NCBI GenBank assembly: GCA_963845565.1 | Contig: CAWJSJ010000001.1 | Span: 448,001 to 512,000 of the forward strand | Origin: an uncultured Methylomirabilota bacterium | Lineage (GTDB): Bacteria; Methylomirabilota; Methylomirabilia; Methylomirabilales; 2-02-FULL-66-22 | DNA: 64,000 nucleotides | Reading direction: 5' to 3' | Part shown: positions 1 through 64,000 of the stretch, one piece after another | How the letters are laid out: every line of letters begins with the position of its first letter | Position numbering within the stretch: position 1 is the stretch's first letter | Position numbers and translations under genes: made by a program | Notes under the pieces: generated by a model | The model's database searches: none | What the model saw: only the letters and a program-made list of their open reading frames with translations | Told to the model about the DNA's origin: nothing

Positions 1-1068
1 GGCGAAAAGATCGTTCTGAACGTGGTGACCGCCGGCGACACGAACATGCACGAACTGCAAAAGAGCATCTTCGGTCCGGCGTTCAGCAAACAATTCCCAA
101 ATGTCGAAATCAACGCGGTTGGCAGCGGCCCGGGCGATCCGGGCAGTCGGGTGATCTTCCAGAAACTCAAGAGCCAGAAGGACGCCAACGTCGCCAAGTA
201 CGACATCGACGTGGCGGTGGTTCATCAGAGCATCATGCCGGACATGATCCAGAACGACCTGCTGGCCAAGTACGGCCCCGAGATCGCGACCTACAAGCTG
301 ATGACGGCGGCCAATGGGAAGAACGCCCTGGGTTTCAACGTGGAAGGCTTCGTCATGCCCATGTTCCAGAGCCAGGTGGTCCTGGCGTATAACCCGGACA
401 TGGTCAAGAATCCGCCGAACACTTTCGAGGAATTGGTGACGTGGATCAAGGCCAACCCCCGAAAGTTCGGATACAACGGGGTCAAGGGCGGCATGAGCGG
501 GACGGCCTTCGTCACCGGCTGGACCTACTGGAAGTCCGGGAAGTATGACCAGTACGCCACGGGGGCCTACGATAAGACCGCCCAGGCCGGCTGGCCGGCG
601 GCCATCAAGGAGCTGAAGACCCTTCCCGTGACGATGACCACCGGAAACAACGACACGCTCGACAAGCTGAATCGCGGCGAGATTGCCATGGGGCCGGTCT
701 GGGTGGATATGCTGATCAACATGAAGAACGAGAATCGCATGGATCCCAAGATCAGGATGAAGCTGATCGCCCCTGGCTTGCCCGGACAGCCGATGTACCT
801 GGTGGTGACGAAGAAGTCCCCGAATTACGAGATGGCCAAGAAGTACGTGGAGTTCATCACCTCGCCCGAGCAGCAGGCCAAAGTCGTGGTGGAGCGACAG
901 GGCTGGCTCCCCGGCATTGACTCCAAGCACGTGCTTTCGGTGGTCTCGCCGAAGGCGAAGGAGATGCTCTTTGGGGACATCCCGCCCGAGACGCTGGAGA
1001 AGAACGGGCTCGTCTTCCCGCAGCAGCAATACTTCAAGGATCTGCTGACCGCGTTCGAGGAGAACTGA
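1..1068 (+). CDS. ABC transporter substrate-binding protein (PotD/AfuA-like family), 5'-truncated by window edge
   Basis: Frame open from base 1. Motifs LAYNPDMV..PP.TFEEL..W.K.NP.KFGY and L..GEIAMGPVW. Followed by two permeases and an ATPase. Confidence 0.85.
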   Translation, partial: GEKIVLNVVTAGDTNMHELQKSIFGPAFSKQFPNVEINAVGSGPGDPGSRVIFQKLKSQKDANVAKYDIDVAVVHQSIMPDMIQNDLLAKYGPEIATYKLMTAANGKNALGFNVEGFVMPMFQSQVVLAYNPDMVKNPPNTFEELVTWIKANPRKFGYNGVKGGMSGTAFVTGWTYWKSGKYDQYATGAYDKTAQAGWPAAIKELKTLPVTMTTGNNDTLDKLNRGEIAMGPVWVDMLINMKNENRMDPKIRMKLIAPGLPGQPMYLVVTKKSPNYEMAKKYVEFITSPEQQAKVVVERQGWLPGIDSKHVLSVVSPKAKEMLFGDIPPETLEKNGLVFPQQQYFKDLLTAFEEN

Positions 1069-1092
1069 CAACCCCTGCACCCACGGAGACGC

Positions 1093-1123
1093 GGGCGAGG
1101 GGGCCTTATCCCCCTCGCCCTTT
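1093..1123 (+). terminator. 11-bp GC stem-loop after the SBP gene (partial terminator or mRNA stabiliser)
   Basis: GGGCGAGGGGG-ccttat-CCCCCTCGCCC followed by TTTC. Confidence 0.65.
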
Positions 1124-1127
1124 CATT

Positions 1128-1943
1128 ATGCGATTCTCAACGCGGATTGCTTGCCTGGTCATCGCCCTGCCCCCGCTCGCCATCGTGATCTGGCTGTTCT
1201 TTCTGCCTTTTCTGTCGTCGGCGCACCTCAGCCTGATACGCGAAGATCAGTGGAGCCTGCGGAACTACTATCTGGTCTGGCGTCTGTACAAGTACGACGT
1301 TCTGTACACGCTCTGGATCGCCTTCATCAGCTTGGTCGCGGTGCTGGGGATCGCCGTGTTTCTGTGCGGCTATCTCCGCCTTCACTCCAACAGGATGGTC
1401 GAGTTTCTATTCAAGATCCCGCTCTTCATCCCCTTCGTCGTCGTCGGCCACGCCATGCGGGTGCTCCTGGCCCCCAGGGGAACACTGAACGCGGTCCTGA
1501 GTCAGGTGGGCGCCATCAACATGAGCGACCCGCCCTCGATTGCGTTCGGGTGGATCGGGATTTCCGTCTCGCTGATCTGGAAGAACCTTGCCCTGGCGGT
1601 GCTCTTGGTCCTGGGGGCGTACCGATCCGTGGACGAGACGTTCCTGGAGGCGGCGCGTAATTTCGGCGCCTCCGGCTTCCGGCAGATCAAGGACATCCTG
1701 CTGCCGATGTCGAAGGCCTCCCTGGCGGTGGCAGGAGCCTTCATGTTCACTTCGATGCTGGCCTCGTTCTCGGTCCCTTTGATGATCGGCAGCGGCGAGC
1801 CACCCCAGATGGTGATGATCGACGTCTTCTATCGGATCAACTATCAGGGAGACTACGGGACCGCCAACGCCTTGGGGGTGGTATCGTACCTGATGGCCAT
1901 GGGGGTGGCGGGGTACTACCTGCGAACCATCTCGCAGAAGTGA
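1128..1943 (+). CDS. ABC transporter permease (PotB-like)
   Basis: About 6 TM segments, EAA loop EAARNFGAS. Confidence 0.9.
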   Translation: MRFSTRIACLVIALPPLAIVIWLFFLPFLSSAHLSLIREDQWSLRNYYLVWRLYKYDVLYTLWIAFISLVAVLGIAVFLCGYLRLHSNRMVEFLFKIPLFIPFVVVGHAMRVLLAPRGTLNAVLSQVGAINMSDPPSIAFGWIGISVSLIWKNLALAVLLVLGAYRSVDETFLEAARNFGASGFRQIKDILLPMSKASLAVAGAFMFTSMLASFSVPLMIGSGEPPQMVMIDVFYRINYQGDYGTANALGVVSYLMAMGVAGYYLRTISQK

Positions 1944-1951
1944 ACGGGATA

Positions 1952-2034
1952 GTGAGCTGTCAGCGTTCAGCATTCAGCGGTCAGCCACGACTCTGCGGCC
2001 ACTGTTGAACGCTGAGGGCTGACCACTGAGAGCT
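1952..2034. repeat. Intergenic palindrome of heptamer repeats (TCAGCnn x4 ... GCTGAnn-like x4)
   Basis: tcagcgt tcagcat tcagcgg tcagcca ... gttgaac gctgagg gctgacc actgaga. Confidence 0.75.
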
Positions 2035-2039
2035 TCGAC

Positions 2040-2834
2040 ATGATTCAACGGACGCTTCGGATGGCAGGCGTGGTCGCGGCGGCGGTGATCATTTTCGGCC
2101 CGCTCTCCAGCCTGGTCATCTGGTCTTTTGCGGAGAAGTGGTACTGGCCACATCTGTTCCCGCAGCAGGTGGGGTTCTTCTACTGGGCCAAGGTGCTGCA
2201 GGGGGATATGCTACGGGCGCTCACGGACGGATTCCTGATCGCCATCGTCGTCACGATCCTCACCCTGGTCATCACGATCCCGCTCGCCTATGTTCTGGCG
2301 CGCCTCCCGATTCCCTTCAAGCCGCTGATCCTCATGGTCTTCCTGTTGCCGCAGGCATTTCCACAACTCCCGGTGTTCGTGAACTCCACCACGTTGCTCT
2401 ACCGGGTGAACCAGGGCGGAAAGTTCTGGGGTGTCGTCTTGATCCATATGGTCGGCGCACTGGTGTTTGCGGTCTGGACCATGACGGCGGTCTTCAAATC
2501 GGTGCCCGAGACACTGGAAGAGGCCGCGATCAACCTGGGCGCCTCCCGTTTCAAGAGTTTCTATTCCGTGTCGCTTCCCCTGGCAACCCCCGGAATCATC
2601 GCCAGCACGCTGCTGGTGTTTCTCTATTCGCTGGACGAGTTTACCGGAACGCTCCTGGTGGGAAGTCCGTTCGTCCTCACGCTGCCGGTGTACATGTACC
2701 GGACGTCGGTCGGGTACGAGCTGCAGGTGGCTTCGATCAGCGCGCTCTTGCTGATGGTGCCGGGCATCGTCCTGCTCGTGCTCCTGGAGCGCTACATGAA
2801 ATCCGAGTACCTGTCGATGTTCGGACGGATCTGA
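2040..2834 (+). CDS. ABC transporter permease (PotC-like)
   Basis: TM segments, EEAAINLGAS EAA loop, FLYSLDEF motif. Confidence 0.9.
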   Translation: MIQRTLRMAGVVAAAVIIFGPLSSLVIWSFAEKWYWPHLFPQQVGFFYWAKVLQGDMLRALTDGFLIAIVVTILTLVITIPLAYVLARLPIPFKPLILMVFLLPQAFPQLPVFVNSTTLLYRVNQGGKFWGVVLIHMVGALVFAVWTMTAVFKSVPETLEEAAINLGASRFKSFYSVSLPLATPGIIASTLLVFLYSLDEFTGTLLVGSPFVLTLPVYMYRTSVGYELQVASISALLLMVPGIVLLVLLERYMKSEYLSMFGRI

Positions 2835-2839
2835 TTCGA

Positions 2840-2921
2840 AGAGCCGAGAGTGGAGAGCCGAGAGCCGAGAAGAGATTCCGAAGCCGAGACTCGAGCTCTC
2901 GGCTCTAACCGCTCGGCTCTA
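2840..2921. repeat. Intergenic palindrome of heptamer repeats (AGAGCCG units, then inverted CGGCTCT units)
   Basis: agagccg agagtgg agagccg agagccg ... ctctcggctct ... ctcggctct. Two more AGAGCCG units at ~3982-3996. Confidence 0.75.
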
Positions 2922-2931
2922 AAGGGGTGCC

Positions 2932-3972
2932 ATGGTTGAGGTCCGAGTCGAAAACGTCCGCAAGACGTACGGAAAGGTCGAAGCGCTGAAGGGCGCCTCG
3001 CTGACCTTTGCTAGCGGGGCGATGACGGCCATCCTGGGCCCGAGCGGCTGCGGGAAGACCACGCTTTTGCGAAGCATCGCGGGCTTCATTCAGGTGGATG
3101 AGGGCCGCGTTTTCCTCGGTGGCGACGAAGTAACGCAGCTTCCGCCCCAACGGCGGGGGACGGCCATGGTCTTCCAGAACTACGCCCTCTGGCCCCACAT
3201 GACCATCTTCGGGAATGTGGCCTACGGTCTGCGGCTGCAAAAAATCCCCGAGGGGGAGATTCGCCGACGCGTCCTCAAAGTGCTGGAGTTGGTCGAGATC
3301 GGGAACCTGTCCGACGTGGAGACCCGCAAACCCGCCGCACTCAGCGGGGGACAGCAGCAGCGCGTCGCGCTGGCGCGCGCGCTCGTGGTGGAGCCCAAGG
3401 TGCTCCTAATGGACGAGCCCCTGTCCAATCTGGACGCCAAGGTCCGGCAGCGCTTGCGGGCCGAGCTGCGCCGGCTGCAAAAACAGATTGGGATCACGGC
3501 CATCTACGTCACCCACGACCAGGAAGAGGCGCTGGCCCTTGCGGACACGGTGGTGCTCATGGATCAGGGGCGGATCGTCCAGACGGGCACACCGCAAGAC
3601 ATCTACCTCAAGCCCGAGACGGCCTTCGCCGCGGAGTTCCTGGGTGTAAGCAACCAGTTGGAGGCGGAGGCCGCCGACGGACGCCTTGTGGTCGCGGGAC
3701 AGACGGTGGCATACGCCGGGCCCGCGCGGGGCAAAGCCGTCATGATTGTCCGGGCCTCGGATATTCACGTCGAAGACCCCGCTGCCGTGGCACGCCCAGG
3801 AATGGTCACGTTGACTGGGGCCCTGGAGGAGAGCCTGTTTCTGGGCGCACACTACCGGCACTACATCCGGGTCGGTGACGTGATCGTGATGGCCGACAGC
3901 CCCGACCCCCGGCCTGCCGGTGCGGTTCGGCTGGTGATGCCGTCGGACAGGGTGCAGGTGTATGGGAAGTAG
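2932..3972 (+). CDS. ABC transporter ATP-binding protein (PotA-like)
   Basis: Walker A GPSGCGKT, LSGGQQQR signature, LLMDEP, YVTHDQ, C-terminal TOBE-like region. Confidence 0.95.
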   Translation: MVEVRVENVRKTYGKVEALKGASLTFASGAMTAILGPSGCGKTTLLRSIAGFIQVDEGRVFLGGDEVTQLPPQRRGTAMVFQNYALWPHMTIFGNVAYGLRLQKIPEGEIRRRVLKVLELVEIGNLSDVETRKPAALSGGQQQRVALARALVVEPKVLLMDEPLSNLDAKVRQRLRAELRRLQKQIGITAIYVTHDQEEALALADTVVLMDQGRIVQTGTPQDIYLKPETAFAAEFLGVSNQLEAEAADGRLVVAGQTVAYAGPARGKAVMIVRASDIHVEDPAAVARPGMVTLTGALEESLFLGAHYRHYIRVGDVIVMADSPDPRPAGAVRLVMPSDRVQVYGK

Positions 3973-4014
3973 GGAGCGCTTAGAGCCGAGAGCCGAGGAG
4001 GGCATGAGCCCGGA

Positions 4015-4152
4015 ATGAAAAAGAAAGCGGTCATCCTGGACACGCACCCCGGCATCGGCACGTCCGGGCCGGACGTTGATGATGGTCTGGCGATTGCCCT
4101 GGGCCTTCTTCGTCCAACCTGCAATCTCCTCGGGTCACCTTTCACGTATTGA
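4015..4152 (+). pseudogene. N-terminal remnant of an inosine/uridine-preferring nucleoside hydrolase
   Basis: MKKKAVILDTHPGIGTSGPDVDDGLAIALG resembles the IUNH N-terminal D-x-D-PG...DD motif. Stops after 45 aa. Confidence 0.65.
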
Positions 4153-4261
4153 GCGCCGGCTGGCCGGTTCCATGGTGGCGACGATTCCCATCGTGATCCT
4201 GTTCTTTGTGCTGCAGAAGTACTCCGTCCAGAGCGTGACCTCGACCGGGATCACGGGGTAG
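4153..4261 (+). pseudogene. C-terminal remnant of a carbohydrate ABC permease (MalG/UgpE-like)
   Basis: LAGSMVATIPIVILFFVLQKYSVQSVTSTGITG* is a typical sugar-permease C-terminus. No matching 5' part is present. Confidence 0.7.
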
Positions 4262-5059
4262 ATGGGCCTCCCGCCCGGCGTGGTCGGCGTCCGCTTCGCC
4301 CTGCCGCTGGTTTCGGGGCACTTCATCCGACGGCTGAATCGCTTTGCGGCCCTGGTCCGGGTGCAGGGGCGGGACGAGCGGGTCCACGTGCGGAACTCGG
4401 GGCGGCTGCGGGAATTGCTGACACCCGGTCGTCGTGTTCTCCTGGAGCCGGCGCGCGGCGACGGGCGGCGGACTCGGTTCACGCTGGCGCTGGTACGCCT
4501 GGCGTGTGGCTACGTCTCCGCCGATGCCCACCTGCCCAACGCGCTGGTGGAGGCGGGGTTGCGGCGGAACGCGGTGCCGGGGTGCCGCGGCTACCGGTTT
4601 CTGCGCCGGGAACCGGTCATGGGCCGAAACCGGGCGGACTTCCTCCTGGCACGGGGGGACGCGCGCTGCCTGGTCGAGGTCAAGTCGGTGACCCTGGTCG
4701 AGGAAGGTCTCGCGCTTTTTCCGGACGCCCCCACGGCACGCGGCCGCGTTCACCTCGAGCACCTGATCTCGGCACGCGGCCGGGGCGCGCTGGCCGTGGT
4801 TCTCTTCGTGATCCAGCGGAGCGATGCCACGGCTCTCGCGCCGAACTGGACAACGGATCCGGCATTTGCCGCCGCACTGACGCGGGCGAGACAGGCCGGC
4901 GTGCGGATCCGGGCGATGACCTGTCGCGTCACACGGGCCGGCGTGTGGCTCGCCGGGTCCGTGCCGGTGCGTTTCCGCGCTGGGAGTGGTTCGCCTGTCG
5001 GCAACCCCGTCCTGTGCGTGAAAGAGGTTGACACTAGAGCGCTCCGCCGACTAGGGTAG
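4262..5059 (+). CDS. sfsA: DNA/RNA nuclease SfsA (sugar fermentation stimulation protein)
   Basis: FIRRLNRF, HVRNSGRLRELL, RADFLL, VEVKSVTL, FPDAPTARG..HL, LFVIQR motifs. Confidence 0.92.
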   Translation: MGLPPGVVGVRFALPLVSGHFIRRLNRFAALVRVQGRDERVHVRNSGRLRELLTPGRRVLLEPARGDGRRTRFTLALVRLACGYVSADAHLPNALVEAGLRRNAVPGCRGYRFLRREPVMGRNRADFLLARGDARCLVEVKSVTLVEEGLALFPDAPTARGRVHLEHLISARGRGALAVVLFVIQRSDATALAPNWTTDPAFAAALTRARQAGVRIRAMTCRVTRAGVWLAGSVPVRFRAGSGSPVGNPVLCVKEVDTRALRRLG

Positions 5060-5071
5060 GCTGTTGTCAAC
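5027..5071. promoter_or_regulatory. Possible sigma70 promoter (TTGACA-N18-TAGGGT) within a GTTGACA...TGTCAAC inverted repeat
   Basis: GTTGACA at 5027-5033, TAGGGT at 5052-5057, TGTCAAC at 5065-5071. Confidence 0.35.
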
Positions 5072-5121
5072 GAAGATCCAAATAATGGCCAACCTATTTC
5101 GTAACGGCTCCTAAGCGCTCG

Positions 5122-5670
5122 ATGCGGGACAGCGTGGCGGGACGGACGGCGACAACGCGAGGCGGGACGGCAGTTCGGGTCCCGCGACTCTGGCCGATAG
5201 TCGGCATCCTGGCGACTCCGGTGGCCCTCGGGCTGGGGGTCTTCCTCCGCCGGTACCGGGGGGCGGATCGCACGGCCATGGCGCTGGGGGTTCTGGTCGG
5301 CGCTGGGATTTGTCTCGTCGTAGGTCTGGCCTGGTTTCAGCGCCGATTCGGCGGGACGAAAATGGACCGCCAGAGGTTGCGCTGGACGGGATTTCGCGTT
5401 GGGGCGATCGCGGGTGGCTGCGCGGGCGGCATCGGCGTGGTCCTCTTGGCGGTGCGGTGGGCCATCGATCAACTGGGCGGTCCCGTCGGTGAGCAGTTCG
5501 GCCCGGCGTTCCTGCGTGCGCTGCTGGCCCTCTGGTGGAAGACCCTTCCGGGTCTGCCGGCGTACCTGGCTGCCGGCATCGTGCTGGGAGGTGTGCTGGG
5601 ACTGGGCGTCGCCGAGGCGATCGGGGCCTGCGCGCGCCGAATCCCCAGCGAGGCACCCCGGGAAAAGTAG
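5122..5670 (+). CDS. Hypothetical membrane protein (~4 TM)
   Basis: Four Gly/Leu/Val-rich hydrophobic segments. Fills the gap between sfsA and the SEC-C gene. Start uncertain. Confidence 0.55.
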   Translation: MRDSVAGRTATTRGGTAVRVPRLWPIVGILATPVALGLGVFLRRYRGADRTAMALGVLVGAGICLVVGLAWFQRRFGGTKMDRQRLRWTGFRVGAIAGGCAGGIGVVLLAVRWAIDQLGGPVGEQFGPAFLRALLALWWKTLPGLPAYLAAGIVLGGVLGLGVAEAIGACARRIPSEAPREK

Positions 5671-5751
5671 CGGTTCTCCGGGTTTTTGATGAGTTCGCCG
5701 CGCGTCGTTGCCGCGCCGGTCGCGATCGCTCCCGTATAAGGATGACTTACG

Positions 5752-7158
5752 TTGTCAACCGTCCGGCTCCAGCGTCATGCCCCGTGTCCCTGCGGAAGCC
5801 TCCGCGCGCTCGCCGACTGCTGTCTGCCCTGGGAAGAGGCATTCCGACGCCTGGTCGCACGCCTGGCCGCGTTCGCCGCCGCGCCCACCGCGCGCCGGCT
5901 TGAGGGGCGCGCCGCGGCCGTGTTCTGGAATATCGAAGCACCCGACGACACCCCCCACGGCCGCAGCGCCGGGAGTGACGCCTGCTTTGCCGAATGGTTC
6001 CTGCACGACTACGTCGCACCGAAGCGAACGGGTCCGCTGCTGGGGGAGTTCGCCGACGGGGCGGACGGTTTGATCGGTCGCGAAGAGCGGTTGCTCTTCT
6101 CCATGCTGCTCACACCAATTCGAGCCTTCGAGATCGCGGAACCCCCGGGTCCTCGGGGGGTGGCAGTGAAGGATCTGTTGGCGGGATCCGAATGGGTGCT
6201 GGGGCCGCTCGGGGTGCCGGATGGGTTGATCCGGTCCGACGTGTGTATCGGTCGGCTGCTCCCGGTCGGGCGACTCGGGCGGCCCGGGATCGGCCTGCTC
6301 AGGCTTCCGCCGGGAAGTCAAGGGGAGTTGATGGCCTATCTCCGCGCCACCTACCGGTTGTCGCGGGCCGGCCGGCACGTGTCGCTGGAGGATTACGCCG
6401 ACAGGGCGGGGCACCTGTATCACCATTTTTTTCTCGATCGCGGACGAGAACTGGGTGGGCGCGCCCACCGCACCTGTCGATGGACGCCGTTCATCGCCGG
6501 ACAGATCCGGTACCGCGGGGACGAGACAGCGCGTATCCGGGCGGCGTTGAATCGCCAGCCCGAACTCGAACCGGTGACGGACTGGGAGGACGGAGCACGC
6601 TACCTCTGGCTGGACCCGGTGCAAGGCGTGACAGCGGGGACGGTTTGGTTTCGAGGGGACGAGATTCAAGCGTCTGCCGAGACCGAGGAGGATCTGGGAC
6701 GACTGGGCGGATTCCTCGAGTTGTGCTTGCGCGGTCTGGTGCGGCGAGAGCCGGCGGAAGCCGCGCCCACCGCACCCGTTGCTCCGGCAAGTGCGGCGCG
6801 ACACGGGGCGGGGTCGGCAGGAGCGGTCTTCATCCGGGGGTTCTTGGAGCGTTGGCCGGAGATGGCGTCGCCGACGCTCTCCGACGAGACCCCGCGGGAG
6901 GCGTGCCGATCGGCGGCCGGCCGCGAGGCGGTGGTCCAGCTGCTTCTTGGGCTCGAGCGGGACATGGCGCGCCAGAAGCGGCTCGACCGGGCGTGGGGCG
7001 AGATCGGACCGCTCTGGGAACGACTGAGCCTGTCGCCCCCGCCTCCGCAGCACGGATCAGCGGGCGAGGAGCGCGTGCCGTCGGTGACGCCACACCCGAG
7101 GTCGTCAAAACCGAGTGGTGACGGGCGGGCGGGCGGTCGGGCGTCGAAACGGACGTGA
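5752..7158 (+). CDS. SEC-C metal-binding motif protein
   Basis: N-terminal RHAPCPCGS....DCC (SEC-C/SecA C-terminal motif), F.EWF..DY motif, C-terminal W....PTL.DETPRE segment. Confidence 0.7.
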   Translation: MSTVRLQRHAPCPCGSLRALADCCLPWEEAFRRLVARLAAFAAAPTARRLEGRAAAVFWNIEAPDDTPHGRSAGSDACFAEWFLHDYVAPKRTGPLLGEFADGADGLIGREERLLFSMLLTPIRAFEIAEPPGPRGVAVKDLLAGSEWVLGPLGVPDGLIRSDVCIGRLLPVGRLGRPGIGLLRLPPGSQGELMAYLRATYRLSRAGRHVSLEDYADRAGHLYHHFFLDRGRELGGRAHRTCRWTPFIAGQIRYRGDETARIRAALNRQPELEPVTDWEDGARYLWLDPVQGVTAGTVWFRGDEIQASAETEEDLGRLGGFLELCLRGLVRREPAEAAPTAPVAPASAARHGAGSAGAVFIRGFLERWPEMASPTLSDETPREACRSAAGREAVVQLLLGLERDMARQKRLDRAWGEIGPLWERLSLSPPPPQHGSAGEERVPSVTPHPRSSKPSGDGRAGGRASKRT

Positions 7159-7192
7159 CGGAGTTGTTTGTATTCATCAGAGGAGAGGTCGC

Positions 7193-7492
7193 ATGGATCC
7201 AGTTCAAGAAGGAGTCGGGGGCGACCCGACGGCGTTCCAGCAACAGGTCGAGGCCGCCTTGGCCAAGGTCCGCCCGGCACTGCAGGCGGATGGGGGCGAC
7301 ATCGTGCTGGTGGCGGTGGATGGGCAGGACGCCCGGGTGCGCCTGAAGGGCGCTTGCCACGGGTGACCAGGCGCTCAGCGGACACTCCAGTTCGGAGTGC
7401 AGCGTTTTCTGCAGCACGAGGTGCCGGGCTTCGGGCGCGTGATCGACGACGCGGAGAACGACGAAGAAGACGAGTGGATTAAGCGGATGTGA
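7193..7492 (+). CDS. NifU/Nfu C-terminal domain protein, probable selenoprotein (GACHG-U-P)
   Basis: RBS AGGAGAGG at 7181-7188, ATG 7193. VRPALQADGGDI.LV...V.LKGACHG, then TGA (7364-7366), then PGAQRTLQFGVQRFL..EVP continues the Nfu fold. SECIS-like hairpin downstream. Confidence 0.8.
7371..7405 (+). promoter_or_regulatory. Candidate bacterial SECIS element
   Basis: Upper stem CACTCC(7383-88)/GGAGTG(7394-99). Loop AGUUC with G at position 2, starting 22 nt after the UGA. Lower stem CGCT/AGCG. Confidence 0.65.
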
Positions 7493-8342
7493 CGGGACCG
7501 GCGGCGCCTTCGGACGGCGAGGCCTCGTGGGTGTGGCTGTGTGCCACGGCGGGGTGGTCGTGCTCGTGCTCGTGCCAGAGGCCTTCGTGCGCGTGGCGGT
7601 GACGATGGATCAAGTTGGCCGCCCGGAGGATTGTCCGGTTCTGTAGGATGCGCTCGGGAGGATCGGAGGCGAGAATGCGCCGGTCCTCTCCGAACACCAC
7701 CACCCGGCCGGCGATCTCGGGGACGATGTGAAGGTCGTTGGTGGAGGTGACGACGGTTTTCCCCTGCGCCTGCGCCTCCAAGATAAGATCCACCAGGATC
7801 CGGCTGCTCCGGGGGTCCAGACCCGCCGTGGGCTCGTCGAGCAAGAGGACCTGCGGATCCACCGCCAACATCGCGGCCAAGGCGACCTTCTTTTTCTCGC
7901 CCCCCGAGAGCGCAAACGGGGGGCGCTCCGCCAGTCCACGCAGACCGAACCGGTCCAAACCCTCCTGCATCTTCCGGCGCACGGCGTCCGGCGGATCGTT
8001 GAACTGAAGGGGCCCGAAGGCGATCTCGTCCTCGACGGTCGGATTGAAGAGTTGGGCGTCCACATTCTGGAACAGGACGCCGACCTCCTTTCGGAAGAAC
8101 ATCCCAAAGGGATCGCGGGAGAGGAGGGACTCGGTGATCTCCCGTCCGAAAGCCCGATAGCTCCCCTGCTGGGCGAAGAGGAGTCCTGCGAGGAGTTTGA
8201 GCAGGGTGGTCTTTCCGCAGCCGTTCGCCCCCAGCAGGACCACCCGCTCCCCGGTGTCGACCGTCAAAGAGATGCCCGCCAGCGCCGGGATGTCCGGTGC
8301 ATACGCGTAGCAGGCCGAATCCACTTCCAAAAGCACAGACAT
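7479..8342 (-). CDS. nikO: ECF-type Ni/Co transporter ATPase (NikO/CbiO) with His-rich C-terminal tail
   Basis: GANGCGKT, LFQN.D.QLF.PTV.DEIAFGP, LSGGEKKK, LLLDEP. Tail HRHRHAHEGLWHEHEHDH. Start taken at MSVLLEV. Confidence 0.88.
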   Translation of the reverse strand: MSVLLEVDSACYAYAPDIPALAGISLTVDTGERVVLLGANGCGKTTLLKLLAGLLFAQQGSYRAFGREITESLLSRDPFGMFFRKEVGVLFQNVDAQLFNPTVEDEIAFGPLQFNDPPDAVRRKMQEGLDRFGLRGLAERPPFALSGGEKKKVALAAMLAVDPQVLLLDEPTAGLDPRSSRILVDLILEAQAQGKTVVTSTNDLHIVPEIAGRVVVFGEDRRILASDPPERILQNRTILRAANLIHRHRHAHEGLWHEHEHDHPAVAHSHTHEASPSEGAAGPVTSA

Positions 8343-8371
8343 TGGATGCCATCTCCCCTTCGTGAACGGGA

Positions 8372-9301
8372 TCAGGCGAAGTGCGCTCCGCCGCAGAGGG
8401 CGGCAACCAGCGCCACACATGCCCAATCCCGTAGCGCCAGCGGGCGTCCGGTGGGAACGCGGAACTCGCCCGTGAAGCCGCGCGCCGTCATCGCATCGGT
8501 GACCTCGGTCATCAAGTGGAGGCTCTTCTCCCAGGCGGCGGCGATGCGCGATCCCACCCACATCTGATCCGAGGCGAGCGGCCCCCGACAGATCGTCCGG
8601 CTCTTCTTGCCGAGATGGACCTCCTCTGACTGTCGGAGGAGCAGGTGCAGATAGCGGACGGCCATCCCGGCCGTGCACAGGAAGACGGCCGGGATGCGGA
8701 GCGACCGCAGGGAAGCGAGCAGGGCGGTCCAGCGCGTGGACAGCGTCAGGCACAAGACGGCGGTCACCGAGGCCAGTGTGCGGAGGAGGAACGTCGTCGC
8801 CGTGAGGAGGCCCTCGGCGCTGACGCCGATCGACGCCGGGATGGCATACGGGCCCAGCTGCCGGTCCGTGTCGAAGCGCAGGATGGGCAGGAAGACCTGA
8901 CCGCCGCTCGTCAGGTTGAGGGTGGCAGGGAGGGCCATCAGGGTCGAAAAGAGGAGAGCGATCAGGAGGCCGGCCCCCAGGATCTCGCGTGGGCGGATTC
9001 GCGAGGCGAGGACCGCGGCTGCGGCGAGCACGGCGTGTGCGGCCAGCGCGGGGAGAGAGGCCGCGAGGCTCGTGCTGACCAAGAAGAGCAGGGTGGCCAG
9101 CAGACGGGCACGCGGGTCCACTTGCTGCATGATCCCGGGCCGCCGGGCGATCTCCTCGCGGAGGTGGGCCTCGGCGAACACGGAGGCCAGCCGGCGCAGC
9201 GTCCGGTCGAGGTACCGGGTGCGGGGCGGCCGAAGTCCTCTGGCCTGCAGCGTCTCGAAAAACTGGCGCTCGCGCGGCGGAACCGTTCTGGGGTCCCTCA
9301 A
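8372..9301 (-). CDS. nikQ: ECF transporter T component (NikQ/CbiQ)
   Basis: QQVDPRARL, L..L.SLRIP, RYL, KKSR, AMTARGF motifs. Probable TTG start overlaps the upstream TGA. Confidence 0.85.
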   Translation of the reverse strand: MRDPRTVPPRERQFFETLQARGLRPPRTRYLDRTLRRLASVFAEAHLREEIARRPGIMQQVDPRARLLATLLFLVSTSLAASLPALAAHAVLAAAAVLASRIRPREILGAGLLIALLFSTLMALPATLNLTSGGQVFLPILRFDTDRQLGPYAIPASIGVSAEGLLTATTFLLRTLASVTAVLCLTLSTRWTALLASLRSLRIPAVFLCTAGMAVRYLHLLLRQSEEVHLGKKSRTICRGPLASDQMWVGSRIAAAWEKSLHLMTEVTDAMTARGFTGEFRVPTGRPLALRDWACVALVAALCGGAHFA

Positions 9302-9633
9302 CGGGTCCCCTTCGTCAGCCAGCGCGTCAGGACGTAGGCGCCCCCCCCGCACAGGCCGACGCCGACGAAAGCGGAGAGAACGTACGACAAGCTGCGATGA
9401 GCAAGCGGGGCCTCGTCCTGGCCCGGGAGCGCGTAATCCGGGATGGGGGCTTTCCAGAGATCTGACAGCCTCTCCATGCCCGAAGGGGCATACCCGATCA
9501 TCTGCCTCACCTCATCCAGGCCCCATTCGCCCCAGGCGCTGCCGGCGCGCAAAAGTTCCGGCAAATACAGCCCGATTGGGGAGAGCGCGGCCATCACGAG
9601 CAGGGCGACCCAGTACGGGCGGTACTCCTTCAT
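9298..9633 (-). CDS. NikN/PDGLE-like small membrane component
   Basis: LSPIGL...AWGEWG...PSGMERL..LWKAPIPDYALPG. ATGA overlap with nikM. Confidence 0.8.
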   Translation of the reverse strand: MKEYRPYWVALLVMAALSPIGLYLPELLRAGSAWGEWGLDEVRQMIGYAPSGMERLSDLWKAPIPDYALPGQDEAPLAHRSLSYVLSAFVGVGLCGGGAYVLTRWLTKGTR

Positions 9634-10322
9634 GGCGACACCTCGCCGCCGGCGGGTCGGAGGACCCAGGCCGACCGAGAGCCGTGGAGGTGATACACGA
9701 CCAGGGCGGTGAGCAGAGCCTCGACGAGGCCGAAGAGGAAAAGATGCTCCAGGACCATGACGGGGACCGTCACGGACAGGGGGTAGGGCGCGTACAGGGC
9801 CCGGCCATCGCCTGCCGTGTGGAGCCAGGGCTGGAGGCCGAACATCAGGGCGGTGGTGAAGGAGGCCGCCGTGAGGCCCAACCAACCGCCGATTCCCGCG
9901 GAGATCGCCTGCCCTTTGCGGGAGGGGAGGAGCCGGGACAGCACCCGGTATACGGCATAGCCCGTGAAGGGCATGACGAAGGCGATGTTCAGGCAATTGG
10001 CCCCGATCGCGGTGATCCCTCCGTCGCCGAACAGGAGGGCCTGGATGACCAGGGCGATACTTATGGCCAGCGCGGCGCCCCAGGGCCCCACGGCAACCGC
10101 GATCAGAACCCCACCGACGGCGTGGCCGGTGGTCGCGCCTGGAAGCGGGATGTTGAACATCATCACTAAGAACGAGAATGCCGCCGCAAGGGCCAGTAAC
10201 GGGGCGCGCCGCGCCGCCAGCGCCGTGCGGGCCTTGCGAGCGGCCAGGCCCCACAGGGGAATGCAAGCGGCGTACGTGGCGAGATAGGTGGGAGGACCGA
10301 GGTACCCATCCGGGATGTGCAT
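9630..10322 (-). CDS. nikM: ECF S component NikM/CbiM
   Basis: N-terminal MHIPDGYL (NikM-type), MMFNIPLPG.TTGHAVGG, IQALLFGDGGITAIGAN. Confidence 0.9.
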   Translation of the reverse strand: MHIPDGYLGPPTYLATYAACIPLWGLAARKARTALAARRAPLLALAAAFSFLVMMFNIPLPGATTGHAVGGVLIAVAVGPWGAALAISIALVIQALLFGDGGITAIGANCLNIAFVMPFTGYAVYRVLSRLLPSRKGQAISAGIGGWLGLTAASFTTALMFGLQPWLHTAGDGRALYAPYPLSVTVPVMVLEHLFLFGLVEALLTALVVYHLHGSRSAWVLRPAGGEVSP

Positions 10323-10346
10323 TGGGACTCCCTGCGGTGCGTCGGT

Positions 10347-10373
10347 ATGGCACCACGGTGCAGTTCGTGCCAC
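10347..10373. promoter_or_regulatory. Candidate NikR operator (TGGCAC-N13-GTGCCA)
   Basis: Perfect 6-bp inverted repeat with a 13-bp spacer in the nikR-nikM intergenic region. Confidence 0.55.
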
Positions 10374-10392
10374 CGCCGCAACAAAAAAAAGC

Positions 10393-10812
10393 TTACCCGA
10401 GCGCATGCCCTTCCGCGGTGGCGGAGAAGGTGCCGTGCTTGACGCCGCGCGTGCCGATGAGACGATCGGCGATCACTTTCAATTCGTTGGCCTTGCCCCG
10501 TAACACCAGGACCTCCAGGCAGTGGTGCGGATCGAGGTGCACGTGCAGCGTGGAGACAATAGTGCGGTAGTGCGCGTGCTGGAGGTCGGTGAGCTTATCC
10601 GCCAGTTCGCGCACCTCGTGGTTATACACCAACGTCAGCGTTCCCACCGTCTCGGCGGTCCCGAGATCCCACTGTTCCCGCACGAGACTTTCCCGGATCA
10701 GGTCCCGGAGGGCCTCCGACCGGTTGCTGTATCCCTTCCGGTGGATCAGCCGGTCAAACTGTTGCAGGAGCGGTTCTTCAAGCGACACGCCGAATCGGGT
10801 GACACCGGACAT
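10393..10812 (-). CDS. nikR: Nickel-responsive regulator NikR
   Basis: RFGVSL ribbon, NRSEA.RDLIR, LQH, HVHLD.HHCLEV Ni-binding motif. Confidence 0.95.
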   Translation of the reverse strand: MSGVTRFGVSLEEPLLQQFDRLIHRKGYSNRSEALRDLIRESLVREQWDLGTAETVGTLTLVYNHEVRELADKLTDLQHAHYRTIVSTLHVHLDPHHCLEVLVLRGKANELKVIADRLIGTRGVKHGTFSATAEGHALG

Positions 10813-11043
10813 ACGACCTCCACACAGAATATATTGCCAACTTCCCGGCCTGGATGCAAGCCCGATCTGGGCGTTGTCCGTGGATGCCGTCCAGGCGGAT
10901 GGGGTGTTGCCGTGCGGTGCCGCCGCCAGGCTTCACGCCGGGGGGGGCGCGGCCAGGATGCAATACTTGACTGGAGCAATAAGATCGTTGATTATCGGAG
11001 GTAACGTATCGGTATGTGCCACACGGGGAAAGGGGAGCGCTCT

Positions 11044-11973
11044 ATGGCAACCAGCGAGATCACGCCGCGCGTTGACGCCGTGCGGGTTTTCAACCGGTTT
11101 TACACCAAACACATCGGCGTCTTGCACGAGGGGCTGCTGGGGAGCCGGTTCTCTCTCACCGAGGTGCGTGTGCTCTACGAACTCGCCCACCGGGAGCAAC
11201 CGACGGCCGCGGACCTGATTCGAGAGCTGGGGTTGGACGCCGGCTACCTGAGCCGCATTCTGCGGGGTTTCGCGAAGCGCGGCCTGATCACCAAGACGCG
11301 GTCCACCGCCGACCGCCGGCAAGCACTGTTGTCACTGACCGCCCGCGGACGGAAAGCCTTCGCCCCTCTCAACGCCCGCTCGCATGCGGAAGTGGCCGCC
11401 ATGTTGACCGGCCTTTCCGTCGCGCGGCAAGGCCGTTTGATCGAGGCGATGGGCACGATCCAGACGGTGCTCGGTGCCCAACCCGAACCGAAGATCGCGT
11501 ATGTGCTGCGACCCCATCAGCCGGGGGATATGGGGTGGATCATCCATCGTCATGGGGTACTGTATGCGCGGGAGTACGGATGGGATGAGACCTTCGAGGC
11601 CCTGGTGGCGGAGATCGCGGCGAAGTTCATCCGGCATCTCGACCCCAAACGGGAGCGGTGTTGGATCGCGGAGCGGGAGGGGGGTATCGTCGGCTCGGTG
11701 TTCCTGGTCAGGAAATCCGAAACGGTGGCGCAGTTGCGTCTGATGTATGTGGAGCCCGACGCGCGGGGGTTGGGCATCGGCCGGCGCCTGGCCGAGGAAT
11801 GCATCCGCTTCGGGCGACAAGCGGGGTACCGAAAGATGGTGCTCTGGACCAACAGTGTCCTGGTGGCGGCCCGGCACATCTACCAAGCGGCGGGTTTTCG
11901 CCTGGTCCATTCGGAGCCGCATCATAGCTTCGGTCATGATCTGATCGGCGAGACCTGGGAGTTGCCGCTGTAA
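11044..11973 (+). CDS. MarR wHTH - GNAT acetyltransferase fusion
   Basis: VR.FNRFYT..IG.L, LTE.RVLYEL, LDAGYLSR, DRR. C-terminal LR.MYVEP.ARGLGIG acetyl-CoA motif. Confidence 0.92.
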   Translation: MATSEITPRVDAVRVFNRFYTKHIGVLHEGLLGSRFSLTEVRVLYELAHREQPTAADLIRELGLDAGYLSRILRGFAKRGLITKTRSTADRRQALLSLTARGRKAFAPLNARSHAEVAAMLTGLSVARQGRLIEAMGTIQTVLGAQPEPKIAYVLRPHQPGDMGWIIHRHGVLYAREYGWDETFEALVAEIAAKFIRHLDPKRERCWIAEREGGIVGSVFLVRKSETVAQLRLMYVEPDARGLGIGRRLAEECIRFGRQAGYRKMVLWTNSVLVAARHIYQAAGFRLVHSEPHHSFGHDLIGETWELPL

Positions 11974-12070
11974 GCGAATGCAGAGCCGGGAAGCGGTGGG
12001 CGCGGAGGGGGCCGTGTCTTGGCGTCATAATGGGGAAGTGCCCGGCGCGCTGGTTGGGGCGGGCGTGAGA

Positions 12071-12988
12071 ATGCGCCCCGATGTGCGTGGGCTCCTGCCT
12101 GTCGCTGCGGCTGCCGCCGCCGGGATACTGGTCGGCACGGCGATGGTGGCCACGCGGTTTGTCATCGGTCAGACGGCTCCCGCGTCGCTCGCGTTTCTGC
12201 GCTACCTCATCGGGTGCTGCTGCTTGGTCCCGCCGCTCCTGCTCTCTGGCGGTTTACATTTCGAGCGACGCGACCTGGTTCCCATCGGTCTGCTCGGGAT
12301 CACCCAGTTCGGCATCCTGATCGCCCTGCTGAATTTCGCGCTGCAATACATTCCGTCGGGTCGCGCGGCCCTGATATTCGCCACCGTGCCCCTGCTGACG
12401 ATGCTGCTGGCAACACTCCTCGGACAAGAGCGACTCACCGTGGCGAAGACCCTGGGGGTGCTCGTTACCATCGTCGGGGTGGCTTTCGCGCTCGGCGACA
12501 AGGCGGTGGGATCGGGTGGCGCGGCCCACCAGTGGGTTGGAGAACTTGCCGTGCTGGCGAGCGCCCTCTGCGGCGCCGTGTGTAGCGTCCTCTACCGACC
12601 GTACCTTCGCAAGTACCCGCCAGTGGCCGTCAGCGCGCTGGCCATGCTGTCTTCAGTCGGATTCCTGGCACTGCTCGCCGCCACGGAAGGCTTCTTCGAC
12701 GCGTGGCCCGCCTTTACCCCCGGCGGGTGGCTCGCCATCCTGTTCATCGGCGCGAGCAGCGGGATCGGCTACTATCTCTGGCTATGGGCGCTGAATCACA
12801 CGACCGCGACCAAGGTCACCGTGTTCCTGGCGCTCAGCCCCATCACGGCCGCTGTGCTGGGCGCTGTGTTCCTCGCAGAACTACTGTCGCCGATGTCCTG
12901 GCTCGGGATCGTCGGCGTTGGGCTCGGCCTGTGGGTTGCGCACCGGGACGACTCTTTGGCGGTGGTCCCCGGCGGAAAGCGGGCGTGA
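12071..12988 (+). CDS. DMT/EamA family transporter
   Basis: About 10 TM segments in two EamA repeats (P..LAFLRY; ALQY..SG.A.LI). Start uncertain. Confidence 0.88.
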   Translation: MRPDVRGLLPVAAAAAAGILVGTAMVATRFVIGQTAPASLAFLRYLIGCCCLVPPLLLSGGLHFERRDLVPIGLLGITQFGILIALLNFALQYIPSGRAALIFATVPLLTMLLATLLGQERLTVAKTLGVLVTIVGVAFALGDKAVGSGGAAHQWVGELAVLASALCGAVCSVLYRPYLRKYPPVAVSALAMLSSVGFLALLAATEGFFDAWPAFTPGGWLAILFIGASSGIGYYLWLWALNHTTATKVTVFLALSPITAAVLGAVFLAELLSPMSWLGIVGVGLGLWVAHRDDSLAVVPGGKRA

Positions 12989-13259
12989 ATCCGGCGGATG
13001 ACAAATCGCCAGGGACCGCGCGGGGGGATGCGATGCGCCAGTAGCACTGAACCGGGTCAAGGGCAAATCTGATGGTTAGCGGGGCATATTTCGAACATTT
13101 CCCCCCCCGTTTGTAGTCGCACGTCCTCCTTGTAACAACTCTGATCCAATGCGCACTGTTCGTTGGTAATCCGCGCCGTTGATGTGCTACGATCCGCCCC
13201 CAAGGCGATCCCGTAAGGATCTGGGTGTCGGTGTTCGGACGGGACCATGCAGGAGCGAT

Positions 13260-13802
13260 ATGCCGAGTCGGTTGATCATCGTATTGAGCGTCCTGTATCC
13301 CGTGGTGGTGTACGTTGGGGGCCGGTATTTTCCGCCGCAAGCGCTCGCGCTGGTCCTTGCGCTGGTCGTCCTGACGCGCAGGACGGGTGCCTTCGGCGTC
13401 CGGATCGGCCCCTGGTCGGTGGCGTGCGGTCTGATTCTGGCCGTTCTGGCGTTCGGACTCAACGACGCGCTGCCGCTCAAGATGTATCCCGTGGCGGTGA
13501 ACGCATCCCTGCTGGCGATCTTTGCCTCCAGCCTGAGATACCCGCCCCCCATCGCCGAGCGCATCGCCCGCATCCGCGTTCCCGACCTTCCGCCGGAGGC
13601 GGTGGCGTACACGCGCAAGGTGACGCAGGCGTGGTGCGCCTTTTTCGTGGTGAATGCGTTGGTCGCCTTGTGGACCGCCACCCGGTGGCCGGTCCAGGCG
13701 TGGTTCTACTACAACGGGATCATCGCCTATCTCCTGGTCGGGGTCATGTTCGGCGCTGAGTGGCTGGTGCGGCGACGCGTGCTGGCGGGGTACCATTGGT
13801 GA
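13260..13802 (+). CDS. COG4648-like membrane protein typical of aryl-polyene/fatty-acyl clusters
   Basis: RBS AGGAG. LYP..VY.G, LKMYPV.VN...L..FA.SL..PP.I.ERIAR, YTRKVTQAW..FF..N, W..YNG.IAY.L.G..F..EW.VR. Confidence 0.8.
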   Translation: MPSRLIIVLSVLYPVVVYVGGRYFPPQALALVLALVVLTRRTGAFGVRIGPWSVACGLILAVLAFGLNDALPLKMYPVAVNASLLAIFASSLRYPPPIAERIARIRVPDLPPEAVAYTRKVTQAWCAFFVVNALVALWTATRWPVQAWFYYNGIIAYLLVGVMFGAEWLVRRRVLAGYHW

Positions 13803-13856
13803 GGAGGGCGAAGGCATCGCGGCAGTCGCAGATCCAAGGGGAACACGGGGCATGCG

Positions 13857-15302
13857 ATGAGAGTGCTCCTGCTACGACCGGATCCCGGTAACGAGCGCTT
13901 CGGCCTGGGGCCGTTTTTTCGGGTGGAGCCGCTCGGCCTGGAGTACATCGGGGCGGCGCTCCGCGCTTGCGGCCACGAGCCGTGGATCGCGGATCTGCGG
14001 TTTCGTCCGGGCCTGGACACCTGGATCCGGCGCACCCGGCCCCAGTTGGTCGGCATCTCCTGCCTGCATTCACTCGAATACGACCGAGTGCGCGCGACCG
14101 CCCGGGCGGTCCGGCGGGCGGCGCCGGAGGCGTTCGTTCTGGTCGGGGGGCATGCGGCGGCGGCATTCCCGCGGCCGCTCGAATGCGACGAGGTTGATGC
14201 CATCTGCCTTGACGACGGCGAGGAGATCGTGCCGGCCCTGGTCGAGGCGATCGAGCGCGGTGCCCCCCTCGACATGCTGCCGGGGCTCCGACTGCGAATG
14301 GGCGGCGAGTGGCTCGCCACGCCTCCCCGGCCACGGCAGACCGGTCTGGATCTTGTACCCCTCCCGGCGCGCGACCTGGTCGAGCAACACCGGAATGGCT
14401 ATCACTGCCTGCTCTTCAAGCCGATCTGGCTGGTCGAGACGGCACGTGGCTGCCCGTATCGGTGCAGCTTTTGCTCGGTCTGGCAACTCTATGATCGTGC
14501 CTACCGGGAACGGTCCGTGGCGGCGGTGGCGGAGGACTTCGCCTCCGCCGGAGACGCCGTCTTCGTTGCGGACGACCTCTTCTGGCACCATCCGGCACGG
14601 AGCCGCGAACTCGCCGAGGCGCTCCGTAAACGTGGCGTGTCGAAGCGCTGGATCCTGGTGCAGACTCGGACCGACCTCATCTCGCGCCAGACGGAACTCC
14701 TCGAGGTGTGGCGGCCTCTGGCGAAGGATTTTGACATCTTCTTCGGGTTTGAGGCGGCCAGCGACGCCGGCCTCTCCCAGGTGGACAAAGACGCAGGGGT
14801 CGGGGCAAGCCTCGAGGCGGTGCGCATCGCCCGGTCCCTGGGTTACGGGGTCAACGGGAACTTCCTGATCGATCCCGACTGGACGGAGACCCATTTCGCG
14901 GAGCTGTGGGATTTCGTGGCGCGCCACGATCTCCGCCGGGCGGGATTCACCATCCTGACGCCGCTGCCGGGCACCGAATTTTTCGATCGGCTGGCCCCGC
15001 GGCTGGCGGGGCAGCCGTGGCATGCTTACGATATGCACCATCTGCTCTGGGAGCCGCGACTCGGCGCGCGGCGTTTCTTCGAGCTGTATGCCGAAACCTG
15101 GCGGCGATCCATCCTCAACGCGTCCGGAGACAAGACGTGGCTGGACTGGGTGCGGCAGGTGCGACCAACGATGGTACCGTATCTGCTGCGCGTGCTCTGG
15201 CGCACCCAGCGGATGATGAAACCCGAGGCCTACCTCGGCGAGTACCAGGCAACGAACCGGACGTGTCCCGGGTCTTCGAGCAGCGCCGGGGTCGCATCGT
15301 AG
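13857..15302 (+). CDS. B12-binding radical SAM protein (HpnR/BchE-like)
   Basis: EPLGLEYI, VGGHAA, GE (cobalamin-binding domain), ETARGCPYRCSFCSVW, TILTPLPGT. Confidence 0.9.
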   Translation: MRVLLLRPDPGNERFGLGPFFRVEPLGLEYIGAALRACGHEPWIADLRFRPGLDTWIRRTRPQLVGISCLHSLEYDRVRATARAVRRAAPEAFVLVGGHAAAAFPRPLECDEVDAICLDDGEEIVPALVEAIERGAPLDMLPGLRLRMGGEWLATPPRPRQTGLDLVPLPARDLVEQHRNGYHCLLFKPIWLVETARGCPYRCSFCSVWQLYDRAYRERSVAAVAEDFASAGDAVFVADDLFWHHPARSRELAEALRKRGVSKRWILVQTRTDLISRQTELLEVWRPLAKDFDIFFGFEAASDAGLSQVDKDAGVGASLEAVRIARSLGYGVNGNFLIDPDWTETHFAELWDFVARHDLRRAGFTILTPLPGTEFFDRLAPRLAGQPWHAYDMHHLLWEPRLGARRFFELYAETWRRSILNASGDKTWLDWVRQVRPTMVPYLLRVLWRTQRMMKPEAYLGEYQATNRTCPGSSSSAGVAS

Positions 15303-15363
15303 CGAAATGGTGCGGTGTCGGGCCGCGACCTCAGCGGCGGGAGGTAGGCGCAGGACCGTGGCA

Positions 15364-16257
15364 ATGGAGACCGTGGTGGACACCCCGGACCGGCCGAAGC
15401 CCTTCCGACATGTGCTGGCCGCCCCCTGGTTCTATCGTCTGGGGTTCGCGGCGGCGCGCGCGGTGCCCGTTCCCGTTCTGTACGGGATTGCCGATGGCCT
15501 GGGCGTGGCCACGTATCTGACCAACGGCAGGTTGGTCGCCGCAGTGCGCGCGAACCTGACGCGCGCATTCCCCCAGGCATCCGAGCGTGAACGATCACGC
15601 CTGATACGGCGGATCCTCCGGAACTACGTGCGATACCTGGTCGATTACGGCCGTTTTCGGTGGACGCGGCGAGAGGGGTTCGAGGCGCTGATCCCTGCAC
15701 TCGAGGGCGGAGATCACCTACAGGGAGCGTTTGCCGCCGGGCGGGGCGTGATCCTGGTTACGGGGCATGTGGGCAACTGGGAATTGGGGGGGACGTTCTT
15801 CGGCCAATCCGGCGTCAAGATCCATGTGGTCACCCTGCCGGACGGGCACCGACAGATCGACGCCATTCGGGAGCGATATCGGGGGCGCCACGCGATCAGC
15901 ACGATCGTCCTCGACGGGTCGCCGTTTGCCTCGTTGGAGATGATGGCAGCGCTGAAGCGCAACGAGATGGTGGCTATGCTGGTCGACCGGTGGGGGGAAG
16001 CGGATGGGATCGAGTCGCCCTTCTTGGGCGGGACGCATCACCTTCCCCGCGGCCCCTTTGTGCTGAGCCGGGCGACCGGGGCGCCGATCCTGCCTGCCTT
16101 TGTCGTGCGCGACGGGGCCTCCTACCTGGGGATTGTGGAGCCTCCCTTTGTCGTCGAGGGGGACGACTTGGGGCCCTATGCGGCTCGCGTCAGCGGTGCG
16201 CTGGAGCGCGTCATCCGGCGCTACCCGGATCAGTGGTATAATTTCATTCCTGTGTGA
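15364..16257 (+). CDS. Lysophospholipid acyltransferase (lipid A lauroyl transferase/PatA-like family)
   Basis: GHVGNWE (HX4E), MLVDR, F.G, GP..L...TGAPILP, IRRYPDQW. Confidence 0.88.
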   Translation: METVVDTPDRPKPFRHVLAAPWFYRLGFAAARAVPVPVLYGIADGLGVATYLTNGRLVAAVRANLTRAFPQASERERSRLIRRILRNYVRYLVDYGRFRWTRREGFEALIPALEGGDHLQGAFAAGRGVILVTGHVGNWELGGTFFGQSGVKIHVVTLPDGHRQIDAIRERYRGRHAISTIVLDGSPFASLEMMAALKRNEMVAMLVDRWGEADGIESPFLGGTHHLPRGPFVLSRATGAPILPAFVVRDGASYLGIVEPPFVVEGDDLGPYAARVSGALERVIRRYPDQWYNFIPV

Positions 16258-16287
16258 GGCGGCGAGCGCAACCGGAAGGACGGCGAC

Positions 16288-17817
16288 ATGCACCTGACGA
16301 CGCTGGCGGGACGGCGGATTCCCGGTATCACGCGATCGCTTCCGCGGACGGTTCGGTCGCTCTGCCCGGAGTGCCTCCAGACGATCCCGGCAGAGGAATT
16401 GGCCGAGGATGGGCGCGTAGTCATGCGGAAGGCGTGCCCGACGCACGGGCCGTTCAAGGACGTCGTGTTCTCCGACGCCGAGATGTTCCTCCGCATGGAG
16501 GCGTGGCATTTCGGAGACGGCCAGGGGTTCGCGAACCCCCAAGGAGATGCGGACGGGGAGTGTCCGCAGCGGTGCGGCATCTGCGGCTGGCACACCAGCC
16601 ACACCTCGCTGGCCAACGTGGACCTGACCTCCCGGTGCAATCTGTCCTGCCAAGTGTGCTTTGCCGACGCCAACGGGCAGGCCTATGAACTGTCGTTCGA
16701 GCAGGCCATGGACACCCTGCGCCGGCTCCGGGGACAGTGCCCGGCGCCGGCGTTCGCGGTGCAGTTTACCGGCGGGGAACCGACGCTGCATCCGCGGTTT
16801 CTCGACATCGTGGCCGGGGCGAAGGCCCTGGGGTTTTCCCACCTCCAGGTGGCCAGCAACGGGCTGAAGCTGGCGGATCCGGATTTCGCGTGCCGGGCCC
16901 GGGACGCGGGCCTGCAGTACGTGTACCTCCAAATGGACGGGACGACCGACGAGGTGTTCCTCGCGCTCCGCGGCGCGGCACTCCTCGATCGAAAGCTCGC
17001 CGTGCTGGCGTCGGCACGGAAAGCCGGCCTTCGGATCATCTTCGTTCCCACCATTGCCAAGGAGGTGAACGACCACCAGATCGGCGACCTGTTCCGACTG
17101 GCGTTCGAGCACCTGGACGTGCTCTCCGGCATCGCCTTCCAGCCGATGACCTTCACCGGCCGCGTGCCGGAAGGGGACCGGCTGCGTCTGCGCTTCACGC
17201 TCTCGGACCTGGCGCGCGAATTTGGCGAACAAACGGGAATCACGCGGCTGGACGCGGACTGGTTCCCGCTGAGCGCCGCCGTGCCCCTCATCCGGTACGC
17301 CGGGGCCCTGACCGGCACCGCGCTGGTCAACCACACGTGCCACCCGCATTGCGGTCTGATGACCCTGCTGTTCGTCGATCAGGACCGGCGGGCGGTCCCG
17401 ATCACGCGGTTCCTGGACCTCTATTCCCTCCTCACGGATCTCGACGCGTTGGCGGCAAAGACGCACCCGACGAGCATCAAGGTCCTGTCGAAGGCCCGGG
17501 CGCTCCAGGCGCTCAACCGGCACTTCCATTCCGACCGCGCCCCGGAGGGGCTGACGTTCTTGCGATTCCTCCAGACACTGGACGGATTCGGCGACAAGCG
17601 GTACTCCTGGAGCGACGCCCACCGGGGGTACACGTACAAGACCTTCTACGTGCTCGGGATGCATTTCATGGACGCCTACAATTACGATCTCGAGCGCGTT
17701 TCGCGGTGCGGGGTCCATTATTCCGCTCCCGATGGGAAGATCTATCCGTTCTGCTCGTACAATTCGGGGCCGACCTTTCGAAAGCGAGTGGAAGAGGGAG
17801 TGGGATGGGCGCGCTGA
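16288..17817 (+). CDS. Radical SAM protein, tetraether synthase (Tes/GDGT-MAS)-like
   Basis: SLCPEC...K.CP.HG, CP..CGIC..H..HT.LANVDLT.RCNL.C.VCFA, VQF.GGEPT, YLQ.DG, FQP, CHPHCG, GMHFMD.YNYD.ERV.RC.VHY, DG.I.PFC.YN. Confidence 0.8.
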   Translation: MHLTTLAGRRIPGITRSLPRTVRSLCPECLQTIPAEELAEDGRVVMRKACPTHGPFKDVVFSDAEMFLRMEAWHFGDGQGFANPQGDADGECPQRCGICGWHTSHTSLANVDLTSRCNLSCQVCFADANGQAYELSFEQAMDTLRRLRGQCPAPAFAVQFTGGEPTLHPRFLDIVAGAKALGFSHLQVASNGLKLADPDFACRARDAGLQYVYLQMDGTTDEVFLALRGAALLDRKLAVLASARKAGLRIIFVPTIAKEVNDHQIGDLFRLAFEHLDVLSGIAFQPMTFTGRVPEGDRLRLRFTLSDLAREFGEQTGITRLDADWFPLSAAVPLIRYAGALTGTALVNHTCHPHCGLMTLLFVDQDRRAVPITRFLDLYSLLTDLDALAAKTHPTSIKVLSKARALQALNRHFHSDRAPEGLTFLRFLQTLDGFGDKRYSWSDAHRGYTYKTFYVLGMHFMDAYNYDLERVSRCGVHYSAPDGKIYPFCSYNSGPTFRKRVEEGVGWAR

Positions 17818-17839
17818 CGCGGGGCTTGCTGTGACCGGG

Positions 17840-18562
17840 ATGAGGCTCCGCTTCGCTGCGATCGCGGCGCTGGGGTTGTCCTGGTGGACCCCTGGGGGAC
17901 CGGCGGCGGCGCCTGCCCCTGCTCCGATTGAGGGCAAGGAGCGAATCGAGGTTATCGAGCGCCTCCAGACGCAGCAGCGACAGATTACGAGTCTTCGGGC
18001 CACGGTTGTGCAGAGGAGGCGGCACCCGCTCCTGACCGCCGAGGCGGTGAGCGAGGGCACCTTGCTCTTCCAGAAACCCAACCGGGTTCGGTGGGAGGTG
18101 GACAAACCGGATCGGGCCGTCATGGTGATCGACGGGCGCTCGTTGATGACCTATCGCCCCGACAGGCAGGAGGCCGAGCGAAGGGATTTCGGGGCGGATT
18201 TCGGCGCCCGCGCGGCCGTGGAGTTTCTCGCCTCGGGAATGAGTCTTGCGGTGCCCGAACTCGAGAAGCGGTTCCAGGTGGACATGCACCGGGAGGACGG
18301 GATCTTGGTCCTCGTGCTCACGCCCCGATCCCGATGGGCGGCGAAGGCGGTCGCGTCGGTGGCGCTCTATCGGCAAGCGCAGGACGCGGTGCCCAGCCGG
18401 ATCGTGATCTCCGGCCAGCCGGGCGATCGGACGGAGATCACGCTGACCGATATCGTCATCAATCCCCCGGTTGCCGAGGACGCGTTTACCCTCCGTCTTG
18501 GGCCGGGGGTCCGGGTGACGGACATCAGCAGACCGGGAGGAGAGAAGGGCAGTGACCGTTAG
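17840..18562 (+). CDS. LolA-like outer-membrane lipid/lipoprotein carrier
   Basis: Signal peptide, S.G.L.F.KP.R.RWE..KP..MVIDG, C-terminal IN......F. Confidence 0.82.
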   Translation: MRLRFAAIAALGLSWWTPGGPAAAPAPAPIEGKERIEVIERLQTQQRQITSLRATVVQRRRHPLLTAEAVSEGTLLFQKPNRVRWEVDKPDRAVMVIDGRSLMTYRPDRQEAERRDFGADFGARAAVEFLASGMSLAVPELEKRFQVDMHREDGILVLVLTPRSRWAAKAVASVALYRQAQDAVPSRIVISGQPGDRTEITLTDIVINPPVAEDAFTLRLGPGVRVTDISRPGGEKGSDR

Positions 18563-19655
18563 GCCGTCCGCCACCTGCGGGGTGATCGAGCTTCCGGTGC
18601 GCCGAATCCACCTGGAATTGACGAACCGGTGCAACTTCGCCTGCGAGTTCTGCCCAGACGATCGCATGGTTCGGCCTCGCGGCGCCATGCCGCTCTCCCT
18701 GGTCGAGCGTCTGCTGGCGCAAGCCGGCCGGGACCGTGTCGCCCGGGAGGCGCACTTCCACGTCATGGGGGAACCGCTGCTCTATCCCGCGCTGACCGAC
18801 GCGGTCCGCCTTGCCCGCGGCAGCGGGCTGGAGGCGTGGCTGACCACGAACGGGAGCCTGTTGACCCCGGACCTGCTGACGGACCTCCGGGACGCCGGCC
18901 TCTCCCACCTGACTATCTCGCTGCAGACGCCCGATGGCCCCACCTTCGGCCTGCGTGGGTCCCATCGCCTCTCCTTTGCGGAGTACCAGGAGCGGATGGT
19001 TGGCGCAGTGCGCCGCTTTCTGGCGGACGAGTCGGGGATGCACCTTTCGGTCTGCTTTTTGTCCAATCCGCTGCGCCGGTTCCATGCCCCGGGCGCGGCC
19101 CGGCTGCGCGTGGCCGAGTCCGGGAAGGAGTTGCGCGCGCACATGGCGCGTTGGGTGGACGAGATCTTCGGCGGTACGGCCTTCGAGCGCCAGGTGCCGG
19201 AACTCCGCGCTCGGATCCGGAAGGCCGGCATCTTGAAGGAAGGCTGCATCCCCCTGACCGCACACCTTGACTTCCGGGTCCGCGTCCTGGGGAACTGGGC
19301 GGGGCACTTCGCAGGTCCTTTCGTTCCCGCCCGGTTCGGCTACTGCCCGGGGCTGGCCGAGCAGTTCGGGGTCCTGTGGAACGGGGACTACGTGATCTGC
19401 TGCGCGGATTACGACGGACGAACGGCCTTGGCGAACGCCTCGGAAACCTCAGTGGTGGAGTATCTGTCGCTGCCCGCGGTGCAGGAGATCGCGGGTGGCT
19501 TCCGACGGCATCGCGTCATCCACCCGCATTGCCGGCAGTGTCTCGGGGATCGGCACCCGGTGAGTTCCTTCCTGCGGCAGGCCGGATCGATCGTCTATTT
19601 CAAGGTCTACCGGAAGTTCATGAAGGATGGAGTCACAGGGCGGGGCACGGCATGA
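18552..19655 (+). CDS. Radical SAM protein with twitch/SPASM domain
   Basis: ELTNRCNFACEFC, GEPLL, TTNG, C-terminal YC....Q.GVLWNGD.V.CC.DY...CRQC. Confidence 0.9.
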   Translation: MTVRPSATCGVIELPVRRIHLELTNRCNFACEFCPDDRMVRPRGAMPLSLVERLLAQAGRDRVAREAHFHVMGEPLLYPALTDAVRLARGSGLEAWLTTNGSLLTPDLLTDLRDAGLSHLTISLQTPDGPTFGLRGSHRLSFAEYQERMVGAVRRFLADESGMHLSVCFLSNPLRRFHAPGAARLRVAESGKELRAHMARWVDEIFGGTAFERQVPELRARIRKAGILKEGCIPLTAHLDFRVRVLGNWAGHFAGPFVPARFGYCPGLAEQFGVLWNGDYVICCADYDGRTALANASETSVVEYLSLPAVQEIAGGFRRHRVIHPHCRQCLGDRHPVSSFLRQAGSIVYFKVYRKFMKDGVTGRGTA

Positions 19656-21007
19656 ACCTCCTGCTCATATCACCACTGACATCCAAGAGCCTGCTGGGGG
19701 CCGATTTCTATTTCCGGATGCCGACGCTGGGCCTGCTGCGGGTCGCCGGCGCGACACCGCCCGAGTGGACGGTGAGTATCCTCGACGAGAAGGCGGAGCC
19801 GATCGATTTCTCGCGCCCGGCGGACCTGGTCGGAATCACGGGGATGACCCCCGCTATCAACCGCGCGTACGAGATTGCCGATGCGTTCCGCGGCCGCGGC
19901 GTGCCCGTGGTGATGGGGGGAATCCATGTCAGCATGTTGCCGGACGAGGCGCTGGCGCATTGCGATGCCGTGGTCATCGGCGAAGCGGAAGGGCTCTGGG
20001 CGCGTCTGCTGGCGGACTTCCGGGAGGGGCGGCTGCAGCGCCGCTACCAGCACACCGCATTTCCGCCCTTGACGCGGCTCGGCAGCCCGCCGTGGCCCCT
20101 CTACGACGGGAAGCGGTACCTGCCGTTTCACTGCGTGGAGACCAGTCGGGGATGCCCGCACGGATGCGATTTCTGTTCCGTGACGAATTACTTCGGAGGA
20201 TGTTACCGCACGCGCCCGCCGGCGGAGGTGGAGGCGGAGATCCGCGGACTGCGCCCCTTCGCGGGGCGATTCACGCTGAAGAACGTCGTCTTCTTCGTGG
20301 ACGACAACATCGCGGGGGACCGCGCCCATGCGTGCGACTTGCTGACCCGGATGATTCCCTATCGGCTCAAGTGGCTTGGCCAGGCGTCGACCGGCATTGC
20401 TCGAGACGACGAGGTGCTGGACCTGTGCCGGAAGAGCGGCTGCATGGGTCTGCTGATCGGTTTCGAGACGCTGTCTCGGGAGCGGCTCAAGGCGGTGCGT
20501 AAGGGATTCAATCGCCCCGACGACTACCTGGACGCCATCCGGAAAATTCACGATTACGGGATCGGCATCAGCGGCGCGTTCGTCTTCGGTCTGGATGGCG
20601 ACGACGAAGGGGTGTTCGACCGGACCTACGAGTTCGTGCAAAAGGCGAGGCTGGAGAGCCCCTACTTGTCTATCCTTACCCCCTACCCCGGGACACGCCT
20701 ACACCGAAAACTTGCGGACGAAGGGCGCATTGTCGATTTGGACTGGTCCAATTACAACACCAACAACGTGGTGTACCGGCCCCAGGGGATGACGGCAGAG
20801 CAGTTGTTCGACGGGTATTTCCAGCTGCAGAAGGCGGTCCACACGGTGCCGGCCATCGTGCAGCGGTTCTGGGGAACCACCTCGCGGGCCAACTTCTGGC
20901 TGCCCATGAATTACGGGTTCCGTCGCTCGGTCCAGAAGCTGGCGGCGCGGTCGCGAGAGTTTCGCCCGGTCGGGTCGGGCTTTACGAACACGACGCCCGC
21001 CGCGTGA
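19652..21007 (+). CDS. B12-binding radical SAM protein (paralogue A)
   Basis: P.LGL..VA..TP, DE, VVMGGIH, IGEAE, TSRGCPHGCDFCSV, FFVDDN, ILTPYPGT. Confidence 0.92.
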   Translation: MNLLLISPLTSKSLLGADFYFRMPTLGLLRVAGATPPEWTVSILDEKAEPIDFSRPADLVGITGMTPAINRAYEIADAFRGRGVPVVMGGIHVSMLPDEALAHCDAVVIGEAEGLWARLLADFREGRLQRRYQHTAFPPLTRLGSPPWPLYDGKRYLPFHCVETSRGCPHGCDFCSVTNYFGGCYRTRPPAEVEAEIRGLRPFAGRFTLKNVVFFVDDNIAGDRAHACDLLTRMIPYRLKWLGQASTGIARDDEVLDLCRKSGCMGLLIGFETLSRERLKAVRKGFNRPDDYLDAIRKIHDYGIGISGAFVFGLDGDDEGVFDRTYEFVQKARLESPYLSILTPYPGTRLHRKLADEGRIVDLDWSNYNTNNVVYRPQGMTAEQLFDGYFQLQKAVHTVPAIVQRFWGTTSRANFWLPMNYGFRRSVQKLAARSREFRPVGSGFTNTTPAA

Positions 21008-22185
21008 CCGTGATGCGATGCGCGCGCGCTTCTCGGATCCTGATCCTGGACGGCTTCTGGAACAAGGCGCTGGCGGGGGTGCGCTCCCTGGGGCGGCGCG
21101 GCTTCTTCGTCGGTGTGGGGGAAAGGACGCGGCTCACCCCCGCGATGTTCTCGCGCTACTGCCGGCGCCGGCTTGTGCACCCCTCCGTCTCCAGGCGGCC
21201 GGATGCGTTCCTGGCGGTGTTGGAGCGGGAGCTCGAGATCGGCGGCTACGATGTGCTCTTGCCCATGGAACTCTCCACGCAACTCCTGGTCACGGCGCAT
21301 CGGGAGCGTCTGGCACCATTGGTGCGGATCCCCTTCGCGGATGCCGAGGCGACCCGCCGCGTCGATGACAAGGGATCGCTCGCCGCGTTCGCAACGGCGC
21401 GCGGGATCGCGTGCCCGGCCACGTTCTTTCCACGGGGGCCGGTGGATGCCGCCGCGATGGCGGGCGAGTTCCCCTATCCGGTCCTCATTAAGCCGCGCCA
21501 TTCCTCGGGCGGGCGGGGGATCGCACGGGTGGAATGCGCCGCGGACTTCGCGACGGCGTATGCCCGGGTCCATGGCCGATCGGCCGCGCCGATCGTGCAG
21601 GAATGTCTCCCCCCGGGCGGGGAGGCCCTGGGTGTGGCCGTACTGATGAACTTCGCCTCGGAACCGAGGGCGTCATTCACCTACCGGCGCCTCCGGGAGT
21701 ATCCGATCACCGGCGGCCCGAGCACGCTTCGAGAGAGCATCTGGGATCCGGCGCTTCAACAGCGCGCGGAACACCTGCTGGCATCGTTGAGCTGGACCGG
21801 GGTGGCCATGGTGGAGTTCAAAGTGGATCCGCGGGACGGCGAACCGAAACTGCTGGAGGTCAATCCCCGTTTCTGGGGCTCGCTCCACCACGCGATTCTC
21901 TGCGGCGTCGATTTTCCGTTCCTCCTGTACCGGTTAGCCATGGACGGGGATGTGGATCGGGTGATGCGATATCAGGTCGGGGTCAGGAGCCGCTCGCTGC
22001 TCCATGGCGACATGATGCATTTTCTGGCGAACCCCAACCGGTGCCACCTGACGCCCAGGCTACACGACTTCTCCATCCCCGATGACGTCCTCTCGGCGGA
22101 TGATCCCTTGCCGACTCTCGGGCGCATCGCGTCCCTGGTGGCACTGGCGCGCGACCGGGAATTGCGCGCACTGGCGTGGAACTGA
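21004..22185 (+). CDS. ATP-grasp ligase
   Basis: DK, PVLIKP..SSGGRG, IVQE.LP, R.REYP.TGGPS, MVEFK, LLEVNPRFWGS. Confidence 0.88.
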   Translation: MTVMRCARASRILILDGFWNKALAGVRSLGRRGFFVGVGERTRLTPAMFSRYCRRRLVHPSVSRRPDAFLAVLERELEIGGYDVLLPMELSTQLLVTAHRERLAPLVRIPFADAEATRRVDDKGSLAAFATARGIACPATFFPRGPVDAAAMAGEFPYPVLIKPRHSSGGRGIARVECAADFATAYARVHGRSAAPIVQECLPPGGEALGVAVLMNFASEPRASFTYRRLREYPITGGPSTLRESIWDPALQQRAEHLLASLSWTGVAMVEFKVDPRDGEPKLLEVNPRFWGSLHHAILCGVDFPFLLYRLAMDGDVDRVMRYQVGVRSRSLLHGDMMHFLANPNRCHLTPRLHDFSIPDDVLSADDPLPTLGRIASLVALARDRELRALAWN

Positions 22186-22186
22186 G

Positions 22187-23242
22187 ATGAGGCGTCGGGA
22201 ACGACGAGCCTGCAGATCGGCAGTGGTCCGCCGCGCATGGACGTTGGCCGCGGTGTTGCTTTTCCTAGGCGGCGCGGCATGTAGTACGACGGACAAGCGC
22301 GTCGGGCCGCAGGTGTACTCGCAGCCCCGCTACGGGATCGATCGGTTCGTCGAGGCAAAAGGCTACCGCCTCCATTACGTGGAGGCGGGTTACGGACCGC
22401 CGGTGGTGCTGATTCCGGGCGCCTTTACGACCTATCGAGCGTGGGACGGTATGCTGCCCGCCCTGTCCGTCCACCACCGGGTTCTTGCGTTCGACTACGT
22501 CGGCGTCGGGGATTCGGACCAACCGAGTGACGGGTTCGGGTATACGTTGGAGGAGCAGGCGGATGTGATGCGGGAGGCGATCGTCACTCTCGGTGTGGTC
22601 GGGACGAGGGTTATCGGTGCGTCGTACGGAGGTGCGGTGGCGTTGAATCTTGCCGCCCGGTATCCGGAACTGGTCAGCCGGGTCGTCTGCATCGAGGGCG
22701 GGGCGCTGATCGCACCCGAGGTGCTGAACTACAGTGCACTCGGACGCCTCATCGATTGGCCCGTGCTGGGGGACATCATCTGGGGGTTCATGAAGTCCGG
22801 TCTCTTCGACACGATCACGGCGCGATCGGTGATGGGGAACGCCTGGGCGGACTTGACGCCGGAAGCCCGCCGCGATGTCACCGGGGTCTTCTCGGCGAAC
22901 ATCATGACCGTGTCGCGGGCGTCGTGGATGGGAATCTACCGAGCGATCACGACTCGGATCGACTTCCTGGAGGCCCTGCAACGCACCCGAACCCCCGTGC
23001 TCTACCTGTACGGGGAGGCGTCGAAGTATCGGGCCGTGGCCGAGGCGAACGCGAGGCAGTTCTCGGAACGCCATCCGACCATCGAAGTGGTGGCGTTCCG
23101 TAACGGGATCCACGACTTGCACCTGCAGTATCCCGAAGAGATCAGCAGGCTGGCCTTGGGCTTCTTCGGGGCGGCGCCGAGCGCGCAGTTGGCCGGCGGG
23201 GGCGCGGCCAAAGCGGAGAGCGCGGCAGTCGTGGGGCCGTGA
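22187..23242 (+). CDS. Alpha/beta hydrolase, predicted lipoprotein
   Basis: Hydrophobic leader ending in GAAC lipobox, D..G.G.S, G-A-S-Y-G nucleophile elbow, GIHDLH. Confidence 0.85.
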   Translation: MRRRERRACRSAVVRRAWTLAAVLLFLGGAACSTTDKRVGPQVYSQPRYGIDRFVEAKGYRLHYVEAGYGPPVVLIPGAFTTYRAWDGMLPALSVHHRVLAFDYVGVGDSDQPSDGFGYTLEEQADVMREAIVTLGVVGTRVIGASYGGAVALNLAARYPELVSRVVCIEGGALIAPEVLNYSALGRLIDWPVLGDIIWGFMKSGLFDTITARSVMGNAWADLTPEARRDVTGVFSANIMTVSRASWMGIYRAITTRIDFLEALQRTRTPVLYLYGEASKYRAVAEANARQFSERHPTIEVVAFRNGIHDLHLQYPEEISRLALGFFGAAPSAQLAGGGAAKAESAAVVGP

Positions 23243-23264
23243 GGTCACCAGGAAAGGGATCGAC

Positions 23265-24620
23265 GTGACACCCTGCGATCATTCGGGACGCCATCCGTTT
23301 CGCATCCTCCTGGTCTCCCCGGTGGACAAGGCCATGCTGGGGCAGGACTTTTACTTCAGATTCCCCCATCTCAGTCTGCCCACGTTGGCCGCCTACACCC
23401 CGGCGGAGGCCTCCGTGGAGATCGTGGATGAAAAGTTTCATCCCTTGCCGGAGGGGCAGGGTTACGATCTGGTCGGCATTTCCGCCATGACCCCGCTCGC
23501 GCCCAAGGCGTATCGCATTGCAGACACGTACCGGCGGCGAGGGATTCCTGTGGTCATGGGCGGGTATCACCCGACCGTGCTGCCGGACGAGGCGCTCGAG
23601 CACGCGGACAGTGTCTGTATCGGGGAAGCGGAGACGCTCTGGTCCACCATCGTGACGGACGCCATGGCCGGCCGACTCAAGGAGCGATACCGCTCCGACG
23701 CGTTTCCCTGCCTCGACAATCTGCCGGCACCCCGGCGGGAGTTGCTGCGGGTTCCCCGCTCCCGGCGGTTCGAGCACATCAACGTGCATTTCGTGCAGAC
23801 GACCCGGGGCTGCCCCTTCCGGTGTTCCTTCTGCGCCGTGACCAGCGTGCTGGGGGGCAAGCTCCGACACCGCCCCGTCGCGGAGATCGAAGCCGAGATC
23901 GAGGCGCTGGGCGTTCGCCGTTTGGACCGAGGCCAGAAGCGCGACCGGTTTCATAACATCATCTTCTTCACCGACGACAACATCGTGGGCCACCGAGGGT
24001 ACTCGCGAGAACTCTTGCGCATGGTCGCTACCTTCAACCTGAAATGGGTCGGACAAGCCTCGACCAACGTAGCCGACCACGAGGAAATCCTCGGCCTTCT
24101 CCGGGATTCGGGCTGCATGGGGCTGGCCGTAGGCTTCGAGACGCTCTCACAGAAGAACATCCGGGACGTCGGTAAGGGCGTGAACCGGACGCAGGAGTAT
24201 CTGGAGCGCATCCGCAAGATCCATTCCTACGGGATCGGGCTCGCGGGGAATTTCATCTTCGGATTCGATCACGACGACGCCACGACTTTTGCCGAGGTGG
24301 TCCGTTTCGTGGATGCGGCCCGGCTCGACGGATTCTACTACTCGCTCCTGACCCCGTATCCGGGGACCCCGTTTTTCGACCAGATGAAAGCCGAGGGCCG
24401 CCTGCTGGAGACGGACTGGTCGCTGTACGACACGGACCACGTGGTGTACCGTCCCCGGCTGATGGATGCCGAAACCCTGATGAAAGGTTATCGCTGGGCC
24501 TGGCGGCGCAGCCTTGAATACCGGAGCATTCTCACCAGGCTCCTGGGCTCGCGGAACCAGCTCATCTTTTTCGGCCCCATGAACTACGGGATGCGCCGTA
24601 CGATCCTGGCGCACCGGTAA
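23265..24620 (+). CDS. B12-binding radical SAM protein (paralogue B)
   Basis: L.LPTLAAYTP, VVMGGYH, IGEAE, QTTRGCPFRCSFCAV, FFTDDN, LLTPYPGT. Visibly similar to 19652..21007. Confidence 0.92.
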   Translation: MTPCDHSGRHPFRILLVSPVDKAMLGQDFYFRFPHLSLPTLAAYTPAEASVEIVDEKFHPLPEGQGYDLVGISAMTPLAPKAYRIADTYRRRGIPVVMGGYHPTVLPDEALEHADSVCIGEAETLWSTIVTDAMAGRLKERYRSDAFPCLDNLPAPRRELLRVPRSRRFEHINVHFVQTTRGCPFRCSFCAVTSVLGGKLRHRPVAEIEAEIEALGVRRLDRGQKRDRFHNIIFFTDDNIVGHRGYSRELLRMVATFNLKWVGQASTNVADHEEILGLLRDSGCMGLAVGFETLSQKNIRDVGKGVNRTQEYLERIRKIHSYGIGLAGNFIFGFDHDDATTFAEVVRFVDAARLDGFYYSLLTPYPGTPFFDQMKAEGRLLETDWSLYDTDHVVYRPRLMDAETLMKGYRWAWRRSLEYRSILTRLLGSRNQLIFFGPMNYGMRRTILAHR

Positions 24621-24656
24621 GGGGGTGGGTCGGACCTCAGAGAGGAGGGAAATGTC

Positions 24657-25634
24657 ATGCGGTGCACAGCGAGAGCGCTTTTCCTCTGTATGGTTGTTTC
24701 GCTCTGCGTTTCGCACACCGTGGCCGCTGAAATCCTCACCAATGAGGCGGTCGTCACGATGGTCAAGGCAGGACTCGGGGACGACGTGATCGTCGGCAAG
24801 GTCCGGCTGACGCAGGGACAGTACGATCTCTCCACCAACGGCCTCCTGCGCCTCAAGGCCGACGGAGTGAGCGAAGCGGTCATCAAAGCCATGATCGAGG
24901 CGTCGGCCGGTGGGGAGGCACCCGGGCCGAAGCCGGTCCAGGCAGCGACGGCTCCCGCGGAGGCAGCGCGTCGCGAAGAGGCGGCCATCGCGCTCTACAA
25001 ACAGGGGAAGATGGCAGAGGCCGCGGCGGCGTTTGACCGGCTGATCGCCGAGAAGCCGGACGACGCCGGACTCAGGGTGTGGAAGGCCCTCACGCTGCTG
25101 GAGCAGGCGCGCGAGATCAAGGACAACAATGCGTCCGGGTACAAACCCCTGGTCATGAACGCCTATGCCATCCTTCAGCCGCTCAAGCCGAGGCTGGCGA
25201 CCAACGCGGATTGGAATTTCGCGATGGCCAAGGCCTTCTGGCTGAACGCCTCGCCCACCTGGGCGAGTCGGGCCGCGGGGAACGCACTCCGCCTGCAGGC
25301 GAATTATCCGGAAGCGCAGCTGCTCCTGGGCGACCTGGCCTATGACAGCGAGGTGAGCTCGCTGAACCAGGCCCCCGGCAGTCCGGGGCGGGAGGCCACA
25401 CTGCGGTGGGCGGGCGCCGCGCCTCGGAGGGAAATCGACAAGGCGCTGGCCATGCCGGACCTGCCCCCATCACTCCGCGCGGAGGCGTTTTACAAGCTCG
25501 GTGTGATCTCGGCGGAATTGCAAGGCAAGTCAGAGACGGCGCGTGAATACTGGGAGCGCGCGGTGGCCGCCGATCCCGCCTGCCGATACGGCCGCATGGC
25601 CCAACGCCGTCTCCAAGCGCCGCCCGCGAAGTGA
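24657..25634 (+). CDS. Secreted TPR-like protein
   Basis: RBS GAGGAGG, signal peptide, LTN..VV.MVKAGL.D..I..K...YDLS...L..LK..GVS..VI.AM domain, TPR-like helices. Confidence 0.7.
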   Translation: MRCTARALFLCMVVSLCVSHTVAAEILTNEAVVTMVKAGLGDDVIVGKVRLTQGQYDLSTNGLLRLKADGVSEAVIKAMIEASAGGEAPGPKPVQAATAPAEAARREEAAIALYKQGKMAEAAAAFDRLIAEKPDDAGLRVWKALTLLEQAREIKDNNASGYKPLVMNAYAILQPLKPRLATNADWNFAMAKAFWLNASPTWASRAAGNALRLQANYPEAQLLLGDLAYDSEVSSLNQAPGSPGREATLRWAGAAPRREIDKALAMPDLPPSLRAEAFYKLGVISAELQGKSETAREYWERAVAADPACRYGRMAQRRLQAPPAK

Positions 25635-26557
25635 TGCACGCGACAGCAAGCGGGGGCCGGACTGCCGCCTCCTGCGGACGGACGCGCGCGGCCCCGCCCT
25701 TTGTCGCCGGCCCTCCTGTTCCGGTGGCGAGTGTGCGAGACCTGAATGCCCTGACGGTGGACCTGGAAGATTGGTACCACGTGTGCGGGGTGAAATCGGT
25801 TGAGGGCCCTCGGCAGTGGGGGGCTTTGGAAAGCCGCGTCGTCCGGAGCACCGAACGCCTTCTTTCGCTCCTGCAGTCGCACGGCATCCGGGCCACGTTC
25901 TTTGTGCTGGGGTATGTCGCCGAGCGGGAGCCGGGCCTGGTGCGTGCCATCGCCCGAGAAGGGCACGAGGTGGGCCTCCACGGGCACGTCCACCGCAGGA
26001 TCTTCGAGATGTCGCCCGCCGAGTTCGACGAGGATCTGGTTCGCGCCCAGGCGGCCGTCTCGGCGGCCGCGGGCACCGACGTGGTCGGCTACCGGGCGCC
26101 GGAGTGGTCTATGCGTCCGCATACCCTGTGGGCCTTGTCGATTCTGAGAAAGCGAGGAATTCTCTACGATTCCAGCATGGTGCCCCTCACCCGGATGGGG
26201 GATCGATCCTTTCCCCGTGTTCCCTGCCGCTTCGACACTCCGAATGGAGAGATCGTGGAGTTTCCGTTGACAACAGTTCGATGTTTCGGCGAAAGTATCC
26301 CCTTCTCGGGGGGGTTGCCTCTGAGGTTGACTCCCTACTTCTTCATCGTGTCGCAGATCCGTCGCCTGAACGCGGCCGGGAAACCCGCACTGGTATATGT
26401 CCATCCCTGGGAATTCGACCTCGAACAGCCGAGGATCGGGCTGCCGTGGAGCCGCAGGTTCATGCACGATTTCAACCTGCCGGCGACCCCACGGAAACTC
26501 TCGGGCCTTCTGACACATTTCCGGTTCGCTCCGATCCGGGAGGTGCTGGTCACTTAA
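25631..26557 (+). CDS. Polysaccharide deacetylase (DUF3473-type)
   Basis: NALTVDLEDWYH, ATFFVLG, HG..H, GYRAP.WS, YDSS, Y.HPWEFD. True start may lie further downstream. Confidence 0.88.
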   Translation: MMHATASGGRTAASCGRTRAAPPFVAGPPVPVASVRDLNALTVDLEDWYHVCGVKSVEGPRQWGALESRVVRSTERLLSLLQSHGIRATFFVLGYVAEREPGLVRAIAREGHEVGLHGHVHRRIFEMSPAEFDEDLVRAQAAVSAAAGTDVVGYRAPEWSMRPHTLWALSILRKRGILYDSSMVPLTRMGDRSFPRVPCRFDTPNGEIVEFPLTTVRCFGESIPFSGGLPLRLTPYFFIVSQIRRLNAAGKPALVYVHPWEFDLEQPRIGLPWSRRFMHDFNLPATPRKLSGLLTHFRFAPIREVLVT

Positions 26558-26779
26558 TTGTGGGATCGACAGTACGCCTCATCACTCGGGATCTTCGTTG
26601 GCGTCGCCGTCGTTTGCCTCATCGGGATCATGTCCCTGCTGCTCTGGCTCGGCTGGGCCGGCGTCGCGGGACTCTCGGCGATCGCGGGCGGATTCTTGGC
26701 CTGGTTCTACTGGGCCCCTCGTCCGGACCTGACCCCGAGGGGCGACGAGCCCGAACCGGATGGGACGCAGCATGACTAG
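26558..26779 (+). CDS. Small two-TM membrane protein
   Basis: 73-aa ORF with two hydrophobic segments, tightly packed between the deacetylase and the ketosynthase. Confidence 0.55.
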   Translation: MWDRQYASSLGIFVGVAVVCLIGIMSLLLWLGWAGVAGLSAIAGGFLAWFYWAPRPDLTPRGDEPEPDGTQHD

Positions 26780-27995
26780 TCGCGTCGCCATCACGGGGAT
26801 GGGGATCGTGACGTGCTACGGCATCGGCACGTCCGCGACCTGGGGAAAGATCCTCGCCGGGGAACCCGGCATCCGCCCCATCACTCTCTTTGACACGTCC
26901 GATTATCGCGTGACGCGGGCGGGGGAGTTTACCGATCTTCCGGTCGCGCCGTGGCGGCGATTCCGTGCCACGCGGATGGACCGCGCCTCCAACCTGTTGC
27001 ATCATGCGCTCGCCGGCGCACTGGGCGGGTTGGACATGCCGGCGACCGCCACGGTGCCCGTGCCGCCCCTGGTGGTCCTCGGCACCACACTCGGGGGCAT
27101 GACCTCGGGGGAGCAATACCATGGGATGTATCTCCGGAAAGGGCCGGCCCTGGCGCGACCTTCCCTGGTGGTGGGGCACCTCGCCCAAGCGCAGGTCCTC
27201 CAAATCATGGACGAGTTCTCGCTTCCGGGCGTGCCGCGCATCTTTTTGAACGCGTGCACGTCAAGCGCCAACGCCATCGGCCATGCGTTCCGCGCGGTTC
27301 GCGGCGGGCGGGCCCAGGTCGCGCTGTGCGGAGGGTATGACGCGCTGTGCGTTTTCGGGTTCACGGGGTTCCACTCGCTCCAGGCGCTGACGACCGACGT
27401 GTGCCGGCCGTTCGATCGGAGTCGCGACGGGCTTTCGATCGGCGAAGGGGCCGGGATCCTCCTCCTCGAGTCGTGGGACCGCGCCCAGGCGCGTGGGGCG
27501 CCGATCCTCGGAGAGATCGTCGGGTACGGGGAATCGACCGATGCGTTCCACATGACGCGCCCGGAACCCGAGGGTTGCATGGCGGCGCTGGCGATCCAGG
27601 CCGCCGTCCGGGACGCCGGGATCAGCGCCGCGGAGGTGGATTACGTGAACGCGCACGGAACCGGGACACCGTTCAACGACCGGTCGGAGACGGCCGCCCT
27701 GGTGGCCGCCATGGGGGAGCGTGCCTATACGATTCCGGTGAGCTCCACCAAGGCGATGATTGGCCATCTGCTGGGCGGGGCCGGTGCCGCGGAAGCGATT
27801 CTCACCGTGTTGGCCCTCAGGGACGCATGGCTTCCGCCGAATGGGAATTACCAGACGCCCGATCCCGACTGCGCCCTACGGATCGTCCGGCAGGCGGAAC
27901 GGCCGACACGCATGCGGTATGCGCTCTCCAATTCCTTCGGCTTCGGCGGAGCCAACGCCACCCTGGCGTTCCGAAGTGTGCGGGCGGACTCCTGA
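26772..27995 (+). CDS. fabF: Beta-ketoacyl-ACP synthase (FabF-like, active) 1
   Basis: RVAITGMG, NACTSS (catalytic Cys), AHGTGT..ND, KAMIGHLLG, SNSFGFGG.N. Confidence 0.92.
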   Translation: MTSRVAITGMGIVTCYGIGTSATWGKILAGEPGIRPITLFDTSDYRVTRAGEFTDLPVAPWRRFRATRMDRASNLLHHALAGALGGLDMPATATVPVPPLVVLGTTLGGMTSGEQYHGMYLRKGPALARPSLVVGHLAQAQVLQIMDEFSLPGVPRIFLNACTSSANAIGHAFRAVRGGRAQVALCGGYDALCVFGFTGFHSLQALTTDVCRPFDRSRDGLSIGEGAGILLLESWDRAQARGAPILGEIVGYGESTDAFHMTRPEPEGCMAALAIQAAVRDAGISAAEVDYVNAHGTGTPFNDRSETAALVAAMGERAYTIPVSSTKAMIGHLLGGAGAAEAILTVLALRDAWLPPNGNYQTPDPDCALRIVRQAERPTRMRYALSNSFGFGGANATLAFRSVRADS

Positions 27996-29062
27996 TGGAC
28001 AGGGTCGCGATTTCGGGTATCGGCATCGTGAGCCCCGGGGCGTTCGGGCGAGAGGCGTTTCTCCGGACCCTCTCGCCCGAACGCCGGACGGATCCGACCT
28101 TTCGGGTTCCCGAGTTTGCCCTCGAACACCACCTGGACAACGCGCGATCGTTCCGCCGGGTTGCCGATGCGACCAAGTTCGCCCTGACCAGTATGGCTCT
28201 GGCGATTGCCGATGCAGGATTCCGTGCCGCCGACTTCGGGGGCGAGCGAGCGGGTCTCGTGGTCGGGGTCAGCCACGGCGCGGTGACCTACGCCGTGGAG
28301 TTTCACCGGACCCTCTTGCGGGAAGGGGCGCTCTCGGCGTCGCCCCTCTATTTTTCCGAATCGGTTCCGAATGCACCGGCAGGAAACGGAGCCATCGCGT
28401 TCCAGATCCGCGGCCCGGTGCACACACTGATCGGGGACGAACCGGTCGGGACGCAAGCCATCGATCTTGCCTCCACCCTGCTCTACGACGGGTGCGTGGA
28501 TCGCTGCGTGGTGGCCGGAACCGAGGAATGGAACGGGGTGGTGGCGCACGCGTACGCCCAGATGGACCACGTCCATCGGAACGGCCGGGACCGCGGGGAC
28601 ACCCCTGCGCTGAGTGACGGGGCCGCGGCGTTGGTGCTCGAGCTGGAAAGTACGGTCGCGAGGCGGAAGGCGACGCCTCATGCGGTCATCGGCGGATGGC
28701 ACCTTGGGCGGTGCCTGGCGGGCTCGCTCGAGGACGCGATGGCGGATACCATCCGCGTGGCGTTCGGACCCACCGGGCATCCTGCCGCGGAGGCGGATCA
28801 TGTCGTGCCTCCCACGGGTCGGCACCGTCGTGCCGCGATGCGCGGCGTGGGTGCGGCGCGCGGGACTGCAGCAGGACAGCCGACGTGGCTTGACCTCCTT
28901 CCCGTCCTGGGCAACCCGATGGGGGCCTCCAATCTGTTCCAGGTCGCGATCTCGGCGGCCCTGATCTCGAACGGAACGCTGGCAGGGCCGGGCCTGGTCG
29001 TGTCCACGGGTATCCAGCGTACGCTGGCGGCCGTCGTGATTTCGGCAGCGGAACGGGAGTGA
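27995..29062 (+). CDS. KS-like protein lacking the catalytic triad (chain-length-factor-like) 1
   Basis: RVAISGIG, ASPL.F.ESV.NA..G..AI...IRGP..T, LSDGAAALVLE. Cys position reads GDEPVG, no HGTGT. Confidence 0.8.
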   Translation: MDRVAISGIGIVSPGAFGREAFLRTLSPERRTDPTFRVPEFALEHHLDNARSFRRVADATKFALTSMALAIADAGFRAADFGGERAGLVVGVSHGAVTYAVEFHRTLLREGALSASPLYFSESVPNAPAGNGAIAFQIRGPVHTLIGDEPVGTQAIDLASTLLYDGCVDRCVVAGTEEWNGVVAHAYAQMDHVHRNGRDRGDTPALSDGAAALVLELESTVARRKATPHAVIGGWHLGRCLAGSLEDAMADTIRVAFGPTGHPAAEADHVVPPTGRHRRAAMRGVGAARGTAAGQPTWLDLLPVLGNPMGASNLFQVAISAALISNGTLAGPGLVVSTGIQRTLAAVVISAAERE

Positions 29063-30195
29063 CCGGGGTGGACGATCTGCGTTGCGCGCTGCGCGAGATC
29101 CACGGTGGGGCGGTCGCAAAGCGTCTTCTGGCAGATATTCTGTGCTGGGCCGAGCGCGACGGCGTGTTGGAGCGCATGCGCAGGCTGTCCCATTTTACCG
29201 AGGCGGACCTCTGCCGCGCCCTGGATTCCGATCTCGGGTACGCGCTCGGTGCCGGGAATCGGCGACGCATGATCCGGCTCCTCCTCTGCTTGCTTGGCGA
29301 GTGTGGGCGCCTGCGGGAGGCGGATGGAACGTGGGCGTGGCGCTCGGACGGTTCGACCCACGGCCTGGAGAGCGACGAGGAGTCACCTCCGGCGGAGGGA
29401 CGATCGGCCACGGACGCGCAATACGGCTTTTTCCATCGGTGTCTGGAATCCGTCCCGACCTACCTGCGCGGCGGGAGCTCTTCCGTACTCTTTGACCAGA
29501 CGCACGCGGCGGTCTGGGACAGTTTCCTGGGCTGCGCGGAATTCCAGACCTGTCGCTCGCTGCTTCTCGAATTGATGGGAATCGAACGGCACCCCTCCTG
29601 TCGCTTCCTGGATCTGTGCCACGGCCCCGGCTGGGGGATGGAGGCGGCGATCTCCCGGTTTCCGGCGATCCGGGTCACCGCCGTGGACTTCACGGATGTC
29701 TTTCGGGACACGGCGAGAGCGCGGGCGGAGCGCGCGCAGGCCAGCAACCGGCAGCGGGGCCACATGGCTGTTCCGATCACCTGGGTGGGCCCCGAGCAAT
29801 GGCACGGGTTTGGGGACCCCCTCCCGTTTCCCGACTGTGCGTTCGATGCCGTCTTCTTCACCTGCGGGGACCCGTATATTCCTCGCCCCTTGCGGGGGGC
29901 CGTGTATCGAGAACTCGGCCGACTTCTCGCGCCGGGCGGACGGCTGGGAGTCCTGACACGGTCCTGTCCGGATCGAGGCGCCCGACACGTCCCGTCGTTT
30001 TGGCTTCGCGTCTCCGCGCTGGCGCACGATTTCGCCGAGAGCGTGTGCGCAGGATGGGAGGGTTTTGCTGAGGCTGACGACACGATCCGATTGCTGGTGA
30101 GCGCCGGCTTTCAGGGGAGCATCAACGCATCAGGGGACATGAGTCTGCTGGATTCCTCGCTGTGGATCCTCAGGAAGCGGTGCGGCGATGGCTGA
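29059..30195 (+). CDS. Class I SAM-dependent methyltransferase
   Basis: FLDLCHGPG, V.AVDF, LPFPD.AFDAV, R.LAPGG.L. Confidence 0.8.
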   Translation: MTGVDDLRCALREIHGGAVAKRLLADILCWAERDGVLERMRRLSHFTEADLCRALDSDLGYALGAGNRRRMIRLLLCLLGECGRLREADGTWAWRSDGSTHGLESDEESPPAEGRSATDAQYGFFHRCLESVPTYLRGGSSSVLFDQTHAAVWDSFLGCAEFQTCRSLLLELMGIERHPSCRFLDLCHGPGWGMEAAISRFPAIRVTAVDFTDVFRDTARARAERAQASNRQRGHMAVPITWVGPEQWHGFGDPLPFPDCAFDAVFFTCGDPYIPRPLRGAVYRELGRLLAPGGRLGVLTRSCPDRGARHVPSFWLRVSALAHDFAESVCAGWEGFAEADDTIRLLVSAGFQGSINASGDMSLLDSSLWILRKRCGDG

Positions 30196-31393
30196 GACCG
30201 TGGTCGTTACGGGACTCGGCGTGGTGTCCCCGCTCAATCCCGAGGGTGACCTGGAACGATTCTGGGCATCGTTGTGCGCCGGAGATACGGCACTGTGTGA
30301 GGTGCATTCCTTCGACACCTCGCGGTATCCGTACCACGTAGCGGCGGAGATCGATCGGGATCGGTTGGGAGTCTCGGGTGCGACGGAGGCGCCAGCGTGG
30401 CGTATGGCCGAAGTGGCTTGCGATCAAGCGCTCACCCATGCCGCCGCCGCCCGGTGCACGTTCGAGCCCCGGCGCGCCGGCATCGTGGTCGGGACCGTGC
30501 TCGGTGGAACGACGACGGGCGAGCGGTACATTCGGGCTGAGAACCGAGAACGAGGACGTGATGTCGCGGTGCTGACACAGTATCCGCTCCGGGCCGTGGC
30601 CGCCCTCTTGGCGCGGAAGACGGGGTATGCCGGTTGCGCGCTGACCGTGTCGACCGCCTGTGCGTCGGGGACCGATGCCATCGGGCTGGCCTCCCGCCGG
30701 ATCGCGTCGGGCAGGGCGGACCTGATGATCGCAGGTGGCGTGGATGCCGTCTGCGAGCTTTCGTTTTCCGGTTTCGCCGCCTTGAAGGCTCTGACGACGG
30801 ACAAGGTGCGCCCCTTTTCGCGGAATCGGACGGGCTTGGCGCTCGGAGAGGGCGCGGCGTTCTTGGTCTTGGAGGCGGCGCACGCGGCGGCGCGCCGTGG
30901 GGCGTCGGTGCTCGGTGAGATCGCCGGCTACGCCTCCCGCGCCGACGCGGTCCATCTGACTGCGCCCCATCGTGGGGGGCGGGGGCTAGCCGCCGCGGCT
31001 GCGGCCGCCCTCCGCGACGGGGGGTGCCGCCCGGACGCGATCGACTATGTGAGTGCCCACGGGACGGGGACCCCCTATAACGATGCGATGGAAACGATGG
31101 CCCTCAAGACCGTCCTGGGGACCCACGCGCACCGGGTCGCAATCAGCTCGATCAAGGGAGCCCTCGGTCATGCATTCGGAGCCGCCGGGGCGATCGAAGC
31201 GGTGACGTGTCTCCTGGCGATGCGCGACGGCATCATCCCGCCGACCATCAATCTCGAGGAACCCGACCCGGCGTGCGATCTGGACTTCGTGCCGAACCGG
31301 GCGCGACGGACGACGGTGCGCGCCGCGCTGTCGCTCTCCGCGGGGTTCGGCGGGCAGAACGCCGTGCTGGCGATCCGGGCCCCCGCGCCATGA
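30188..31393 (+). CDS. fabF: Beta-ketoacyl-ACP synthase (FabF-like, active) 2
   Basis: VVVTGLG, STACASG, SAHGTGT..ND, SSIKG.LGH..GAAG, S.GFGGQN. Confidence 0.92.
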   Translation: MAETVVVTGLGVVSPLNPEGDLERFWASLCAGDTALCEVHSFDTSRYPYHVAAEIDRDRLGVSGATEAPAWRMAEVACDQALTHAAAARCTFEPRRAGIVVGTVLGGTTTGERYIRAENRERGRDVAVLTQYPLRAVAALLARKTGYAGCALTVSTACASGTDAIGLASRRIASGRADLMIAGGVDAVCELSFSGFAALKALTTDKVRPFSRNRTGLALGEGAAFLVLEAAHAAARRGASVLGEIAGYASRADAVHLTAPHRGGRGLAAAAAAALRDGGCRPDAIDYVSAHGTGTPYNDAMETMALKTVLGTHAHRVAISSIKGALGHAFGAAGAIEAVTCLLAMRDGIIPPTINLEEPDPACDLDFVPNRARRTTVRAALSLSAGFGGQNAVLAIRAPAP

Positions 31394-32358
31394 GCCACCC
31401 CGTTCGACTCGTCAGTATCGGAATCGCCCGAACCGATGGCGACGGGGCGGGGGTGAACGGAGGGCTCGCCGGTCGGCTCTCGGGGGCCCTGTCGGCGGTC
31501 TCGCGGGACGGCGCGCAGGTCCGCCTGGCGCACGGCATCGAGGAGGCGACGTTGATCGCCGCCTACGACGCGCTGCGTCTCGCCGGTGTGCGCACGCCGC
31601 TGGGGACCGCGGAGATCGGCGTTGCGCTGGGCGTGGAGGAGGGGATCGACGGCATCAAGGCCCAGTACTACCGGGAGGTCGTGAAAGACGGCCCGCTGGG
31701 CGCAAGCCCGATCGTTTTCCCCCTGACGACTCCCAACACCGTCGCCGCGCGTATCTCCATCGCCTTCGATCTGCGCGGAGAGATTGTTACCATGTGCGGC
31801 GGCACCCTGTCCGGGGCGCATGCCCTCGGGCGTGCGATGGAGGCGCTGCGCGAGGGGCGGTCGTCGGCCATGCTCGCCGGCGGTACGACGTCCGTGGAGC
31901 GGGAGTTCCTCGACGCGCTCTCCCTCGTCGGCGGGTTCGAGGGTGGGGCGCCGGGCTGCGCTGCGTGCCTGTTTCTCCTCCGGGCCCCGGGATCGGCCGA
32001 CGTGGGCAGCGTCGCGGGGCAGATCCTCGGGTATTCCGAAGCGGTCGGCGCGCACGACGTCCGGGATGCGGTCGAGGCATGTCTGCAGGACGCGGCGTTG
32101 GCGCCGTCGCAGGTCCGATCGGTGCGCGTGGCGTCGGCGCTCGATCCCCGCGTGTTGGTCGAGTCGGTCTGCGGGGTGGGTGTCGATGCGCCGATGCGCC
32201 GCTCTCCGTCCGCGCGGTGGTATTCCGCCTCGTTCCCTCTGGCCGTCGCGGAGGCCATCGGACAGGCAGCGGACGGACCGCGGGAGCCGACGCTGGTGGT
32301 GGGATCGGACTGTCTGGTGGGGGCCGCGGCTGCTGTCGTGCGAGGGGGAGGATGTTGA
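31390..32358 (+). CDS. KS-like protein lacking catalytic residues (chain-length-factor-like) 2
   Basis: GPLGASP..FP.TTPN.VA..ISI.FDLRG..VT. GGTLSG replaces TACASG, no HGTGT. Confidence 0.75.
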   Translation: MSHPVRLVSIGIARTDGDGAGVNGGLAGRLSGALSAVSRDGAQVRLAHGIEEATLIAAYDALRLAGVRTPLGTAEIGVALGVEEGIDGIKAQYYREVVKDGPLGASPIVFPLTTPNTVAARISIAFDLRGEIVTMCGGTLSGAHALGRAMEALREGRSSAMLAGGTTSVEREFLDALSLVGGFEGGAPGCAACLFLLRAPGSADVGSVAGQILGYSEAVGAHDVRDAVEACLQDAALAPSQVRSVRVASALDPRVLVESVCGVGVDAPMRRSPSARWYSASFPLAVAEAIGQAADGPREPTLVVGSDCLVGAAAAVVRGGGC

Positions 32359-33668
32359 CGTTCCATCCGGACATCTATCAACTGCCGGCCGCCGATATCG
32401 CGCGCATTCAGGACACGCTCCTGCGGGAGGCGATCGAGCGGGCCGCGCGCACCTCTCCCTTTTATCGCGCGCGGTTTTCCGGGGGTGGACCGGACCCGGC
32501 GGCGATCAGGTCGCGGGCCGATCTGACGCGGCTTCCTTTCACGTCCAAGGAGGACATCCAGGAACGCACGCCAGAGTTTTGGGCGGCACCGTGCGAGAGG
32601 CTGACGGAGTTGGTGGCCACGACCGGGACGACCGGGGAGCCCATCTACGTCGCGATGACGGATCGAGACCTGGAACGCCTGGGAGAGAACGAGCGGCGGG
32701 GGTTCACCTGGCTCGGCGCCAAGCCCGGCGACCGCTACCACATCGCCATTACTCTCGACAACCTCTTCGTGGCGGGATTGGCATATTACCTCGGTTTACA
32801 CCGCGTGGGCGCCAGGGCGATGCGTGTCGGCGCGCAACCGGTCCGGCGGCATCTTGACCTCATGAAACAGTTGCGGCCCGACGGGATTGTGGCCGTCCCC
32901 TCGTTGCTGCTCGCCCTGGCGAACCAGGCGCGCCGCGATGGCGATGATCTCGGCGCGTTCGCTCCCCGGAAAGCGATGCTGATCGGCGACGCCATCCGTG
33001 ACCGAGGCCTCGGCCCGAACGCGCTCGGCCGCGCCCTGGAGCGGGCATGGGGAGGGGAGCTGTTCTCGACCTACGGCCTCACCGAGGCGGGGCTGGCGTT
33101 CCACGAATGCCCGGTGCATCAGGGCCTTCATTCGCATCCGGATCTTGTGGTGGTGGAGATCGTGGACGACGCCGGCCGCACGGTGCCGGAGGGCGAGATC
33201 GGAGAACTGGTCATCACTTCCCTCCAGATGGAGGGGATGCCGCTCATCCGGTATCGCACGGGGGATGTCAGTTTCGTGGTGCCCGGCGCCTGCCCCTGCG
33301 GGAGAGGGGGCGATCGCATCGGCCCGATCCTGGGCCGGAAGCAGCACCGGTTGAAGGTGAAGGGGACCACGCTGTATCCGAAGACCATCGAGGACGCGCT
33401 GGTGGCGGTGGAGGGAGTCGAGAACTTCGTGATCGAGGCGCGGAACGGCGATGGCGAGACCGACGCCCTCCTCGTTCGCATTGGCGCCCTCCGCGACGAT
33501 CCCGGGTTTCGCCGGACGATCGGTGACGCGCTCTACGCCAAGGCCCGGGTGACGCCGGACATCGTGATCGCCGCTCCCGAGGCGATCGAGCGTCTGCTGT
33601 TCGAGGGCGGGCGGCGGAAACCACGGGTATTCGTCGACCTGCGAAAGACCGAGAGCACGTCGCGATGA
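32352..33668 (+). CDS. Phenylacetate-CoA ligase/F390 synthetase-like adenylating enzyme
   Basis: LPFT.K.D, TTGTTGEP, STYGLTE, EC....G.H, GELVIT.L....PLIRYRTGD, GR....K.KG. Confidence 0.9.
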   Translation: MLTFHPDIYQLPAADIARIQDTLLREAIERAARTSPFYRARFSGGGPDPAAIRSRADLTRLPFTSKEDIQERTPEFWAAPCERLTELVATTGTTGEPIYVAMTDRDLERLGENERRGFTWLGAKPGDRYHIAITLDNLFVAGLAYYLGLHRVGARAMRVGAQPVRRHLDLMKQLRPDGIVAVPSLLLALANQARRDGDDLGAFAPRKAMLIGDAIRDRGLGPNALGRALERAWGGELFSTYGLTEAGLAFHECPVHQGLHSHPDLVVVEIVDDAGRTVPEGEIGELVITSLQMEGMPLIRYRTGDVSFVVPGACPCGRGGDRIGPILGRKQHRLKVKGTTLYPKTIEDALVAVEGVENFVIEARNGDGETDALLVRIGALRDDPGFRRTIGDALYAKARVTPDIVIAAPEAIERLLFEGGRRKPRVFVDLRKTESTSR

Positions 33669-34735
33669 GCCACGAACTGGAATCGGACCTGGGATTCTCG
33701 CCGGCCGAGATCGCCGAATGCTTGGCCCGGGAGGGGCTGCTCTCTCTCGAATTGGAGTTCACCAAGAAGTGCAACCTGCGCTGCGTGTACTGCTACTCCG
33801 CTGCCGGGGAGGCCCTGGAGGGGGAGCTGTCGCTGGAGGAGATCCTCTCCGTCATCGAACAGGCCCGGGGGTTGGGAGCGCGAAAGGTCGTGCTTTTGGG
33901 CGGCGGGGAACCGTTCCTTTTCCCCCAGGTTGCGGAGATCGTCCGCCATATCCATTCCGTCGGTCTCTCGCAAGCCGTGTTCACGAACGGGATGCTGCTT
34001 GACGAGGAGATCTGCCGATTGCTTTTCGAATGCGGCGTGACGGTCGCGATCAAGCACAACAGCTTCCGGCCGGGGGTTCAGGACGATCTCGCCGGGGTGC
34101 CCGGCGCCCACCGATTGATCCGGCGTGGGTTGCGCCTTCTGATGGAAGCGGGATATCCAGCCGAAGGACGCTCCCTCTGCGTCCAGTCGATCATCTGTCC
34201 CCAAAACCGGGACGAGATCGAGGCGCTGTGGGTTTGGGCCCGGGAGCGCGGGATCACCCCGTATGTCGAGGTGCTGACCAACCAGGGGCGGGCGCGGCAG
34301 CATCCGGACCTTCACCTGTCCTCCGAGGAGCTCCATACCATCTTTCGCCGGCTCGCGGAGCTCGACCGGGAACGATTCGGCGCCCGATGGGTCCCACGGC
34401 CACCGATCGCGGGATTCACCTGCCGGCGCCATCTGTATAGCTGCCTGGTCAATTCGCAGGGGTGCGTGCAGCCGTGCATCGGTGTGGATCTGCCCGTCGG
34501 AAGTATCCGCGAGAAACCGTTGGCCGAGATCCTGCGAAGCAGTGCAGCCATCCGCGAGCTGCGCGGGATCTATCGGCGTATCGATCCTGCCTGCCGGGCG
34601 TGCGAGTTCGCCGGGGAATGCTACGGATGCCGGGGGAATGCCTTCCAAGCCACCGGCGACTATCTCGCCGCGGATCCGGATTGCTGGGTCACGCCCCGCC
34701 CTGAACCGGGACCGGCGCCTGACCGCACCGCGTGA
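33665..34735 (+). CDS. Radical SAM/SPASM domain protein
   Basis: CNLRCVYC, GGGEP, FTNG. SPASM: C.....C.V...G.V.PC...CRAC....C.GCR...DPDC. Confidence 0.92.
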   Translation: MSHELESDLGFSPAEIAECLAREGLLSLELEFTKKCNLRCVYCYSAAGEALEGELSLEEILSVIEQARGLGARKVVLLGGGEPFLFPQVAEIVRHIHSVGLSQAVFTNGMLLDEEICRLLFECGVTVAIKHNSFRPGVQDDLAGVPGAHRLIRRGLRLLMEAGYPAEGRSLCVQSIICPQNRDEIEALWVWARERGITPYVEVLTNQGRARQHPDLHLSSEELHTIFRRLAELDRERFGARWVPRPPIAGFTCRRHLYSCLVNSQGCVQPCIGVDLPVGSIREKPLAEILRSSAAIRELRGIYRRIDPACRACEFAGECYGCRGNAFQATGDYLAADPDCWVTPRPEPGPAPDRTA

Positions 34736-34745
34736 AGGGATACCC

Positions 34746-36110
34746 ATGCGGATTCTTCTCGTCTCGGTGAATCGCGCGTTGGCGCCGTATGCCGTGGCGC
34801 CGTTGGGGGTCTCCTATGTCGCCGGCGCGGCCAGAGCGGAGGGGCACGACGTGGCGTTACTCGACCTCTGTTTCTCGCAGGATGTGGCGGAGGACATCGC
34901 TCGCGCGCTTCACCGGTCCACTCCGGAGCTGATCGGCGTGTCGATCCGGAACGTGGATAATCTGACCTTCCCTGCCTCGGTCTCCTATCTCGAGGAGATC
35001 CGGGCAGCCGTTGCCGCCCTGCGATCGCAGTCCCGCGCCCCAATGGTCCTCGGGGGCCCCGGCTTCTCCATCTTTCCTGAGCGGCTGCTGTCCTTGCTCG
35101 GGGTCGAGTTCGGTGTGATCGGGGAAGGGGAAGAGACCTTCTGTCTGCTGGCGCGGCATCTGGCCGAGGGCGGGGTTGTCCCCGAACTTCCGAACCTCCT
35201 GCGACGGGGCGGGGACGCGCGCCGTATTTCCAGAGTGGCGGCCCCCTTTGCCGGCAACGGGAGACCGGCCCGCGACCTGCTCGACAACCCGCGATATCTC
35301 ACGCTCGGTGGAATGGCGAACCTGCAAACCAAACGCGGTTGCCCGTTTCAGTGCACCTACTGTACGTATCCTCACATTCATGGCGAGTCCCTCCGGCTGC
35401 GTCCGCCCGCCGACGTGGTGGATGAGTTGGCGTCGATGGTCGAGGAGTCCGGCCTCGATGAGGTGTTTTTTGTGGATGACATCTTCACCTGGCCCCCGGA
35501 CCATGCCCTGGGGATCTGTGACGAGATCGCGCGTCGGAAGCTTCGGGTGGGGTGGACCTGCTTCGCGACGCCCCTCGGGATGACTCCGGATCTGGCCCGG
35601 GCGATGAAGCGCGCCGGTTGCCGCGGTGTGGAGTTCGGCACGGATACGGCATCGCCGCGCGTGTTGCGAGCCCTCGGCAAGCCGTTCCCCCAGGAGCAGA
35701 TCGGCGCGGCCTCCCGGGCGTGCCGAGAGGCCGACGTGCCCGATGCCCACTACCTGATCTTCGGGGGACCCAGGGAGAGCCCGGACACGATGGCGGAGAC
35801 GTTTGCCTTCTTCGACGAGATCGCGCCGCGAGCGGTCCTCGCGTTTCTCGGCATCCGGGTGTATCCGCACACCGGTCTTCACGAGATGGCGGTGTCCGAC
35901 GGCGTCGTCGACGCGAGCGATGATCTGCTTGCGCCCCGATTCTACGTCTCTCCGGAGATCGGGGCGGACGCGTTGCAGGCCGCGGTCGATTCGCATGCCG
36001 CGGGCCGCCCGAACTGGGTTGTGCCCGGGTTGGGCGTCCGGTCGGACCCGGCACTCCTCGCGGCGCTACGGCGGATGGGATGCCGCGGTCCGCTGTGGAA
36101 CCTGTTGTGA
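34746..36110 (+). CDS. B12-binding radical SAM protein (lipid-biosynthesis type)
   Basis: PLGVSYVA, IGVSIRNVDN, VLGG.GFSIFP, GEGE, QTKRGCPFQCTYCTYP, FFVDD.F, GIRVYP.T. Confidence 0.92.
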   Translation: MRILLVSVNRALAPYAVAPLGVSYVAGAARAEGHDVALLDLCFSQDVAEDIARALHRSTPELIGVSIRNVDNLTFPASVSYLEEIRAAVAALRSQSRAPMVLGGPGFSIFPERLLSLLGVEFGVIGEGEETFCLLARHLAEGGVVPELPNLLRRGGDARRISRVAAPFAGNGRPARDLLDNPRYLTLGGMANLQTKRGCPFQCTYCTYPHIHGESLRLRPPADVVDELASMVEESGLDEVFFVDDIFTWPPDHALGICDEIARRKLRVGWTCFATPLGMTPDLARAMKRAGCRGVEFGTDTASPRVLRALGKPFPQEQIGAASRACREADVPDAHYLIFGGPRESPDTMAETFAFFDEIAPRAVLAFLGIRVYPHTGLHEMAVSDGVVDASDDLLAPRFYVSPEIGADALQAAVDSHAAGRPNWVVPGLGVRSDPALLAALRRMGCRGPLWNLL

Positions 36111-36195
36111 CGCCCACCACTCGGGACGCTCCTGCAGGGCAGATCGGCGGGTGTCGCCCGGGACGGGAGCCCGTCAGGGAAAGGCAGGCGGGGAG

Positions 36196-36924
36196 ATGGG
36201 GCAGGTAGTGCTGGTCACCGGCGGAAGCCGCGGGATCGGGCGCAGCGTTGTGTTGGCCTTCGCCGACCCCGGCGCGTTCGTCGGTATCAATTACCGGCGT
36301 GAGGCGGACGCCGCCGCGGAGGCTCTGGCAGAGGTCCGGCGTCGGGGTGCCGACGGGATGACGTTGCAGGCGGATGTCACCGATCTGAGTCAAGTCCGCT
36401 CGATGGTCGGCGCGTTGGCTGCCCGCTGCGGCGGGATCGACGTCCTGGTCAACAACGCGGGGGTCAACCGGGACGGCCTCCTTGCCATGATGGACCCTCA
36501 GGATTGGGATACGGTCCTCGATCTCAATTTGAAAGGCGTGTTCCACTGCTGTAAGGTCGTCGGGCGCGTCCTGATGACGCAACGGCGCGGCGCGATCGTG
36601 AACGTGTCCTCGCTGAGCGGGATCATCGGTTTACCGGGGCAAACCAACTACGCCGCCGCCAAGGGGGGCGTGAACGCCTTGACGCGGGCCCTGGCGCAGG
36701 AAATGGGGCGGTTCGGGGTTCGCGTGAATGCCGTCGCCCCCGGTCTGGTGGACGGCGAGATGACGGCGAGGATTCCTGCCGCTCAGCGTGCGCGGTTGAT
36801 GGCCGGCATTCCGATGGGTCGAATGGCGACCCCGGAGGAGGTTGCCGCCGTGGTCAGATTCCTTGCCTCCGATGCCGCATCCTACATCACGGGACAAGTC
36901 CTTCCGGTGACCGGTGGAATCTGA
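36196..36924 (+). CDS. fabG: 3-oxoacyl-ACP reductase
   Basis: TGGSRGIG, VNNAG..RD, NYAAAK, VNAVAPG, YITGQ. Confidence 0.93.
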   Translation: MGQVVLVTGGSRGIGRSVVLAFADPGAFVGINYRREADAAAEALAEVRRRGADGMTLQADVTDLSQVRSMVGALAARCGGIDVLVNNAGVNRDGLLAMMDPQDWDTVLDLNLKGVFHCCKVVGRVLMTQRRGAIVNVSSLSGIIGLPGQTNYAAAKGGVNALTRALAQEMGRFGVRVNAVAPGLVDGEMTARIPAAQRARLMAGIPMGRMATPEEVAAVVRFLASDAASYITGQVLPVTGGI

Positions 36925-37017
36925 CCCGATCGCGCACACGTCCCGCGCGAACGGGCGCGCACCTGCACACGCCGGGCGACGGATGCGCCGCAGCAACATT
37001 TCCCCTGCAAAACAACT

Positions 37018-37046
37018 TTGACGGTCTGCTCGGGCCTTGGTATTCT
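37018..37046 (+). promoter_or_regulatory. Internal sigma70-type promoter upstream of the ACP gene
   Basis: TTGACG-N17-TATTCT with an extended TG, in a ~250-bp gap. Confidence 0.65.
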
Positions 37047-37172
37047 CACCCGTCATGCGGCGCCACGCAGGGGGCGCAGCCGAGCCGAGTGCCTCGCGCG
37101 AAGAGGTGTGCGGCCACCTCATACGGTCGCGTGTCGCCTTCCACCGCGTTGTCCCATCGGAGTGTCTGGCGT

Positions 37173-37430
37173 ATGAATGAGATTGTGCAGCGGGTCAGGG
37201 CATTGCTTTCGACGCGACTCAAATTGGCGACGGCGGTCGCGGGGATCACCGACGATACGCCGCTCTTCGGCCCGACCGGTCTTGGGCTCGACTCGATCGA
37301 TGCGCTGGAGTTGGTTTTGGGCCTGGAGAAGGAATTCGGGGTCGTCGTGGAGGATCGGGCGACGGCCGTCACGGTCCTGGCCTCCATCCGGACGATCGCG
37401 GAGCATATTCAGTCGCAGGGAAAGGGTTGA
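37173..37430 (+). CDS. Acyl carrier protein
   Basis: ITDDTPLFG..GLGLDSIDALEL...LEKEFG (phosphopantetheine Ser), aryl-polyene-cluster style ACP. Confidence 0.92.
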   Translation: MNEIVQRVRALLSTRLKLATAVAGITDDTPLFGPTGLGLDSIDALELVLGLEKEFGVVVEDRATAVTVLASIRTIAEHIQSQGKG

Positions 37431-37434
37431 GCGT

Positions 37435-37860
37435 ATGGTCGGAGATCCCGCCTCGTTTCTTCCTCATGGCCTCTCGTTCCGGTTCGTCGATCGGGTCCTG
37501 GAACTCGTTCCGGGAGAGCGGGTCGTCGCGCTGAAGAATGTGACCGCGAACGATCCGCATCTGCAGGATCATTTCCCCGGACATCCGCTCATGCCGGGCG
37601 TGCTCTTGGTGGAGTCCATGGCGCAGACCGCCGGACTGCTCCTGCCGGAAGGCTCCTCCGCCTTTCTGGCGCAGATCAAGGAGGCGCGTTTTCGCGCGCC
37701 GGTGATTCCCGGCGATCAGCTTCGGATTGAAGCCGTCCGCCGCGGCGGCCTGAGCGATCTGCACCGCTTCGAGGTCGCGGCCTTGGTCAACGGCACTCCG
37801 GCCGCGGAGGCAGAGATCGTGCTGGCGGTCGTGAGGGCGAACGCGGGGGGCCGGCCGTGA
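37435..37860 (+). CDS. fabZ: 3-hydroxyacyl-ACP dehydratase
   Basis: LPH...F.FVD, KNVT.N, HFPG.P.MPGVL.VE.MAQ, FR.PV.PGD. Confidence 0.92.
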   Translation: MVGDPASFLPHGLSFRFVDRVLELVPGERVVALKNVTANDPHLQDHFPGHPLMPGVLLVESMAQTAGLLLPEGSSAFLAQIKEARFRAPVIPGDQLRIEAVRRGGLSDLHRFEVAALVNGTPAAEAEIVLAVVRANAGGRP

Positions 37861-38786
37861 CCGTTCGCGAGACGCGCGAGGGGTGCGCTACCGCCACGCT
37901 TGGCGACGCGTCGAGTTGGCGCGGTACGACCGCCGTTCTGGGCAGCGAGACTGTGGCCTGCAATCTGTGCGGGACAGCGGACGCCGCCCCGGTGGTGGGC
38001 GGGGCATTCGCGATGGTGCGATGCCGCACCTGCGGACTGGTCTATCTGAATCCACGGCCGACGCCCGATGTCTTGCTGGCCTTGTACGTGGACTACCATG
38101 CCCGGTTCGGCCAGAACGAGACGGTCTGGGATCGTTTGATGAATCGGATCTTCCGCGAGGCGGAGGATCTACTCTGCGCGTCGGTCCGCGGCCCGGGACC
38201 GCAGCGTCTTCTGGATGTGGGATGCGGGTTCGGTGGGTTCGTCGCCGCGATGCGGCGCCGGGGGTGGGACGTCGAGGGGTTGGATCCTTCTCCGACGGCA
38301 GTGGCGGCCGCCAGGGCGATGGAGCGTCCGGTCCGTCTGGGGACCCTGGACGCACTCCAGGGTGAACGCGGGAAATATGATGCCATCACCATGTTCTATG
38401 TGCTCGAACACCTCCCCGATCCCATGGGGGCGCTCCGCACAGCCTGGAGCCTGCTTGGACCCGGGGGAATCCTGTTGCTTCGGGTCCCGCACACCACGCC
38501 CATCGTCCGCCTGCTGGCGCCCTTCGGCGCGGGCGGATCGCTCTACGATCCGCCGTTTCACCTGTACGATTTTTCTCCGACGGTCCTCCGGGAGATGGTC
38601 GCGCGCGCGGGGTTTGATGATATCCGGACGTTCCCGGGACGGCCGACCGTCCCATCCCGGCCGGGGGCCCGCGCCGCCGCGGCGTGTTTCGGGGCGCTGG
38701 CCGCAACGCTCCACAGGCTGACGCGAGGCGCGGTGCTCCTGCCGGGGGTGAGCAAGACCACGATCGCCCGGAAACCATCAAACTGA
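37857..38786 (+). CDS. SAM-dependent methyltransferase with N-terminal Zn ribbon
   Basis: CNLC...CRTCGLVYLNPRP, LLDVGCG.G, VLEH..DP, L.PGG, PFHL. Confidence 0.88.
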   Translation: MTVRETREGCATATLGDASSWRGTTAVLGSETVACNLCGTADAAPVVGGAFAMVRCRTCGLVYLNPRPTPDVLLALYVDYHARFGQNETVWDRLMNRIFREAEDLLCASVRGPGPQRLLDVGCGFGGFVAAMRRRGWDVEGLDPSPTAVAAARAMERPVRLGTLDALQGERGKYDAITMFYVLEHLPDPMGALRTAWSLLGPGGILLLRVPHTTPIVRLLAPFGAGGSLYDPPFHLYDFSPTVLREMVARAGFDDIRTFPGRPTVPSRPGARAAAACFGALAATLHRLTRGAVLLPGVSKTTIARKPSN

Positions 38787-41296
38787 TGCTGGAATCCTGG
38801 CTCCGCCGATTGGCCCGAACCATAGACGCCAACCCGCGTCGCATCGCCATCGCCTGCCTGCTCGCGGCTCTCCTGGCCGCCGCCGTTGTCGTACGGATTC
38901 CCGTCACGACCGAACTGCTGGATGTCATGCCGGGCCGGGCCCCCGCGATCGTGGCGTTCACGGATTTCCTGCGGGACTTCGGGGTCCTGAATGGGCTGGT
39001 CATCGTGGTGGAAACCCAAGAAACGTCGGCCGAGACGCTCCTGGCCGTGGTTGAGTCGCTGGGCGAGCGATTGTCCGCCTCCGCGGCGGTGGCGTCGGTG
39101 GACTACAACGCGTTGCGGTCCGGTTTCCGGTTTGTCGCCGAGCATTTTCCTGTGTACCTGGACGACGGCGCGGTTGCCCGGCTTTCGCGCCGGCTGACCC
39201 CGGGGGGAATTCAGGCCCAGATCACGCGGAACCGGGAGGCATTGTTGTCTCCCGTGGCGTTTCCCTTCGAGGCCGAGGCGATCGGGAAAGATCCGCTGGA
39301 CATCCGGGCCTTGGTGCGGGACAGCCTCGTGACGCGGGTCTCCACCGGGGCGCTCGACCTGTCCACGGGCTATTACCTCGATCGCTCCCACCGTTTGGCG
39401 CTGTTGATGGTGCGGCCCCGCGGTTCGACCCGAGATCTATCCTTCGTCCGGAGCTTAGAGGAGGAGGTGCGCCGCATCGCGGCGGAGGTGATTGCGGCGG
39501 AAGGCGATCCGCGGACGATCCGGGTCGGCTTGGCAGGGGGGTATGCCCGCGCCGCCGAGGCGGTGGCGGTGATCTGGCAGGACATGCTGCTCTCCTTCGG
39601 CGTGTCGCTGGTCCTGGTGGTCTTTCTCCTGTGGGCGGCGTTCCGTCCGTCAATCATCGTGATCGGGGTTTTCGTCGCGACGCTGTTCGCGGCGCTCGCC
39701 TGGACCCTGTGGTTGGCGTACCTGCTGTACGGTACCCTCAATATCGTGACCAGCATCGTGGCGGCCATGCTGGTCGGGTTATTCGTGGACTACAATATCC
39801 ACGTCTACCAGCGGTTCCGGGAGTCCTTCCGGGCGAACGGGAGGACGGCGCAGGCCCTGGAGACGACGCTCACCGGAACAGGGAAGGCGATTCTCAGCGG
39901 GGCGCTCACCACGGCGTTGTCCTTTTTTTCTGTGGTCGTTACCAGCTTTCGCGGGATGCACGAATTGGGGGTCGTGGCGGGGTGTGGGGTGCTCGTGTGT
40001 CTGCTGGCGACTCTCGTGTTCATGACTGCGCTCCTCACCTGGCTTGCTCAGAGCCGGCCGACGCGGCTCCTGGCGGGCCGGCCGGTCGATCTCGGGGCGG
40101 GCTGGGCGGCACGCCTCGTCGCTCGGCGTGGGGGGGCGCTCACCATCGGGTTCGTGCTGCTGGTGGCGATCGCCGTCTGGGGCGCGACGCTGGTTCGGTT
40201 CGATGCGAGCCTCGAATCACTCGGGCTGCGAGACAGCGCGGTACAGGCGGTGGAGGAGACGCTCCAGCGAGTGCTCGGCCGGAGCGGCGAGCCGCTCTTT
40301 GTCGTCGTGCGAGGCGCCAACGATGGGCAGATCGCACGGGATTTCGATGCGCTGGACCGGCAGGGCGCACGCTGGCGCGCCCAGGGCACGATCGGCGGTT
40401 TCGCGTCGGCGGGGCTGCTGTTGCCGCCGCCGTCTCGACAGCGGCAGACCCTGGCGCGCCTGGCCGCCGAGGGGCTCCCGGGGCGGTTCGACGGACCTGG
40501 ACTGGCCAAGCTCGTCCGGACTGAGATGGGCCGGCAGGGTATGGTCGCGGACGCCGCCCTCGATGGCTACGCGGCGGGAATCGTCCGGGCGCTATCCGCC
40601 GGCGAGGTGGTCGGCCTGGCGGAACTCGCCCGGACGCAGGACCCCCGTGCCGCCTATTACTACCATCACGACCGACGGGCCCTGGCGGCACACCTGACGC
40701 CGCCGGGTTCGGGCTGGGACCGGGCCACACTCTCGGCACTCGAAGCGGACGTGCGCCTGCTCGGAGCAGGGTTTCGCCTGGTCGGCCCGGCCGTTTTCTT
40801 GGAGCAGATCCGGGCGACGATCCTGTGGGAGGCAGGACTGGCGGTGGTGCTCTCCTTTGCTGCGAACCTGTGCATCGTCCGGTTCCACTTCCAGAACTGG
40901 CGCCGTGTGTGGCTGGTCATGGTCCCGGTCACGGTCGGGGCGATTCTGACGGTGGGGAGCATGGGGGTGTTGGGGATGCGGTTCAATTTCTTCAACGTGG
41001 CAGGCATCGCCCTGATCTTCGGATTCGGCGTGGACTACGGGATCTACCTGATGCAAGCGCACGTGGAAGGGAACTCCGCGTGCGGCGCCGACGCGGTGCG
41101 ATCGGTCGGAGGGGGTGTGATCCTGTGCGCCGTCACGACGCTGGCAAGCTGCGGGAGCCTGATCACCACGCACTATCGGGGCCTCGCGTCCATCGGGGCG
41201 GTCCTGTGCCTGGGCACGCTGTTCTGCCTGGCGACCACGCTGCTGCTCCTGCCTCCCCTGATGGGGCGCTTCGGGAAGACGGGCATTCGGCCGTGA
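38786..41296 (+). CDS. MMPL/RND family lipid exporter
   Basis: Two periplasmic domains and two TM blocks containing GL.VDY.IH and GFGVDYGIY. Confidence 0.9.
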   Translation: MLESWLRRLARTIDANPRRIAIACLLAALLAAAVVVRIPVTTELLDVMPGRAPAIVAFTDFLRDFGVLNGLVIVVETQETSAETLLAVVESLGERLSASAAVASVDYNALRSGFRFVAEHFPVYLDDGAVARLSRRLTPGGIQAQITRNREALLSPVAFPFEAEAIGKDPLDIRALVRDSLVTRVSTGALDLSTGYYLDRSHRLALLMVRPRGSTRDLSFVRSLEEEVRRIAAEVIAAEGDPRTIRVGLAGGYARAAEAVAVIWQDMLLSFGVSLVLVVFLLWAAFRPSIIVIGVFVATLFAALAWTLWLAYLLYGTLNIVTSIVAAMLVGLFVDYNIHVYQRFRESFRANGRTAQALETTLTGTGKAILSGALTTALSFFSVVVTSFRGMHELGVVAGCGVLVCLLATLVFMTALLTWLAQSRPTRLLAGRPVDLGAGWAARLVARRGGALTIGFVLLVAIAVWGATLVRFDASLESLGLRDSAVQAVEETLQRVLGRSGEPLFVVVRGANDGQIARDFDALDRQGARWRAQGTIGGFASAGLLLPPPSRQRQTLARLAAEGLPGRFDGPGLAKLVRTEMGRQGMVADAALDGYAAGIVRALSAGEVVGLAELARTQDPRAAYYYHHDRRALAAHLTPPGSGWDRATLSALEADVRLLGAGFRLVGPAVFLEQIRATILWEAGLAVVLSFAANLCIVRFHFQNWRRVWLVMVPVTVGAILTVGSMGVLGMRFNFFNVAGIALIFGFGVDYGIYLMQAHVEGNSACGADAVRSVGGGVILCAVTTLASCGSLITTHYRGLASIGAVLCLGTLFCLATTLLLLPPLMGRFGKTGIRP

Positions 41297-42738
41297 AGTG
41301 GGATGCCGTGGTCGTCGGGTCCGGAATCGGCGGGCTGGCCTGTGCCGGCATGCTGGCGGCGCAGGGCGCCAAGGTGGCCGTACTGGAGCAGGCGACGGCT
41401 CCCGGTGGCTACCTGACCTCCTTTCGTCGAGGCGGCTTCACTTTCGACACCGCGGTGGACTGCATTGCCGGCCTCGATCCGGACGGCTTACTGACGTGGC
41501 TCCTGCGCGCGTTGGGGGTGGACGGCCGCTTGACCCGAATCCGTCTGGACCCCATCCGGGTGAGCAGATTTCCCGGTGTGACCATCCCGGTGGATGCGAG
41601 CTTGCCGGCCTACATCGACCGATTGTCCTGCCGCTTCCCCTCCGAGCGACACGGCATCGCGGCGTTCTTCCGGCGCGCCGGGGAGATCTATGACGGGGTG
41701 GAAGCCATGATGAACTCGGTCAAAACGGGGAGAGCGCACGCCGATGCGTTTCCCGCGGCGCTGCTGCGCTACGGCCACCTGACCTACGGGGACTTGCTGC
41801 GTCACGATATCCGAGACGCCCAGCTCTCCGCCATCCTGTCCGATCGCTGCCCCTTTCTCGGCTCACCCCCGGTCCGCGTGTCTGCGACCCGGATGATCGC
41901 CCTGGTGATGAGCTATTTCCGGTCCGGCGCCTACCGGCCGGCGGGTGGCCATCAGCGGCTTCCCGACCTCCTGGTGGAGGGCATCCGGCGCGCCGGATGC
42001 GAGGTCTGGCTTGGGCGCCCCGCCAGGCGGATCCTCCTGGAAGGCGGGCGGTGTACCCGCGTCCTGGCCGACGACGGTGCGGAGTTTCCCGCCAGGCACG
42101 TCGTGTCGAACGCCGACTTCCGGGAAACCTTCGGACGTCTGATCGGGGGGGCCGTGGGCGGAGCCGTCCTCGCGGGTGCTCGCGAGCGACCGCTCTCGCC
42201 GTCGTTCTTTGTTGCGTATGCGGGAGTCCGCAAGGATACCGGGCGGCACGGCGCCTCGAGCATCGGATCCTTCGGAGACTTCGATCTGGATGCGTTTCTG
42301 GACCGGTATATGCCCTTCTCGGACGCGGATGCGCTCGGCGTGACCATCCCCACAGTGGAGGACCCCAGTCTGGCCCCCCCGGGACACGATGTCGTGGTGG
42401 TCCACGAACTCATCCCCAACGGCTACCCGTGTGATTGGACCCGAGCGAAGAGTGCCCGCCTGGACCACGTGCTCCGCAAGGCCGAGCGGGTTCTGCCGGG
42501 ATTGACGGAACGGGTGGTCTCCCGTGACGCTGCTACCCCCTCGACACTGGAGCGGTACACCCGGAATGCGGGGGGTGCCGCGTATGGTTGGGACCAAACC
42601 CCGCACCCGTTCCGGGTCCGCCATGGGATCGACAATTTGCATCTGGCTGGGCACTGGGCGGAAGCCGGCGGCGGCGTCCTGGCCGCCGCCTACGCCGGGA
42701 TGCGGGTTGCCGCCAGGATCATCGAGGCCGGCGCATGA
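41293..42738 (+). CDS. Phytoene desaturase (CrtI)-like FAD oxidoreductase
   Basis: VVVGSGIGGL, E....PGGY..SF.R.GF.FD, P.GG, DPSLAP.G, ATP.T.ERYT.N..GA.YG, NL.LAG.W..GGG. Confidence 0.9.
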   Translation: MKWDAVVVGSGIGGLACAGMLAAQGAKVAVLEQATAPGGYLTSFRRGGFTFDTAVDCIAGLDPDGLLTWLLRALGVDGRLTRIRLDPIRVSRFPGVTIPVDASLPAYIDRLSCRFPSERHGIAAFFRRAGEIYDGVEAMMNSVKTGRAHADAFPAALLRYGHLTYGDLLRHDIRDAQLSAILSDRCPFLGSPPVRVSATRMIALVMSYFRSGAYRPAGGHQRLPDLLVEGIRRAGCEVWLGRPARRILLEGGRCTRVLADDGAEFPARHVVSNADFRETFGRLIGGAVGGAVLAGARERPLSPSFFVAYAGVRKDTGRHGASSIGSFGDFDLDAFLDRYMPFSDADALGVTIPTVEDPSLAPPGHDVVVVHELIPNGYPCDWTRAKSARLDHVLRKAERVLPGLTERVVSRDAATPSTLERYTRNAGGAAYGWDQTPHPFRVRHGIDNLHLAGHWAEAGGGVLAAAYAGMRVAARIIEAGA

Positions 42739-43781
42739 GTCGAAGCAACTCGGTCGCCGCAGTCATCGCCGCCTACAACGCCCGGGAACGGATCGCCGAG
42801 GTCATCACGGGAGCCTTTCGTCATGTGCGGACCGTGATCGTTGCGGACGACGGCTCGACGGACGGGACGGCGCAGGTCGCCAAGGAGGCGGGCGCCGAGG
42901 TGATCGTGTTGTCGGAGAATCGCGGGAAGGGCAACGCGCTTCGAGTCCTCTTCGCCGAGGCCCGGAGACGCGGACTGTCTGCGGTGATCGCGCTCGATGC
43001 CGACGGCCAGCACGACCCGGACGACATTCCCGCCTTTCTCGGAGTTCACCGCGACCACCCCGACGCGATCCTCACCGGGTCGCGGATGGGGGCTCCGGAC
43101 CGCATCCCGCGCCACCGGCGCAATTCGATGGTGGTGGCGCGCTTCTTCATCTCCCTGGCCGCCAATCAGTTCATCGAAGATACCCAATGCGGGTTCCGCC
43201 TGTATCCCCTCTCGGCGCTCGAGGCGCTCTCCCTCCACCGGGAGCGGTATGTGACCGAGACCGAGATCCTGCTCAAGGCGGGGGACTCGGGACGGGCGAT
43301 CCGATCCCTCCCCATCAAGGCGCTGTACCCGCCCGGACACCCAACCCACTTCCGGTCCGTCCCGGACGTCGCCGCCATCTCCGTCTACGTGATCTCCTAT
43401 CTGATGGTGAAGTGGGGAATCGAAGGGCTGCGACCCGGCGTCGTCAATACGTACCGGGGGGCGGGTACGGCGCGCGATCGGTTTTCTCTCTCGCCCGGGT
43501 GGGATCGCGCCTTCGAAGTCTTCACGCTCTGTGCATCCCTCCCGCTGACCATGCTGTATGGCGCATGGTACTACCTGGCCCGCTGGTGCGGCCTTCCGGT
43601 CCTCCAGAGCTTGGCGCGGAGCGAAATCCCGGTGGGGAGGCTGCTCTTGTCCGTCCTGTTGCTCCCGGGACTGCTGGCGGTGTCGATCGTGGATCTGCTC
43701 GGAAACCGGTTGGGGATGCGTCCGGACCTCACGACCGGTTTCGTCCGTCGGTACTATCTGAACCCCTGGACGTGGCGATAA
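42735..43781 (+). CDS. GT2 glycosyltransferase with C-terminal TM segments
   Basis: AYN, DDGSTDGT, N.GKG.AL, DADGQH, DTQCGFRLY. Confidence 0.9.
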   Translation: MSRSNSVAAVIAAYNARERIAEVITGAFRHVRTVIVADDGSTDGTAQVAKEAGAEVIVLSENRGKGNALRVLFAEARRRGLSAVIALDADGQHDPDDIPAFLGVHRDHPDAILTGSRMGAPDRIPRHRRNSMVVARFFISLAANQFIEDTQCGFRLYPLSALEALSLHRERYVTETEILLKAGDSGRAIRSLPIKALYPPGHPTHFRSVPDVAAISVYVISYLMVKWGIEGLRPGVVNTYRGAGTARDRFSLSPGWDRAFEVFTLCASLPLTMLYGAWYYLARWCGLPVLQSLARSEIPVGRLLLSVLLLPGLLAVSIVDLLGNRLGMRPDLTTGFVRRYYLNPWTWR

Positions 43782-44060
43782 GGATATCGGCCCGAGGGAC
43801 GGTCCGGCTCCGGAGGCGCTCTGGCAGGGCAGGCTCCCGGGGCGTGGTTCAGGCCGCGGGGCGCACCGACGACCTGCGAGGGGCGGGCAGGATCACGACG
43901 GCATTCGAGATTGTCCGAAAGAACACGCCTTTCCGGGGTTGCGGTCCTCGGCGGCGTTTTTCACTTTCCGTCCGGGAGATACTTGCCTATAGTGACCCCG
44001 GCGTTTCGCGGTTTCCATTAACCCCGCGCGGCAGACGCGCGCAGCAGGAGGAGAGGGTCC

Positions 44061-44327
44061 ATGGCGTTGATGATCAATGATGAGTGCAGCAGTTGCGGTG
44101 CCTGCGAGGCGGAGTGCCCGAACACGGCCATCGCCGAGGGAACGGATCATTACATGATCAACCCCGACCTGTGCACGGAATGTGTCGGCTTCTTTGCCGA
44201 GCCGCAGTGCACGAGTGTCTGTCCGACCGATAGCATCGTCCCCGATCCCGCTCGGAAAGAGGGCAAGGATGCCCTGCTGGCCAAGTTTAAGAAGATCAAT
44301 CCGAACAAGGAGCCGGTGCTGAGCTAG
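44061..44327 (+). CDS. YfhL-type 2[4Fe-4S] ferredoxin
   Basis: CSSCGACEAECP ... CTECVG...PQC..VCP, RBS GGAG. Confidence 0.93.
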   Translation: MALMINDECSSCGACEAECPNTAIAEGTDHYMINPDLCTECVGFFAEPQCTSVCPTDSIVPDPARKEGKDALLAKFKKINPNKEPVLS

Positions 44328-44349
44328 ATCCAATCCGCGCTTTCTCCTT

Positions 44350-44395
44350 GACGGGGTCGGGGATGCCCGGGCATTCTTGGCCCCGTCGTTTTTTT
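44350..44395 (+). terminator. Rho-independent terminator
   Basis: GACGGGGtcggggATGCC/GGCATtcttggCCCCGTC long stem followed by T7. Confidence 0.8.
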
Positions 44396-44427
44396 GTTGG
44401 CTGAGGGGCCGTGCGGGAGGCGCGGGC

Positions 44428-44810
44428 GTGTGCGGGGCCATCGTCGATGCGGTGGGTGTCCACATCGGCGCCGGGATCGGCGGGGCCTCGGGCAGTCGAA
44501 TCGCGTACGCCGCGGACCGAGCGCTCTCTCTCGTGCGTGGAGCCGATGACGATCGTCGGCGCGCGTCACAAGGCATCGGCGTGCGCTTCGACGTGACCCT
44601 GCGGCGCTTCTAGGGGCGTTGATGCCGTCGGGAGCTGCACTGACGGTCCTGCTGCGGCCCGACGTGCTGGGCGATCCGATCACCGCGGACGGACTGCTGA
44701 TGCTGGTCATCCGATGCATGTGCATGGCGCTGGACGTCAAACGGCTCCGGATCGCGAATCGCGTGCGGGCGTCGGTCGCGGTGGTGGCGCGCAAAACCTT
44801 CCGCTTGTCC
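44428..44810 (+). pseudogene. Degraded DUF554-family membrane protein remnant
   Basis: Fragments in different frames resemble the N-terminal, middle and C-terminal motifs of DUF554: GAIVDAVGVHIGAGIG; SLSCVEPMTIVG; GLLMLVI...LDVKRLRIAN. Confidence 0.5.
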
Positions 44811-44825
44811 CCGGGGTGGTGAACG

Positions 44826-45986
44826 GTGCGTAGGCTTCCCGTCGCGCTTCTCGTCCTGGCCCACACGGTCGTCGACGCCTCGCAAAACATCCTGCCCGTG
44901 GTCCTCCCGCTCCTGGTGGCGCGGTTCCAGCTCAGCTACTCTCAGGCCGGATTGGCTGCGGCGCTTCTGAACATCTCGTCGTCGCTCATTCAGCCGCTAT
45001 TCGGCTGGGTGTCCGATCGCCGGCCCACCCGCTGGTTCATGCCGGTTGGCGTTGCCTGGACCGGGGTGCTGATGTGCCTGGTCGGGCTGGTCCCGAACTA
45101 TCCCGCGCTTCTATTGGTGATCGTCCTGACCGGGGTGGGCACGGCGGCGTTCCATCCGGTCGCATCCATGTCCGTCGCGCTCGCTTCGGGGACCAGGCGG
45201 GGGCTCGGGATGTCTCTCTTCTCGGCGGGCGGGAACCTGGGTTTTGCCATCGGTCCGGTCTTGGCCGCCTGGCTGGTGGCCGGGTTCGATCTGTCCGGCA
45301 CGGTGGCGGTGGCCGTCCCCGGGGTGGCCATGGCTGGCGTGATGTATCTCTGGCGCGACGAATTCGCCACCCGACCCGCGGTTCGGGACCCGCGCGCACC
45401 GTCGGGAGACGACCGCATCCCCTGGGGCCGGCTCGGAACCCTGTGCGTGCTGATTACGTTGAGGTCCTGGGGCTACTCCGGGCTGATCACCTTCATTCCG
45501 TTGCTGCTCCATACACAGGGCGTGTCGCTGCAGGAAACGGGACGCCTGTTGTTCGCCTTTCTGTTCTTCGGCGCACTCGGCGGATTGGCCGGCGGGCACC
45601 TGTCGGATCGGGTCGGACGGCATCAGGTGATTTCCGTATCTCTTCTCGCCTTCCCCGTCCTGATGGCGATCGCGCTCGTCGTCTCGGGACCGCTTCAGCT
45701 GTTCTTCCTCGCCAGCGCCGGTGTGACCTTGCTGGCGTCCTTCTCCGTGACAGTGGTCTTTGCGCAGGACCTCCTCCCGCACCATCTGGGACTGGCGTCC
45801 GGGCTGACGCTGGGGTTGGCGTTCGGGGCGGGCGGGGTCGGGGTCGGACTGTCGGGCGTGTTGGCGGACGCCTTAGGGATCGAGGCCAGTGTCTGGATCC
45901 TCTTGGCGCTACCAGGAATTGCCGGCGTGCTTGCGCTGATGCTCTCGCCGGGCCGGCGCAGCGACGCGCTCGAGGAAGAGGCCTGA
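44826..45986 (+). CDS. MFS transporter (Fsr/fosmidomycin-resistance-like)
   Basis: H..VD, QP.FG..SDR, AFHP, RG.GMS.F..GGN.G.A.GP, GG.LSDR.GR, G.ASG. Confidence 0.9.
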   Translation: MRRLPVALLVLAHTVVDASQNILPVVLPLLVARFQLSYSQAGLAAALLNISSSLIQPLFGWVSDRRPTRWFMPVGVAWTGVLMCLVGLVPNYPALLLVIVLTGVGTAAFHPVASMSVALASGTRRGLGMSLFSAGGNLGFAIGPVLAAWLVAGFDLSGTVAVAVPGVAMAGVMYLWRDEFATRPAVRDPRAPSGDDRIPWGRLGTLCVLITLRSWGYSGLITFIPLLLHTQGVSLQETGRLLFAFLFFGALGGLAGGHLSDRVGRHQVISVSLLAFPVLMAIALVVSGPLQLFFLASAGVTLLASFSVTVVFAQDLLPHHLGLASGLTLGLAFGAGGVGVGLSGVLADALGIEASVWILLALPGIAGVLALMLSPGRRSDALEEEA

Positions 45987-46592
45987 TCGCACCCGAGGGC
46001 CGGCGTAGTTACCGGTGCCTGGTGCGGGCGGTCGGGGAGGCCCGAACCGGCAGATACTCGGGCCGGAAATAGGGCGCCATCCCCACGAAGCCCGCCAGGT
46101 TGATCCGCCACCCACCCTCCTCGCGGTTCAAAAAACGCGGCCGCACGGCAATCTGACTCTTGCTCTCTCGAACATGCCGCAATATGAACCGGGCGCGCAG
46201 CAAGGCGATCCCGCCCTACTCGGAGATCGCGCCGAAGAGAATCTGAAGAGACATCTCCAACGGTTGTTGACCTCTCATCCGTCTGCTTGTGAATAACCTA
46301 TGTGGCGAACGACGATCGAGATTCGCCTCTGAAACATCTCGCGCCGAGGCGGCTCCGGCCTGAGGTCCCATTCCTGTAAACACATCTGCCGCGTTGAACC
46401 GGCTCTCGCTGGTTCGATCTCAAGAGAGCTTCATTTTCTCGGATAGTTATCCAGAAACCTCTTCCGCCTAGCTTTCACATCAGCCCATCTAGTGGTGGGG
46501 GGGACGTATCTGGTGCGCTTGGGAATGAAGAGGTCCGGCTTCCCCTGCTCTCGCCCGATTACTTCTCTTGTGAAAACTCTGAGAAAAAAGTG

Positions 46593-46622
46593 TTGACACG
46601 CAGGGAACACTCGATGTATAAA
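46593..46622 (+). promoter_or_regulatory. Sigma70-type promoter
   Basis: TTGACA-N18-TATAAA, ending 19 bp before ATG 46642, with an A-rich tract upstream. Confidence 0.65.
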
Positions 46623-46641
46623 TCTCAACGGATGGTGACTA

Positions 46642-47214
46642 ATGATGCTCGAAAAATTATTCTCTTCCAAAACACGTGTCGAGATTCTGCGCCTCCTCTT
46701 TTCGAATCCCGACAGTCGGTACTATGTCCGCCAGATTTCCCGGGAACTCTCACGGGACATCTCCGGGATCAAGCGCGAGCTGGACAACCTGGACAAGGCC
46801 GGCTTGCTCGCCAGCGAGAAACTCGGCAACCTTCGGTATTACAGCGCCAACAAATCTGCCGCGATCTATCCAGAACTCAAAGCCATCATTGCCAAGACCG
46901 TCGGCGTGCAATGGGCGATCGCGGGGCCGCTCGGTGGGTTGACCGGGCTGCGCCATGCTTGGATGTATTCCATGAATTCCCATCCGCCCGGCGAAGGGTC
47001 GGGACCGGTCTTGGTCCTCATCGTCGGACGGGTCGACCTCGCGGACCTCAACGAGGCGATCACGCAACTGGAGGGGAAACTGGGTCGTGAGATCAATTAC
47101 ACGGTGTTTGACGAGACGGAATTCCAGCGGCGGCGAGCGGAGGCGGACCCGTTTTTGACCGAGGTGTTTGGCGGCCGGAACGTTCTGCTCATCGGGCGCG
47201 ACGATGGCGTATGA
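46642..47214 (+). CDS. ArsR-like wHTH fused to a degenerate minimal nucleotidyltransferase (MNT) domain
   Basis: LF.SKTR..IL.L....P...YYVR.I.R, REL..L...GLL, GN.RYY.AN....IY.ELK.I..KT.G, E.KLGREINY, PFL. The GS...DxD motif is replaced by YSMNSHPPGEGSGPVLV. Confidence 0.8.
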   Translation: MMLEKLFSSKTRVEILRLLFSNPDSRYYVRQISRELSRDISGIKRELDNLDKAGLLASEKLGNLRYYSANKSAAIYPELKAIIAKTVGVQWAIAGPLGGLTGLRHAWMYSMNSHPPGEGSGPVLVLIVGRVDLADLNEAITQLEGKLGREINYTVFDETEFQRRRAEADPFLTEVFGGRNVLLIGRDDGV

Positions 47215-47653
47215 GGAGTTGCGCGAGAAGGGGTTGGTGGACGATGTCAAACCGAACTTCTCGACGGTGAGCGCCCTTATCGTGCGGGCACACAAAGACG
47301 TGGCGACGGCACGAGCCAATGCCAGTATCGACCGGGAATGGGCGTACGCGATCGCGTATCAGGGAATGCTTCGGGCCGCCAAGGGTATGATTTCGGCCGA
47401 AGGTTTGCGCCCGCGGGGTCGGGACCAGCAGCGAACGGTGGTGATGTTGGTCGATGCGATCCTCGGCGAGAACGCGCGACCCCTGGTGAATGCCTTTGAT
47501 CGGATGCGCCGGCGGTGGCAGGTCATCGTGGAGGAGGTCGGTCAACCGGTGTCACGGTATGAGGTGGAGGGCGCGATCAAGGACGCCCAGCAGTTCATCG
47601 AGCGTACGGTCGAGTGGACGCGGACGAGAAATCCTCAGTTGACGTTGCTCTAG
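47204..47653 (+). CDS. HEPN-domain protein, degenerate
   Basis: A..D..TA, WAY.IAY..ML.A, G.RP, FD.MRR architecture. Expected His and Rx4(H/Y) positions read QQRT and RRWQVIVE. Confidence 0.72.
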   Translation: MAYEELREKGLVDDVKPNFSTVSALIVRAHKDVATARANASIDREWAYAIAYQGMLRAAKGMISAEGLRPRGRDQQRTVVMLVDAILGENARPLVNAFDRMRRRWQVIVEEVGQPVSRYEVEGAIKDAQQFIERTVEWTRTRNPQLTLL

Positions 47654-47693
47654 CAGCGTCGTGGGGAGCTGTGAAAGAAAGGAGGTGAAGCTG

Positions 47694-47753
47694 ATGGCCA
47701 CCAAGAAGCCCGCCGCGAAGAAGACCGCGAAGAAGCCCGCGAAGAAGAAGTAA
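47694..47753 (+). CDS. 19-aa Lys/Ala-rich micropeptide MATKKPAAKKTAKKPAKKK
   Basis: Perfect SD AAGGAGGTGA at 47679-47688, ATG, TAA. Paralogue immediately downstream. Confidence 0.72.
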   Translation: MATKKPAAKKTAKKPAKKK

Positions 47754-47806
47754 GACGACCCGGCTCGTTTTGACTCAACGCTTCCCGTGGGAAGGAGGTG
47801 ATTGCT

Positions 47807-47863
47807 GTGGCGACGAAGAAGAAGCCGGCCGCCAAGAAGGCTGCCCCGAAGAAAAAGAAGTAA
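47807..47863 (+). CDS. 18-aa Lys/Ala-rich micropeptide MATKKKPAAKKAAPKKKK
   Basis: Perfect SD AAGGAGGTGA at 47792-47801, GTG start, TAA. Synonymous differences relative to the first copy. Confidence 0.72.
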   Translation: MATKKKPAAKKAAPKKKK

Positions 47864-47882
47864 GCTTACAGTCAAGTGATTA

Positions 47883-47906
47883 CGCTGGGGGCGGCACCCC
47901 CCAGCG
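47883..47906 (+). terminator. 9-bp GC hairpin after the micropeptide genes (terminator or 3' stabiliser)
   Basis: CGCTGGGGG-cggcac-CCCCCAGCG, with no clear U-tract. Confidence 0.5.
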
Positions 47907-47936
47907 GGACTCATACACTATTTTATATCATATCGA

Positions 47937-48028
47937 TTCGTCAAGGGCAGAATATAAATAAATAATTTTATCATTCGTTTCGTGTGTTTACGAAACTAAC
48001 CTTATGATAAAACGTAATGCTTGACGAA
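47937..48028. repeat. AT-rich segment with three nested inverted-repeat pairs
   Basis: TTCGTCAAG/CTTGACGAA, TTTTATCAT/ATGATAAAA, GTTTCGT/ACGAAAC. Confidence 0.65.
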
Positions 48029-48282
48029 ATACTCTGGCGGGGAAAACGGGATTTTTTCTCGCTTGACGTTTGATGGCTACGCGCTGCGGGTGGTAGTGCC
48101 CTACCGTTCGACCTGTCGGAATCCTTGGAATCTTCCGTATCGCCCATGGTGCCGACCGTGGGCTTTTCCTCTTGCAACAGCTCTCAGAAGAACTGTCTTG
48201 CGGGTGGTGCCCGTTCATCTGAGGCAGGACGCCGGGGGCGCATGCGACGTCTCGCGGCGGCCGAGAGTGGAGGAAGGATCCC

Positions 48283-49749
48283 ATGGGGGAGCGTTTCAGG
48301 AATCTGATCGATGGCAAATGGGTGGATTCGGCCAGCGGTTCCACCTTCGATGATGTCAGCCCGATCAACAAGACCGACATGCTGGGGAGTTTCCCTCGGT
48401 CCGATCATCGAGACGTAGACCGCGCGGTCGAGGCGGCACGCAGCCATTTGTCGACGTGGTGTCGGGTACCCGCTCGACGCCGCAGCGAGGTCCTGTGGGC
48501 GGTTGCCGAGACGCTCCACCAGCGCGGGGAAGAGCTTGCGACGTTGCTGACGCGGGAGACAGGCAAGGTCCTCGCCGAGGCGCGGCTGGAGATCGCGGAG
48601 GCCACGGCCCTCTTGTACGCCATGGCGGGCGAGGGCGTCTACGCCGAGGACGGGGTTGCTGCCCTTGGGCAGTCGGGCCCGCTGGGCGTTACGATGCGAC
48701 TTCCCGCAGGAGTCGTGGCACTGGTTACACATTGGTCCTTCCCGGTGGCTGCGTCGGTGTGGAAGCTGGCGGGGGCGCTCGCGGCGGGCAACACGGTGGT
48801 ATTCAAGCCGGCGGAGGATGCGCCCCTGACTGCCGGTCGCCTGGTCGAAATTTGGCTGGAGGCGGGTGTGTCGCCTGGGGTCATCGGTTTGGTGCACGGG
48901 CAGGGCGAAGAGGCCGGCGCCCCACTGATTCGGCACCCGGACGTGGCGCTGGTGTCCTTCGTCGGATCGCCCGAGGTCGGCCGGGAAGTGGCCATCGCGT
49001 GCGCGGCGGAGCAAAAGCAGGTGTCTCTGGAATTGGGAGAACAACTCGCGATCCTGATTCTGGACGATGCCGACCTCGAACTGGCCGTGGAGGGAACGGT
49101 CTGGGGAGGCTTTGCCATGGCGGGCCAGCGATGGCGGCGCGCGGCGCGCATCTTTGTCCATCGCAAGATCGCCAAGGAGTTCGCCGAGCGAGTCGTGAGC
49201 CGGCTGCAAGCCGTGCGTCTGGGGGACGGGCTGCTCGAGACCACCGACATGGGGCCGGTCATCAACGAGACTCAGCTCAAGCGGGTTCACGGTTACACCC
49301 GTGTAGGCCAACGCGAAGGCGCCAAGCTGCTCGCCGGCGGAGAAATCGTGAAGGAGGGCGACTGCAAGCGGGGATTCTTCTACGCGCCGACGCTGTTCGG
49401 CGACGCGACGCTCAAGATGCGGATCGCGCAGGAGGAAGTTCGCGGTCCGACCATGGTGCTCGTCTCCGTGCCGGGGCTGGAGGAGGCCGTGGAATTGGCC
49501 AACTCGGCTCGCCGCGACCTGACGGCGGTGGTCTACACGCGCGATCTTTCCAGGGCGTTCCGGGCCGTCGACGGGTTGCGGGCTGCCAACGTGTACGTGA
49601 ATGCTGCCGCCGGAGGAACGGGGACGCGACCGTCGCTGGTTGGATTCCGACAGCTGGGCCGGATCCGCCGGGAGGCCGCGGCGCAGAATCTCGACGGATT
49701 CGCCGCCTGGAAGACTGCAACACTCGATCCCTTCGGAAAGCGAGGGTAG
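48283..49749 (+). CDS. Aldehyde dehydrogenase-fold protein, predicted catalytically inactive
   Basis: N.I.G.W, E.GK...EA..E, GNTVVFKP, MGPVIN..QL, G.F..PT. PWNFP reads HWSFP, ELGGK reads ELGEQ, GQRC reads GQRW, EEIFGP reads EEVRGP. Confidence 0.88.
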   Translation: MGERFRNLIDGKWVDSASGSTFDDVSPINKTDMLGSFPRSDHRDVDRAVEAARSHLSTWCRVPARRRSEVLWAVAETLHQRGEELATLLTRETGKVLAEARLEIAEATALLYAMAGEGVYAEDGVAALGQSGPLGVTMRLPAGVVALVTHWSFPVAASVWKLAGALAAGNTVVFKPAEDAPLTAGRLVEIWLEAGVSPGVIGLVHGQGEEAGAPLIRHPDVALVSFVGSPEVGREVAIACAAEQKQVSLELGEQLAILILDDADLELAVEGTVWGGFAMAGQRWRRAARIFVHRKIAKEFAERVVSRLQAVRLGDGLLETTDMGPVINETQLKRVHGYTRVGQREGAKLLAGGEIVKEGDCKRGFFYAPTLFGDATLKMRIAQEEVRGPTMVLVSVPGLEEAVELANSARRDLTAVVYTRDLSRAFRAVDGLRAANVYVNAAAGGTGTRPSLVGFRQLGRIRREAAAQNLDGFAAWKTATLDPFGKRG

Positions 49750-50047
49750 GCGGAAGTTCAGGGAAGCGCCCCCACTGGACCGCCGCCGCATATTCCGGAT
49801 GTCGACGTTGCCGAACAGGGAGCAGGCGCGTGCGTCACGAGATCCTCCTCCTCCCACAACGGACCACGGCCATATACCTTGGCCGGGCGATCGAGGATAT
49901 GGTGACGGCGGTCTGAGATCCCACCAGGGCGCGACGACACTCAGGCTGAGGACTCGGCTTCCGCCGTAAGTGCTCGGCACCTGGGCCGCGGCGGGCGCGG
50001 CCACACGGGTCGGCGGGGTCTCCTTGCGGGTCGTCCCGGAGATTCGC

Positions 50048-50077
50048 TTTACATTTTGCGTGCCAGTGTGTTATAGC
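50048..50077 (+). promoter_or_regulatory. Possible sigma70 promoter for the lptC-rpoN operon
   Basis: TTTACA-N18-TATAGC with TG just upstream of the -10, close to ATG 50087. Confidence 0.45.
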
Positions 50078-50086
50078 ATCCGACAA

Positions 50087-50677
50087 ATGTGGGGAACGAG
50101 ACGGACGAGTCGCTGGGTATGGCTGTCGGCCACCCTGATCGCGATGCTCCTCGGGTCGGGCATTTCTCGCACGCTACTGGCCGCGCAATCCACAGGACCG
50201 CCGGCCGTCCCACCTCAGATTGCCCTGCAAAAGGTCCATATGATCGAGACCCGTGAAGGGGCCAAGTTGTGGGAGCTTCAGGCCGATCAAGTGGAGGTCA
50301 ACGAGCGCGACGGCATCACCGTATTGACCCGCGTTACCCAACCGATCCAGATCGCGTTCTTTTCCAATCAGGGCCAAGTCACGTGTGTCGCAAATCGTGC
50401 CACGCTGGATCTGAAAACGAAGGATGTCCACCTGCAAGGAGCCGTCTGGGCGCGGTCCGAACAGGGGATGGAGCTCAGGACGGAAGCGTTGACGTGGACG
50501 GCAACCTCCCGGCGGCTGCATACGGACCAGGCCGTCACGATCACGCGCGGTACGTTGGTAAGCCAGGGGCGGGGCATGGAGGCAGAGACCGACCTCGAGC
50601 GTGTCCGCCTCTTCAAAAACATCACGTCCCAGGTCGGGCCCGCGCGCATCCCGACGGGAAGGAGTCGTTCGCGATGA
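50087..50677 (+). CDS. lptC: LPS export protein LptC
   Basis: N-terminal TM, K.WEL.A, L.TE.L.W, TD..V.I, G.GM. Upstream of lptA-lptB. Confidence 0.85.
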   Translation: MWGTRRTSRWVWLSATLIAMLLGSGISRTLLAAQSTGPPAVPPQIALQKVHMIETREGAKLWELQADQVEVNERDGITVLTRVTQPIQIAFFSNQGQVTCVANRATLDLKTKDVHLQGAVWARSEQGMELRTEALTWTATSRRLHTDQAVTITRGTLVSQGRGMEAETDLERVRLFKNITSQVGPARIPTGRSRSR

Positions 50678-51183
50678 CGGGACGTCGCTGGGGGATGTTG
50701 GTGTTGGCGGTGTTACTGGCAGCGCCTGGGATCGGGAGGGCGGCAGAAGAGCGGGCCGCGATCACGATCGCGGCCGACACCCTGGAAGTCAGTCGGAAAA
50801 CCCGCTCGGCCGTGTACCGCGGCAACGTGGTGGCCAACGACCGGTCTCGCGGTGTAAGCATCTTGGCGGACCAGATCGAGTTCTACTTCGACGAGAAGAT
50901 GGAGGAACTGGAGCGCGCGTTGGCGACGGGGAACGTCCGGATTTCCTACGGCGAGCGCCGGGGCGTGGCGGAACGCGCCGAATACTATCCCAACGAATCC
51001 CGCGCGGTCCTGATCGGGCATCCCAAGGTGTGGCAGCAAAATGATGTCATCACCGGATGCCGGATCACGCTGCTGATCCGGGAAGACCGGAGCCAGGTGG
51101 AGGGGTGCGACGGGGAGCGGGTGAACGCCGTCCTGTATCCGAAGCGAGGGGAGGGAGCACCGGCGGCAAGCCCGCGTCGGTGA
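50674..51183 (+). CDS. lptA: LPS transport periplasmic protein LptA
   Basis: Signal peptide, I.I.AD.L, Y.GNV, A.GNV, A..A.Y, L.G.P.V.Q, RV..V..P. Confidence 0.88.
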   Translation: MTGRRWGMLVLAVLLAAPGIGRAAEERAAITIAADTLEVSRKTRSAVYRGNVVANDRSRGVSILADQIEFYFDEKMEELERALATGNVRISYGERRGVAERAEYYPNESRAVLIGHPKVWQQNDVITGCRITLLIREDRSQVEGCDGERVNAVLYPKRGEGAPAASPRR

Positions 51184-51193
51184 GAGCCGCGCC

Positions 51194-51940
51194 ATGGCAA
51201 TGACGGACAACGGTCGGGGGCGCAACCTTCGTGCGGAGGCGTTGGTCAAGGCCTACAAGAAGCGGGTGGTCGTGGCCGGGCTGAGTCTGGCCCTGGACGC
51301 GGGAGAGGTTGTCGGACTCCTGGGACCCAACGGCGCCGGCAAGACCACGGCCTTTTATATGATCTTGGGCCTCACGCGGCCCGACTCGGGGCGGGTCGCC
51401 TTGAACGGGAACGATATCACCTTTCTGCCCGTGCATCAGCGTGCCCGCCTGGGGATGGGGTTCTTGCCGCAGGAGCCCTCCATTTTTCGCAAGTTGACCG
51501 TGGAGGAGAACGTCCTGGCGATTCTGGAGGCGCGCGGCATGCCGGCGGCGGCGCGCCGGGAACGTGCGCAAACGCTTCTTAGCGACCTGAACATCTCCCA
51601 CCTCGCTAAGAGTCGCGCCTACACCCTTTCCGGCGGAGAGCGACGGCGCGCCGAGATCACCCGGACGCTGGCGACCGACCCGGCCTTCATCTTGCTGGAC
51701 GAGCCATTTGCCGGGATCGATCCGATCGCGGTCTACGACATCCAAGGCATCATCGGCCAACTCAAGGACCGCGGCATCGGCGTGCTCATCACCGATCACA
51801 ACGTGCGTGAGACCTTGCAGATCGTGGACCGAGCCTATATTATTCACGAAGGGAAGATCCTGGTGTCCGGCACGGCGACCGAGTTAGCCTCGGACGAGCG
51901 CGCCCGCCAGATCTACCTCGGAGAACGTTTCTCGCTGTAA
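51194..51940 (+). CDS. lptB: LPS export ABC ATPase LptB
   Basis: GLLGPNGAGKTT.FYM, LSGGERRR.EI, LLDEPFAGIDP, ITDHNVRETL, YLGE.F.L. Confidence 0.96.
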   Translation: MAMTDNGRGRNLRAEALVKAYKKRVVVAGLSLALDAGEVVGLLGPNGAGKTTAFYMILGLTRPDSGRVALNGNDITFLPVHQRARLGMGFLPQEPSIFRKLTVEENVLAILEARGMPAAARRERAQTLLSDLNISHLAKSRAYTLSGGERRRAEITRTLATDPAFILLDEPFAGIDPIAVYDIQGIIGQLKDRGIGVLITDHNVRETLQIVDRAYIIHEGKILVSGTATELASDERARQIYLGERFSL

Positions 51941-51960
51941 CGGAAGGACCGCCGGCCTCC

Positions 51961-53397
51961 ATGGCGTTCGACACCAGACTCCGGATGCTTCAGACGCAGC
52001 GGATGATCATGACGCCGATGCTGCAGCAGGCGATCGGCCTGTTGCAGTTGTCGCGTTTGGAGTTGGTCCAGGAGTTGCGACAGCAGATCGAGCAGAACCC
52101 GGTGCTGGAAGAGGTCCTCGAAGAGGTGGAGGAGCCGCAGCTCACGCAAGAGCAGGAAGCGCCGCCCGAGCCCGAGGTCACCGCGGAGGCGGACACGGAT
52201 GGGGCAGATCGGCTGGGCGAGTTCGACTGGGACAACTACCTCCAAGATGCCTCCGACTATCGGCCCCAGATCCCCCGGGAGGAACTCGAGCGGTTCGACG
52301 CGGAGATCCATCTGACGCGACCCCGCTCGCTCATCGACCATCTGCTGTTTCAGCTCCACCTCAGCACCTCGGACCCGGAAATACTCCAGCTGGCAACCGT
52401 GGTGATCGGGAACTTGGACGAGGCCGGGTACCTCAAGGAACCCTTGGAGGGATTGGCGACGGGCGCGGAGGTCGCGCTGTCTCGGCTGGAGGAGGCCCTG
52501 CGGCTGGTCCAAAGCTTCGAGCCCACCGGAGTCGGCGCCCGCGACCTTCGGGAGTGCTTGCTGCTCCAGGTGGACAGCCGTCCGGACTTGCACCCGCTCG
52601 CCAAGGAGCTGATCGGGTCCCACCTGGCGGACCTGGAGCGGCGGAACTGGGAGCGGCTGGCGGAGACGCTCAAGGTCCCCGTCAAAGAGGTGCAGGAAGC
52701 GGTCGAGTCGATCGCGTCGCTCGAACCGAAACCCGGGCGGACTTTCGGGACCGAGGATCCGCGCTACATCACGCCCGACGTGTACATCGTCAAGGTGGAC
52801 GGTGAGTTCCTGGTGCTGCTGAACGACGAAGGGTTGCCGCGCCTGCGGGTGAGCCCGTACTACCGCACCATCCTGGCGAACAAGACGGGAAGCGCCAAGG
52901 ACGTCCGGGAATACATCGAGGGGCGGATGCGCTCCGCCCTCTGGTTGATTCGGAGCATCGAACAACGGCAGCGCACGCTGTTCAAGGTCGCGTCCAGCCT
53001 TGTGAAGTTCCAGCGAGAGTTTCTGGAACGGGGCATCACGGCGCTCAAGCCATTGACGCTCAAAGAGGTGGCCGAGGATATCGGTATGCACGAGTCCACG
53101 GTCAGTCGCGTGACCACCAACAAATACGTCCAGACGCCGCAGGGGTTGTTCGAACTGAAGTATTTCTTTCATCGGGGCGTTCCCAGCAGCCAGGGAGGGG
53201 ATAACGTCTCCTCCTTGAAGGTCAAGGACCTCATCCACAAACTGCTGACGGTGGAGGACAGCGGCCGCCCGCTCTCGGATCAACGGATTGTGGAAGTGCT
53301 CCGACGCGAGCATGCCATCGAAATCGCCCGGCGCACGGTGGCCAAGTATCGTAGCCAGTTGAGGATTCCCTCTTCGAGTCGGCGGAAGCGGTACTGA
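51961..53397 (+). CDS. rpoN: RNA polymerase sigma-54 factor
   Basis: Gln/Leu-rich region I, GVGARDL.ECL, MHESTVSR, RpoN box ARRTVAKYR. Confidence 0.97.
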   Translation: MAFDTRLRMLQTQRMIMTPMLQQAIGLLQLSRLELVQELRQQIEQNPVLEEVLEEVEEPQLTQEQEAPPEPEVTAEADTDGADRLGEFDWDNYLQDASDYRPQIPREELERFDAEIHLTRPRSLIDHLLFQLHLSTSDPEILQLATVVIGNLDEAGYLKEPLEGLATGAEVALSRLEEALRLVQSFEPTGVGARDLRECLLLQVDSRPDLHPLAKELIGSHLADLERRNWERLAETLKVPVKEVQEAVESIASLEPKPGRTFGTEDPRYITPDVYIVKVDGEFLVLLNDEGLPRLRVSPYYRTILANKTGSAKDVREYIEGRMRSALWLIRSIEQRQRTLFKVASSLVKFQREFLERGITALKPLTLKEVAEDIGMHESTVSRVTTNKYVQTPQGLFELKYFFHRGVPSSQGGDNVSSLKVKDLIHKLLTVEDSGRPLSDQRIVEVLRREHAIEIARRTVAKYRSQLRIPSSSRRKRY

Positions 53398-53474
53398 GCT
53401 GAGCGGGCAGGCGTCCCGGGGTCAGTCGCCCGGTGGCATTGTGAGGCCTGTGTAGTCTCCGAAAGGAGTCGACC

Positions 53475-54002
53475 ATGCACCTGTCAGTGAAAGGGCGAAA
53501 CCTGGAAGTGACGGACGCCCTCCGCACCTACGCGGAGGAAAAGGTCCAGCGGATGGGCAAGTACCTAGAGGGGATCGTGTCCGGGAGTGTCGTGTTGTCG
53601 GTGGAGAAGCATCGGCAGATCGCGGAGGTGACGCTGCGGGTGCGGGACCTCACCGTCCGGGCGGAGGAAAGTACCGACGATCTCTATTCGTCCATCGACC
53701 TGGTGGCGGAGAAGCTGGAACGGCAGATCCTGCGCCATAAAGAGCGCATCGTCGCCCACATGGACCGGTCCGGCCGCCGCGAGGAACGACAGACCGTCCG
53801 ACCGACGGCGCCGGTCGAGGAGCCGCGCGTGGTCAAGACCAAGCGCTTTGCCGTCAAGCCAGCCGAGGTGGAGGAGGCCATCCTCCAGATGGACTTGCTC
53901 GGGCATAATTTTTATGTCTTCCGGAACGCGCTGACGGACGAGGTGAACGTCGTGTACCGGCGGCGCGATGGGCACTACGGGCTGATCGAGCCCGAGGGGT
54001 AG
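53475..54002 (+). CDS. hpf: Ribosome hibernation promoting factor (long HPF)
   Basis: GRNLEVTDALR.Y.E.K, DLY.SID...KLERQ, C-terminal EEAILQM.LLGH.F.VF.N...NVVY.R.DG.YGLI. Confidence 0.95.
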   Translation: MHLSVKGRNLEVTDALRTYAEEKVQRMGKYLEGIVSGSVVLSVEKHRQIAEVTLRVRDLTVRAEESTDDLYSSIDLVAEKLERQILRHKERIVAHMDRSGRREERQTVRPTAPVEEPRVVKTKRFAVKPAEVEEAILQMDLLGHNFYVFRNALTDEVNVVYRRRDGHYGLIEPEG

Positions 54003-54004
54003 CC

Positions 54005-54589
54005 ATGGACCCGGTGGAGGCTCCGGCCGAAGCCAGCCTGCACGGGGTGCTGGTGGACGTCAGCGGAATCGGGGTCCTGCTCTTGGGAGAGAGCGGGACC
54101 GGGAAGAGCGAATGCGCGCTGGATCTGGTCACTCGCGGTCACCGCTTGGTGGCCGACGATGTGGTGGAGATCTGGCGGGAGGGGCCCCTGGGGGTCATCG
54201 GGCGTGGGCCCGCCCGGATCAGGTACCACATGGAGATCCGGGGGTTGGGGATCATCAACGTCCGGCACCTGTTCGGCGTCGCGGCCGTCCGTGAGCGGAA
54301 ACGGATCGAGCTGGTAATTCACTTGGAGGCCTGGCGGCCCGACGAGGAGTATGAGCGGCTCGGGCTGGTGGATCGGATGCACACCCTGCTCGGCGTCGAG
54401 ATTCCGATGCTCCGAATCCCGCTGTCGATCGGCCGGAACGCGGCCATTTTGGTGGAGGTGGCGGCGCGTAATCACGTGTTGAAACGGATGGGGGTCCATG
54501 CGGCGCGGGCCTTCACCACAGCTCTGGGAGCCGGTCCGGGCGCGACGGATTCTCCGGTCGGTCCCTGCGGAGCCGACGAACCGGCGTGA
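54005..54589 (+). CDS. hprK: HPr kinase/phosphorylase, catalytic domain only
   Basis: LHGVLVDV.G.GVL..G.SG.GKSE.AL.L..RGHRLVADD, MEIRGLGII, GRN. Confidence 0.9.
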   Translation: MDPVEAPAEASLHGVLVDVSGIGVLLLGESGTGKSECALDLVTRGHRLVADDVVEIWREGPLGVIGRGPARIRYHMEIRGLGIINVRHLFGVAAVRERKRIELVIHLEAWRPDEEYERLGLVDRMHTLLGVEIPMLRIPLSIGRNAAILVEVAARNHVLKRMGVHAARAFTTALGAGPGATDSPVGPCGADEPA

Positions 54590-54637
54590 GACCCGAGAGG
54601 GGAGGGTTCGCCGCCTGTTCTCGGCGGCGAGGCGACG

Positions 54638-55504
54638 ATGAGCGGACTCGACGTCATCGTGGTGACGGGTATGTCGGGGGCGGGAAAGAGCGCCGCCAGT
54701 CGCTGCCTGGAGGATCTCGGATTCTTCTGCATCGACAATCTGCCGGCGGCACTTATTCCGAAGGTTGCCGAGCTGTGCGCCCAGTCCGAGAAGCGCATCG
54801 AGCGCGTGGCCCTGGTGATCGACGCCCGGGAGGGCCGGTTCCTGGACGCCCTGTTCGAGATCCTGGTGGATCTGCGGCGCGAGGGGAACCAGGTACGCAT
54901 GGTGTTTCTCGACGCCAGCGACGAGGTGCTGGTGCGCCGCTTCAGCGAGAGCCGGCGCCCGCACCCGATGGCCCCCGGCGGCTCGGCACCGGAAGGGATC
55001 CGGGCGGAGCGGGCCCGCCTGGCCGCTCTCAAGGCCAAGGCGGACCTGGTCATCGATACCTCCGGCTTCACCGTTCATGAGTTCCGCAAGCTGCTCGCCA
55101 CGTCGTTTCTCGACCTCCCGGCGCCCCCGCGGACGGTCTTGGCCTTGGTGTCCTTCGGGTACCGGCATGGGCTGCCGGTCGATGCGGATCTAGTGTTCGA
55201 CACCCGTTGCCTCCCCAATCCGCATTTTGTGGAGGCGTTGCGCCCGCTGACCGGGCTGGCGGAGGGCGTCAAGGAGTACGTGCTGGGGTCCGCTCAGGCG
55301 CGAGGGTTTCTGGATCAGATCCAGACGTTTCTCACTTTTGCCCTGCCCCTCTACCTACACGAAGGGAAGGCATATTTGACGATCGCGATCGGTTGCACCG
55401 GGGGACGCCATCGGTCCGTTGCGCTCGCGGAAGATTTGGCGCGGCGTATGCGCGACATGGCGTACGAGGTATCGGTGCGGCATCGCGACGTGGAGCGAGA
55501 ATAA
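54638..55504 (+). CDS. rapZ: RNase adapter RapZ
   Basis: VTGMSGAGKS, CIDNLP, RRFSESRRPHP, SFG..HG.P, D.R.LPNP, IGCTGGRHRSV. Confidence 0.95.
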   Translation: MSGLDVIVVTGMSGAGKSAASRCLEDLGFFCIDNLPAALIPKVAELCAQSEKRIERVALVIDAREGRFLDALFEILVDLRREGNQVRMVFLDASDEVLVRRFSESRRPHPMAPGGSAPEGIRAERARLAALKAKADLVIDTSGFTVHEFRKLLATSFLDLPAPPRTVLALVSFGYRHGLPVDADLVFDTRCLPNPHFVEALRPLTGLAEGVKEYVLGSAQARGFLDQIQTFLTFALPLYLHEGKAYLTIAIGCTGGRHRSVALAEDLARRMRDMAYEVSVRHRDVERE

Positions 55505-55507
55505 GCC

Positions 55508-55933
55508 ATGATCGGGATCATAGTGGTCACCCACGGAGACCTCGGGACGGAGCTCCTCCGCACGGCGCAGGAGATTGTAGGGAAGTTTCCCAGCGTGGAA
55601 GCGGTGTCCGTCCACGCGTCGGAGCAGATCGACAAGGCCCGCAAGAAGATCGAGGCCTCGCTGCAGCGAGTCAGCGACGGCAGCGGCGTGCTCATCCTCA
55701 CCGACCTGTTCGGCGGGACGCCGTCCAACTTGGTGCTCTCCTATTTGGAAGCGGGCCGTCTCGAGGTCGTGACTGGGGTCAATCTTCCGATGCTGATGAA
55801 GCTGCCGTCCCTCCGGGAGGAGCGGGACCTGCGCACGCTGGCGGATAGTCTGGCCAAGTATGGTCAGCGCAACATCCTGGTGGCCAGCGAATTCCTCGCC
55901 AAGCAGGGAAAACCCGTTACCCCTACCCGCTGA
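55508..55933 (+). CDS. PTS EIIA component, mannose/fructose family
   Basis: IGII.VTHG, ILTDLFGGTPSN, V.TGVNLPML. Confidence 0.92.
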   Translation: MIGIIVVTHGDLGTELLRTAQEIVGKFPSVEAVSVHASEQIDKARKKIEASLQRVSDGSGVLILTDLFGGTPSNLVLSYLEAGRLEVVTGVNLPMLMKLPSLREERDLRTLADSLAKYGQRNILVASEFLAKQGKPVTPTR

Positions 55934-56084
55934 CGCCCGCTCCGACACGCGCCGGGGCGTAGGTCGCTGACGAAGCCGGCGCGCCTCGCGCAGGCCGCTG
56001 CAACGCAGATCGCCCGCCCCGGCTGCGGCCACGGTTGGCCCGCAGGAGCGGGCAGGGCGTGCAGCGGGGAGACACGCCGGAGAG

Positions 56085-56381
56085 GTGAAAGGCGACGACG
56101 TGGAAGACGGTGGCGTGACCCGCGACGTGGTGATCCGGAACCGCCTGGGCTTGCACGCGCGGGCCTCCGCGCAGTTCGTCAAGACGGCCGGCCGGTTCCA
56201 GGCGGAGATCACGGTGGAGGTGGGTGCGCGGCGGGTGAACGGAAAGAGCATCATGGGTCTGCTCCTGCTCGCAGCAGCGCAGGGGACGATGTTGCGGCTC
56301 CGGGCCGCCGGGGCGGACGGATCGGCGGCGATCGAGGCGCTGGCCGTCCTCGTGGACGGTCTGTTCGGGGAGCCGGAATAG
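56085..56381 (+). CDS. ptsH: Phosphocarrier protein HPr
   Basis: N.LGLHAR (His15) and NGKSIMG (Ser46), FGE. Start uncertain. Confidence 0.92.
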   Translation: MKGDDVEDGGVTRDVVIRNRLGLHARASAQFVKTAGRFQAEITVEVGARRVNGKSIMGLLLLAAAQGTMLRLRAAGADGSAAIEALAVLVDGLFGEPE

Positions 56382-57229
56382 TGGCGGGTGTGGGCGGCTC
56401 GGGCAACGCCGGTTCCGGCGGGACACGGGATGCGCCCGCGTGGCGCGTACTCTCCCACCAGGCGAGCGACGGCCCGCGGAACATGGCGGTGGACGAGGCG
56501 ATCGCCCGGAGTGTCGGGGCGGGGCAGGCCCCACCCACCGTCCGGTTTTACGCCTGGCGCGCGCCGACGGTGTCGTTGGGTTGCCTGCAGCGAGCCGACG
56601 GCGCCATCGCCGCGGCGGCGTGTCGTCGGTTGGGTGTGGCCGTTGTCCGGCGGCCCACGGGAGGGCGCGCCGTCCTGCATGATCGAGAGTTGACCTACAG
56701 CCTGTGCCTTCCGCTGGACGACGTCTGGGGTCGTTTGACGGTCGCCGAGAGCTTCCGCCTGGCGAGTCAGGGGCTTCTCGTCGGGCTCCGGCGTTTGGGC
56801 GTGCCGGCAGTGCTGGCGGAGGGCAACGGTGACCCACGGACGTCCGGAGGAACCGAAGCCTGTTTCCAGCTGCGCCGCCTGCCGGCCATCCTGGCGGGAG
56901 GGCGCAAGCTCCTCGGGTCGGCACAGCGACGGTGGCATGCGGTACTCCTGCAGCACGGTTCGCTCCTGGTCGACGTGGACCTGGAGATGCACCAGTCGGT
57001 CTTCCCCACCTGGACGCGGGGGGGAGCGGAGAACGGCGTGACGGGGCTGAAGGCAATCCTCTCGCAGGTTCCTCCGCGGTCTGCCTTGGAGTCGGCGCTG
57101 CTGGGCGGATGGCATGAGGTCCTGGGCGTGGTGTGGCAGCCGGCCGAGTTGACGGTCGGGGAACGGGAGGAAGCCGAGCGGCTCGTCGGAATGCGGTACG
57201 GTGACCCGGCCTGGACCTGGCGCCGGTGA
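56381..57229 (+). CDS. Lipoate-protein ligase A / LipM-like octanoyltransferase
   Basis: NMAVDEA, R.Y.W..PT.SLG..Q, VRRPTGGRAVLHD.ELTYS, G.KL.GSAQ, LQHGS. Confidence 0.92.
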   Translation: MAGVGGSGNAGSGGTRDAPAWRVLSHQASDGPRNMAVDEAIARSVGAGQAPPTVRFYAWRAPTVSLGCLQRADGAIAAAACRRLGVAVVRRPTGGRAVLHDRELTYSLCLPLDDVWGRLTVAESFRLASQGLLVGLRRLGVPAVLAEGNGDPRTSGGTEACFQLRRLPAILAGGRKLLGSAQRRWHAVLLQHGSLLVDVDLEMHQSVFPTWTRGGAENGVTGLKAILSQVPPRSALESALLGGWHEVLGVVWQPAELTVGEREEAERLVGMRYGDPAWTWRR

Positions 57230-57315
57230 CGCCCGAGCGCGTCTCGGGCTGAGATTTCACAGGGTTCGGACGGTTCGTGCCGATCCGTGGGCCTATGCCA
57301 GGTCGGCCAAACCGC

Positions 57316-57344
57316 TTGACACCCTGGTGGGGCTTTGGTAGCCT
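57316..57344 (+). promoter_or_regulatory. Sigma70-type promoter
   Basis: TTGACA-N17-TAGCCT with an extended TG, ~40 bp before the TPR gene. Confidence 0.7.
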
Positions 57345-57383
57345 CAACAACCGATTCTCGCACAGCAACGGGAATTTTTACCT

Positions 57384-60300
57384 ATGGCCTTCGATAAGCG
57401 AAAATCCCTGCAAAACGCGCTCGCGTATACCCAGCAAGGGAAGTGGGACCGCGCCATCGCAGAGTACCAGTCTATCCTGAAAGCCGAGCCGCGCGATCTG
57501 ACCGTCTGCAACAATCTTGGGGACCTGTACGCCCGCGCCGGCAAAACGGGAGAGGCGATCGATCAATACCTGAAGCTGGGAGAGCTCTACCGCTCCGACG
57601 GGCTCTCGGTCAAGGCCATTGCCGTTTACAAGAAGATCGCCAAGCTCGATCCCACGCATACTCAGGCCTATCTGGCCTGCGCCGATCTGTATTGGGAACA
57701 GGGGCTGGTCGGCGAGGCCAAGATTCAGATGACGACGGTGGTCGACCATTATGCCAGGTCGGGGGATACGCCCAAACTGATCGAGGCCTATCGACGTCTG
57801 ACGCAGTTCGACCCGACCAATGCGGCGATCATTGTCAAACTCGCCGATCTCATGGTGAAGGAGAACCTGCGCGAGGCCGCGGCGGCGGAATACGAGCGCG
57901 CGGCGCAGGCCGCCCAGGCGGCCGGTCACGCGGCGGACGCGAAGCGGTTGGCGCAGAAGGCGCGCGACCTCTTGCCCGACGCGCCACGGCCGACGCTCGA
58001 ACACGCCGAGACGCTGATCGCCGCGGGGAAGCATCCGGAATCACTCGACATTCTGACCGCGATCACCGCGGCGGACGCGGGCAACGCCAAGGCCTGGCGT
58101 TTGTTGGGGGAGGTGCTCGCGTTGCAGGGCAACCCCGACGAGGCCGTCGAGGCGCTCCGGCGGGCGGTCTCGCTGGGAGTCGGCGAACCCGAAGTGGCGC
58201 GTACCTTGGGCGTCGTGCTCCTGCAGACGGGTCGGGCCACCGACGCGATCGCCGTCTGCCAGCGGGCGACCAGTGAGTGGCTGGCCCAGGGCGAGCCCGA
58301 TGCGGCCGTGGCCTGCTGCCAAGAACTGTTGAGCGCGGCTCCGCAGACAACGGCGCTGCATGCCCACTTGGCCTCGACGCTCCAACGCCTCGGGCGCCAT
58401 GAGGAGGCGCGAGTCGCCCTGCGATCGCTGGGCGCCGCTCAAGAGGCCGCCGGCGAGGTTGAGGCGGCGATCGACACCTACCATCGTGTGGTGGAACTGG
58501 AGCCGACCGATGGCGTCGCGCGGGCACGGTTGGAGGTATTGGAGCCCAGCGCCCCCGCTGTCGCGGAGCCGGCTCCGTCGCCACCCACCGACATGTCCGA
58601 GCCGACCGCGCCCGACGACACGCCGGTGGTCGAGCTGTCGGAGGATGCCCCGGATCTCACGCTGGCGTCGCTGGAGGAACTGGGTCTCGCCTTGGGGCCG
58701 GAAGAGACAGACACGGCGTCCGCGGAACCGGTGGTCGAACTGAGCGACGAGACCACGGAGGACTCCGTCTCGGCACTGAATGACCTCGACCTTTCCTTCG
58801 GGAGAGAGGACATGGCCCTCCTCGTGGAGGAGCCGGACCAGGCGACGACGACGGATGCCATCCCCCTTGCGACGGACGCGAGTGCGCCGACTCCGGGGAG
58901 CGTCGAGGACGAAACGCCGACGGCAGATTGGCTGACGCAAGGATTCCCATCCCTCGACGCAGGGGAGGTCGATCGTGCGGTTGTCACCGCCGAACCCGAT
59001 ACGCCGGTAGCGGAGATTCCCCAAGAACCGTCCGACCTCTTTGCGGGCGTCGGCGCCCCGGACGCGCATGACGGGCTTACGCTCGGGGGGGACGCGCCCC
59101 GGACTCCACCACGCGCCGAGTCGTGGCCGGTGATTGACGCGCCGAGCGACGAGGCGACGACGGGCGATCCCTCGCCCGCGATCGAGGCACCACCCGACGT
59201 GCCCCCGGCCTTCGAGACAGCGCCGTTCATCGAGATCCCGGTCGAGGAATTCCCGGTTGTAGAGATTCCCGACACGGTCGGCCCATCCTCGGAATCCCTG
59301 CTCGACCTTGAGCCGGCGGTCGGGGCACTCGCTCCGGTGGAGGATGCGGAGTCCTCGAGCCAGGTTACCGAGCAGTTGGCGGAAGCGGACGTCTACCAGA
59401 AATACGGCCTGGAGGAAAAGGCGCGCGAGCGGTTGCTGGAGGTGGTCCGCCTGGCGCCGGATAACCTGACCGCGCGACGCCGACTCAAGGCGATCTACCA
59501 AGACCGCCGGCAACGCGAGGAGGCCTGCGGCGAGATTTGGACGATCGCGCGGATCTTGCGGAAACGCGGTCAAGAAGAGGCGGCGCTGGCGGAGGCTCGG
59601 GAAGGTCTGTCGTTGATACCGGGTCAGGCGGACCTTACGCAGTTCCTGGCGGACAGCCCCGAGGGAGAGACGTCGCCCGCCGTGGGATTCCCGGCGGCGG
59701 CCGAGGCGGCACCGGGTACCGCGGAGCGGGCGGAACTTCCGCCGTCGGAGACGTTGCCCCAGCTCTGGGATGTCGAGGCGTCCGCCGACGCCCCAAATGC
59801 GGGTGAGGAAGTGCCGTCCGCGCCGTCCGTGTCTTCGCTCGACGACACGGATGCCACGGCGTCGGTGGGCGCCGATCCTGGCGTAGACCTTGATCGCATC
59901 CTCGGGCCCGTCGAGGGCGACGACCTTCCGTCGGAGCTTCGGGCGCTCTTGGACGACGGCGAACCGGATCCAATCGTGGTTCTTGACGACATCCGGAATG
60001 ATAACGATCAGGGGATGGCAGACGACGTGGCTGAGGCGGAGTTCTACGTGTCGCAAGGCATGTTGGACGAGGCTCAGGCGGTGTATCGGCGCATGCTGGC
60101 GCGCAGTCCGGACCATCCGGATGTCGGTGCCTTGGCGGAGCAAATCGCGCGCGTCACAGCGGCTTCCGCCTCCGTATCGGTCCCGCCTGGACCGGTCGTG
60201 GAGTCGGAGCCCGCGCCGGCGGCCACGGATGCCGAGGGGTCGGAGGCGACCGAGCCGACCCTCGCCATGGAGTTCGACCCGGCATTCTCGCAGGTCACGC

Positions 60301-60917
60301 CCGCCTTCACCGTGATGGACGTCCCATCCGAGGACGCCCCGGCTGGATTCGTGAATCTCGGCGCCGAGCTGAACGAGGAACTGGGGGCAGGCGAGCCGGA
60401 GGACTCCCTTCCAGGCGGCGGCGCGCTGGTGGACGGGCTGCTCACGGAGTATCAGGAGACGGTCCAGGGCCCGCTCAACGAGAGGGAGTACGAGACGCAC
60501 TACAATCTCGGCATCGCCTACAAGGAGATGGAACTGTACGACGAGGCCATCCAGGAGTTCCGCCTGACCGCCCAGGAGCCGAAGCGGGCGTTGGAGTGCG
60601 CCGACCTCGTGGGGCTGTGTTTCTTGGCGAAGGGGCAACCCGAACAGGCGATCCGAGATCTGGAGGCCGGTTTGGCGATCGAAGGGCACGCGCCGGAGGC
60701 GTACCACAGTCTGCGCTACGACCTCGGGACGGCCCTGGAGGCGGTTGGTGACCTGCCGCGGGCACTGGAACATTTCGAGCGTCTGCAGTCGGAAGGCCCG
60801 CGCTTCCGGGATGTGCCGGCGCGGGTCCAGGCGCTTCGGGACCGCATCCCTCAGGCGCAGGCCCCGGCCGCGGAGCGACAGACGGCGCGTAAAAAGAAAA
60901 AGATCTCCTTCATCTAG
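57384..60917 (+). CDS. Large TPR protein with acidic Pro-rich linkers
   Basis: N-terminal TPRs (NNLGDLY.R.G, KAIAVYKKI), internal EA.VY.KYGL and EAEFY..QG repeats, C-terminal ETHYNLGIAY.EM.L..EAI, ends KKKKISFI. Confidence 0.85.
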   Translation: MAFDKRKSLQNALAYTQQGKWDRAIAEYQSILKAEPRDLTVCNNLGDLYARAGKTGEAIDQYLKLGELYRSDGLSVKAIAVYKKIAKLDPTHTQAYLACADLYWEQGLVGEAKIQMTTVVDHYARSGDTPKLIEAYRRLTQFDPTNAAIIVKLADLMVKENLREAAAAEYERAAQAAQAAGHAADAKRLAQKARDLLPDAPRPTLEHAETLIAAGKHPESLDILTAITAADAGNAKAWRLLGEVLALQGNPDEAVEALRRAVSLGVGEPEVARTLGVVLLQTGRATDAIAVCQRATSEWLAQGEPDAAVACCQELLSAAPQTTALHAHLASTLQRLGRHEEARVALRSLGAAQEAAGEVEAAIDTYHRVVELEPTDGVARARLEVLEPSAPAVAEPAPSPPTDMSEPTAPDDTPVVELSEDAPDLTLASLEELGLALGPEETDTASAEPVVELSDETTEDSVSALNDLDLSFGREDMALLVEEPDQATTTDAIPLATDASAPTPGSVEDETPTADWLTQGFPSLDAGEVDRAVVTAEPDTPVAEIPQEPSDLFAGVGAPDAHDGLTLGGDAPRTPPRAESWPVIDAPSDEATTGDPSPAIEAPPDVPPAFETAPFIEIPVEEFPVVEIPDTVGPSSESLLDLEPAVGALAPVEDAESSSQVTEQLAEADVYQKYGLEEKARERLLEVVRLAPDNLTARRRLKAIYQDRRQREEACGEIWTIARILRKRGQEEAALAEAREGLSLIPGQADLTQFLADSPEGETSPAVGFPAAAEAAPGTAERAELPPSETLPQLWDVEASADAPNAGEEVPSAPSVSSLDDTDATASVGADPGVDLDRILGPVEGDDLPSELRALLDDGEPDPIVVLDDIRNDNDQGMADDVAEAEFYVSQGMLDEAQAVYRRMLARSPDHPDVGALAEQIARVTAASASVSVPPGPVVESEPAPAATDAEGSEATEPTLAMEFDPAFSQVTPAFTVMDVPSEDAPAGFVNLGAELNEELGAGEPEDSLPGGGALVDGLLTEYQETVQGPLNEREYETHYNLGIAYKEMELYDEAIQEFRLTAQEPKRALECADLVGLCFLAKGQPEQAIRDLEAGLAIEGHAPEAYHSLRYDLGTALEAVGDLPRALEHFERLQSEGPRFRDVPARVQALRDRIPQAQAPAAERQTARKKKKISFI

Positions 60918-60942
60918 GGCCTTTCACCCGGGTCAGACAGCG

Positions 60943-61758
60943 ATGAGTTACGAACAGTTCTACCAGCTTCGGGAGCAGCCGTTCTCCAACACGCCGGACG
61001 CCCGCTTTTTCTTCGAGGTCGACCAGCACGCCGAAGTGCTGGCCCGGCTCATGTACGCCGTGGACACCATGAAGGGGTTAGCGGTCGTCGTGGGGGACGT
61101 GGGCACCGGGAAGACGACCCTGGCGCGGCGCATGCTGGATCGGCTGGATGATGAGCAGTACGAGTCGGCGCTGCTGGTCATCATTCATTCGGCCATCTCC
61201 GCCGAGTGGCTGCTCCGGCGGATCGCGGCCCAGATCGGCATCGGGCAAGCGGCGGAGGAAAAGGTCGCCCTCCTGACCCAAATCTACCAGCGGCTGATGG
61301 AGCTGCACGAAGCGGGTCGGAAGGCGGTGGTACTCATCGATGAGGCGAACATGCTCCAGCAGCGTGAGCTGATGGAGGAGTTGCGGGGGTTCCTCAACCT
61401 GGAGGTTCCCGGCAGCAAACTCATCACCTTCATCCTCTTCGGGTTGCCCAGCCTCGACGCGATCCTGGCGCTGGATGCGCCGTTGATGCAGCGGGTGGCG
61501 GTCAAGTGCCGGCTCAGCTCGCTGAATCCGGAAATGAGCAAAGCCTACATTCTGCACCGGCTGAAAGTGGCGGGGGCGACGCGGGAGATCTTTCCGGAGG
61601 CCGTGCTCGATCAGGTCGCGGCGGATTCCCGGGGGATTCCGCGCCTGATCAACACGATCTGCGACAACGTCCTGCTGGAGGGGTTTCTACGGAAGCGGGA
61701 CAAGCTGGATGTGGGCTTGGTCACGGACGTGGTCCGGGACTTGGGAGTGACCGTTTAG
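60943..61758 (+). CDS. ExeA/GspA-family AAA ATPase
   Basis: Y..FY.L.E.PF..TPD, G.VG.GKTT, LIDEA, G.P, GIPRLIN.ICD. Confidence 0.9.
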   Translation: MSYEQFYQLREQPFSNTPDARFFFEVDQHAEVLARLMYAVDTMKGLAVVVGDVGTGKTTLARRMLDRLDDEQYESALLVIIHSAISAEWLLRRIAAQIGIGQAAEEKVALLTQIYQRLMELHEAGRKAVVLIDEANMLQQRELMEELRGFLNLEVPGSKLITFILFGLPSLDAILALDAPLMQRVAVKCRLSSLNPEMSKAYILHRLKVAGATREIFPEAVLDQVAADSRGIPRLINTICDNVLLEGFLRKRDKLDVGLVTDVVRDLGVTV

Positions 61759-61776
61759 ACCGGCCGCGAGGGTGGC

Positions 61777-62310
61777 GTGAATCTTCCGAACGCGCTGAGC
61801 CTGATCCGGATCTTTCTGATTCCGGTGTTGGTGGTGTTTTTGATTGCGGTCCCGCGGCCATACAACCTCACGGCCGCGGCGGTTTTTCTGGCGGCGGTCC
61901 TGACGGACTGGCTGGACGGACGGATCGCCCGCAGCACGCGCCAGGTCACGGCGCTGGGCAAGCTGCTCGACCCGGTGGCGGACAAACTGCTGATCGCGGC
62001 CAGCTTGATCTCGCTGGTCCAGGTCGGCCGCGTTCCGGCGTGGATGGTCGTGCTGATCGTGTGCCGCGACCTGGCCGTGACCGGGCTCCGGGCCATCGCC
62101 GCCTCCCAAAACTTGATCATCCAGGCCAGCGATTTTGGCAAGGCGACCATGACGACCGAGGTGATCGCCGTGGCGTTGATGATCCTCAACTGGCCTGCCG
62201 CCGCAGTGTCCCTCGGGCAGGCGACGCTGGTCATCGCGATCGCGCTGTCCCTGGTGTCGGGCTTCCTCTACTTTCAGAAGTTCTGGCGGTGCATCGACCT
62301 CGGCAAGTAG
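61777..62310 (+). CDS. pgsA: CDP-diacylglycerol--glycerol-3-phosphate 3-phosphatidyltransferase
   Basis: MNLPN.L..IR, TD.LDG.IAR...VT..GK.LDP.ADK. Confidence 0.93.
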   Translation: MNLPNALSLIRIFLIPVLVVFLIAVPRPYNLTAAAVFLAAVLTDWLDGRIARSTRQVTALGKLLDPVADKLLIAASLISLVQVGRVPAWMVVLIVCRDLAVTGLRAIAASQNLIIQASDFGKATMTTEVIAVALMILNWPAAAVSLGQATLVIAIALSLVSGFLYFQKFWRCIDLGK

Positions 62311-62373
62311 CGGACATTCGGCGCGTGGCCGAGGCGGGCGGGGTTGGGTGCGACCGCCCGGAGGGAGAAGACT

Positions 62374-62991
62374 TTGGCGCGTGACCTGTTCCTGGTGGCG
62401 GTCGCCTATCTGCTCGGGTCGGTGCCCTGCGGGATCGTGATTGCCCGGCTGCAGGGCAACGTGGATCTCCGGCGGGTTGGGAGCGGGAACATCGGGGCCA
62501 CGAATGTCCTGCGGGCAGTGGGGAAAGGCGCGGCGGCGCTCACGCTGCTGGGGGACATCGGGAAGGGTGCACTGGCCGTCAGTGTGGCGAGATGGGTCGG
62601 GGCGTCCTCGGAGGTGGTGGCGGCCGTGGCGCTGGCCGCAGTCGTCGGACATCTCCTCCCCGTGTTCGCGCGGTTTCGGGGCGGCAAGGGAGTCGCCACC
62701 ACGCTGGGGGTCGTCCTGGCGGCGGTGCCGGTCGTGGGAGGCCTCCTCTTGCTGATCTGGCTGGCCGTGGCGGCGATCTGGCGGTACTCCTCGCTGGCGG
62801 CGCTGTCAGCCACGGCGGCACTCCCCCCGCTCGTGTGGTTGCTGGACGGCCGGCCGGCGATGCTGGGAGCGAGCGGAATTCTGCTGGTGCTGATCTTCGC
62901 GCGGCACCGGGACAACATCCGGCGGCTGCTGGCGGGCACGGAAGGAAAGATTGGGCAGAAGGTGCCCGGAGTGGGTTGCGGGGGACACTAG
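62374..62991 (+). CDS. plsY: Glycerol-3-phosphate acyltransferase PlsY
   Basis: YL.GS.P, D.R..GSGN.GATN, D..KG, GH..P, F.GGKGVAT, H..NI.RL..G.E. Confidence 0.93.
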   Translation: MARDLFLVAVAYLLGSVPCGIVIARLQGNVDLRRVGSGNIGATNVLRAVGKGAAALTLLGDIGKGALAVSVARWVGASSEVVAAVALAAVVGHLLPVFARFRGGKGVATTLGVVLAAVPVVGGLLLLIWLAVAAIWRYSSLAALSATAALPPLVWLLDGRPAMLGASGILLVLIFARHRDNIRRLLAGTEGKIGQKVPGVGCGGH

Positions 62992-63012
62992 GGACCGAGC
63001 GTGAGGTGTGCG

Positions 63013-64000
63013 ATGGCGCTGATCGTTCAGAAGTACGGCGGGACTTCGGTGGGAGATCCGGAACGCATCAAGAACGTGGCGCGACGCGCGACTTTGGCGC
63101 GGGCCGCGGGCCACGAGGTGGTGGTGGTGGTCTCCGCCATGGCGGGGGAGACCGACCGGTTGATCGGACTGGCGCACAAGATGTCCGACCGCCCGAACGA
63201 GCGCGAGTTGGACGTCATCCTGGCGACCGGGGAGCAGGTCAGCATCGGGCTTCTGTCGCTGGCGATCCACGGACTCGGGCACCGCGCGCGGAGTTTTACG
63301 GGCAGCCAGGTGCGCATCCAGACCGACGACGTGCACACCAAAGCCCGGATCGTGAGCATCGATGCCGAACGCGTCCGGCAGGCCTTGGCCGAGGGAGAGA
63401 TCGCCATTGTGGCGGGCTTCCAAGGTGTGAGCGCAGAGGATGAGATCACGACGCTGGGGCGGGGCGGTTCGGATCTGACGGCGGTGGCCATGGCGGCGGC
63501 GCTCCAGGCCGACGTGTGCGAGATCTATACGGATGTGGACGGGGTGTACACGACGGACCCCAACATTGTGCCGGAGGCGCGGAAGCTCGACCGCATCTCC
63601 TATGACGAGATGCTGGAATTGGCCAGTCTGGGCGCCAAGGTGCTCCAAACGCGCTCGGTCGAGTATGCCAAGAACTATCTGGTGCCGGTACACGTCCGGT
63701 CCAGCTTCAACGACCATCCGGGAACGATGGTTGTCAAGGAGGACGCGATCATGGAGAAAGTGGTGGTCTCGGGCATCGCCTTCAACAAACAGGAAGCCAA
63801 GATCACCATCACCCGAGTGGCGGACCGACCCGGCATTTCGGCGAACCTGTTTGGGCGCGTGGCCGAGGCCAATATCGTGGTGGACATGATCGTCCAGAAT
63901 ATCAGCCAGGACGGACTCACCGATATCTCGTTCACGGTCCCCAAGACCGATTACACGCGGGCTCTGGAGATCGCGCGTGCGGTGGCCAAAGAGATCGGGG
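63013..64000 (+). CDS. lysC: Aspartate kinase, 3'-truncated by window edge
   Basis: [50 protein letters not shown], start of an ACT domain. Absent from the ORF track because there is no stop in the window. Confidence 0.95.

Follow-up and report, generated by a model that had tools for sequence, protein, structure and literature searches.

The window analysed here is a 64,000-nucleotide stretch of DNA from an uncultured Methylomirabilota bacterium. Near its 5' end lies a short gene, nfu-Sec, which starts with an ATG at 7193 and encounters an in-frame TGA at codon 58. When this TGA is read as U, the frame continues as MDPV...RLKGACHGUPGAQRTLQFGVQRFLQHEVPGFGRVIDD...KRM, giving a product of 99 residues that ends at a second TGA. 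The features of the locus are as follows:

5752..7158, + strand: up468, encoding a 468-residue protein with a borderline SEC-C motif at its N-terminus; its end lies 35 nt 5' of nfu-Sec
7180..7188, + strand: ribosome-binding site GAGGAGAGG, 4 nt 5' of the ATG, read from the sequence
7193..7492, + strand: coding sequence of nfu-Sec, 99 codons (one of them a putative Sec codon) and a stop codon; encodes one NifU-C/Nfu domain
7364..7366, + strand: in-frame TGA, codon 58, putatively read as selenocysteine; replaces the second Cys of GAC-x-x-C-P
7383..7399, + strand: SECIS-like hairpin (CACTCC 7383-7388, loop AGTTC 7389-7393, GGAGTG 7394-7399)
7490..7492, + strand: true stop codon TGA of nfu-Sec; the 3' ends of the gene and of the convergent cbiO ORF (7479-8753, minus strand) overlap

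In most orthologues, the start codon selected is likewise preceded by a motif similar to the ribosome-binding site (GGAGG/GAGGAG).

The preliminary description had proposed a hidden, 99-residue Nfu domain in which the TGA stands where GACxxCP has its second Cys, and both parts of this proposal are borne out. The PF01106 (NifU) match covers residues 19-83 with 80.3 bits (1.1e-22; Pfam gathering cut-off, 27 bits) and spans the TGA. In alignments to the solved Nfu domains 2z51, 2jnv and 1xhj, which together with 2m5o and 1veh make up the PDB sequence matches of the product, the second Cys of GAC-x-x-C-P is aligned with residue 58. The resulting motif is C-x-x-U. In the family alignment, neither the first Cys nor the flanking residues vary, and G53, A54, G57, P59, T64, L65 and G68 around the motif are common to Sec-Nfu and the cluster-carrying Cys forms.

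AlphaFold2 modeling of the product (pLDDT 76.8) predicts the layout expected for Nfu, with helices at residues 12-32 and 59-76 and strands at 36-43, 46-52 and 83-85. Here, G-A-C55-H-G-U58-P is placed at the start of the second helix. The confidence of the model is moderate, and the motif block (residues 51-60) is the lowest of the structured blocks, with a pLDDT of 69. The five top Foldseek matches in the PDB are all NifU-like, with E values of 4.6e-7 to 6.7e-5 for 2z51, 2m5o, 2jnv and 1veh, and 6.1e-3 for 1th5.

Decoding of the in-frame TGA

A selenocysteine codon had been taken to imply selABCD elsewhere in the genome, and all four genes were located. The selA match scores 494.5 bits and that of the selB wing domain 68.4 bits; the gene for tRNA-Sec (selC), with anticodon TCA, lies approximately 2.4 kb from selB, and selD itself has one in-frame TGA. 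SelA is present in 35 of 41 relatives. A contrast in machinery between holders of Sec and Cys forms was looked for and none was found, as both forms occur in SelA-bearing genomes. Among five holders of Cys forms from other phyla, SelA has a strong score in four and a weak match in one. This comparison is therefore uninformative, because genomes with the Cys form also have SelA.

Codon 58 was read in 19 of the best 20 orthologue rows from relatives (row L036 was left out) and is TGA in 14, TGC in two and TGT in three. The alternation between Sec and Cys codons that had been anticipated is thus present, and coding is conserved downstream. Inside one genus, Sec and Cys forms interchange without any other change to the motif, and a further 41 Cys forms come from other phyla. 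In pairwise comparisons of the 14 Sec forms, the differences at first, second and third codon positions number 475/386/942 over the 26 codons 3' of the TGA, compared with 466/288/1247 over the 30 codons 5' of it. Substitutions 3' of the TGA concentrate at third positions, as they do 5' of it, which indicates that the downstream part is translated.

A metagenome scan returned at least 121 loci that match the TGA pattern, at least 109 of them in frame and belonging to at least three clades. The C-terminal halves are intact in the in-frame loci of several divergent clades. Judged from these sequences, the recurrence of TGA at codon 58, in 14 of the best 20 rows as well as in the in-frame metagenome loci, is far beyond chance. 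The exact pattern was found in none of the 401 genomes sampled from one selenoprotein-rich phylum (Thermodesulfobacteriota). A tree of the nfu family was built from 142 unique rows over 60 columns, an alignment too short for origins to be counted; on it, parsimony requires at least 10 Sec/Cys changes, but the well-supported branches force only one. In the clade to which the window belongs, the Sec forms have three Cys lineages among them.

Could the TGA be a true stop, so that the locus is a pseudogene or a 57-residue fragment followed by a decaying remnant of similarity? Gene callers do terminate the protein at the TGA, and stubs of 56-58 residues, named NfuA or NifU-like, account for 50 of the 120 best database relatives. 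A decaying remnant is at odds with the third-position bias 3' of the TGA, and with a TGA that is kept in 14 relatives' rows and at least 109 in-frame metagenome loci with intact C-terminal halves. In addition, a 57-residue piece is predicted to miss half of the fold. Termination at codon 58 is consequently regarded as highly improbable.

It was also considered that TGC or TGT might have been turned into TGA by an error of sequencing or assembly, as TGA is one base away from a Cys codon. Variants at the site do exist: P0003, a database protein of 99 residues that is nearly identical, carries Leu in place of Sec. Set against this, two further DNA studies and two RNA libraries provide contigs in which codon 58 is likewise TGA, and this codon is present in many independent metagenome contigs, making an error in the window the least probable of the explanations weighed here. 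Three variants are seen 3' of the TGA in one RNA-library contig and all are at third positions. The gene is covered by contigs from RNA libraries, which can contain DNA, so that this coverage is no proof of transcription.

The hairpin downstream of the TGA

The preliminary description had reported a CACTCC-AGTTC-GGAGTG hairpin whose loop lies 22 nt after the UGA with G at loop position 2, and this was confirmed from the sequence. The hairpin comprises a 6-bp stem (CACUCC/GGAGUG) and a 5-nt loop (AGUUC), with a folding energy of -7.9 kcal/mol. In its account of the bacterial SECIS (bSECIS) model, PMC13188914 gives a loop of 3-9 nt, a stem of 4-16 bp, a G in the first two loop positions, a location 16-37 nt after the UGA and an MFE <= -7.5. 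The window hairpin lies within each of the limits in that account.

The earlier assignment of the hairpin as a bacterial SECIS element holds in so far as the published model is concerned; taken on the window alone, the hairpin is not significant. When the same 25 codons were recoded synonymously 2000 times, 344 of the recodings produced a model-fitting hairpin that is just as good. Similarly, RNAfold on 7355-7430 returned z = -0.71, so that the hairpin is not significant by itself, and folding of a single sequence is uninformative in DNA of 68% GC. An Rfam search of 7100-7600 (E <= 10) returned three chance-level matches and no SECIS family.

Support for the hairpin is instead comparative, being drawn from other sequences. 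The hairpin is kept in all 14 of the relatives' Sec forms, with arms that use the rare codons ACA in 9/14 and GGA in 12/14; in the window, these codons account for 5.4% of Thr and 15.8% of Gly, respectively. It is broken at a Gly wobble base (GGT or GGC) in the three TGT forms and kept in the two TGC forms of the genus. Because both TGC forms keep it, the hairpin separates Sec from Cys forms imperfectly. Among the matches listed, which provide 153 unique downstream segments, a model-fitting hairpin of <= -6 kcal/mol is found in 91 of 104 Sec forms vs 8 of 49 Cys forms, a contrast that overstates independence because both sets come from biased pattern scans dominated by three clades. Three clades have three different hairpins after the UGA. 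Within the genus of the window, the Sec forms, the TGC forms with the hairpin retained and the TGT forms in which it is lost make up a natural series, which is useful for studying the gain and loss of Sec codons and SECIS elements.

Read-through of the UGA could in principle occur without Sec, through a near-cognate tRNA for Trp or Cys, or through Cys-tRNA(Sec) when selenium is scarce. Cys works at codon 58 in close relatives, which is consistent with this proposal. Opposing it are the complete Sec system in the genome and the SECIS-fitting hairpins, which are conserved at the level of synonymous sites. TGA is also the stop of 20 of the 29 long ORFs in the window. As TGA is the commonest ordinary stop there, general read-through is unlikely and TGA is not reassigned genome-wide. 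Read-through without Sec is thus considered very unlikely.

The Sec machinery, the Sec/Cys alternation, the conserved downstream coding, the presence of TGA in independent assemblies and the truncated database entries all support the hidden selenoprotein proposed at the outset. On this sequence evidence, nfu-Sec is very likely to be a genuine selenoprotein gene, in which Sec insertion would follow the established bacterial pathway. SelB carrying Sec-tRNA(Sec) would bind the hairpin at 7383-7399, just 3' of the UGA, and would deliver Sec to the ribosome at that codon, with translation then continuing to the stop at 7490.

Annotation of the Sec-Nfu family

It had been predicted that standard pipelines would call the gene truncated, and the stubs of 56-58 residues held in public protein sets show that they do. 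No row for Nfu, NifU or PF01106 was found among the 119 selenoprotein families in Table 1 of the 2026 catalogue (PMC13188914). Nor was a dedicated model for Sec-Nfu found in NCBIfam, where the three general matches are all below their cut-offs. Sec-Nfu is thus very probably a selenoprotein family absent from both that catalogue and the dedicated models of NCBIfam, and it is systematically mis-annotated. Because the stubs are mis-annotated and the family is uncatalogued, selenoproteome counts and reconstructions of Fe-S pathways in wetland and sediment bacteria are incomplete.

Proposed function and genomic neighbourhood

Nfu proteins are central, late-acting Fe-S cluster carriers. In the Cys-type proteins, the two cysteines of the motif, contributed by two subunits, bind a labile [4Fe-4S] (or [2Fe-2S]) cluster, which is then transferred to apo-proteins. 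NFU1/Nfu1 are described as late-acting [4Fe-4S] carriers (PMC7261492, PMC5014551). The Cys-type, single-domain comparators are Arabidopsis CnfU/NFU2 (2z51), the C-domain of a rice NifU-like protein (2jnv, 1th5), staphylococcal Nfu (1xhj) and the C-domain of human NFU1 (2m5o). Sec-Nfu shares with these the PF01106 domain, the fold and the place of the motif, and DGGD, G-A-C-x-G-x-P and T-L-x-x-G are kept. In contrast to the Cys-type proteins, the second Cys of the motif is replaced by a UGA (Sec), a SECIS-like hairpin is present within the coding sequence, and there is neither an N-terminal A-type nor an NFU1-N domain. Sec-Nfu of the window's clade also differs in having an acidic C-terminal tail, DDAENDEEDEWIKRM.

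Other known families resemble Sec-Nfu in part. NfuA (TIGR03341 / NF008392) and NifU proper (TIGR02000) have a C-terminal NifU domain, but also have extra domains that are missing from the nfu-Sec product, which scores 34.3 against a cut-off of 269.35 for TIGR03341, 24.1 against 268 for NF008392 and 54.2 against 273.3 for TIGR02000. The HesB-like selenoprotein (TIGR01911), an experimentally verified Sec form of an A-type Fe-S carrier with the motif UxGP (PMC13188914), is a precedent for Sec in a small protein of Fe-S cluster trafficking. However, it belongs to the unrelated HesB/IscA fold and family, and the window protein has no TIGR01911 match. Other CxxU selenoproteins (such as SelW-like, AhpD-like, GrdA and HdrA; PMC13188914) have Sec as the second residue of C-x-x-U, but in folds other than Nfu.

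As the cysteines of the Cys-type motif hold a cluster and pass it on, a late-acting Fe-S carrier is the likeliest function of Sec-Nfu. Here, a bridging cluster would have two thiolate and two selenolate ligands. Cluster binding by the Cys/Sec pair is proposed from homology, and Sec-Nfu would presumably dimerise and serve client proteins. It is likely, with good confidence, that the ORF at 7193-7492 is an intact, stand-alone Nfu gene whose UGA is decoded as Sec and whose product is most likely such a carrier. That Sec is itself a cluster ligand in the carrier is the moderately favoured reading. If so, Nfu-mediated Fe-S trafficking would join the few processes in which selenium is used, and a natural Sec in the cluster-binding motif would allow direct study of how the chemistry of the ligands governs the uptake and release of clusters.

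Alternatively, the protein could be a genuine selenoprotein in which C-x-x-U is not a cluster ligand but a redox centre that cycles between selenenylsulfide and selenol/thiol, for example to reduce disulfides in apo-clients or to handle selenium or sulfur. UxxC or CxxU motifs are found in many uncharacterised selenoproteins, whose functions are probably redox ones (2026 review, PMC13188914), and in the AlphaFold2 model the motif occupies the N-terminal end of a helix, where thioredoxin-like CxxC sites are also located. Yet the whole Nfu domain and the surroundings of the motif are conserved with the cluster-carrying Cys forms, and Sec and Cys forms swap within one genus while the rest of the motif stays the same. 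In addition, some relatives have a multi-cluster radical SAM/SPASM gene directly upstream, which fits a cluster donor. A redox centre is thus possible, with a probability well below that of a cluster ligand.

Gene order was considered with respect to the suggestion that nfu-Sec lies close to a cluster of high Fe-S demand, which turned out to be weak. Approximately 6.4 kb separate nfu-Sec from the first radical-SAM gene, whose start is at 13857, with a convergent cbiMQO transporter, a MarR/GNAT gene and an EamA gene in between. By sequence, the conserved neighbour is instead the uncharacterised SEC-C-motif protein directly upstream. Its SEC-C motif covers residues 10-26 with 20.1 bits against a cut-off of 20.4, and the ESM Atlas groups up468 with hypothetical proteins that have SEC-C and DUF7986. 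The up468 gene is directly upstream of nfu and on the same strand at 12 of 19 loci from relatives, with a partial match farther off at a 13th. Among the 109 metagenome loci listed it is upstream in 27, and 26 of these belong to the 42 loci of the high-GC clade.

The gene directly upstream in some relatives is a TIGR04053 radical SAM/SPASM gene, whose product has several clusters. A link of this kind was rejected for the window itself, as no TIGR04053 gene is adjacent and the homologue in the same genome (49% identical) is on another contig; the gene occurs in none of the 109 metagenome flanks listed. More speculatively, Sec-Nfu may be the first bacterial selenoprotein of Fe-S delivery in which selenolates were selected to tune a transient cluster, for example by letting ligands exchange faster or by withstanding irreversible oxidation. 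In this lineage it would act in a fixed two-gene module with either the upstream SEC-C/DUF7986 protein or, in some relatives, the TIGR04053 enzyme. This reading as a whole is doubtful at present; the module, if real, would mean that certain clients are matured by a dedicated route that depends on selenium. The genome also encodes a separate, Cys-type NifU, whose gene adjoins a NifS-like gene.

The domain spanning the in-frame TGA

The gene nfu-Sec is a short reading frame interrupted by an in-frame TGA at codon 58, the putative selenocysteine (U58). Its start codon and both TGA codons were read from the sequence, and its features are as follows:

7180-7188, + strand: GAGGAGAGG, four bases before the ATG of nfu-Sec
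7193, + strand: ATG start codon
7364-7366, + strand: in-frame TGA
7490-7492, + strand: second TGA, end of nfu-Sec

When the internal TGA is read as U, the product, Sec-Nfu, has 99 residues, with GACHGUP at the motif: MDPVQEGVGGDPTAFQQQVEAALAKVRPALQADGGDIVLVAVDGQDARVRLKGACHGUPGAQRTLQFGVQRFLQHEVPGFGRVIDDAENDEEDEWIKRM. Rechecking of the sequence and translation bore out every detail of the reading frame in the preliminary description. The Pfam NifU family (PF01106) matches residues 19-83 with 80.3 bits, relative to a cut-off of 27, and the match crosses the TGA. In the NCBIfam search, matches to NifU proper and NfuA were all far under cut-off and no selenoprotein model was matched. The closest solved structures by sequence are Arabidopsis CnfU (2z51, 3.2e-17), rice 2jnv, staphylococcal 1xhj, human NFU1 (2m5o) and mouse 1veh; in the alignments to the first three, residue 58 falls on the second Cys of GAC-x-x-C-P. 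An AlphaFold2 model built from a 58-row alignment has a mean pLDDT of 76.8 and is composed of a helix (12-32), two strands (36-43 and 46-52), the motif loop, a second helix (59-76) and a final strand (83-85). Searched against the PDB with Foldseek, this model has NifU-like domains as its five best matches.

An assembly error could produce such a TGA, and this objection was checked against contigs from other studies. The codon is unchanged in two independent DNA contigs, one covering 6958-7800 with no other difference and one covering an entire 901-nt stretch, with a sole substitution at 7483 and one base absent at 7164, upstream of the gene. It is also unchanged in contigs from two metatranscriptome libraries, which can contain DNA: the first spans 7223-7800 without differences, and the second spans 7307-7486 and differs at 7405, 7450 and 7483, all third codon positions. 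At 7162-7164, contigs of two other studies are each one base shorter; the site lies in the 35-nt spacer after the stop of the upstream gene and may reflect strain variation before nfu.

The expectation that standard pipelines would truncate the protein was borne out in a collection of 5.8 billion proteins: among the 120 best relatives there, 50 are fragments of 56-58 residues ending in GACHG. Where these are named, they are called "Fe-S cluster biogenesis protein NfuA" or "NifU-like protein". One database protein, P0003, from a 1.4-kb contig, has 99 residues and is near-identical to Sec-Nfu with Leu at the Sec site (GACHGLPGAQ); this Leu may reflect either a genuine TGA-to-TTA change or faulty sequencing.

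Orthologues and the selenocysteine machinery

Relatives were searched in six frames across 41 genomes (the window's own and 40 others), and a match to nfu-Sec was found in 35. The best 20 rows were parsed by a motif script, with the following codons at the Sec site:

Codon at the Sec site in the best 20 orthologue rows
TGA: 14 of 20; 13 in the window's genus (window included), 1 in another family of the same order
TGC: 2 of 20; window's genus
TGT: 3 of 20; window's genus
Unparsed: 1 of 20; L036 (genome G028), recorded without an internal stop

Genome G028 contributes only this row and one "no SelA match" row, and the conclusions are independent of both. In all 19 parsed rows the Sec-site codon is followed by P/S-x-A-x-x-T-L-x-x-G-V-x-x-F-L-x-x-E-V-P-G-F-G. 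Thus both the alternation of TGA with TGC or TGT and the conserved downstream coding, which had been proposed as checks, were found. Pairwise comparison of the 14 Sec forms gives 466/288/1247 nucleotide differences at the three codon positions over the 30 codons before the TGA and 475/386/942 over the 26 codons after it; therefore, both halves of nfu-Sec evolve as coding sequence.

The preliminary description predicted selA, selB, selC and selD elsewhere in the genome, and the full set was detected in the 5.36-Mb, six-contig assembly that contains the window. SelA scores 494.5 bits and the SelB wing domain 68.4 bits; the tRNA-Sec (76.2 bits, anticodon TCA) shares a contig with selB and lies some 2.4 kb downstream of it. 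The selD gene (G000:C2:254715-255656 in the window's genome; 342.6 bits) carries a single in-frame TGA, so that SelD is probably itself a selenoprotein. The organism has the capacity for selenoprotein synthesis. Of the 41 genomes searched, 35 encode SelA, carriers of Sec and Cys forms alike, and its presence is therefore non-discriminating; it occurs in every Sec-form genome but one, which is 68% complete. TGA is not reassigned in this genome, since it is the stop of 20 of the 29 long, high-GC3 reading frames in the window (TAG 5, TAA 4) and of nfu-Sec itself.

Taken from the sequence, nfu-Sec is very probably a real, mis-annotated selenoprotein gene that encodes the Nfu Fe-S carrier in a Sec-containing form. 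The other accounts of its TGA, namely that the gene is a pseudogene, that the codon is read through without Sec, or that it is a sequencing error, are together quite improbable.

The phylum-level search found a stand-alone Nfu (E of 1e-12 or better) in 25 of 251 genomes, 24 of them in the window's order, and in none of the 159 genomes of the largest family. The protein of locus L039 is 98% identical to Sec-Nfu; its public label, "uncultured Bacteroidales bacterium", is probably wrong, because GC around nfu-Sec in the window is 66-70% and a congener is labelled Candidatus Methylomirabilis sp.

The candidate SECIS hairpin and its distribution

Downstream of the TGA is a candidate SECIS element:

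7383-7388 and 7394-7399, + strand: hairpin with stem CACUCC/GGAGUG and loop AGUUC, -7.9 kcal/mol

The UGA-to-loop spacing is 22 nt, and the second loop position is G, followed by U. According to the portion of a 2026 selenoprotein catalogue that describes the bacterial consensus (PMC13188914), the loop has 3-9 nt with G in its first two positions, the stem 4-16 bp, the spacing is 16-37 nt and the MFE is -7.5 or lower. The proposed fit to this model stands, but the window alone proves little: the 76-nt fold around the hairpin has z = -0.71, and when the 25 codons after the TGA were recoded synonymously with window codon usage, 344 of 2000 recodings had an equally good, model-fitting hairpin in the allowed range.

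Comparative support is stronger than that from the single window. The arms are coded by Thr64-Leu65 and Gly68-Val69, and the Sec forms use ACA (9 of 14), CTC (14 of 14), GGA (12 of 14) and GTG (14 of 14); ACA and GGA are both rare here, at 5.4% of Thr and 15.8% of Gly codons among 12,451 codons. In Sec forms with ACG, ACT, ACC, GGC or GGG, the stem still pairs through G-U or a shifted register. The three TGT forms of the genus keep T-L-Q-A-G-V unchanged with GGT or GGC as the Gly codon, so that their stem is broken; both TGC forms retain the stem.

This comparison was extended to 171 parsed loci among the matches listed (122 TGA, 27 TGT, 22 TGC), which gave 153 unique 63-nt segments and were scored for a perfect stem with SECIS-model geometry. 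At -6 kcal/mol or lower, a hairpin is found in 91 of 104 Sec forms versus 8 of 49 Cys forms, and at -7.5 or lower in 55 of 104 versus 5 of 49; these sets come from biased scans dominated by three clades and represent about a handful of independent lineages, not 104. Among the listed Cys forms from other phyla, 2 of 40 have a model-fitting hairpin.

A scan of species genomes used peptide patterns including KGACHGCP, which biases it to Cys forms, and among the matches listed yielded 43 loci: 41 with TGC or TGT, from many phyla, and two with TGA, both in the window's group. One holder of a Cys form is labelled Thermodesulfobacteriota; a sample of 401 genomes from its phylum gave no match to the exact TGA pattern. 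Metagenome contigs were scanned for DGGD, a gap of 45-60 nt and G-A-C-x-G-TGA-CC, which gave at least 121 loci. The gap is divisible by three in at least 109 (among those listed, 48 nt in 81, 51 nt in 27 and 54 nt in one); the remaining 12 of the 121 listed, with gaps of 47, 53 or 58 nt, look like chance matches. Nearly all in-frame loci run on past the TGA as the second half of the Nfu domain; by eye, the exceptions are L131 and L191, and six loci end at contig edges.

Sec-Nfu clades and their hairpins
Clade A: the window's high-GC group; CACUCC/GGAGUG, spacing 21-23
Clade B: low GC, ...KGACGGUPMSQMTLTRGVE...; (CUUU)GACCC-GUG-GGGUC(GAGG), spacing 25
Clade C: 17-residue spacer, ...KGACGGUPGATITLKQGIERVLKQ...; UUGAGC-GGNU-GCUCAA, spacing 37
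Single divergent loci: L095, L120, L124, L137, L141

In one clade-B locus, L195, the motif contains a pair of in-frame TGA codons (G-A-C-U-G-U-P), which may mark either a variant with two Sec residues or an error.

Genomic neighbourhood and proposed function

On the same strand, nfu-Sec is preceded by an ABC transporter, sfsA, a gene for a 182-residue membrane protein and up468 (5752-7158, +), which encodes a protein of 468 residues and stops 35 nt short of nfu-Sec. The genes on the other side are convergent:

7479-10406, - strand: cbiM-cbiQ-cbiO, ECF-type cobalt/nickel transporter operon

The cbiO reading frame (7479-8753, -) overlaps the final 14 nt of nfu-Sec, and MarR/GNAT and EamA genes lie beyond the operon. 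A nearby cluster with high Fe-S demand had been offered as support; this argument is weak for the window because the B12-radical-SAM and lipid cluster begins only at 13857, with other genes between.

Both within the genus and among high-GC metagenome loci, up468 is the conserved neighbour. It immediately precedes nfu in 12 of the 19 loci from relatives, with a partial match farther off in a 13th; of the 109 in-frame metagenome loci listed, 27 have its C-terminus immediately before nfu (26 of them among the 42 classed as clade A). A Pfam search of up468 returned no family besides a borderline N-terminal SEC-C (CPCGS...CC; 20.1 bits, cut-off 20.4). By language-model features (ESM Atlas), it groups with hypothetical SEC-C + DUF7986 proteins of about 460 residues from many phyla.

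The window's genome also encodes a Cys-type NifU (G000:C2:2055463-2058690), with a BFD-like part and a NifU C-domain carrying C-A-G-C, beside a NifS-like cysteine desulfurase of 406 residues. These two form the ordinary scaffold pair of the genome; therefore, Sec-Nfu is an extra stand-alone carrier and not the sole scaffold.

If decoding follows the known bacterial pathway, SelB carrying Sec-tRNA(Sec) would bind the predicted hairpin and insert Sec at UGA58. Nfu proteins form a dimer with a bridging cluster. Going by homology to these proteins, C55 and U58 from two subunits may hold a labile [4Fe-4S] or [2Fe-2S] cluster, which Sec-Nfu would pass to apo-proteins. The abstracts of two papers (PMC7261492, PMC5014551) present NFU1/Nfu1 as late-acting [4Fe-4S] carriers. 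The main rival is that C-x-x-U serves as a redox couple, not a ligand pair. A general remark on CxxU motifs in the available text of the 2026 review (PMC13188914) makes this reasonable; homology to Nfu proteins points to ligation, and we regard the redox role as rather unlikely.

That catalogue lists 119 selenoprotein families and subfamilies, and in its available portion no NifU, Nfu or PF01106 was found among them; the closest entry, a HesB-like carrier, belongs to an unrelated family. NifU/Nfu does not occur in the accessible part of a 2022 review (PMC9312934), nor in the supplements of the deep-Sep and GOS papers. A full-text literature search, its scope excluding subscription-only papers and bioRxiv supplements, gave nothing relevant on a selenocysteine or SECIS form of NifU, NfuA or NFU1. 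The window adds a Methylomirabilota-type clade with its own hairpin, a Sec, TGC and TGT series inside one genus, and the conserved SEC-C/DUF7986 neighbour. Its interest lies in the chemistry of a Sec-ligated carrier cluster, if present.

In several relatives, the gene directly upstream of nfu encodes a TIGR04053 radical SAM/SPASM protein (480.6 bits, cut-off 395):

L040 4549-5916 (the same as L024 46-1410): TIGR04053 gene upstream of a Sec-form nfu

The TIGR04053 gene also precedes Cys-form nfu, in L029 and L030 of the genus and in L084 of another order. The closest homologue in the window's genome is 49% identical and lies on another contig (G000:C2:704812-705906), not adjacent to nfu-Sec. 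The arrangement hints that the TIGR04053 protein is a specific client of Nfu in those relatives.

Follow-up and report, generated by a model that had tools for sequence, protein, structure and literature searches.

An enlarged version of an anammox ladderane-candidate lipid cluster, containing a Tes homologue, in a Methylomirabilota bacterium

Analysis of the window, a 64,000-nt stretch of DNA from an uncultured Methylomirabilota bacterium (contig CAWJSJ010000001.1, positions 448,001 to 512,000), revealed at positions 13260-43781 a gene block that is an enlarged version of a lipid cluster of anammox bacteria which has long figured among the ladderane candidates. We consider it fairly probable that the block directs the synthesis of an outer-membrane glycolipid similar to aryl-polyene lipids (APELs), which is tailored by radical enzymes and perhaps cross-linked tail to tail. 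Such a glycolipid, and not a ladderane, is probably the product of the cluster as a whole. The presence of an intact relative of the archaeal enzyme Tes offers a hint about the substrates of such bacterial enzymes.

The block is composed of 28 open reading frames, all located on the + strand. The original prediction had rightly described the genes as co-oriented, but had counted 27 of them; the additional frame is probably that of a 73-codon membrane peptide (g13; 26558-26779). Fifteen of the 27 gene junctions overlap and 24 measure no more than 36 nt, the bigger gaps being of 54, 85 and 248 nt. All nine overlaps listed previously (at 19652, 21004, 25631, 29059, 31390, 33665, 37857, 41293 and 42735) do read ATGA or GTGA. 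As predicted, seven of the proteins are radical SAM (rSAM) enzymes (PF04055), each with a CxxxCxxC motif, and four of these also carry a B12-binding domain (PF02310). A sigma-70-type promoter site (TTGACG and TATTCT, spaced by 17-18 nt; 37018-37046, + strand) precedes the acyl carrier protein (ACP) gene. Its boxes are identical in three other genomes (G009, G004 and G061), and the genome carrying the window has just one other such site. The block may therefore constitute more than one transcript.

The first gene, g01 (13260-13802), encodes a membrane protein with no match in Pfam and NCBIfam searches, which we take to be ApeG/COG4648-like; its counterparts in four genomes of the same genus are 62-97% identical. 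It is followed by g02 (13857-15302), encoding a B12-dependent rSAM enzyme (PF02310, PF04055), which is absent from the G004 and G061 copies of the cluster. This protein had been called HpnR-like, and HpnR (TIGR04367) is indeed its best family, but its score of 232 bits falls far short of the cut-off (650), and it was rejected as a hopanoid C-3 methylase. The same genome encodes a squalene-hopene cyclase. The next genes encode (i) an LpxL/PatA-family acyltransferase predicted to transfer acyl chains onto sugar (g03; 15307-16257; PF03279, E 7e-37), with a counterpart of about 40% identity in anammox loci, (ii) the Tes homologue (g04; 16288-17817), (iii) a LolA-like periplasmic lipid carrier (g05; 17840-18562; PF03548), (iv) an rSAM enzyme with a SPASM/twitch domain (g06; 18552-19655; PF04055, PF13186), whose counterparts in 5/5 anammox genomes are 42-47% identical, (v) a further B12-dependent rSAM enzyme (g07; 19652-21007; anammox-locus counterparts 58-62%) and (vi) an ATP-grasp carboxylate-amine ligase (g08; 21004-22185; PF15632; anammox-locus counterparts 51-54%). 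An alpha/beta hydrolase with a lipobox-like N-terminus (g09; 22187-23242; PF00561), of a type placed 3′ of the GT2 gene in two Dissulfurispiraceae records, precedes a paralogue of g07 with 47% identity (g10; 23265-24620). The arm ends with an exported TPR protein (g11; 24657-25634), a polysaccharide deacetylase with DUF3473 (g12; 25631-26557; PF01522, PF11959) and the membrane peptide g13, at the positions of kuste3352, kuste3351 and kuste3350, respectively. The N- and C-terminal parts of g11 correspond to two distinct proteins of an anammox-order genome used for comparison (G143), one of them at the kuste3352 position. Three important genes of this arm, those for the ApeG/COG4648-like, LpxL-family and LolA proteins, were missing from the earlier gene list.

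The predicted gene order of the 3′ half was borne out by Pfam and NCBIfam matches. Ketosynthases (KSs) KS1 (g14; 26772-27995; Cys162, His295, His332) and KS2 (g17; 30188-31393) retain the Cys-His-His triad. Each is followed by an inactive, chain-length-factor-like KS devoid of both catalytic His residues, in which the catalytic Cys is replaced by Glu (g15; 27995-29062) or Thr (g18; 31390-32358). Between the pairs lies g16 (29059-30195), an orthologue of the ACP-binding C-methyltransferase AmxMT1 (kuste3347 type; PDB 8HD2, E 3e-59) that retains His323, Glu327 and Tyr273. Further downstream are a PaaK/FlxY-like aryl-acid CoA ligase, putatively loading the starter (g19; 32352-33668; best family FlxY, NF053551, 398 bits against a cut-off of 520), an rSAM/SPASM enzyme identified by its domain matches (g20; 33665-34735) and g21 (34746-36110), which scores 397.2 against a cut-off of 360 in the lipid-biosynthesis B12/rSAM family TIGR04072, for which it had been named as a candidate. 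Family matches identify a FabG ketoreductase (g22; 36196-36924), and the ACP (g23; 37173-37430; PF00550, DSID motif) is followed by a FabZ dehydratase (g24; 37435-37860; NF000582, 125/113). The last genes encode a class I methyltransferase whose closest solved relatives are UbiG and sugar C-methyltransferases (g25; 37857-38786), an MMPL/RND lipid exporter (g26; 38786-41296; PF03176), a CrtI/CrtISO-like FAD oxidoreductase of the kuste3336 type, assigned by family matches (g27; 41293-42738), and a GT2 glycosyltransferase with a C-terminal membrane part (g28; 42735-43781; PF00535).

The suggested relationship with the kuste3352-3335 cluster of Kuenenia stuttgartiensis (Rattray 2009, PMC2649909; Javidpour 2016, PMC4790861) was confirmed gene by gene: the published order, that of G143 and that of the window are collinear (deacetylase-ORF-FabF-dead FabF-MT-FabF-unknown-PaaK-rSAM-rSAM-FabG-ACP-FabZ-MT-membrane protein-desaturase-GT). 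From the TPR/deacetylase genes to the GT2 gene, G143 counterparts are 29-60% identical (TPR 23%), and the g21 counterpart is also above the TIGR04072 cut-off. For 22 of the 23 G143 proteins with a counterpart in the window, the best match in the whole genome carrying the window lies inside the cluster, the exception being FabZ; the reverse search against whole anammox genomes covered g06, g16 and g27. Five further genomes of the genus show the order too, and it reappears with gaps in records whose titles name Nitrospirota, Deltaproteobacteria or anammox Planctomycetes (Jettenia, Brocadia), so it is not due to chance. Relatives in Geobacter and Desulfotalea are known from PMC2649909 alone and were not returned by our methyltransferase-anchored scan.

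The view of the 5′ arm as a 13-kb expansion was not supported. Among the first 13 genes, which reach position 26779, eight (LpxL, LolA, rSAM-SPASM, the B12-rSAM g07, ATP-grasp, TPR, deacetylase and the small membrane peptide) are matched by anammox-order genomes, where their order is the same, and only five (COG4648-like, HpnR-like, Tes, the hydrolase and the B12-rSAM g10) are additional. It is the published boundary of the Kuenenia cluster that leaves out approximately 9 kb upstream, with genes present in anammox-order genomes for LpxL, LolA, two further rSAM enzymes (SPASM and B12 types), ATP-grasp and a VTT protein, the last of which is not found in the block of the window. The peptide g13 aligns with peptides of 54-67 aa from anammox and Nitrospirota genomes (hhalign 93%), and kuste3350, published as an ACP, reads as a membrane peptide.

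The description of g04 as Tes-like proved correct. The protein exceeds the cut-off of the Tes/GDGT-MAS family NF045702 (474.9 versus 450 bits) and matches the Methanocaldococcus jannaschii enzyme (PDB 7TOL, E 8.5e-109; PMC9433317, PMC8941075), and its predicted model (pLDDT 84.7) agrees with the fold of 7TOM over 492 columns (TM 0.85/0.87, E 2.5e-49). The g04 protein shares the four-domain build and keeps the ligands of the rubredoxin (C26/C29/C50/H53), N-terminal (C92/C96/C99/H102) and RS (C117/C121/C124) sites, as well as M458 and Y478, equivalent to Met439 and Tyr459. The C-terminal cluster was assigned by us, from the alignment, to C355/C474/C489. The ligands of all four metal sites, the Met and the Tyr are invariant across 73 relatives. 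Unlike the archaeal enzyme, to which it is 36-37% identical, g04 resides in a bacterial host and occupies a fixed slot between LpxL and LolA, and its activity is a prediction. In the literature we found no bacterial Tes reported as active, though hundreds of homologues are known.

The g04 gene is absent from the anammox copies of the cluster. Among metagenome loci anchored on Tes with at least 57% identity, an LpxL gene lies directly upstream in all 50 assessable cases and a LolA gene downstream in 57 of 61, versus 0/10 and 0/9 below 57%, a threshold chosen after seeing the data, with most of the loci being close kin. All 28 LpxL-adjacent Tes sequences placed in a quick tree form one branch (SH-aLRT 99). 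In one genome (G081) two PlsC-type acyltransferases occupy the slot instead of LpxL, which marks the position next to Tes as one of lipid anchoring. Eight genomes keep all or part of the LpxL-Tes-LolA-ATP-grasp-deacetylase-MT1 set with no KS1 or g20 orthologue found, so Tes travels with anchor and export genes; in L035 the LpxL-Tes cassette adjoins a DarB-family synthase.

The block shares with the APEL clusters of Xenorhabdus doucetiae and Escherichia coli CFT073 a type II line of KS and chain-length factor, an aryl-acid ligase, a methyltransferase, a glycosyltransferase, an LpxL-type acyltransferase, a LolA-like carrier, an RND/MMPL exporter and, presumably, a COG4648 protein (g01). It is not a canonical ape cluster (KS, two ACPs, chain-length factor, ApeI/ApeP dehydratase, ketoreductase, ApeM): it has one ACP, FabZ replaces ApeI/ApeP (PF22818 below cut-off), the ApeD-type GPAT and DUF3261/ApeN were not found in the block, and seven rSAM enzymes, a deacetylase, an ATP-grasp ligase and a CrtI-like enzyme are added. 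With the flexirubin cluster of Chitinophaga pinensis (PMC3992019) it has in common the FlxY-like ligase as best family, the deacetylase, acyltransferase, LolA, glycosyltransferase and exporter. This assignment was likewise rejected: the FlxY, FlxB and LolA2 models are all below cut-off, no tyrosine/FlxA ammonia-lyase is encoded among the 28 genes, and DarB (NF005293) has no match in the 98.7% complete genome. Nor was a match found to the DarA-like, DarB and DarH proteins of L115.

A heavily tailored envelope lipid nevertheless appears to be the best product class, as predicted, because the genes mirror the accessory sets common to APEL and flexirubin systems: LolA, RND exporter, glycosyltransferase, acyltransferase, deacetylase, COG4648 protein and aryl-CoA ligase (PMC8253772, 10.1101/2020.12.19.423268, PMC3992019). 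A type II polyketide/fatty-acid line of this architecture would place an unusual acyl chain on a sugar-containing lipid anchor destined for the outer membrane. The ligase g19 may activate an aromatic acid starter, a role to be set against its score below the FlxY cut-off. KS1/g15 and KS2/g18, with catalytic residues as observed and a pairing modelled on the heterodimer of anammox cluster I, would elongate the chain on ACP g23 with FabG and FabZ; the single ACP for two KS pairs speaks against the proposal, since APEL clusters have two. No enoyl reductase is encoded among the 28 genes, so double bonds should be retained, save for any that the CrtI-like g27 eliminates or shifts. Orthology and the catalytic dyad suggest that g16 adds alpha-methyl branches on the ACP, a reaction itself only proposed (PMC9821293), and the B12-rSAM enzymes, judging by their family, may methylate unactivated carbons or form rings there. 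The GT2 enzyme would then add HexNAc, g12 deacetylate it, g08 re-acylate the amine and g03 move the acyl chain from the ACP. Tes may subsequently couple two alkyl chains of the anchored lipid end to end, giving a macrocycle or dimer; its family and cofactor ligands are observed, and we consider the step itself tentative, somewhat short of probable. By analogy with ApeM and ApeL, export would proceed via g26 and g05. The lipids from the anammox copies would belong to the same class, with the Tes step omitted. Our literature search found neither a product nor enzymatic or lipid data for any copy of the cluster.

Several alternatives must be weighed against this pathway. It is conceivable, though on balance unlikely, that the lipid class is the same and that the Tes clade performs a different radical reaction on the lipid once it is anchored: a desaturation, an insertion of sulfur, the closing of a ring inside a single chain, or the coupling of a chain to a ring. 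The modest identity of g04 to the archaeal enzyme, the lack of a GDGT product of one of the two Methanosarcina acetivorans homologues, the substrate-sulfur intermediate of the Tes reaction and a likely polyene or aryl product, unlike phytanyl chains, are consistent with this; polyene chains are not among the known Tes substrates. Tail-to-tail joining is favoured by the conserved metal sites, labile Met and Tyr, by the agreement in fold and by the ability of the archaeal enzyme to bind bacterial diacyl lipids.

It is improbable that ordinary or ether phospholipids are the substrates of Tes and are turned into branched, membrane-spanning (brGDGT-like) lipids, with the cluster supplying methyl-branched chains that B12-rSAM enzymes methylate and cyclise. 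Bacterial Tes homologues have been proposed as brGDGT synthases, Grs ring synthases are B12-rSAM enzymes, alpha-methylation of the AmxMT1 type would yield branched chains, and a Ger/PlsA-type pair (PF01869, PF09989) is encoded elsewhere in the genome. The Ger-like genes are, however, about 100 kb distant, the Tes clade is linked to LpxL, LolA, deacetylase and ATP-grasp genes and not to phospholipid genes, and the known bacterial membrane-spanning lipids stem from Mss, which Thermotoga and Thermoanaerobacter use without Tes.

There is still less chance that the block represents two adjoining units, of which one, from LpxL to the deacetylase, would be an operon for surface modification and the other, from KS1 to GT2, a fatty-acid operon. 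The internal promoter, the eight genomes with the upstream genes and no KS1 or g20 orthologue found, and the rearranged parts, or parts on different contigs, of several Deltaproteobacteria records fit such a division. Against it, the full order is retained across four lineages, the deacetylase-peptide-KS1 junctions abut or overlap, and the ACP-dependent MT1 accompanies the upstream genes.

The association with ladderanes is weak, since clusters of this type have a patchy distribution across the anammox-order genomes: the MT1 marker was found in 9 of 92 and TIGR04072 above cut-off in 10, versus 82 with the rSAM enzyme of cluster I (kuste3603-3608), which the literature favours, at 71% identity or more. 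Cluster I contains similar gene types (active and inactive KSs, CrtI-like enzyme, B12-rSAM, ACP, FabZ), but no orthologue of its rSAM was found in the genome carrying the window (best match 36%). Ladderanes or other cyclobutane lipids are thus a very remote prospect here, in spite of the collinearity with a published candidate cluster, the published pull-down of AmxMT1 with the cluster I ACP, the AmxMT1/2 genes that the same paper reports in many anammox species, and the fact that g07 and g10 are the proteins of this genome that most resemble the cluster I rSAM (34-36%). Ladderanes were absent from Desulfotalea, which has a similar cluster. Heterologous expression of most genes of the Kuenenia cluster (cluster II) gave no new fatty acids, with the two rSAMs undetected, and no CrtI activity was found for kuste3336. 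The omitted upstream genes, together with kuste3350 as a membrane peptide, may help to explain this failure of a partial set.

For the ladderane question, this means that a cluster missing from most of the anammox-order genomes searched, and carried by non-anammox anaerobes, accounts for 18 of the 34 published candidates, which narrows the search to cluster I. The block also bears on the role of bacterial Tes homologues, one clade of which has a fixed place in a defined lipid pathway, between the acyltransferase and the lipid carrier; versions with and without Tes occur naturally and can be compared. It is possible, if doubtful, that enzymes of this clade join the tails of an outer-membrane glycolipid, polyketide-derived and methyl-branched, so that a macrocycle or a membrane-spanning molecule results. 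If so, a bacterial Tes would for the first time have a defined substrate, and bacteria would possess a third route to tail-to-tail lipids, in addition to that of Mss and that of acidobacteria; it would occur across NC10, Nitrospirota and Deltaproteobacteria from anoxic sediments. The anammox copies, which lack Tes, would then yield the precursor before cross-linking, and orphan biomarkers such as branched diacids or tetraether-like compounds could originate from the pathway.

The window spans C1:448001-512000 of the G000 genome (5.36 Mb, 66% GC) and carries 28 intact + strand frames at positions 13260-43781, which overlap at 15 of their 27 junctions. Based on Pfam and NCBIfam, genes g01-g13 encode, in order, a membrane protein (which we take to be COG4648-like), a B12-binding radical SAM enzyme (B12-rSAM), an LpxL-family acyltransferase, a Tes-family radical SAM (rSAM) enzyme, LolA, an rSAM-SPASM protein, a B12-rSAM, an ATP-grasp protein, a hydrolase, a B12-rSAM, a TPR protein, a deacetylase and a small membrane peptide. 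Genes g14-g28 encode a ketosynthase (KS1), an inactive KS, a methyltransferase (MT), a KS, an inactive KS, a PaaK-like ligase, an rSAM-SPASM protein, a B12-rSAM, FabG, ACP, FabZ, an MT, an MMPL protein, a CrtI-like protein and GT2. The proposed TIGR04072 assignment of g21 was borne out (397 bits; cut-off 360), and g04 exceeds the cut-off of the Tes model NF045702 (475 bits; cut-off 450). The earlier label "HpnR-like" does not fit g02, whose 232 bits lie far under the HpnR cut-off of 650 and rule it out as HpnR. Elsewhere in G000, a squalene-hopene cyclase is over its cut-off (contig C5, 417416-419323), and no HpnR is over cut-off in this genome. An ESM Atlas search with the TPR protein g11 returned generic TPR clusters only.

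A sigma-70-type site precedes the ACP gene (37018-37046) and is conserved in three compared genomes (G009, G004 and G061). A promoter scan of positions 12900-32000 gave 0 sites against 1.8 expected, and terminator counts were about the level of chance (10 against 10.3 expected, and 11 against 6.3 expected). A recent foreign origin of the cluster is unsupported, as its GC content (0.66-0.68) is close to that of its flanks (0.65-0.66). Approximately 3 kb upstream of the cluster, with its four B12 enzymes, lie the cobalt-uptake genes CbiQ and CbiM (8372-10406, - strand). On the 3′ side are genes for a 2x[4Fe-4S] ferredoxin (44061-44327), which could serve as an electron source for the rSAM enzymes, and an MFS transporter (44826-45986).

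The block is a stable unit in part of the genus and no local accident. TIGR04072 and Tes are each over cut-off in 6 of 61 genomes (G000 and 60 relatives), in both cases all within the same genus, and the cluster order is identical in regions of G004, G006, G009, G016 and G019 (51-98% identity); G009 has all 28 genes on a single contig, with many frameshifts. Another genome of the genus (G018:C8, 1-12000; locus L030) carries a related but distinct cluster from this superfamily, comprising a B12-rSAM, a TIGR04072 match (608 bits), GT2, LpxL, ACP, KS and CLF. Two more ketosynthase/FabZ/FabG clusters, one with a PaaK-like ligase, are located on contig C2 of G000 (approximately 2.59-2.60 Mb and 1.25-1.26 Mb; L177 and L178).

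From TPR through GT2, the window agrees with the published annotation of the Kuenenia kuste3352-3335 cluster (PMC2649909, PMC4790861). The g16 methyltransferase family is small (32 clusters at E <=1e-30 among 1.84 billion representatives). The widest alignment (A2) contained no stretch conserved enough to scan, and the narrower alignment A3 was therefore used, which leaves out the most distant MT1 relatives. This g16-anchored scan yielded 42 loci in records titled NC10, Deferrimicrobium and other Deltaproteobacteria, Nitrospirota, Jettenia, Brocadia and Brocadiaceae. One further record title, Bacteroidales (L031), accompanies a cluster 75-95% identical to the window and is probably a binning or labelling error. 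The whole gene order is present in G143, a closed genome of the same order as the Jettenia record; since the starts of kuste 3345, 3347 and 3350, as read by eye in S2 Table of PMC4790861, resemble the G143 ORFs at those positions, G143 stands in for the Kuenenia cluster. The predicted synteny with the anammox cluster is real: gene order is collinear, and of the 23 proteins that G143 has in common with the window, 22 have their best G000 match inside the cluster. The cluster is a member of the kuste3352-3335/TIGR04072 kind. FabG is absent between the TIGR04072 gene and ACP in copies from G093 (L065, L114), G076, G090, G138 and G139 (L048, L062, L148, L150 for the last four).

The cluster begins at LpxL in six anammox genomes (G143, G117, G138, G139, G076 and G090), where the order is LpxL, LolA, a VTT-domain protein, rSAM-SPASM, exported proteins, B12-rSAM, ATP-grasp, TPR (where detected), deacetylase, peptide and KS1. 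The 5′ arm, taken in the original prediction for an expansion, is thus mostly common to the anammox copies, and the extras of the window are only g01, g02, g04, g09 and g10. In G143, ATP-grasp and the TPR gene are separated by a few unrelated genes, which include a nucleotidyltransferase/HepT-like pair along with one more small ORF (L143, 14966-15991), and this insert may be the reason for the published kuste3352 boundary. The gene kuste3350 was published as a 66-aa ACP. The ORF at its position in G143 (L143, 17697-17897) encodes a hydrophobic small membrane peptide homologous to g13 (26558-26779); the published kuste3350 sequence also reads as a hydrophobic peptide, and such an ORF was found at this position in 32 loci.

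The link to ladderanes is weak. Among 92 genomes of the anammox order (presumably Brocadiales), many of them incomplete, the g16 family occurs in 9 and TIGR04072 is over cut-off in 10, with weaker paralogues only in 41 more, versus 82 with a match at >=71% identity (90 with some match) to the control, the B12-rSAM of cluster I (kuste3603-3608), the favoured ladderane candidate. The control gene (L159) has genes for an inactive KS and a CrtI-like protein beside it. The cluster marker is absent from five genomes with megabase contigs (G118, G120, G124, G145 and G160), and no cluster I orthologue was found in G000 (best match 36%). Published work on ladderanes singles out cluster I, in agreement with the patchy spread of the kuste3352-3335-type cluster. 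Two statements in PMC9821293 speak for a ladderane role: that many anammox species possess AmxMT1/2, and that AmxMT1, the orthologue of g16, binds the cluster I ACP. The block is not cluster I and is unlikely to be the ladderane pathway.

Residues 20-503 of g04 align with the GDGT-MAS structure 7TOL (E 8.5e-109), and the ligands named in PMC9433317 are kept in g04 and invariant or nearly so across 73 aligned relatives. The g04 model built from the 73-sequence alignment (pLDDT 84.7) superimposes on 7TOM with a TM score of 0.85, the next family, MoaA, reaching 0.35; a fold made without the alignment was discarded (pLDDT 35.8).

Tes matches (E <=1e-40) occur in 26 of the 39 genomes reached via g16 loci and in none of the five anammox genomes so reached; Tes is over cut-off in 0 of the 92 anammox-order genomes. 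A quick tree of 42 rows, which excluded partial or frameshifted copies and had no archaeal sequence, places all 28 rows with an adjacent LpxL (LolA is present as well in 26; one row is a duplicate) on a single branch (SH-aLRT 99). As most rows came through g16, the linkage test was repeated with Tes as anchor on the best 80 of 517 metagenome loci, split at 57% identity, a value set after the data were seen. At >=57% (67 loci), LpxL lies upstream in 50/50 assessable loci (17 were too short) and LolA downstream in 57/61; below 57% (13 loci), the counts are 0/10 and 0/9. In the phylum to which G094 belongs, Tes matches were found in 23 of 401 genomes, with 21 new loci: four close ones (LpxL 3/4, LolA 4/4) and 17 distant ones (0/15 and 0/15). 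In the phylum to which G086 belongs, eight of 301 genomes are over the Tes cut-off, and the four belonging to the LpxL-Tes-LolA clade are all g16-cluster genomes. Because the threshold was post hoc and the loci are related, these counts describe a fixed linkage in one clade and no independent events. LpxL and LolA are adjacent without Tes in three other Deltaproteobacteria records, and G081 has a pair of PlsC-type acyltransferases in the LpxL-LolA slot (L130, 13942-15248).

Neither KS1 nor g20 was found in 8 of the 13 Tes-bearing genomes tested, in which Tes keeps all or part of the set LpxL, LolA, ATP-grasp, deacetylase, peptide and g16; Tes thus follows the anchor/export genes and no single chain-building core. 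A DarB-family synthase adjoins the Tes cassette at L035 (11754-12902) and, together with DarH, at L115 (2728-6500); in G094, Tes stands beside DarB-family and DarH genes. These neighbours suggest resorcinol-anchored variants of the cassette. A distant Tes-like rSAM group (approximately 28-34%) occurs in Nitrospirota-phylum genomes (L101, L102, L170-L173), with a PaaK-like ligase adjacent in five of the six loci. Ger/PlsA-type ether-lipid genes of G000 (L176, 4208-8523, - strand; C1, approximately 359-363.5 kb) form two overlapping frames, PF01869 then PF09989, by a natural split or a frameshift.

Aryl polyene lipids (APELs) and flexirubins are type II polyketide chains on an anchor, moved to the outer membrane (PMC8253772, 10.1101/2020.12.19.423268, PMC3992019). 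The accessory gene set of the cluster resembles theirs, and the cluster probably works like them while failing defining features of both: it has one ACP and no ApeI/P, unlike APEL clusters. Flexirubin membership is rejected by the lack of DarB in G000. The ligase g19 is closest to FlxY, under the FlxY cut-off; FlxY is given as a 4-coumarate-CoA ligase in PMC3992019. In anammox cluster I, pairs of an active and an inactive KS are reported to act as KS/CLF heterodimers. The His-Glu dyad and Tyr of AmxMT1 are conserved in g16; PMC9821293 proposes that AmxMT1 alpha-methylates an ACP-bound beta-ketoacyl chain. The CrtI-like orthologue is reported to lack phytoene desaturase activity.

From the observed genes, residues, folds, gene order and distribution we infer the following reactions: (i) starter loading and (ii) chain growth would be followed by (iii) methylation and radical tailoring of the chain, (iv) its attachment to a de-N-acetylated, re-acylated amino sugar lipid, (v) coupling of chain ends by Tes and (vi) export by MMPL and LolA. 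The product is probably an APEL-like anchored outer-membrane lipid. Given this class, coupling of chain ends by Tes is a tentative proposal, and that the Tes cross-link itself holds is rather doubtful. The original prediction described a real and conserved cluster and in part misread it.

Parts of positions 16000-24000 are present in 11 of 17 listed runs, none with half of the words. Four sediment RNA libraries, drawn from three studies, yield contigs that span 22-30 of the 30 bins of positions 13000-32000, mostly at <95% identity; one of these contigs links Tes to LolA. This coverage may include DNA and falls short of showing transcription. No pmoA was found in G000 in a search without a positive control, which has little bearing on methanotrophy.

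Literature searches, with most subscription papers outside their scope, returned no paper describing Tes between LpxL and LolA or an upstream extension of kuste3352. The cluster is of a catalogued but unsolved kind. Within the reach of these searches, what is new about it is how far it truly extends upstream, how patchily anammox-order genomes carry it, the peptide encoded at the kuste3350 position, and the clade in which Tes lies between LpxL and LolA.

Follow-up and report, generated by a model that had tools for sequence, protein, structure and literature searches.

Background

The origin of the bacterial membrane-spanning lipids that serve as climate proxies is still debated. According to the accessible part of the literature, Mss is the sole bacterial enzyme for which the coupling of lipid tails has been shown by experiment. 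Bacterial homologues of the tetraether lipid synthase Tes have been known since 2022, and the accessible portions of the published papers contain neither lipid data nor an enzyme assay for any of them, and no demonstrated function. The metal and SAM sites of the archaeal enzyme, GDGT-MAS (MJ0619), are named in the accessible part of Lloyd 2022 and are used under those names here. In the aryl-polyene system, as described in a preprint, an acyltransferase puts a special chain on a lysophospholipid, and a LolA-like protein together with an RND pump exports the product.

A Tes-family gene within a lipid gene cluster

The window, that is, the whole stretch of 64,000 nucleotides from an uncultured Methylomirabilota bacterium that was analysed, carries at 16288..17817 a gene that encodes a full-length member of the Tes/GDGT-MAS radical SAM family. 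Around it lies a one-strand cluster of about 31 kb that contains seven radical SAM genes (besides Tes, those for four B12-radical SAM proteins and two SPASM proteins), KS/CLF, ACP, FabG, FabZ, methyltransferases, a PaaK/FlxY-like ligase, MMPL, a CrtI-like oxidase, GT2 and a ferredoxin:

13179..13802, + strand: 207-aa protein with no assigned family (no Pfam match, NCBIfam 17 bits only), first gene of the same-strand block
13857..15302, + strand: B12-binding radical SAM protein, distantly HpnR-like (Pfam B12-binding, Radical_SAM; TIGR04367 HpnR 232 bits, cut-off 650)
15307..16257, + strand: LpxL/PIM-type lipid acyltransferase (Lip_A_acyltrans E 7.4e-37; no NCBIfam model above cut-off)
16288..17817, + strand: Tes/GDGT-MAS-family radical SAM enzyme (ATG start, 509 aa; Pfam, NCBIfam, PDB and fold matches)
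17732..18562, + strand: LolA-like periplasmic lipid carrier (Pfam LolA E 2e-18; TIGR00547 87 bits and LolA2_flexi 69.3, both below cut-off)
18552..19655, + strand: radical SAM/SPASM protein (Pfam Radical_SAM, SPASM)
19376..21007, + strand: B12-binding radical SAM protein (Pfam; 59-60% identity in the Nitrospirota-labelled clusters)
21004..22185, + strand: ATP-grasp ligase (Pfam ATPgrasp_Ter, ATP-grasp_3)
22082..23242, + strand: alpha/beta hydrolase (Pfam Abhydrolase_1)
23265..24620, + strand: B12-binding radical SAM protein (Pfam)
24657..25634, + strand: TPR protein (weak TPR matches)
25631..26557, + strand: polysaccharide deacetylase with DUF3473 (Pfam; TIGR03006 261.8 bits, just below the cut-off of 276.2)
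26558..26779, + strand: 73-aa protein with no family match, conserved in relatives
26760..27995, + strand: ketosynthase, FabF-like (Pfam ketoacyl-synt N and C; NF005589 381.9, just below 387)
27992..29062, + strand: degenerate ketosynthase (N-terminal KS domain alone matches, weakly)
29059..30195, + strand: SAM-dependent methyltransferase (Pfam Methyltransf_25)
30188..31393, + strand: second ketosynthase (Pfam)
31794..33668, + strand: PaaK/FlxY-like adenylating ligase (NF053551 FlxY 396 bits, below the cut-off of 520)
33665..34735, + strand: radical SAM/SPASM protein (Pfam)
34482..36110, + strand: "lipid biosynthesis B12-binding/radical SAM protein" (TIGR04072, rSAM_ladder_B12; 396.3 bits, cut-off 360)
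35803..36924, + strand: FabG-type ketoreductase (adh_short_C2 E 6e-65; domain begins near 36202)
37089..37430, + strand: acyl carrier protein (Pfam PP-binding; NCBIfam ACP models below cut-off)
37177..37860, + strand: FabZ-type dehydratase (NF000582 123.4 bits, cut-off 113)
37857..38786, + strand: SAM-dependent methyltransferase (Pfam Methyltransf_23)
38684..41296, + strand: predicted MMPL/RND-type lipid exporter (MMPL E 1.1e-31; HpnN-like 240 bits, cut-off 752)
41293..42588, + strand: CrtI/phytoene-desaturase-like FAD oxidoreductase (Pfam Amino_oxidase; TIGR02734 139.5 bits, below 238)
42588..43781, + strand: GT2 glycosyltransferase (Pfam Glycos_transf_2)
44061..44327, + strand: YfhL-family 2x[4Fe-4S] ferredoxin (NF033683 111 bits, cut-off 86)

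The Tes reading frame is intact, with every metal ligand present in the translation and in the clade alignment, and its third-position GC of 0.86 (window GC, 66%) fits a real gene. The translation contains the motifs C26-P-E-C29 ... C50-P-T-H53-G, C92-PQR-C96-GI-C99-GW-H102, the radical SAM motif C117-NLS-C121-QV-C124, C351-HPH-C355-G and, at the C terminus, M458-HFMDAYNYDLERVSR-C474-GVH-Y478 ... PF-C489-SYN, a set that is far beyond chance. Pfam detects Zn_ribbon_HMPTM (E 2.8e-17) and Radical_SAM (E 9.1e-19); the NCBIfam model NF045702, "tetraether lipid synthase Tes," is matched with 474.9 bits (cut-off 450) over positions 3-480 of 486, a result repeated by a genome-wide search; and the GDGT-MAS structures 7TOL/7TOM align with residues 20-503 (E 8.5e-109). 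The open reading frame and all the motifs claimed in the earlier note, which was made from the sequence alone, are thus found in the translation, and its view of the protein as a full-length Tes/GDGT-MAS enzyme, not a short COG1964-type radical SAM protein, is borne out by the NF045702 score, the 7TOL match, the ligands and the fold. The same note had placed Tes between an acyltransferase gene and a LolA-like gene and in an operon with KS, ACP, FabG, FabZ, methyltransferases and MMPL; the Pfam and NCBIfam assignments agree with these genes and neighbours, all on one strand. An assignment to the TrsS radical SAM (seleno)protein family (NF045646) was rejected given the score of 310.3 against a cut-off of 490, with a match confined to the N-terminal 300 residues.

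The acyltransferase gene directly adjoins Tes, ending 30 nt upstream. The LolA-like protein probably starts at the Met at about 17840, which opens a signal-peptide-like stretch, so that it likely carries a signal peptide. Similarly, the real start of the 19376..21007 protein is probably near 19652, and that of the adenylating ligase probably lies later than the start of the open reading frame because relatives cover only about 70% of it. The degenerate ketosynthase is possibly a chain-length-factor-like partner of its neighbour, and the ferredoxin might supply electrons to the radical SAM enzymes of the cluster. There is no enoyl reductase gene in the cluster. Judged by this gene content, Tes belongs fully to a cluster that is dedicated to making and exporting lipids.

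Several more specific names were considered for individual genes. The HpnR reading of 13857..15302 and the HpnN reading of 38684..41296 were both rejected on their scores, and no hopanoid cyclase is encoded in the cluster; a selenocysteine in the TIGR04072 gene was rejected as well, the TGA in question being the terminal stop at 36108-36110. Contigs of 55-497 nt from four RNA libraries (three studies), 95-100% identical to the window, are scattered over 13179-33178, one of them (X1) covering 16327-16657 within Tes; these might be DNA carry-over and were not counted as transcription.

A distinct clade with conserved neighbours

In phylogenetic trees of the family, the Tes of the window falls within a distinct and strongly supported clade, newly recognized here (FastTree support 100, 48 of 143 rows; SH-aLRT 100 in IQ-TREE, 24 of 60 rows). 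On public records, the carriers are labelled Methylomirabilota, Nitrospirota and Deferrimicrobiota. The clade is set apart by its gene neighbourhood: an acyltransferase gene lies directly upstream of Tes in 42 of the 46 window-clade loci compared to 0 of 33 other bacterial Tes loci, and a LolA gene directly downstream in 40 of 45 compared to 0 of 36, these other loci being mostly from Acidobacteriota. Three Nitrospirota-labelled genomes (G253, G254 and G255) carry the entire cluster in collinear form, with about 21 genes in the same order and 57-58% identity of the Tes proteins; in these three and in G016, the TIGR04072 gene is also located 17-18 kb downstream of Tes. The ATP-grasp gene is present in 28 of 49 window-clade loci despite short contigs, and the gene for the 207-aa protein is found beside the cluster in near relatives too (L015, 87%; L016, 70%). 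Co-occurrence of the cluster with Tes across genomes, which the earlier note had suggested examining, therefore holds: the cluster is conserved with Tes across phyla, and the acyltransferase-Tes-LolA order is kept. We found no published description of this context; these phyla may already appear in the taxon tables for Tes that supplement Zeng 2022 and the Black Sea study.

Within the genus, the cluster is accessory. Window-type Tes is present in 6 of the 21 genomes, and the five genomes other than that of the window (G009, G010, G015, G016 and G022) are those with a window-type TIGR04072 gene; in the phylum, 11 of 251 genomes carry Tes at E<=1e-60. Comparison with the one-contig genome G017 yields no clean insertion site, since the regions that flank the cluster on either side lie about 4.2 Mb apart there.

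As a proxy for archaeal and bacterial branch labels, we used NF045702 scores. The window clade scores lowest among the Tes groups (465-523 bits), while Acidobacteriota reach 560-590 bits and the top-scoring representatives in the library 570-730; therefore, substrate or chemistry may have shifted in this clade.

Cofactor sites and predicted fold

All the cofactor sites named in the accessible part of Lloyd 2022 map onto the Tes of the window, and the residues of the Tes mechanism are, overall, kept in 45-48 of the 48 clade rows. In the rubredoxin-like CX2C...CX2H iron site, C26, C29, C50 and H53 align with C9, C12, C33 and H36 of MJ0619 and are retained in 45-46 of 48 rows, the misses being gaps and one row with other residues in the C50 and H53 columns. 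Invariant throughout the clade (48 of 48 rows) are the N-terminal auxiliary [4Fe-4S] site, CX3CX2C plus His (C92, C96, C99, H102), the radical SAM CX3CX2C motif (C117, C121, C124) and the SAM-loop residues G163, Q285 and R292. The equivalent of Ser271 is T288, at a position that is variable inside the clade, and M458 and Y478 align with Met439 and Tyr459 of MJ0619. C355, C474 and C489, conserved in 47-48 of 48 rows, are candidate ligands of the C-terminal cluster.

The AlphaFold model of Tes is of moderate confidence (pLDDT 73, pTM 0.81), its cluster-binding loops (residues 76-106, 117-132 and 487-509) being modelled with low confidence. In a Foldseek comparison, it matches 7TOM/7TOL over the full length (TM 0.75/0.77, 513 columns, E 2.3e-41), that is, it has the overall four-domain fold of GDGT-MAS, and the next matches are to radical SAM cores only (TM about 0.3). 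Structural modelling, another route proposed in the earlier note, thus recovers the GDGT-MAS fold along the whole chain, and the alignment shows the Fe-S ligands to be intact.

Possible functions

The archaeal substrate can be set aside. GGGPS (PF01884, GGGPS/PcrB) was not found in the 98.7%-complete genome, where only a 44-position, 23.6-bit fragment was detected by a search in which four archaeal controls match; archaeol is therefore not available as a Tes substrate, and the assignment as an archaeal GDGT synthase was rejected.

We favour, with confidence a little above even, the reading that a working Tes-type enzyme was recruited into a lipid cluster and couples, tail to tail, a lipid that is made by the cluster and exported. 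For the reaction, substrate and destination of the product, we infer the following course. A dedicated acyl chain would come from the type II synthase encoded in the cluster itself (ligase, ACP, KS/CLF-like pair, second KS, FabG and FabZ) and would be tailored by the methyltransferases, the four B12-radical SAM and two SPASM radical SAM proteins and the CrtI-like oxidase. The LpxL-type acyltransferase would then move the chain from ACP to a glycerolipid or sugar-lipid acceptor, with a head group built by GT2, the deacetylase and the ATP-grasp enzyme. Tes would work on the cytoplasmic side of the inner membrane, where, with two SAM and the C-terminal [4Fe-4S] cluster, it would join two unactivated sp3 tail carbons, within one molecule or between two, yielding a macrocyclic or double-headed lipid that the MMPL pump and the secreted LolA-like carrier would bring to the outer membrane. 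The loading role of the acyltransferase and the export role of the LolA/MMPL pair are suggested by analogy with the aryl-polyene system. Given the lack of an enoyl reductase and the presence of a PaaK/FlxY-like starter ligase, the chain made by the cluster may be polyenic and may end, on its omega side, in something other than a methyl group, possibly an aryl group. Such a chain would be a poor substrate for a Tes-type enzyme; in that case, Tes may act on another chain of the lipid.

Alternatively, Tes could apply a different radical chemistry to the cluster-made chain: while retaining the Tes scaffold, it would form an intra-chain ring or a mid-chain cross-link, or stop at the C-S (thio) stage, and would be one of the seven radical SAM enzymes that tailor the chain in a "ladderane-type" pathway. 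Among the Tes groups that still score above the cut-off, the window clade has diverged furthest; GDGT-MAS forms a C-S intermediate on the C-terminal cluster, according to the accessible literature; and the downstream half of the cluster, with its radical SAM, phenylacetyl-CoA-ligase-like, phytoene-dehydrogenase-like and GT genes and a TIGR04072 protein above cut-off, resembles the Kuenenia/Desulfotalea-type FASII clusters, whose products are described in the same literature as unusual cyclised or polyunsaturated chains. However, every residue of the Tes mechanism is retained, the whole fold matches GDGT-MAS, and the pairing of Tes with an acyltransferase, its tightest partner, suggests that several chains are already attached to the substrate. 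We therefore consider this alternative unlikely.

Under a second alternative, Tes would act on ordinary membrane phospholipids, producing iso-diabolic-acid or brGDGT-type membrane-spanning lipids, and the cluster would merely supply branched chains. A role of this type was proposed for bacterial Tes (Zeng 2022, in its accessible part), and GDGT-MAS binds E. coli phosphatidic acid (Lloyd 2022, likewise); moreover, ether bonds might be formed by a split PlsA-like pair encoded in the genome, and the B12-radical SAM proteins could add mid-chain methyl groups. The earlier note had proposed a brGDGT- or diabolic-acid-like route, and this proposal is weakened on four counts. The Acidobacteriota Tes that are linked to brGDGT producers belong to a separate clade and have no acyltransferase or LolA neighbours. 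The aryl-polyene/"ladderane-type" FASII cluster, which has its own synthase, and the LolA/MMPL export pair point to a specialised outer-membrane lipid, so that a bulk-membrane lipid is less favoured. The cluster is accessory, being found in the small subsets of genus and phylum genomes counted above. Finally, published work credits Mss, not Tes, with diabolic-acid formation and, in its accessible part, describes known diabolic-acid producers as lacking Tes and using Mss. A link to brGDGTs is not supported here, and we rate this route as quite improbable.

A pterin methyltransferase ("HMPTM/7,8-dihydro-6-hydroxymethylpterin dimethyltransferase") or an inactive remnant is hardly credible: the pterin name is still used for homologues in some sources and survives in that of the N-terminal Pfam domain, but the accessible part of Lloyd 2022, pointing to the long hydrophobic tunnel that forms the active site in the structure, argues that this annotation is wrong, and the frame is intact with all ligands and conserved within a lipid cluster.

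Returning to tail-to-tail coupling of an exported lipid, we further suggest, tentatively, that the acyltransferase-Tes-LolA cluster might make an undescribed class of lipids, namely, macrocyclic or double-headed glyco- or phospholipids with Tes-welded tails; the B12-radical SAM enzymes would methylate or cyclise them, and export would take them to the outer membrane. Such a pathway would represent a second bacterial route to membrane-spanning lipids, independent of Mss, and could explain some of the orphan branched tetraether-like compounds of the geochemical record. If the product is a tail-coupled outer-membrane lipid, bacteria would have put archaeal-type C-C coupling to use in their envelope lipids, and a new lipid class would have a gene marker of its own, separate from both Mss and the Acidobacteriota Tes. 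Because one conserved operon of the window clade supplies the genes for making the substrate, transferring the acyl chain and exporting the product, it can be transferred as a complete unit to a host for testing; such a conserved cluster offers a concrete way to learn the product of a bacterial Tes.

Comparison with known systems

The AcpXL/LpxXL system for the very-long-chain fatty acid of rhizobial lipid A resembles the Tes cluster in having a dedicated ACP, a FabZ, two ketosynthases and an LpxL-family acyltransferase, and in placing one membrane-spanning chain on an outer-membrane lipid; it differs in that one chain is elongated to C28, and it is not known to involve radical SAM coupling.

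The aryl-polyene and flexirubin systems (ape, flx) share with the cluster the adenylating ligase, ACP, KS/CLF, KR, DH and methyltransferase, as well as the LpxL-type acyltransferase, GT2, LolA-like protein and RND/MMPL exporter. Nevertheless, the cluster falls below the flexirubin cut-offs (FlxY, 396 vs 520; FlxB, 251.5 vs 340; LolA2_flexi, 69.3 vs 125), and no radical SAM gene is among the ape genes that the preprint lists, whereas the Tes cluster has seven. By these comparisons, the cluster has flexirubin/aryl-polyene-like parts and is a member of neither system.

The "ladderane-type" FASII clusters of Kuenenia stuttgartiensis and Desulfotalea psychrophila (Rattray 2009) are similar in encoding TIGR04072, for which the window protein scores above cut-off, and in their partner genes, which in the accessible part of that paper are phenylacetyl-CoA-ligase-like, phytoene-dehydrogenase-like, GT, SAM-enzyme and polysaccharide-deacetylase-like genes and divergent FabF paralogues. 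From this parts list, Pfam and NCBIfam identify in the Tes cluster TIGR04072, the FASII paralogues, the PaaK-like ligase, the CrtI-like oxidase and the GT, and by this measure the cluster qualifies as "ladderane-type." The accessible description of those clusters mentions no Tes-like gene, no acyltransferase-Tes-LolA unit and no ATP-grasp gene, and the window TIGR04072 protein is of a divergent subtype (about 390-414 bits vs 608-645 for other copies).

Mss of Thermotoga and Thermoanaerobacter is, like Tes, a radical SAM enzyme, and it couples two fatty-acyl tails (Sahonero-Canavesi 2022, accessible part); it is published as only remotely related to Tes and is set apart here by that description. 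The Acidobacteriota Tes (Koribacter/Solibacter type, proposed for brGDGT synthesis by Zeng 2022) are closer, being bacterial, full-length, above the NF045702 cut-off with 560-590 bits, and 48-55% identical to the window protein, but they form a separate clade, and at the three loci that were inspected the flanking genes are for the most part housekeeping genes or unrelated. With GDGT-MAS/Tes of Methanocaldococcus jannaschii (MJ0619; 7TOL, 7TOM) and archaeal Tes (Zeng 2022; Lloyd 2022), the protein shares the four-domain architecture, the ligands for one Fe and three [4Fe-4S] clusters, the equivalents of Met439 and Tyr459, and full-length similarity in both sequence and fold. It is, however, about 35% identical to 7TOM (Foldseek), and its gene is located, unlike the archaeal one, in a fatty-acyl/polyketide-type cluster with export genes.

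Identity of the Tes protein

The ORF at 16288–17817 (+) is a real gene that starts with ATG and encodes 509 aa; all the motifs that the earlier note had listed for it are present in the translation, and its GC3 of 0.86 reflects a codon bias fitting a window of 66% GC. The Pfam domains comprise an N-terminal "HMPTM" zinc ribbon followed by the radical SAM core. The protein scores 474.9 bits against the NCBIfam equivalog model of tetraether lipid synthase Tes (NF045702, cut-off 450), falls below the cut-off of the sister model TrsS (310 bits vs the required 490), and aligns over residues 20–503 with Methanocaldococcus jannaschii GDGT-MAS (PDB 7TOL/7TOM, E 8.5e-109). Cofactor sites were numbered after the available text of Lloyd et al. 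2022 (PMC9433317), with an offset of +20 between native and PDB-chain numbering derived from the 7TOL/7TOM alignment. The window protein contains the rubredoxin-like iron site (C26, C29, C50, H53), the ligands of the N-terminal [4Fe-4S] cluster (C92, C96, C99, H102) and of the radical SAM cluster (C117, C121, C124), and the SAM-loop residues G163, Q285 and R292; M458 and Y478 are the counterparts of Met439 and Tyr459 of GDGT-MAS, described in that text as labile and strictly conserved, respectively.

In an AlphaFold2 model (16-row alignment; mean pLDDT 73, pTM 0.81), the metal-binding loops are weak; the model superposes on 7TOM/7TOL from end to end (TM 0.75/0.77), and the next-best PDB matches share only the radical SAM core. 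Taken together, the Tes-model score, the alignment with GDGT-MAS, the mapped cofactor sites and the full-length fold match bear out the kinship proposed in the earlier note: judged by sequence and predicted structure, this protein belongs over its whole length to the Tes/GDGT-MAS family and is no short enzyme of the COG1964 type.

Place in the Tes family

The family is large, with 480 representatives in a 50%-identity library (E ≤ 1e-30). The alignment and tree that the earlier note had suggested place the window protein in a well-supported clade of this family, apart from Acidobacteriota Tes: in a FastTree phylogeny of 143 rows, it lies within a 48-row clade (support 100), and 31 Acidobacteriota rows form a separate one. 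In an unrooted IQ-TREE reconstruction (LG+C20 PMSF, quick search) of 60 rows picked to span the FastTree phylogeny, the 24 sampled members of the window clade are split off by a branch with SH-aLRT 100. The mapped cofactor residues are conserved in 45–48 of the 48 window-clade rows (MAFFT, 143 family rows); the non-matching rows have gaps at truncated ends, except for one substituted at the C50 and H53 columns. On NF045702, the window clade scores lowest (465–523 bits), followed by Acidobacteriota (560–590) and the highest-scoring library representatives (570–730), which are presumably archaeal.

Organization of the cluster

All genes from 13179 to ~44327 are on the + strand, with small gaps or overlaps, and include each component of the lipid cluster named in the earlier note (acyltransferase, LolA-like protein, ACP/KS/FabG/FabZ, methyltransferases, MMPL). 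Seven genes of the block encode radical SAM proteins.

Gene order of the cluster (Pfam and NCBIfam assignments)
From 13179, +: 207-aa protein, no family assigned
Next, +: first B12-radical SAM protein
Next, +, 3' end 30 nt ahead of Tes: LpxL/PIM-type acyltransferase
16288–17817, +: Tes
Probable start ~17840, +: LolA-like protein, opening with a signal-peptide-like stretch (read from the translation)
Next, +: SPASM radical SAM protein; second B12-radical SAM protein
Next, +: ATP-grasp ligase; alpha/beta hydrolase
Next, +: third B12-radical SAM protein; TPR protein
Next, +: DUF3473 polysaccharide deacetylase; 73-aa protein without family
Next, +: KS; degenerate KS; methyltransferase; second KS
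Next, +: PaaK/FlxY-like ligase; SPASM radical SAM protein
Next, +: TIGR04072 "lipid biosynthesis B12/radical SAM" protein (396 bits, cut-off 360)
Next, +: FabG; ACP; FabZ; methyltransferase
To ~44327, +: MMPL pump; CrtI-like oxidase; GT2; YfhL ferredoxin

A cobalt/nickel ECF-type uptake set (7479–10812, −; NikR-like regulator, CbiM, CbiQ, ABC ATPase) lies about 2.4 kb ahead of the cluster and its four genes for B12-dependent radical SAM proteins; a functional tie between the two is a guess. Just past the cluster is a small HEPN-domain protein (47168–47653, +), followed at 49970–53397 (+) by an LptC-related protein, an LptB-like ABC ATPase and sigma-54 (RpoN), an arrangement found in many diderm bacteria and in keeping with a diderm envelope. 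Elsewhere in the source genome (G000:C1:359200–363500; L105:4208–8523, −), a split PlsA-like pair, namely, a 595-aa protein with two BcrAD_BadFG stretches and an adjoining 849-aa DUF2229 protein, is a candidate for ether/plasmalogen bond formation.

Conservation of the gene neighborhood

A one-genome-per-species scan yielded 246 relatives; the top 80 were retained together with 10-kb flanks, and all loci were searched with the 29 window proteins (tblastn). Neighbors are present at loci with Tes at least about 55% identical to that of the window, labeled Methylomirabil-, Deferrimicrob-, "Deltaproteobacteria", Nitrospirota/Dissulfurispiraceae and Thermodesulfobacteriota; the same search found no window neighbors at Acidobacteriota, Poribacteria and similar loci (Tes 48–55% identical). 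The co-occurrence proposed for checking in the earlier note is pronounced. Across 49 window-clade loci (four of them the same records fetched twice), the acyltransferase is directly upstream on the same strand in 42 of the 46 with room, compared with 0/33 other bacterial Tes loci, and LolA directly downstream in 40 of 45 with room, compared with 0/36. Both neighbors accompany 40 of the 48 rows of the window clade, one accompanies 5, and 3 have none; three loci (L049, L050, L056) form a small subclade lacking both. Pfam scans of three Acidobacteriota loci detected mostly housekeeping or unrelated neighbors.

Extended stretches were compared for four distant genomes and one of the same genus. 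In three Nitrospirota-labeled genomes (G253, G254, G255; Tes 57–58% identical), ~21 genes, from the acyltransferase through GT2, are collinear with the window; the fourth (G252) keeps the core of acyltransferase, Tes, LolA, ATP-grasp, deacetylase, small protein and methyltransferase, with the synthase genes close by on the opposite strand. The same-genus copy (L103+L104, G016:C17:44000–82000) has the same gene order, with many genes matched over only 44–80% of their length, reflecting either broken genes or assembly frame errors.

Variants were observed as well. In "Deltaproteobacteria"-labeled groundwater genomes (L041; also L040, L043, L055), the MMPL gene is directly upstream of the acyltransferase, and the downstream side encodes a pair of ABC-2 transporter proteins along with a BtrH_N/DUF4872 protein. 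At a Solibacteraceae-labeled locus, a Tes-like ORF of 783 aa (L059:7448–9799, +), with both a zinc ribbon and a radical SAM domain, directly precedes the Tes homolog, the two being tandem paralogs.

Distribution in the genus and phylum

The source genome (5.36 Mb) encodes a single Tes. Across the phylum, 11 of 251 genomes produce a Tes match at E ≤ 1e-60, six of them above the cut-off; the in-phylum matches L011, L013 and L014 (in G055, G168 and G120) are TrsS-like and below both the TrsS and Tes cut-offs. Among the 20 other genomes of the genus, six have a Tes match, of the window type in five (G009, G010, G015, G016, G022). The sixth, G012, encodes a Tes of another clade, so that two Tes lineages occur within one genus; this protein (L005, G012:C152:1096–2562) is 46% identical to that of the window and scores 504.6 bits on NF045702, and acyltransferase and LolA neighbors are absent on its 4-kb contig.

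The window-type TIGR04072 gene is also present in G009, G010, G015 and G022 (387–414 bits), and a partial one (321 bits) occurs in G016, likewise 18 kb from Tes. Of the 15 remaining members of the genus, G013 alone exceeds the cut-off, its 608-bit copy being of a different subtype. Given this co-occurrence of Tes and the window-type TIGR04072 gene, the cluster is accessory, occurring or missing as one unit. Elsewhere, the source genome has another, weaker TIGR04072-like gene (G000:C2:1492236–1493504, 270 bits), similar to copies of 272–297 bits in Tes-less genomes of the genus.

Putative function and comparison with known systems

In aryl-polyene clusters, a type II synthase uses a dedicated ACP to make a special chain, which the acyltransferase ApeD then loads onto a lysophospholipid; the head group is extended by a GT, and delivery of the lipid to the outer membrane relies on a LolA-like protein together with an RND pump (bioRxiv 10.1101/2020.12.19.423268). 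The window cluster would follow the same frame of synthase, acyltransferase, GT, LolA and pump, with Tes acting after the acyltransferase. Because radical SAM Fe-S enzymes must operate in the cytoplasm, tail coupling would take place on the cytoplasmic side of the inner membrane, ahead of export. GGGPS was not found in the source genome (98.7% complete), so archaeol is excluded as the Tes substrate.

With modest confidence, we favor tail-to-tail coupling of a cluster-specific lipid by the window Tes. The cluster lacks an enoyl reductase and its starter ligase is of the PaaK/FlxY type, so the chain made by the cluster may lack a methyl end, and Tes may act on another chain of the lipid. That the same Tes scaffold, whose cofactor residues are nearly invariant in the clade, carries out some other radical reaction seems unlikely. 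A role in modifying bulk phospholipids, as in the brGDGT or diabolic-acid proposal, appears quite improbable. A brGDGT role was proposed for bacterial Tes, with 456 homologs, in the portion of Zeng 2022 available (PMC8941075), and that of Sahonero-Canavesi 2022 (PMC13159169) reports diabolic-acid producers without Tes and identifies another bacterial synthase, Mss; for the window Tes, a brGDGT link is the less likely one.

The available text of a 2025 Black Sea study (PMC11868695) treats bacterial Tes function as unconfirmed, and that of a 2026 review (PMC13459092) describes the bacterial homologs as detected only bioinformatically. "Neighbour", "operon", "synteny", "Nitrospir-" and "Methylomirabil-" do not occur in the main text of Zeng 2022, and a full-text literature search (supplements aside) found no paper describing this gene neighborhood or tying tetraether synthase to LolA, MMPL, aryl polyene or Methylomirabil-. 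What is new here is that a distinct clade of bacterial Tes is fixed in a lipid cluster conserved across phyla; the family assignment and cluster context are supported, and the product is putative.

The cluster shares its parts list with aryl-polyene/flexirubin clusters but falls below every cut-off of the flexirubin equivalog models. In its downstream half, it corresponds to the "ladderane-type" FASII cluster common to Kuenenia and Desulfotalea, as described in the available text of Rattray 2009 (PMC2649909).
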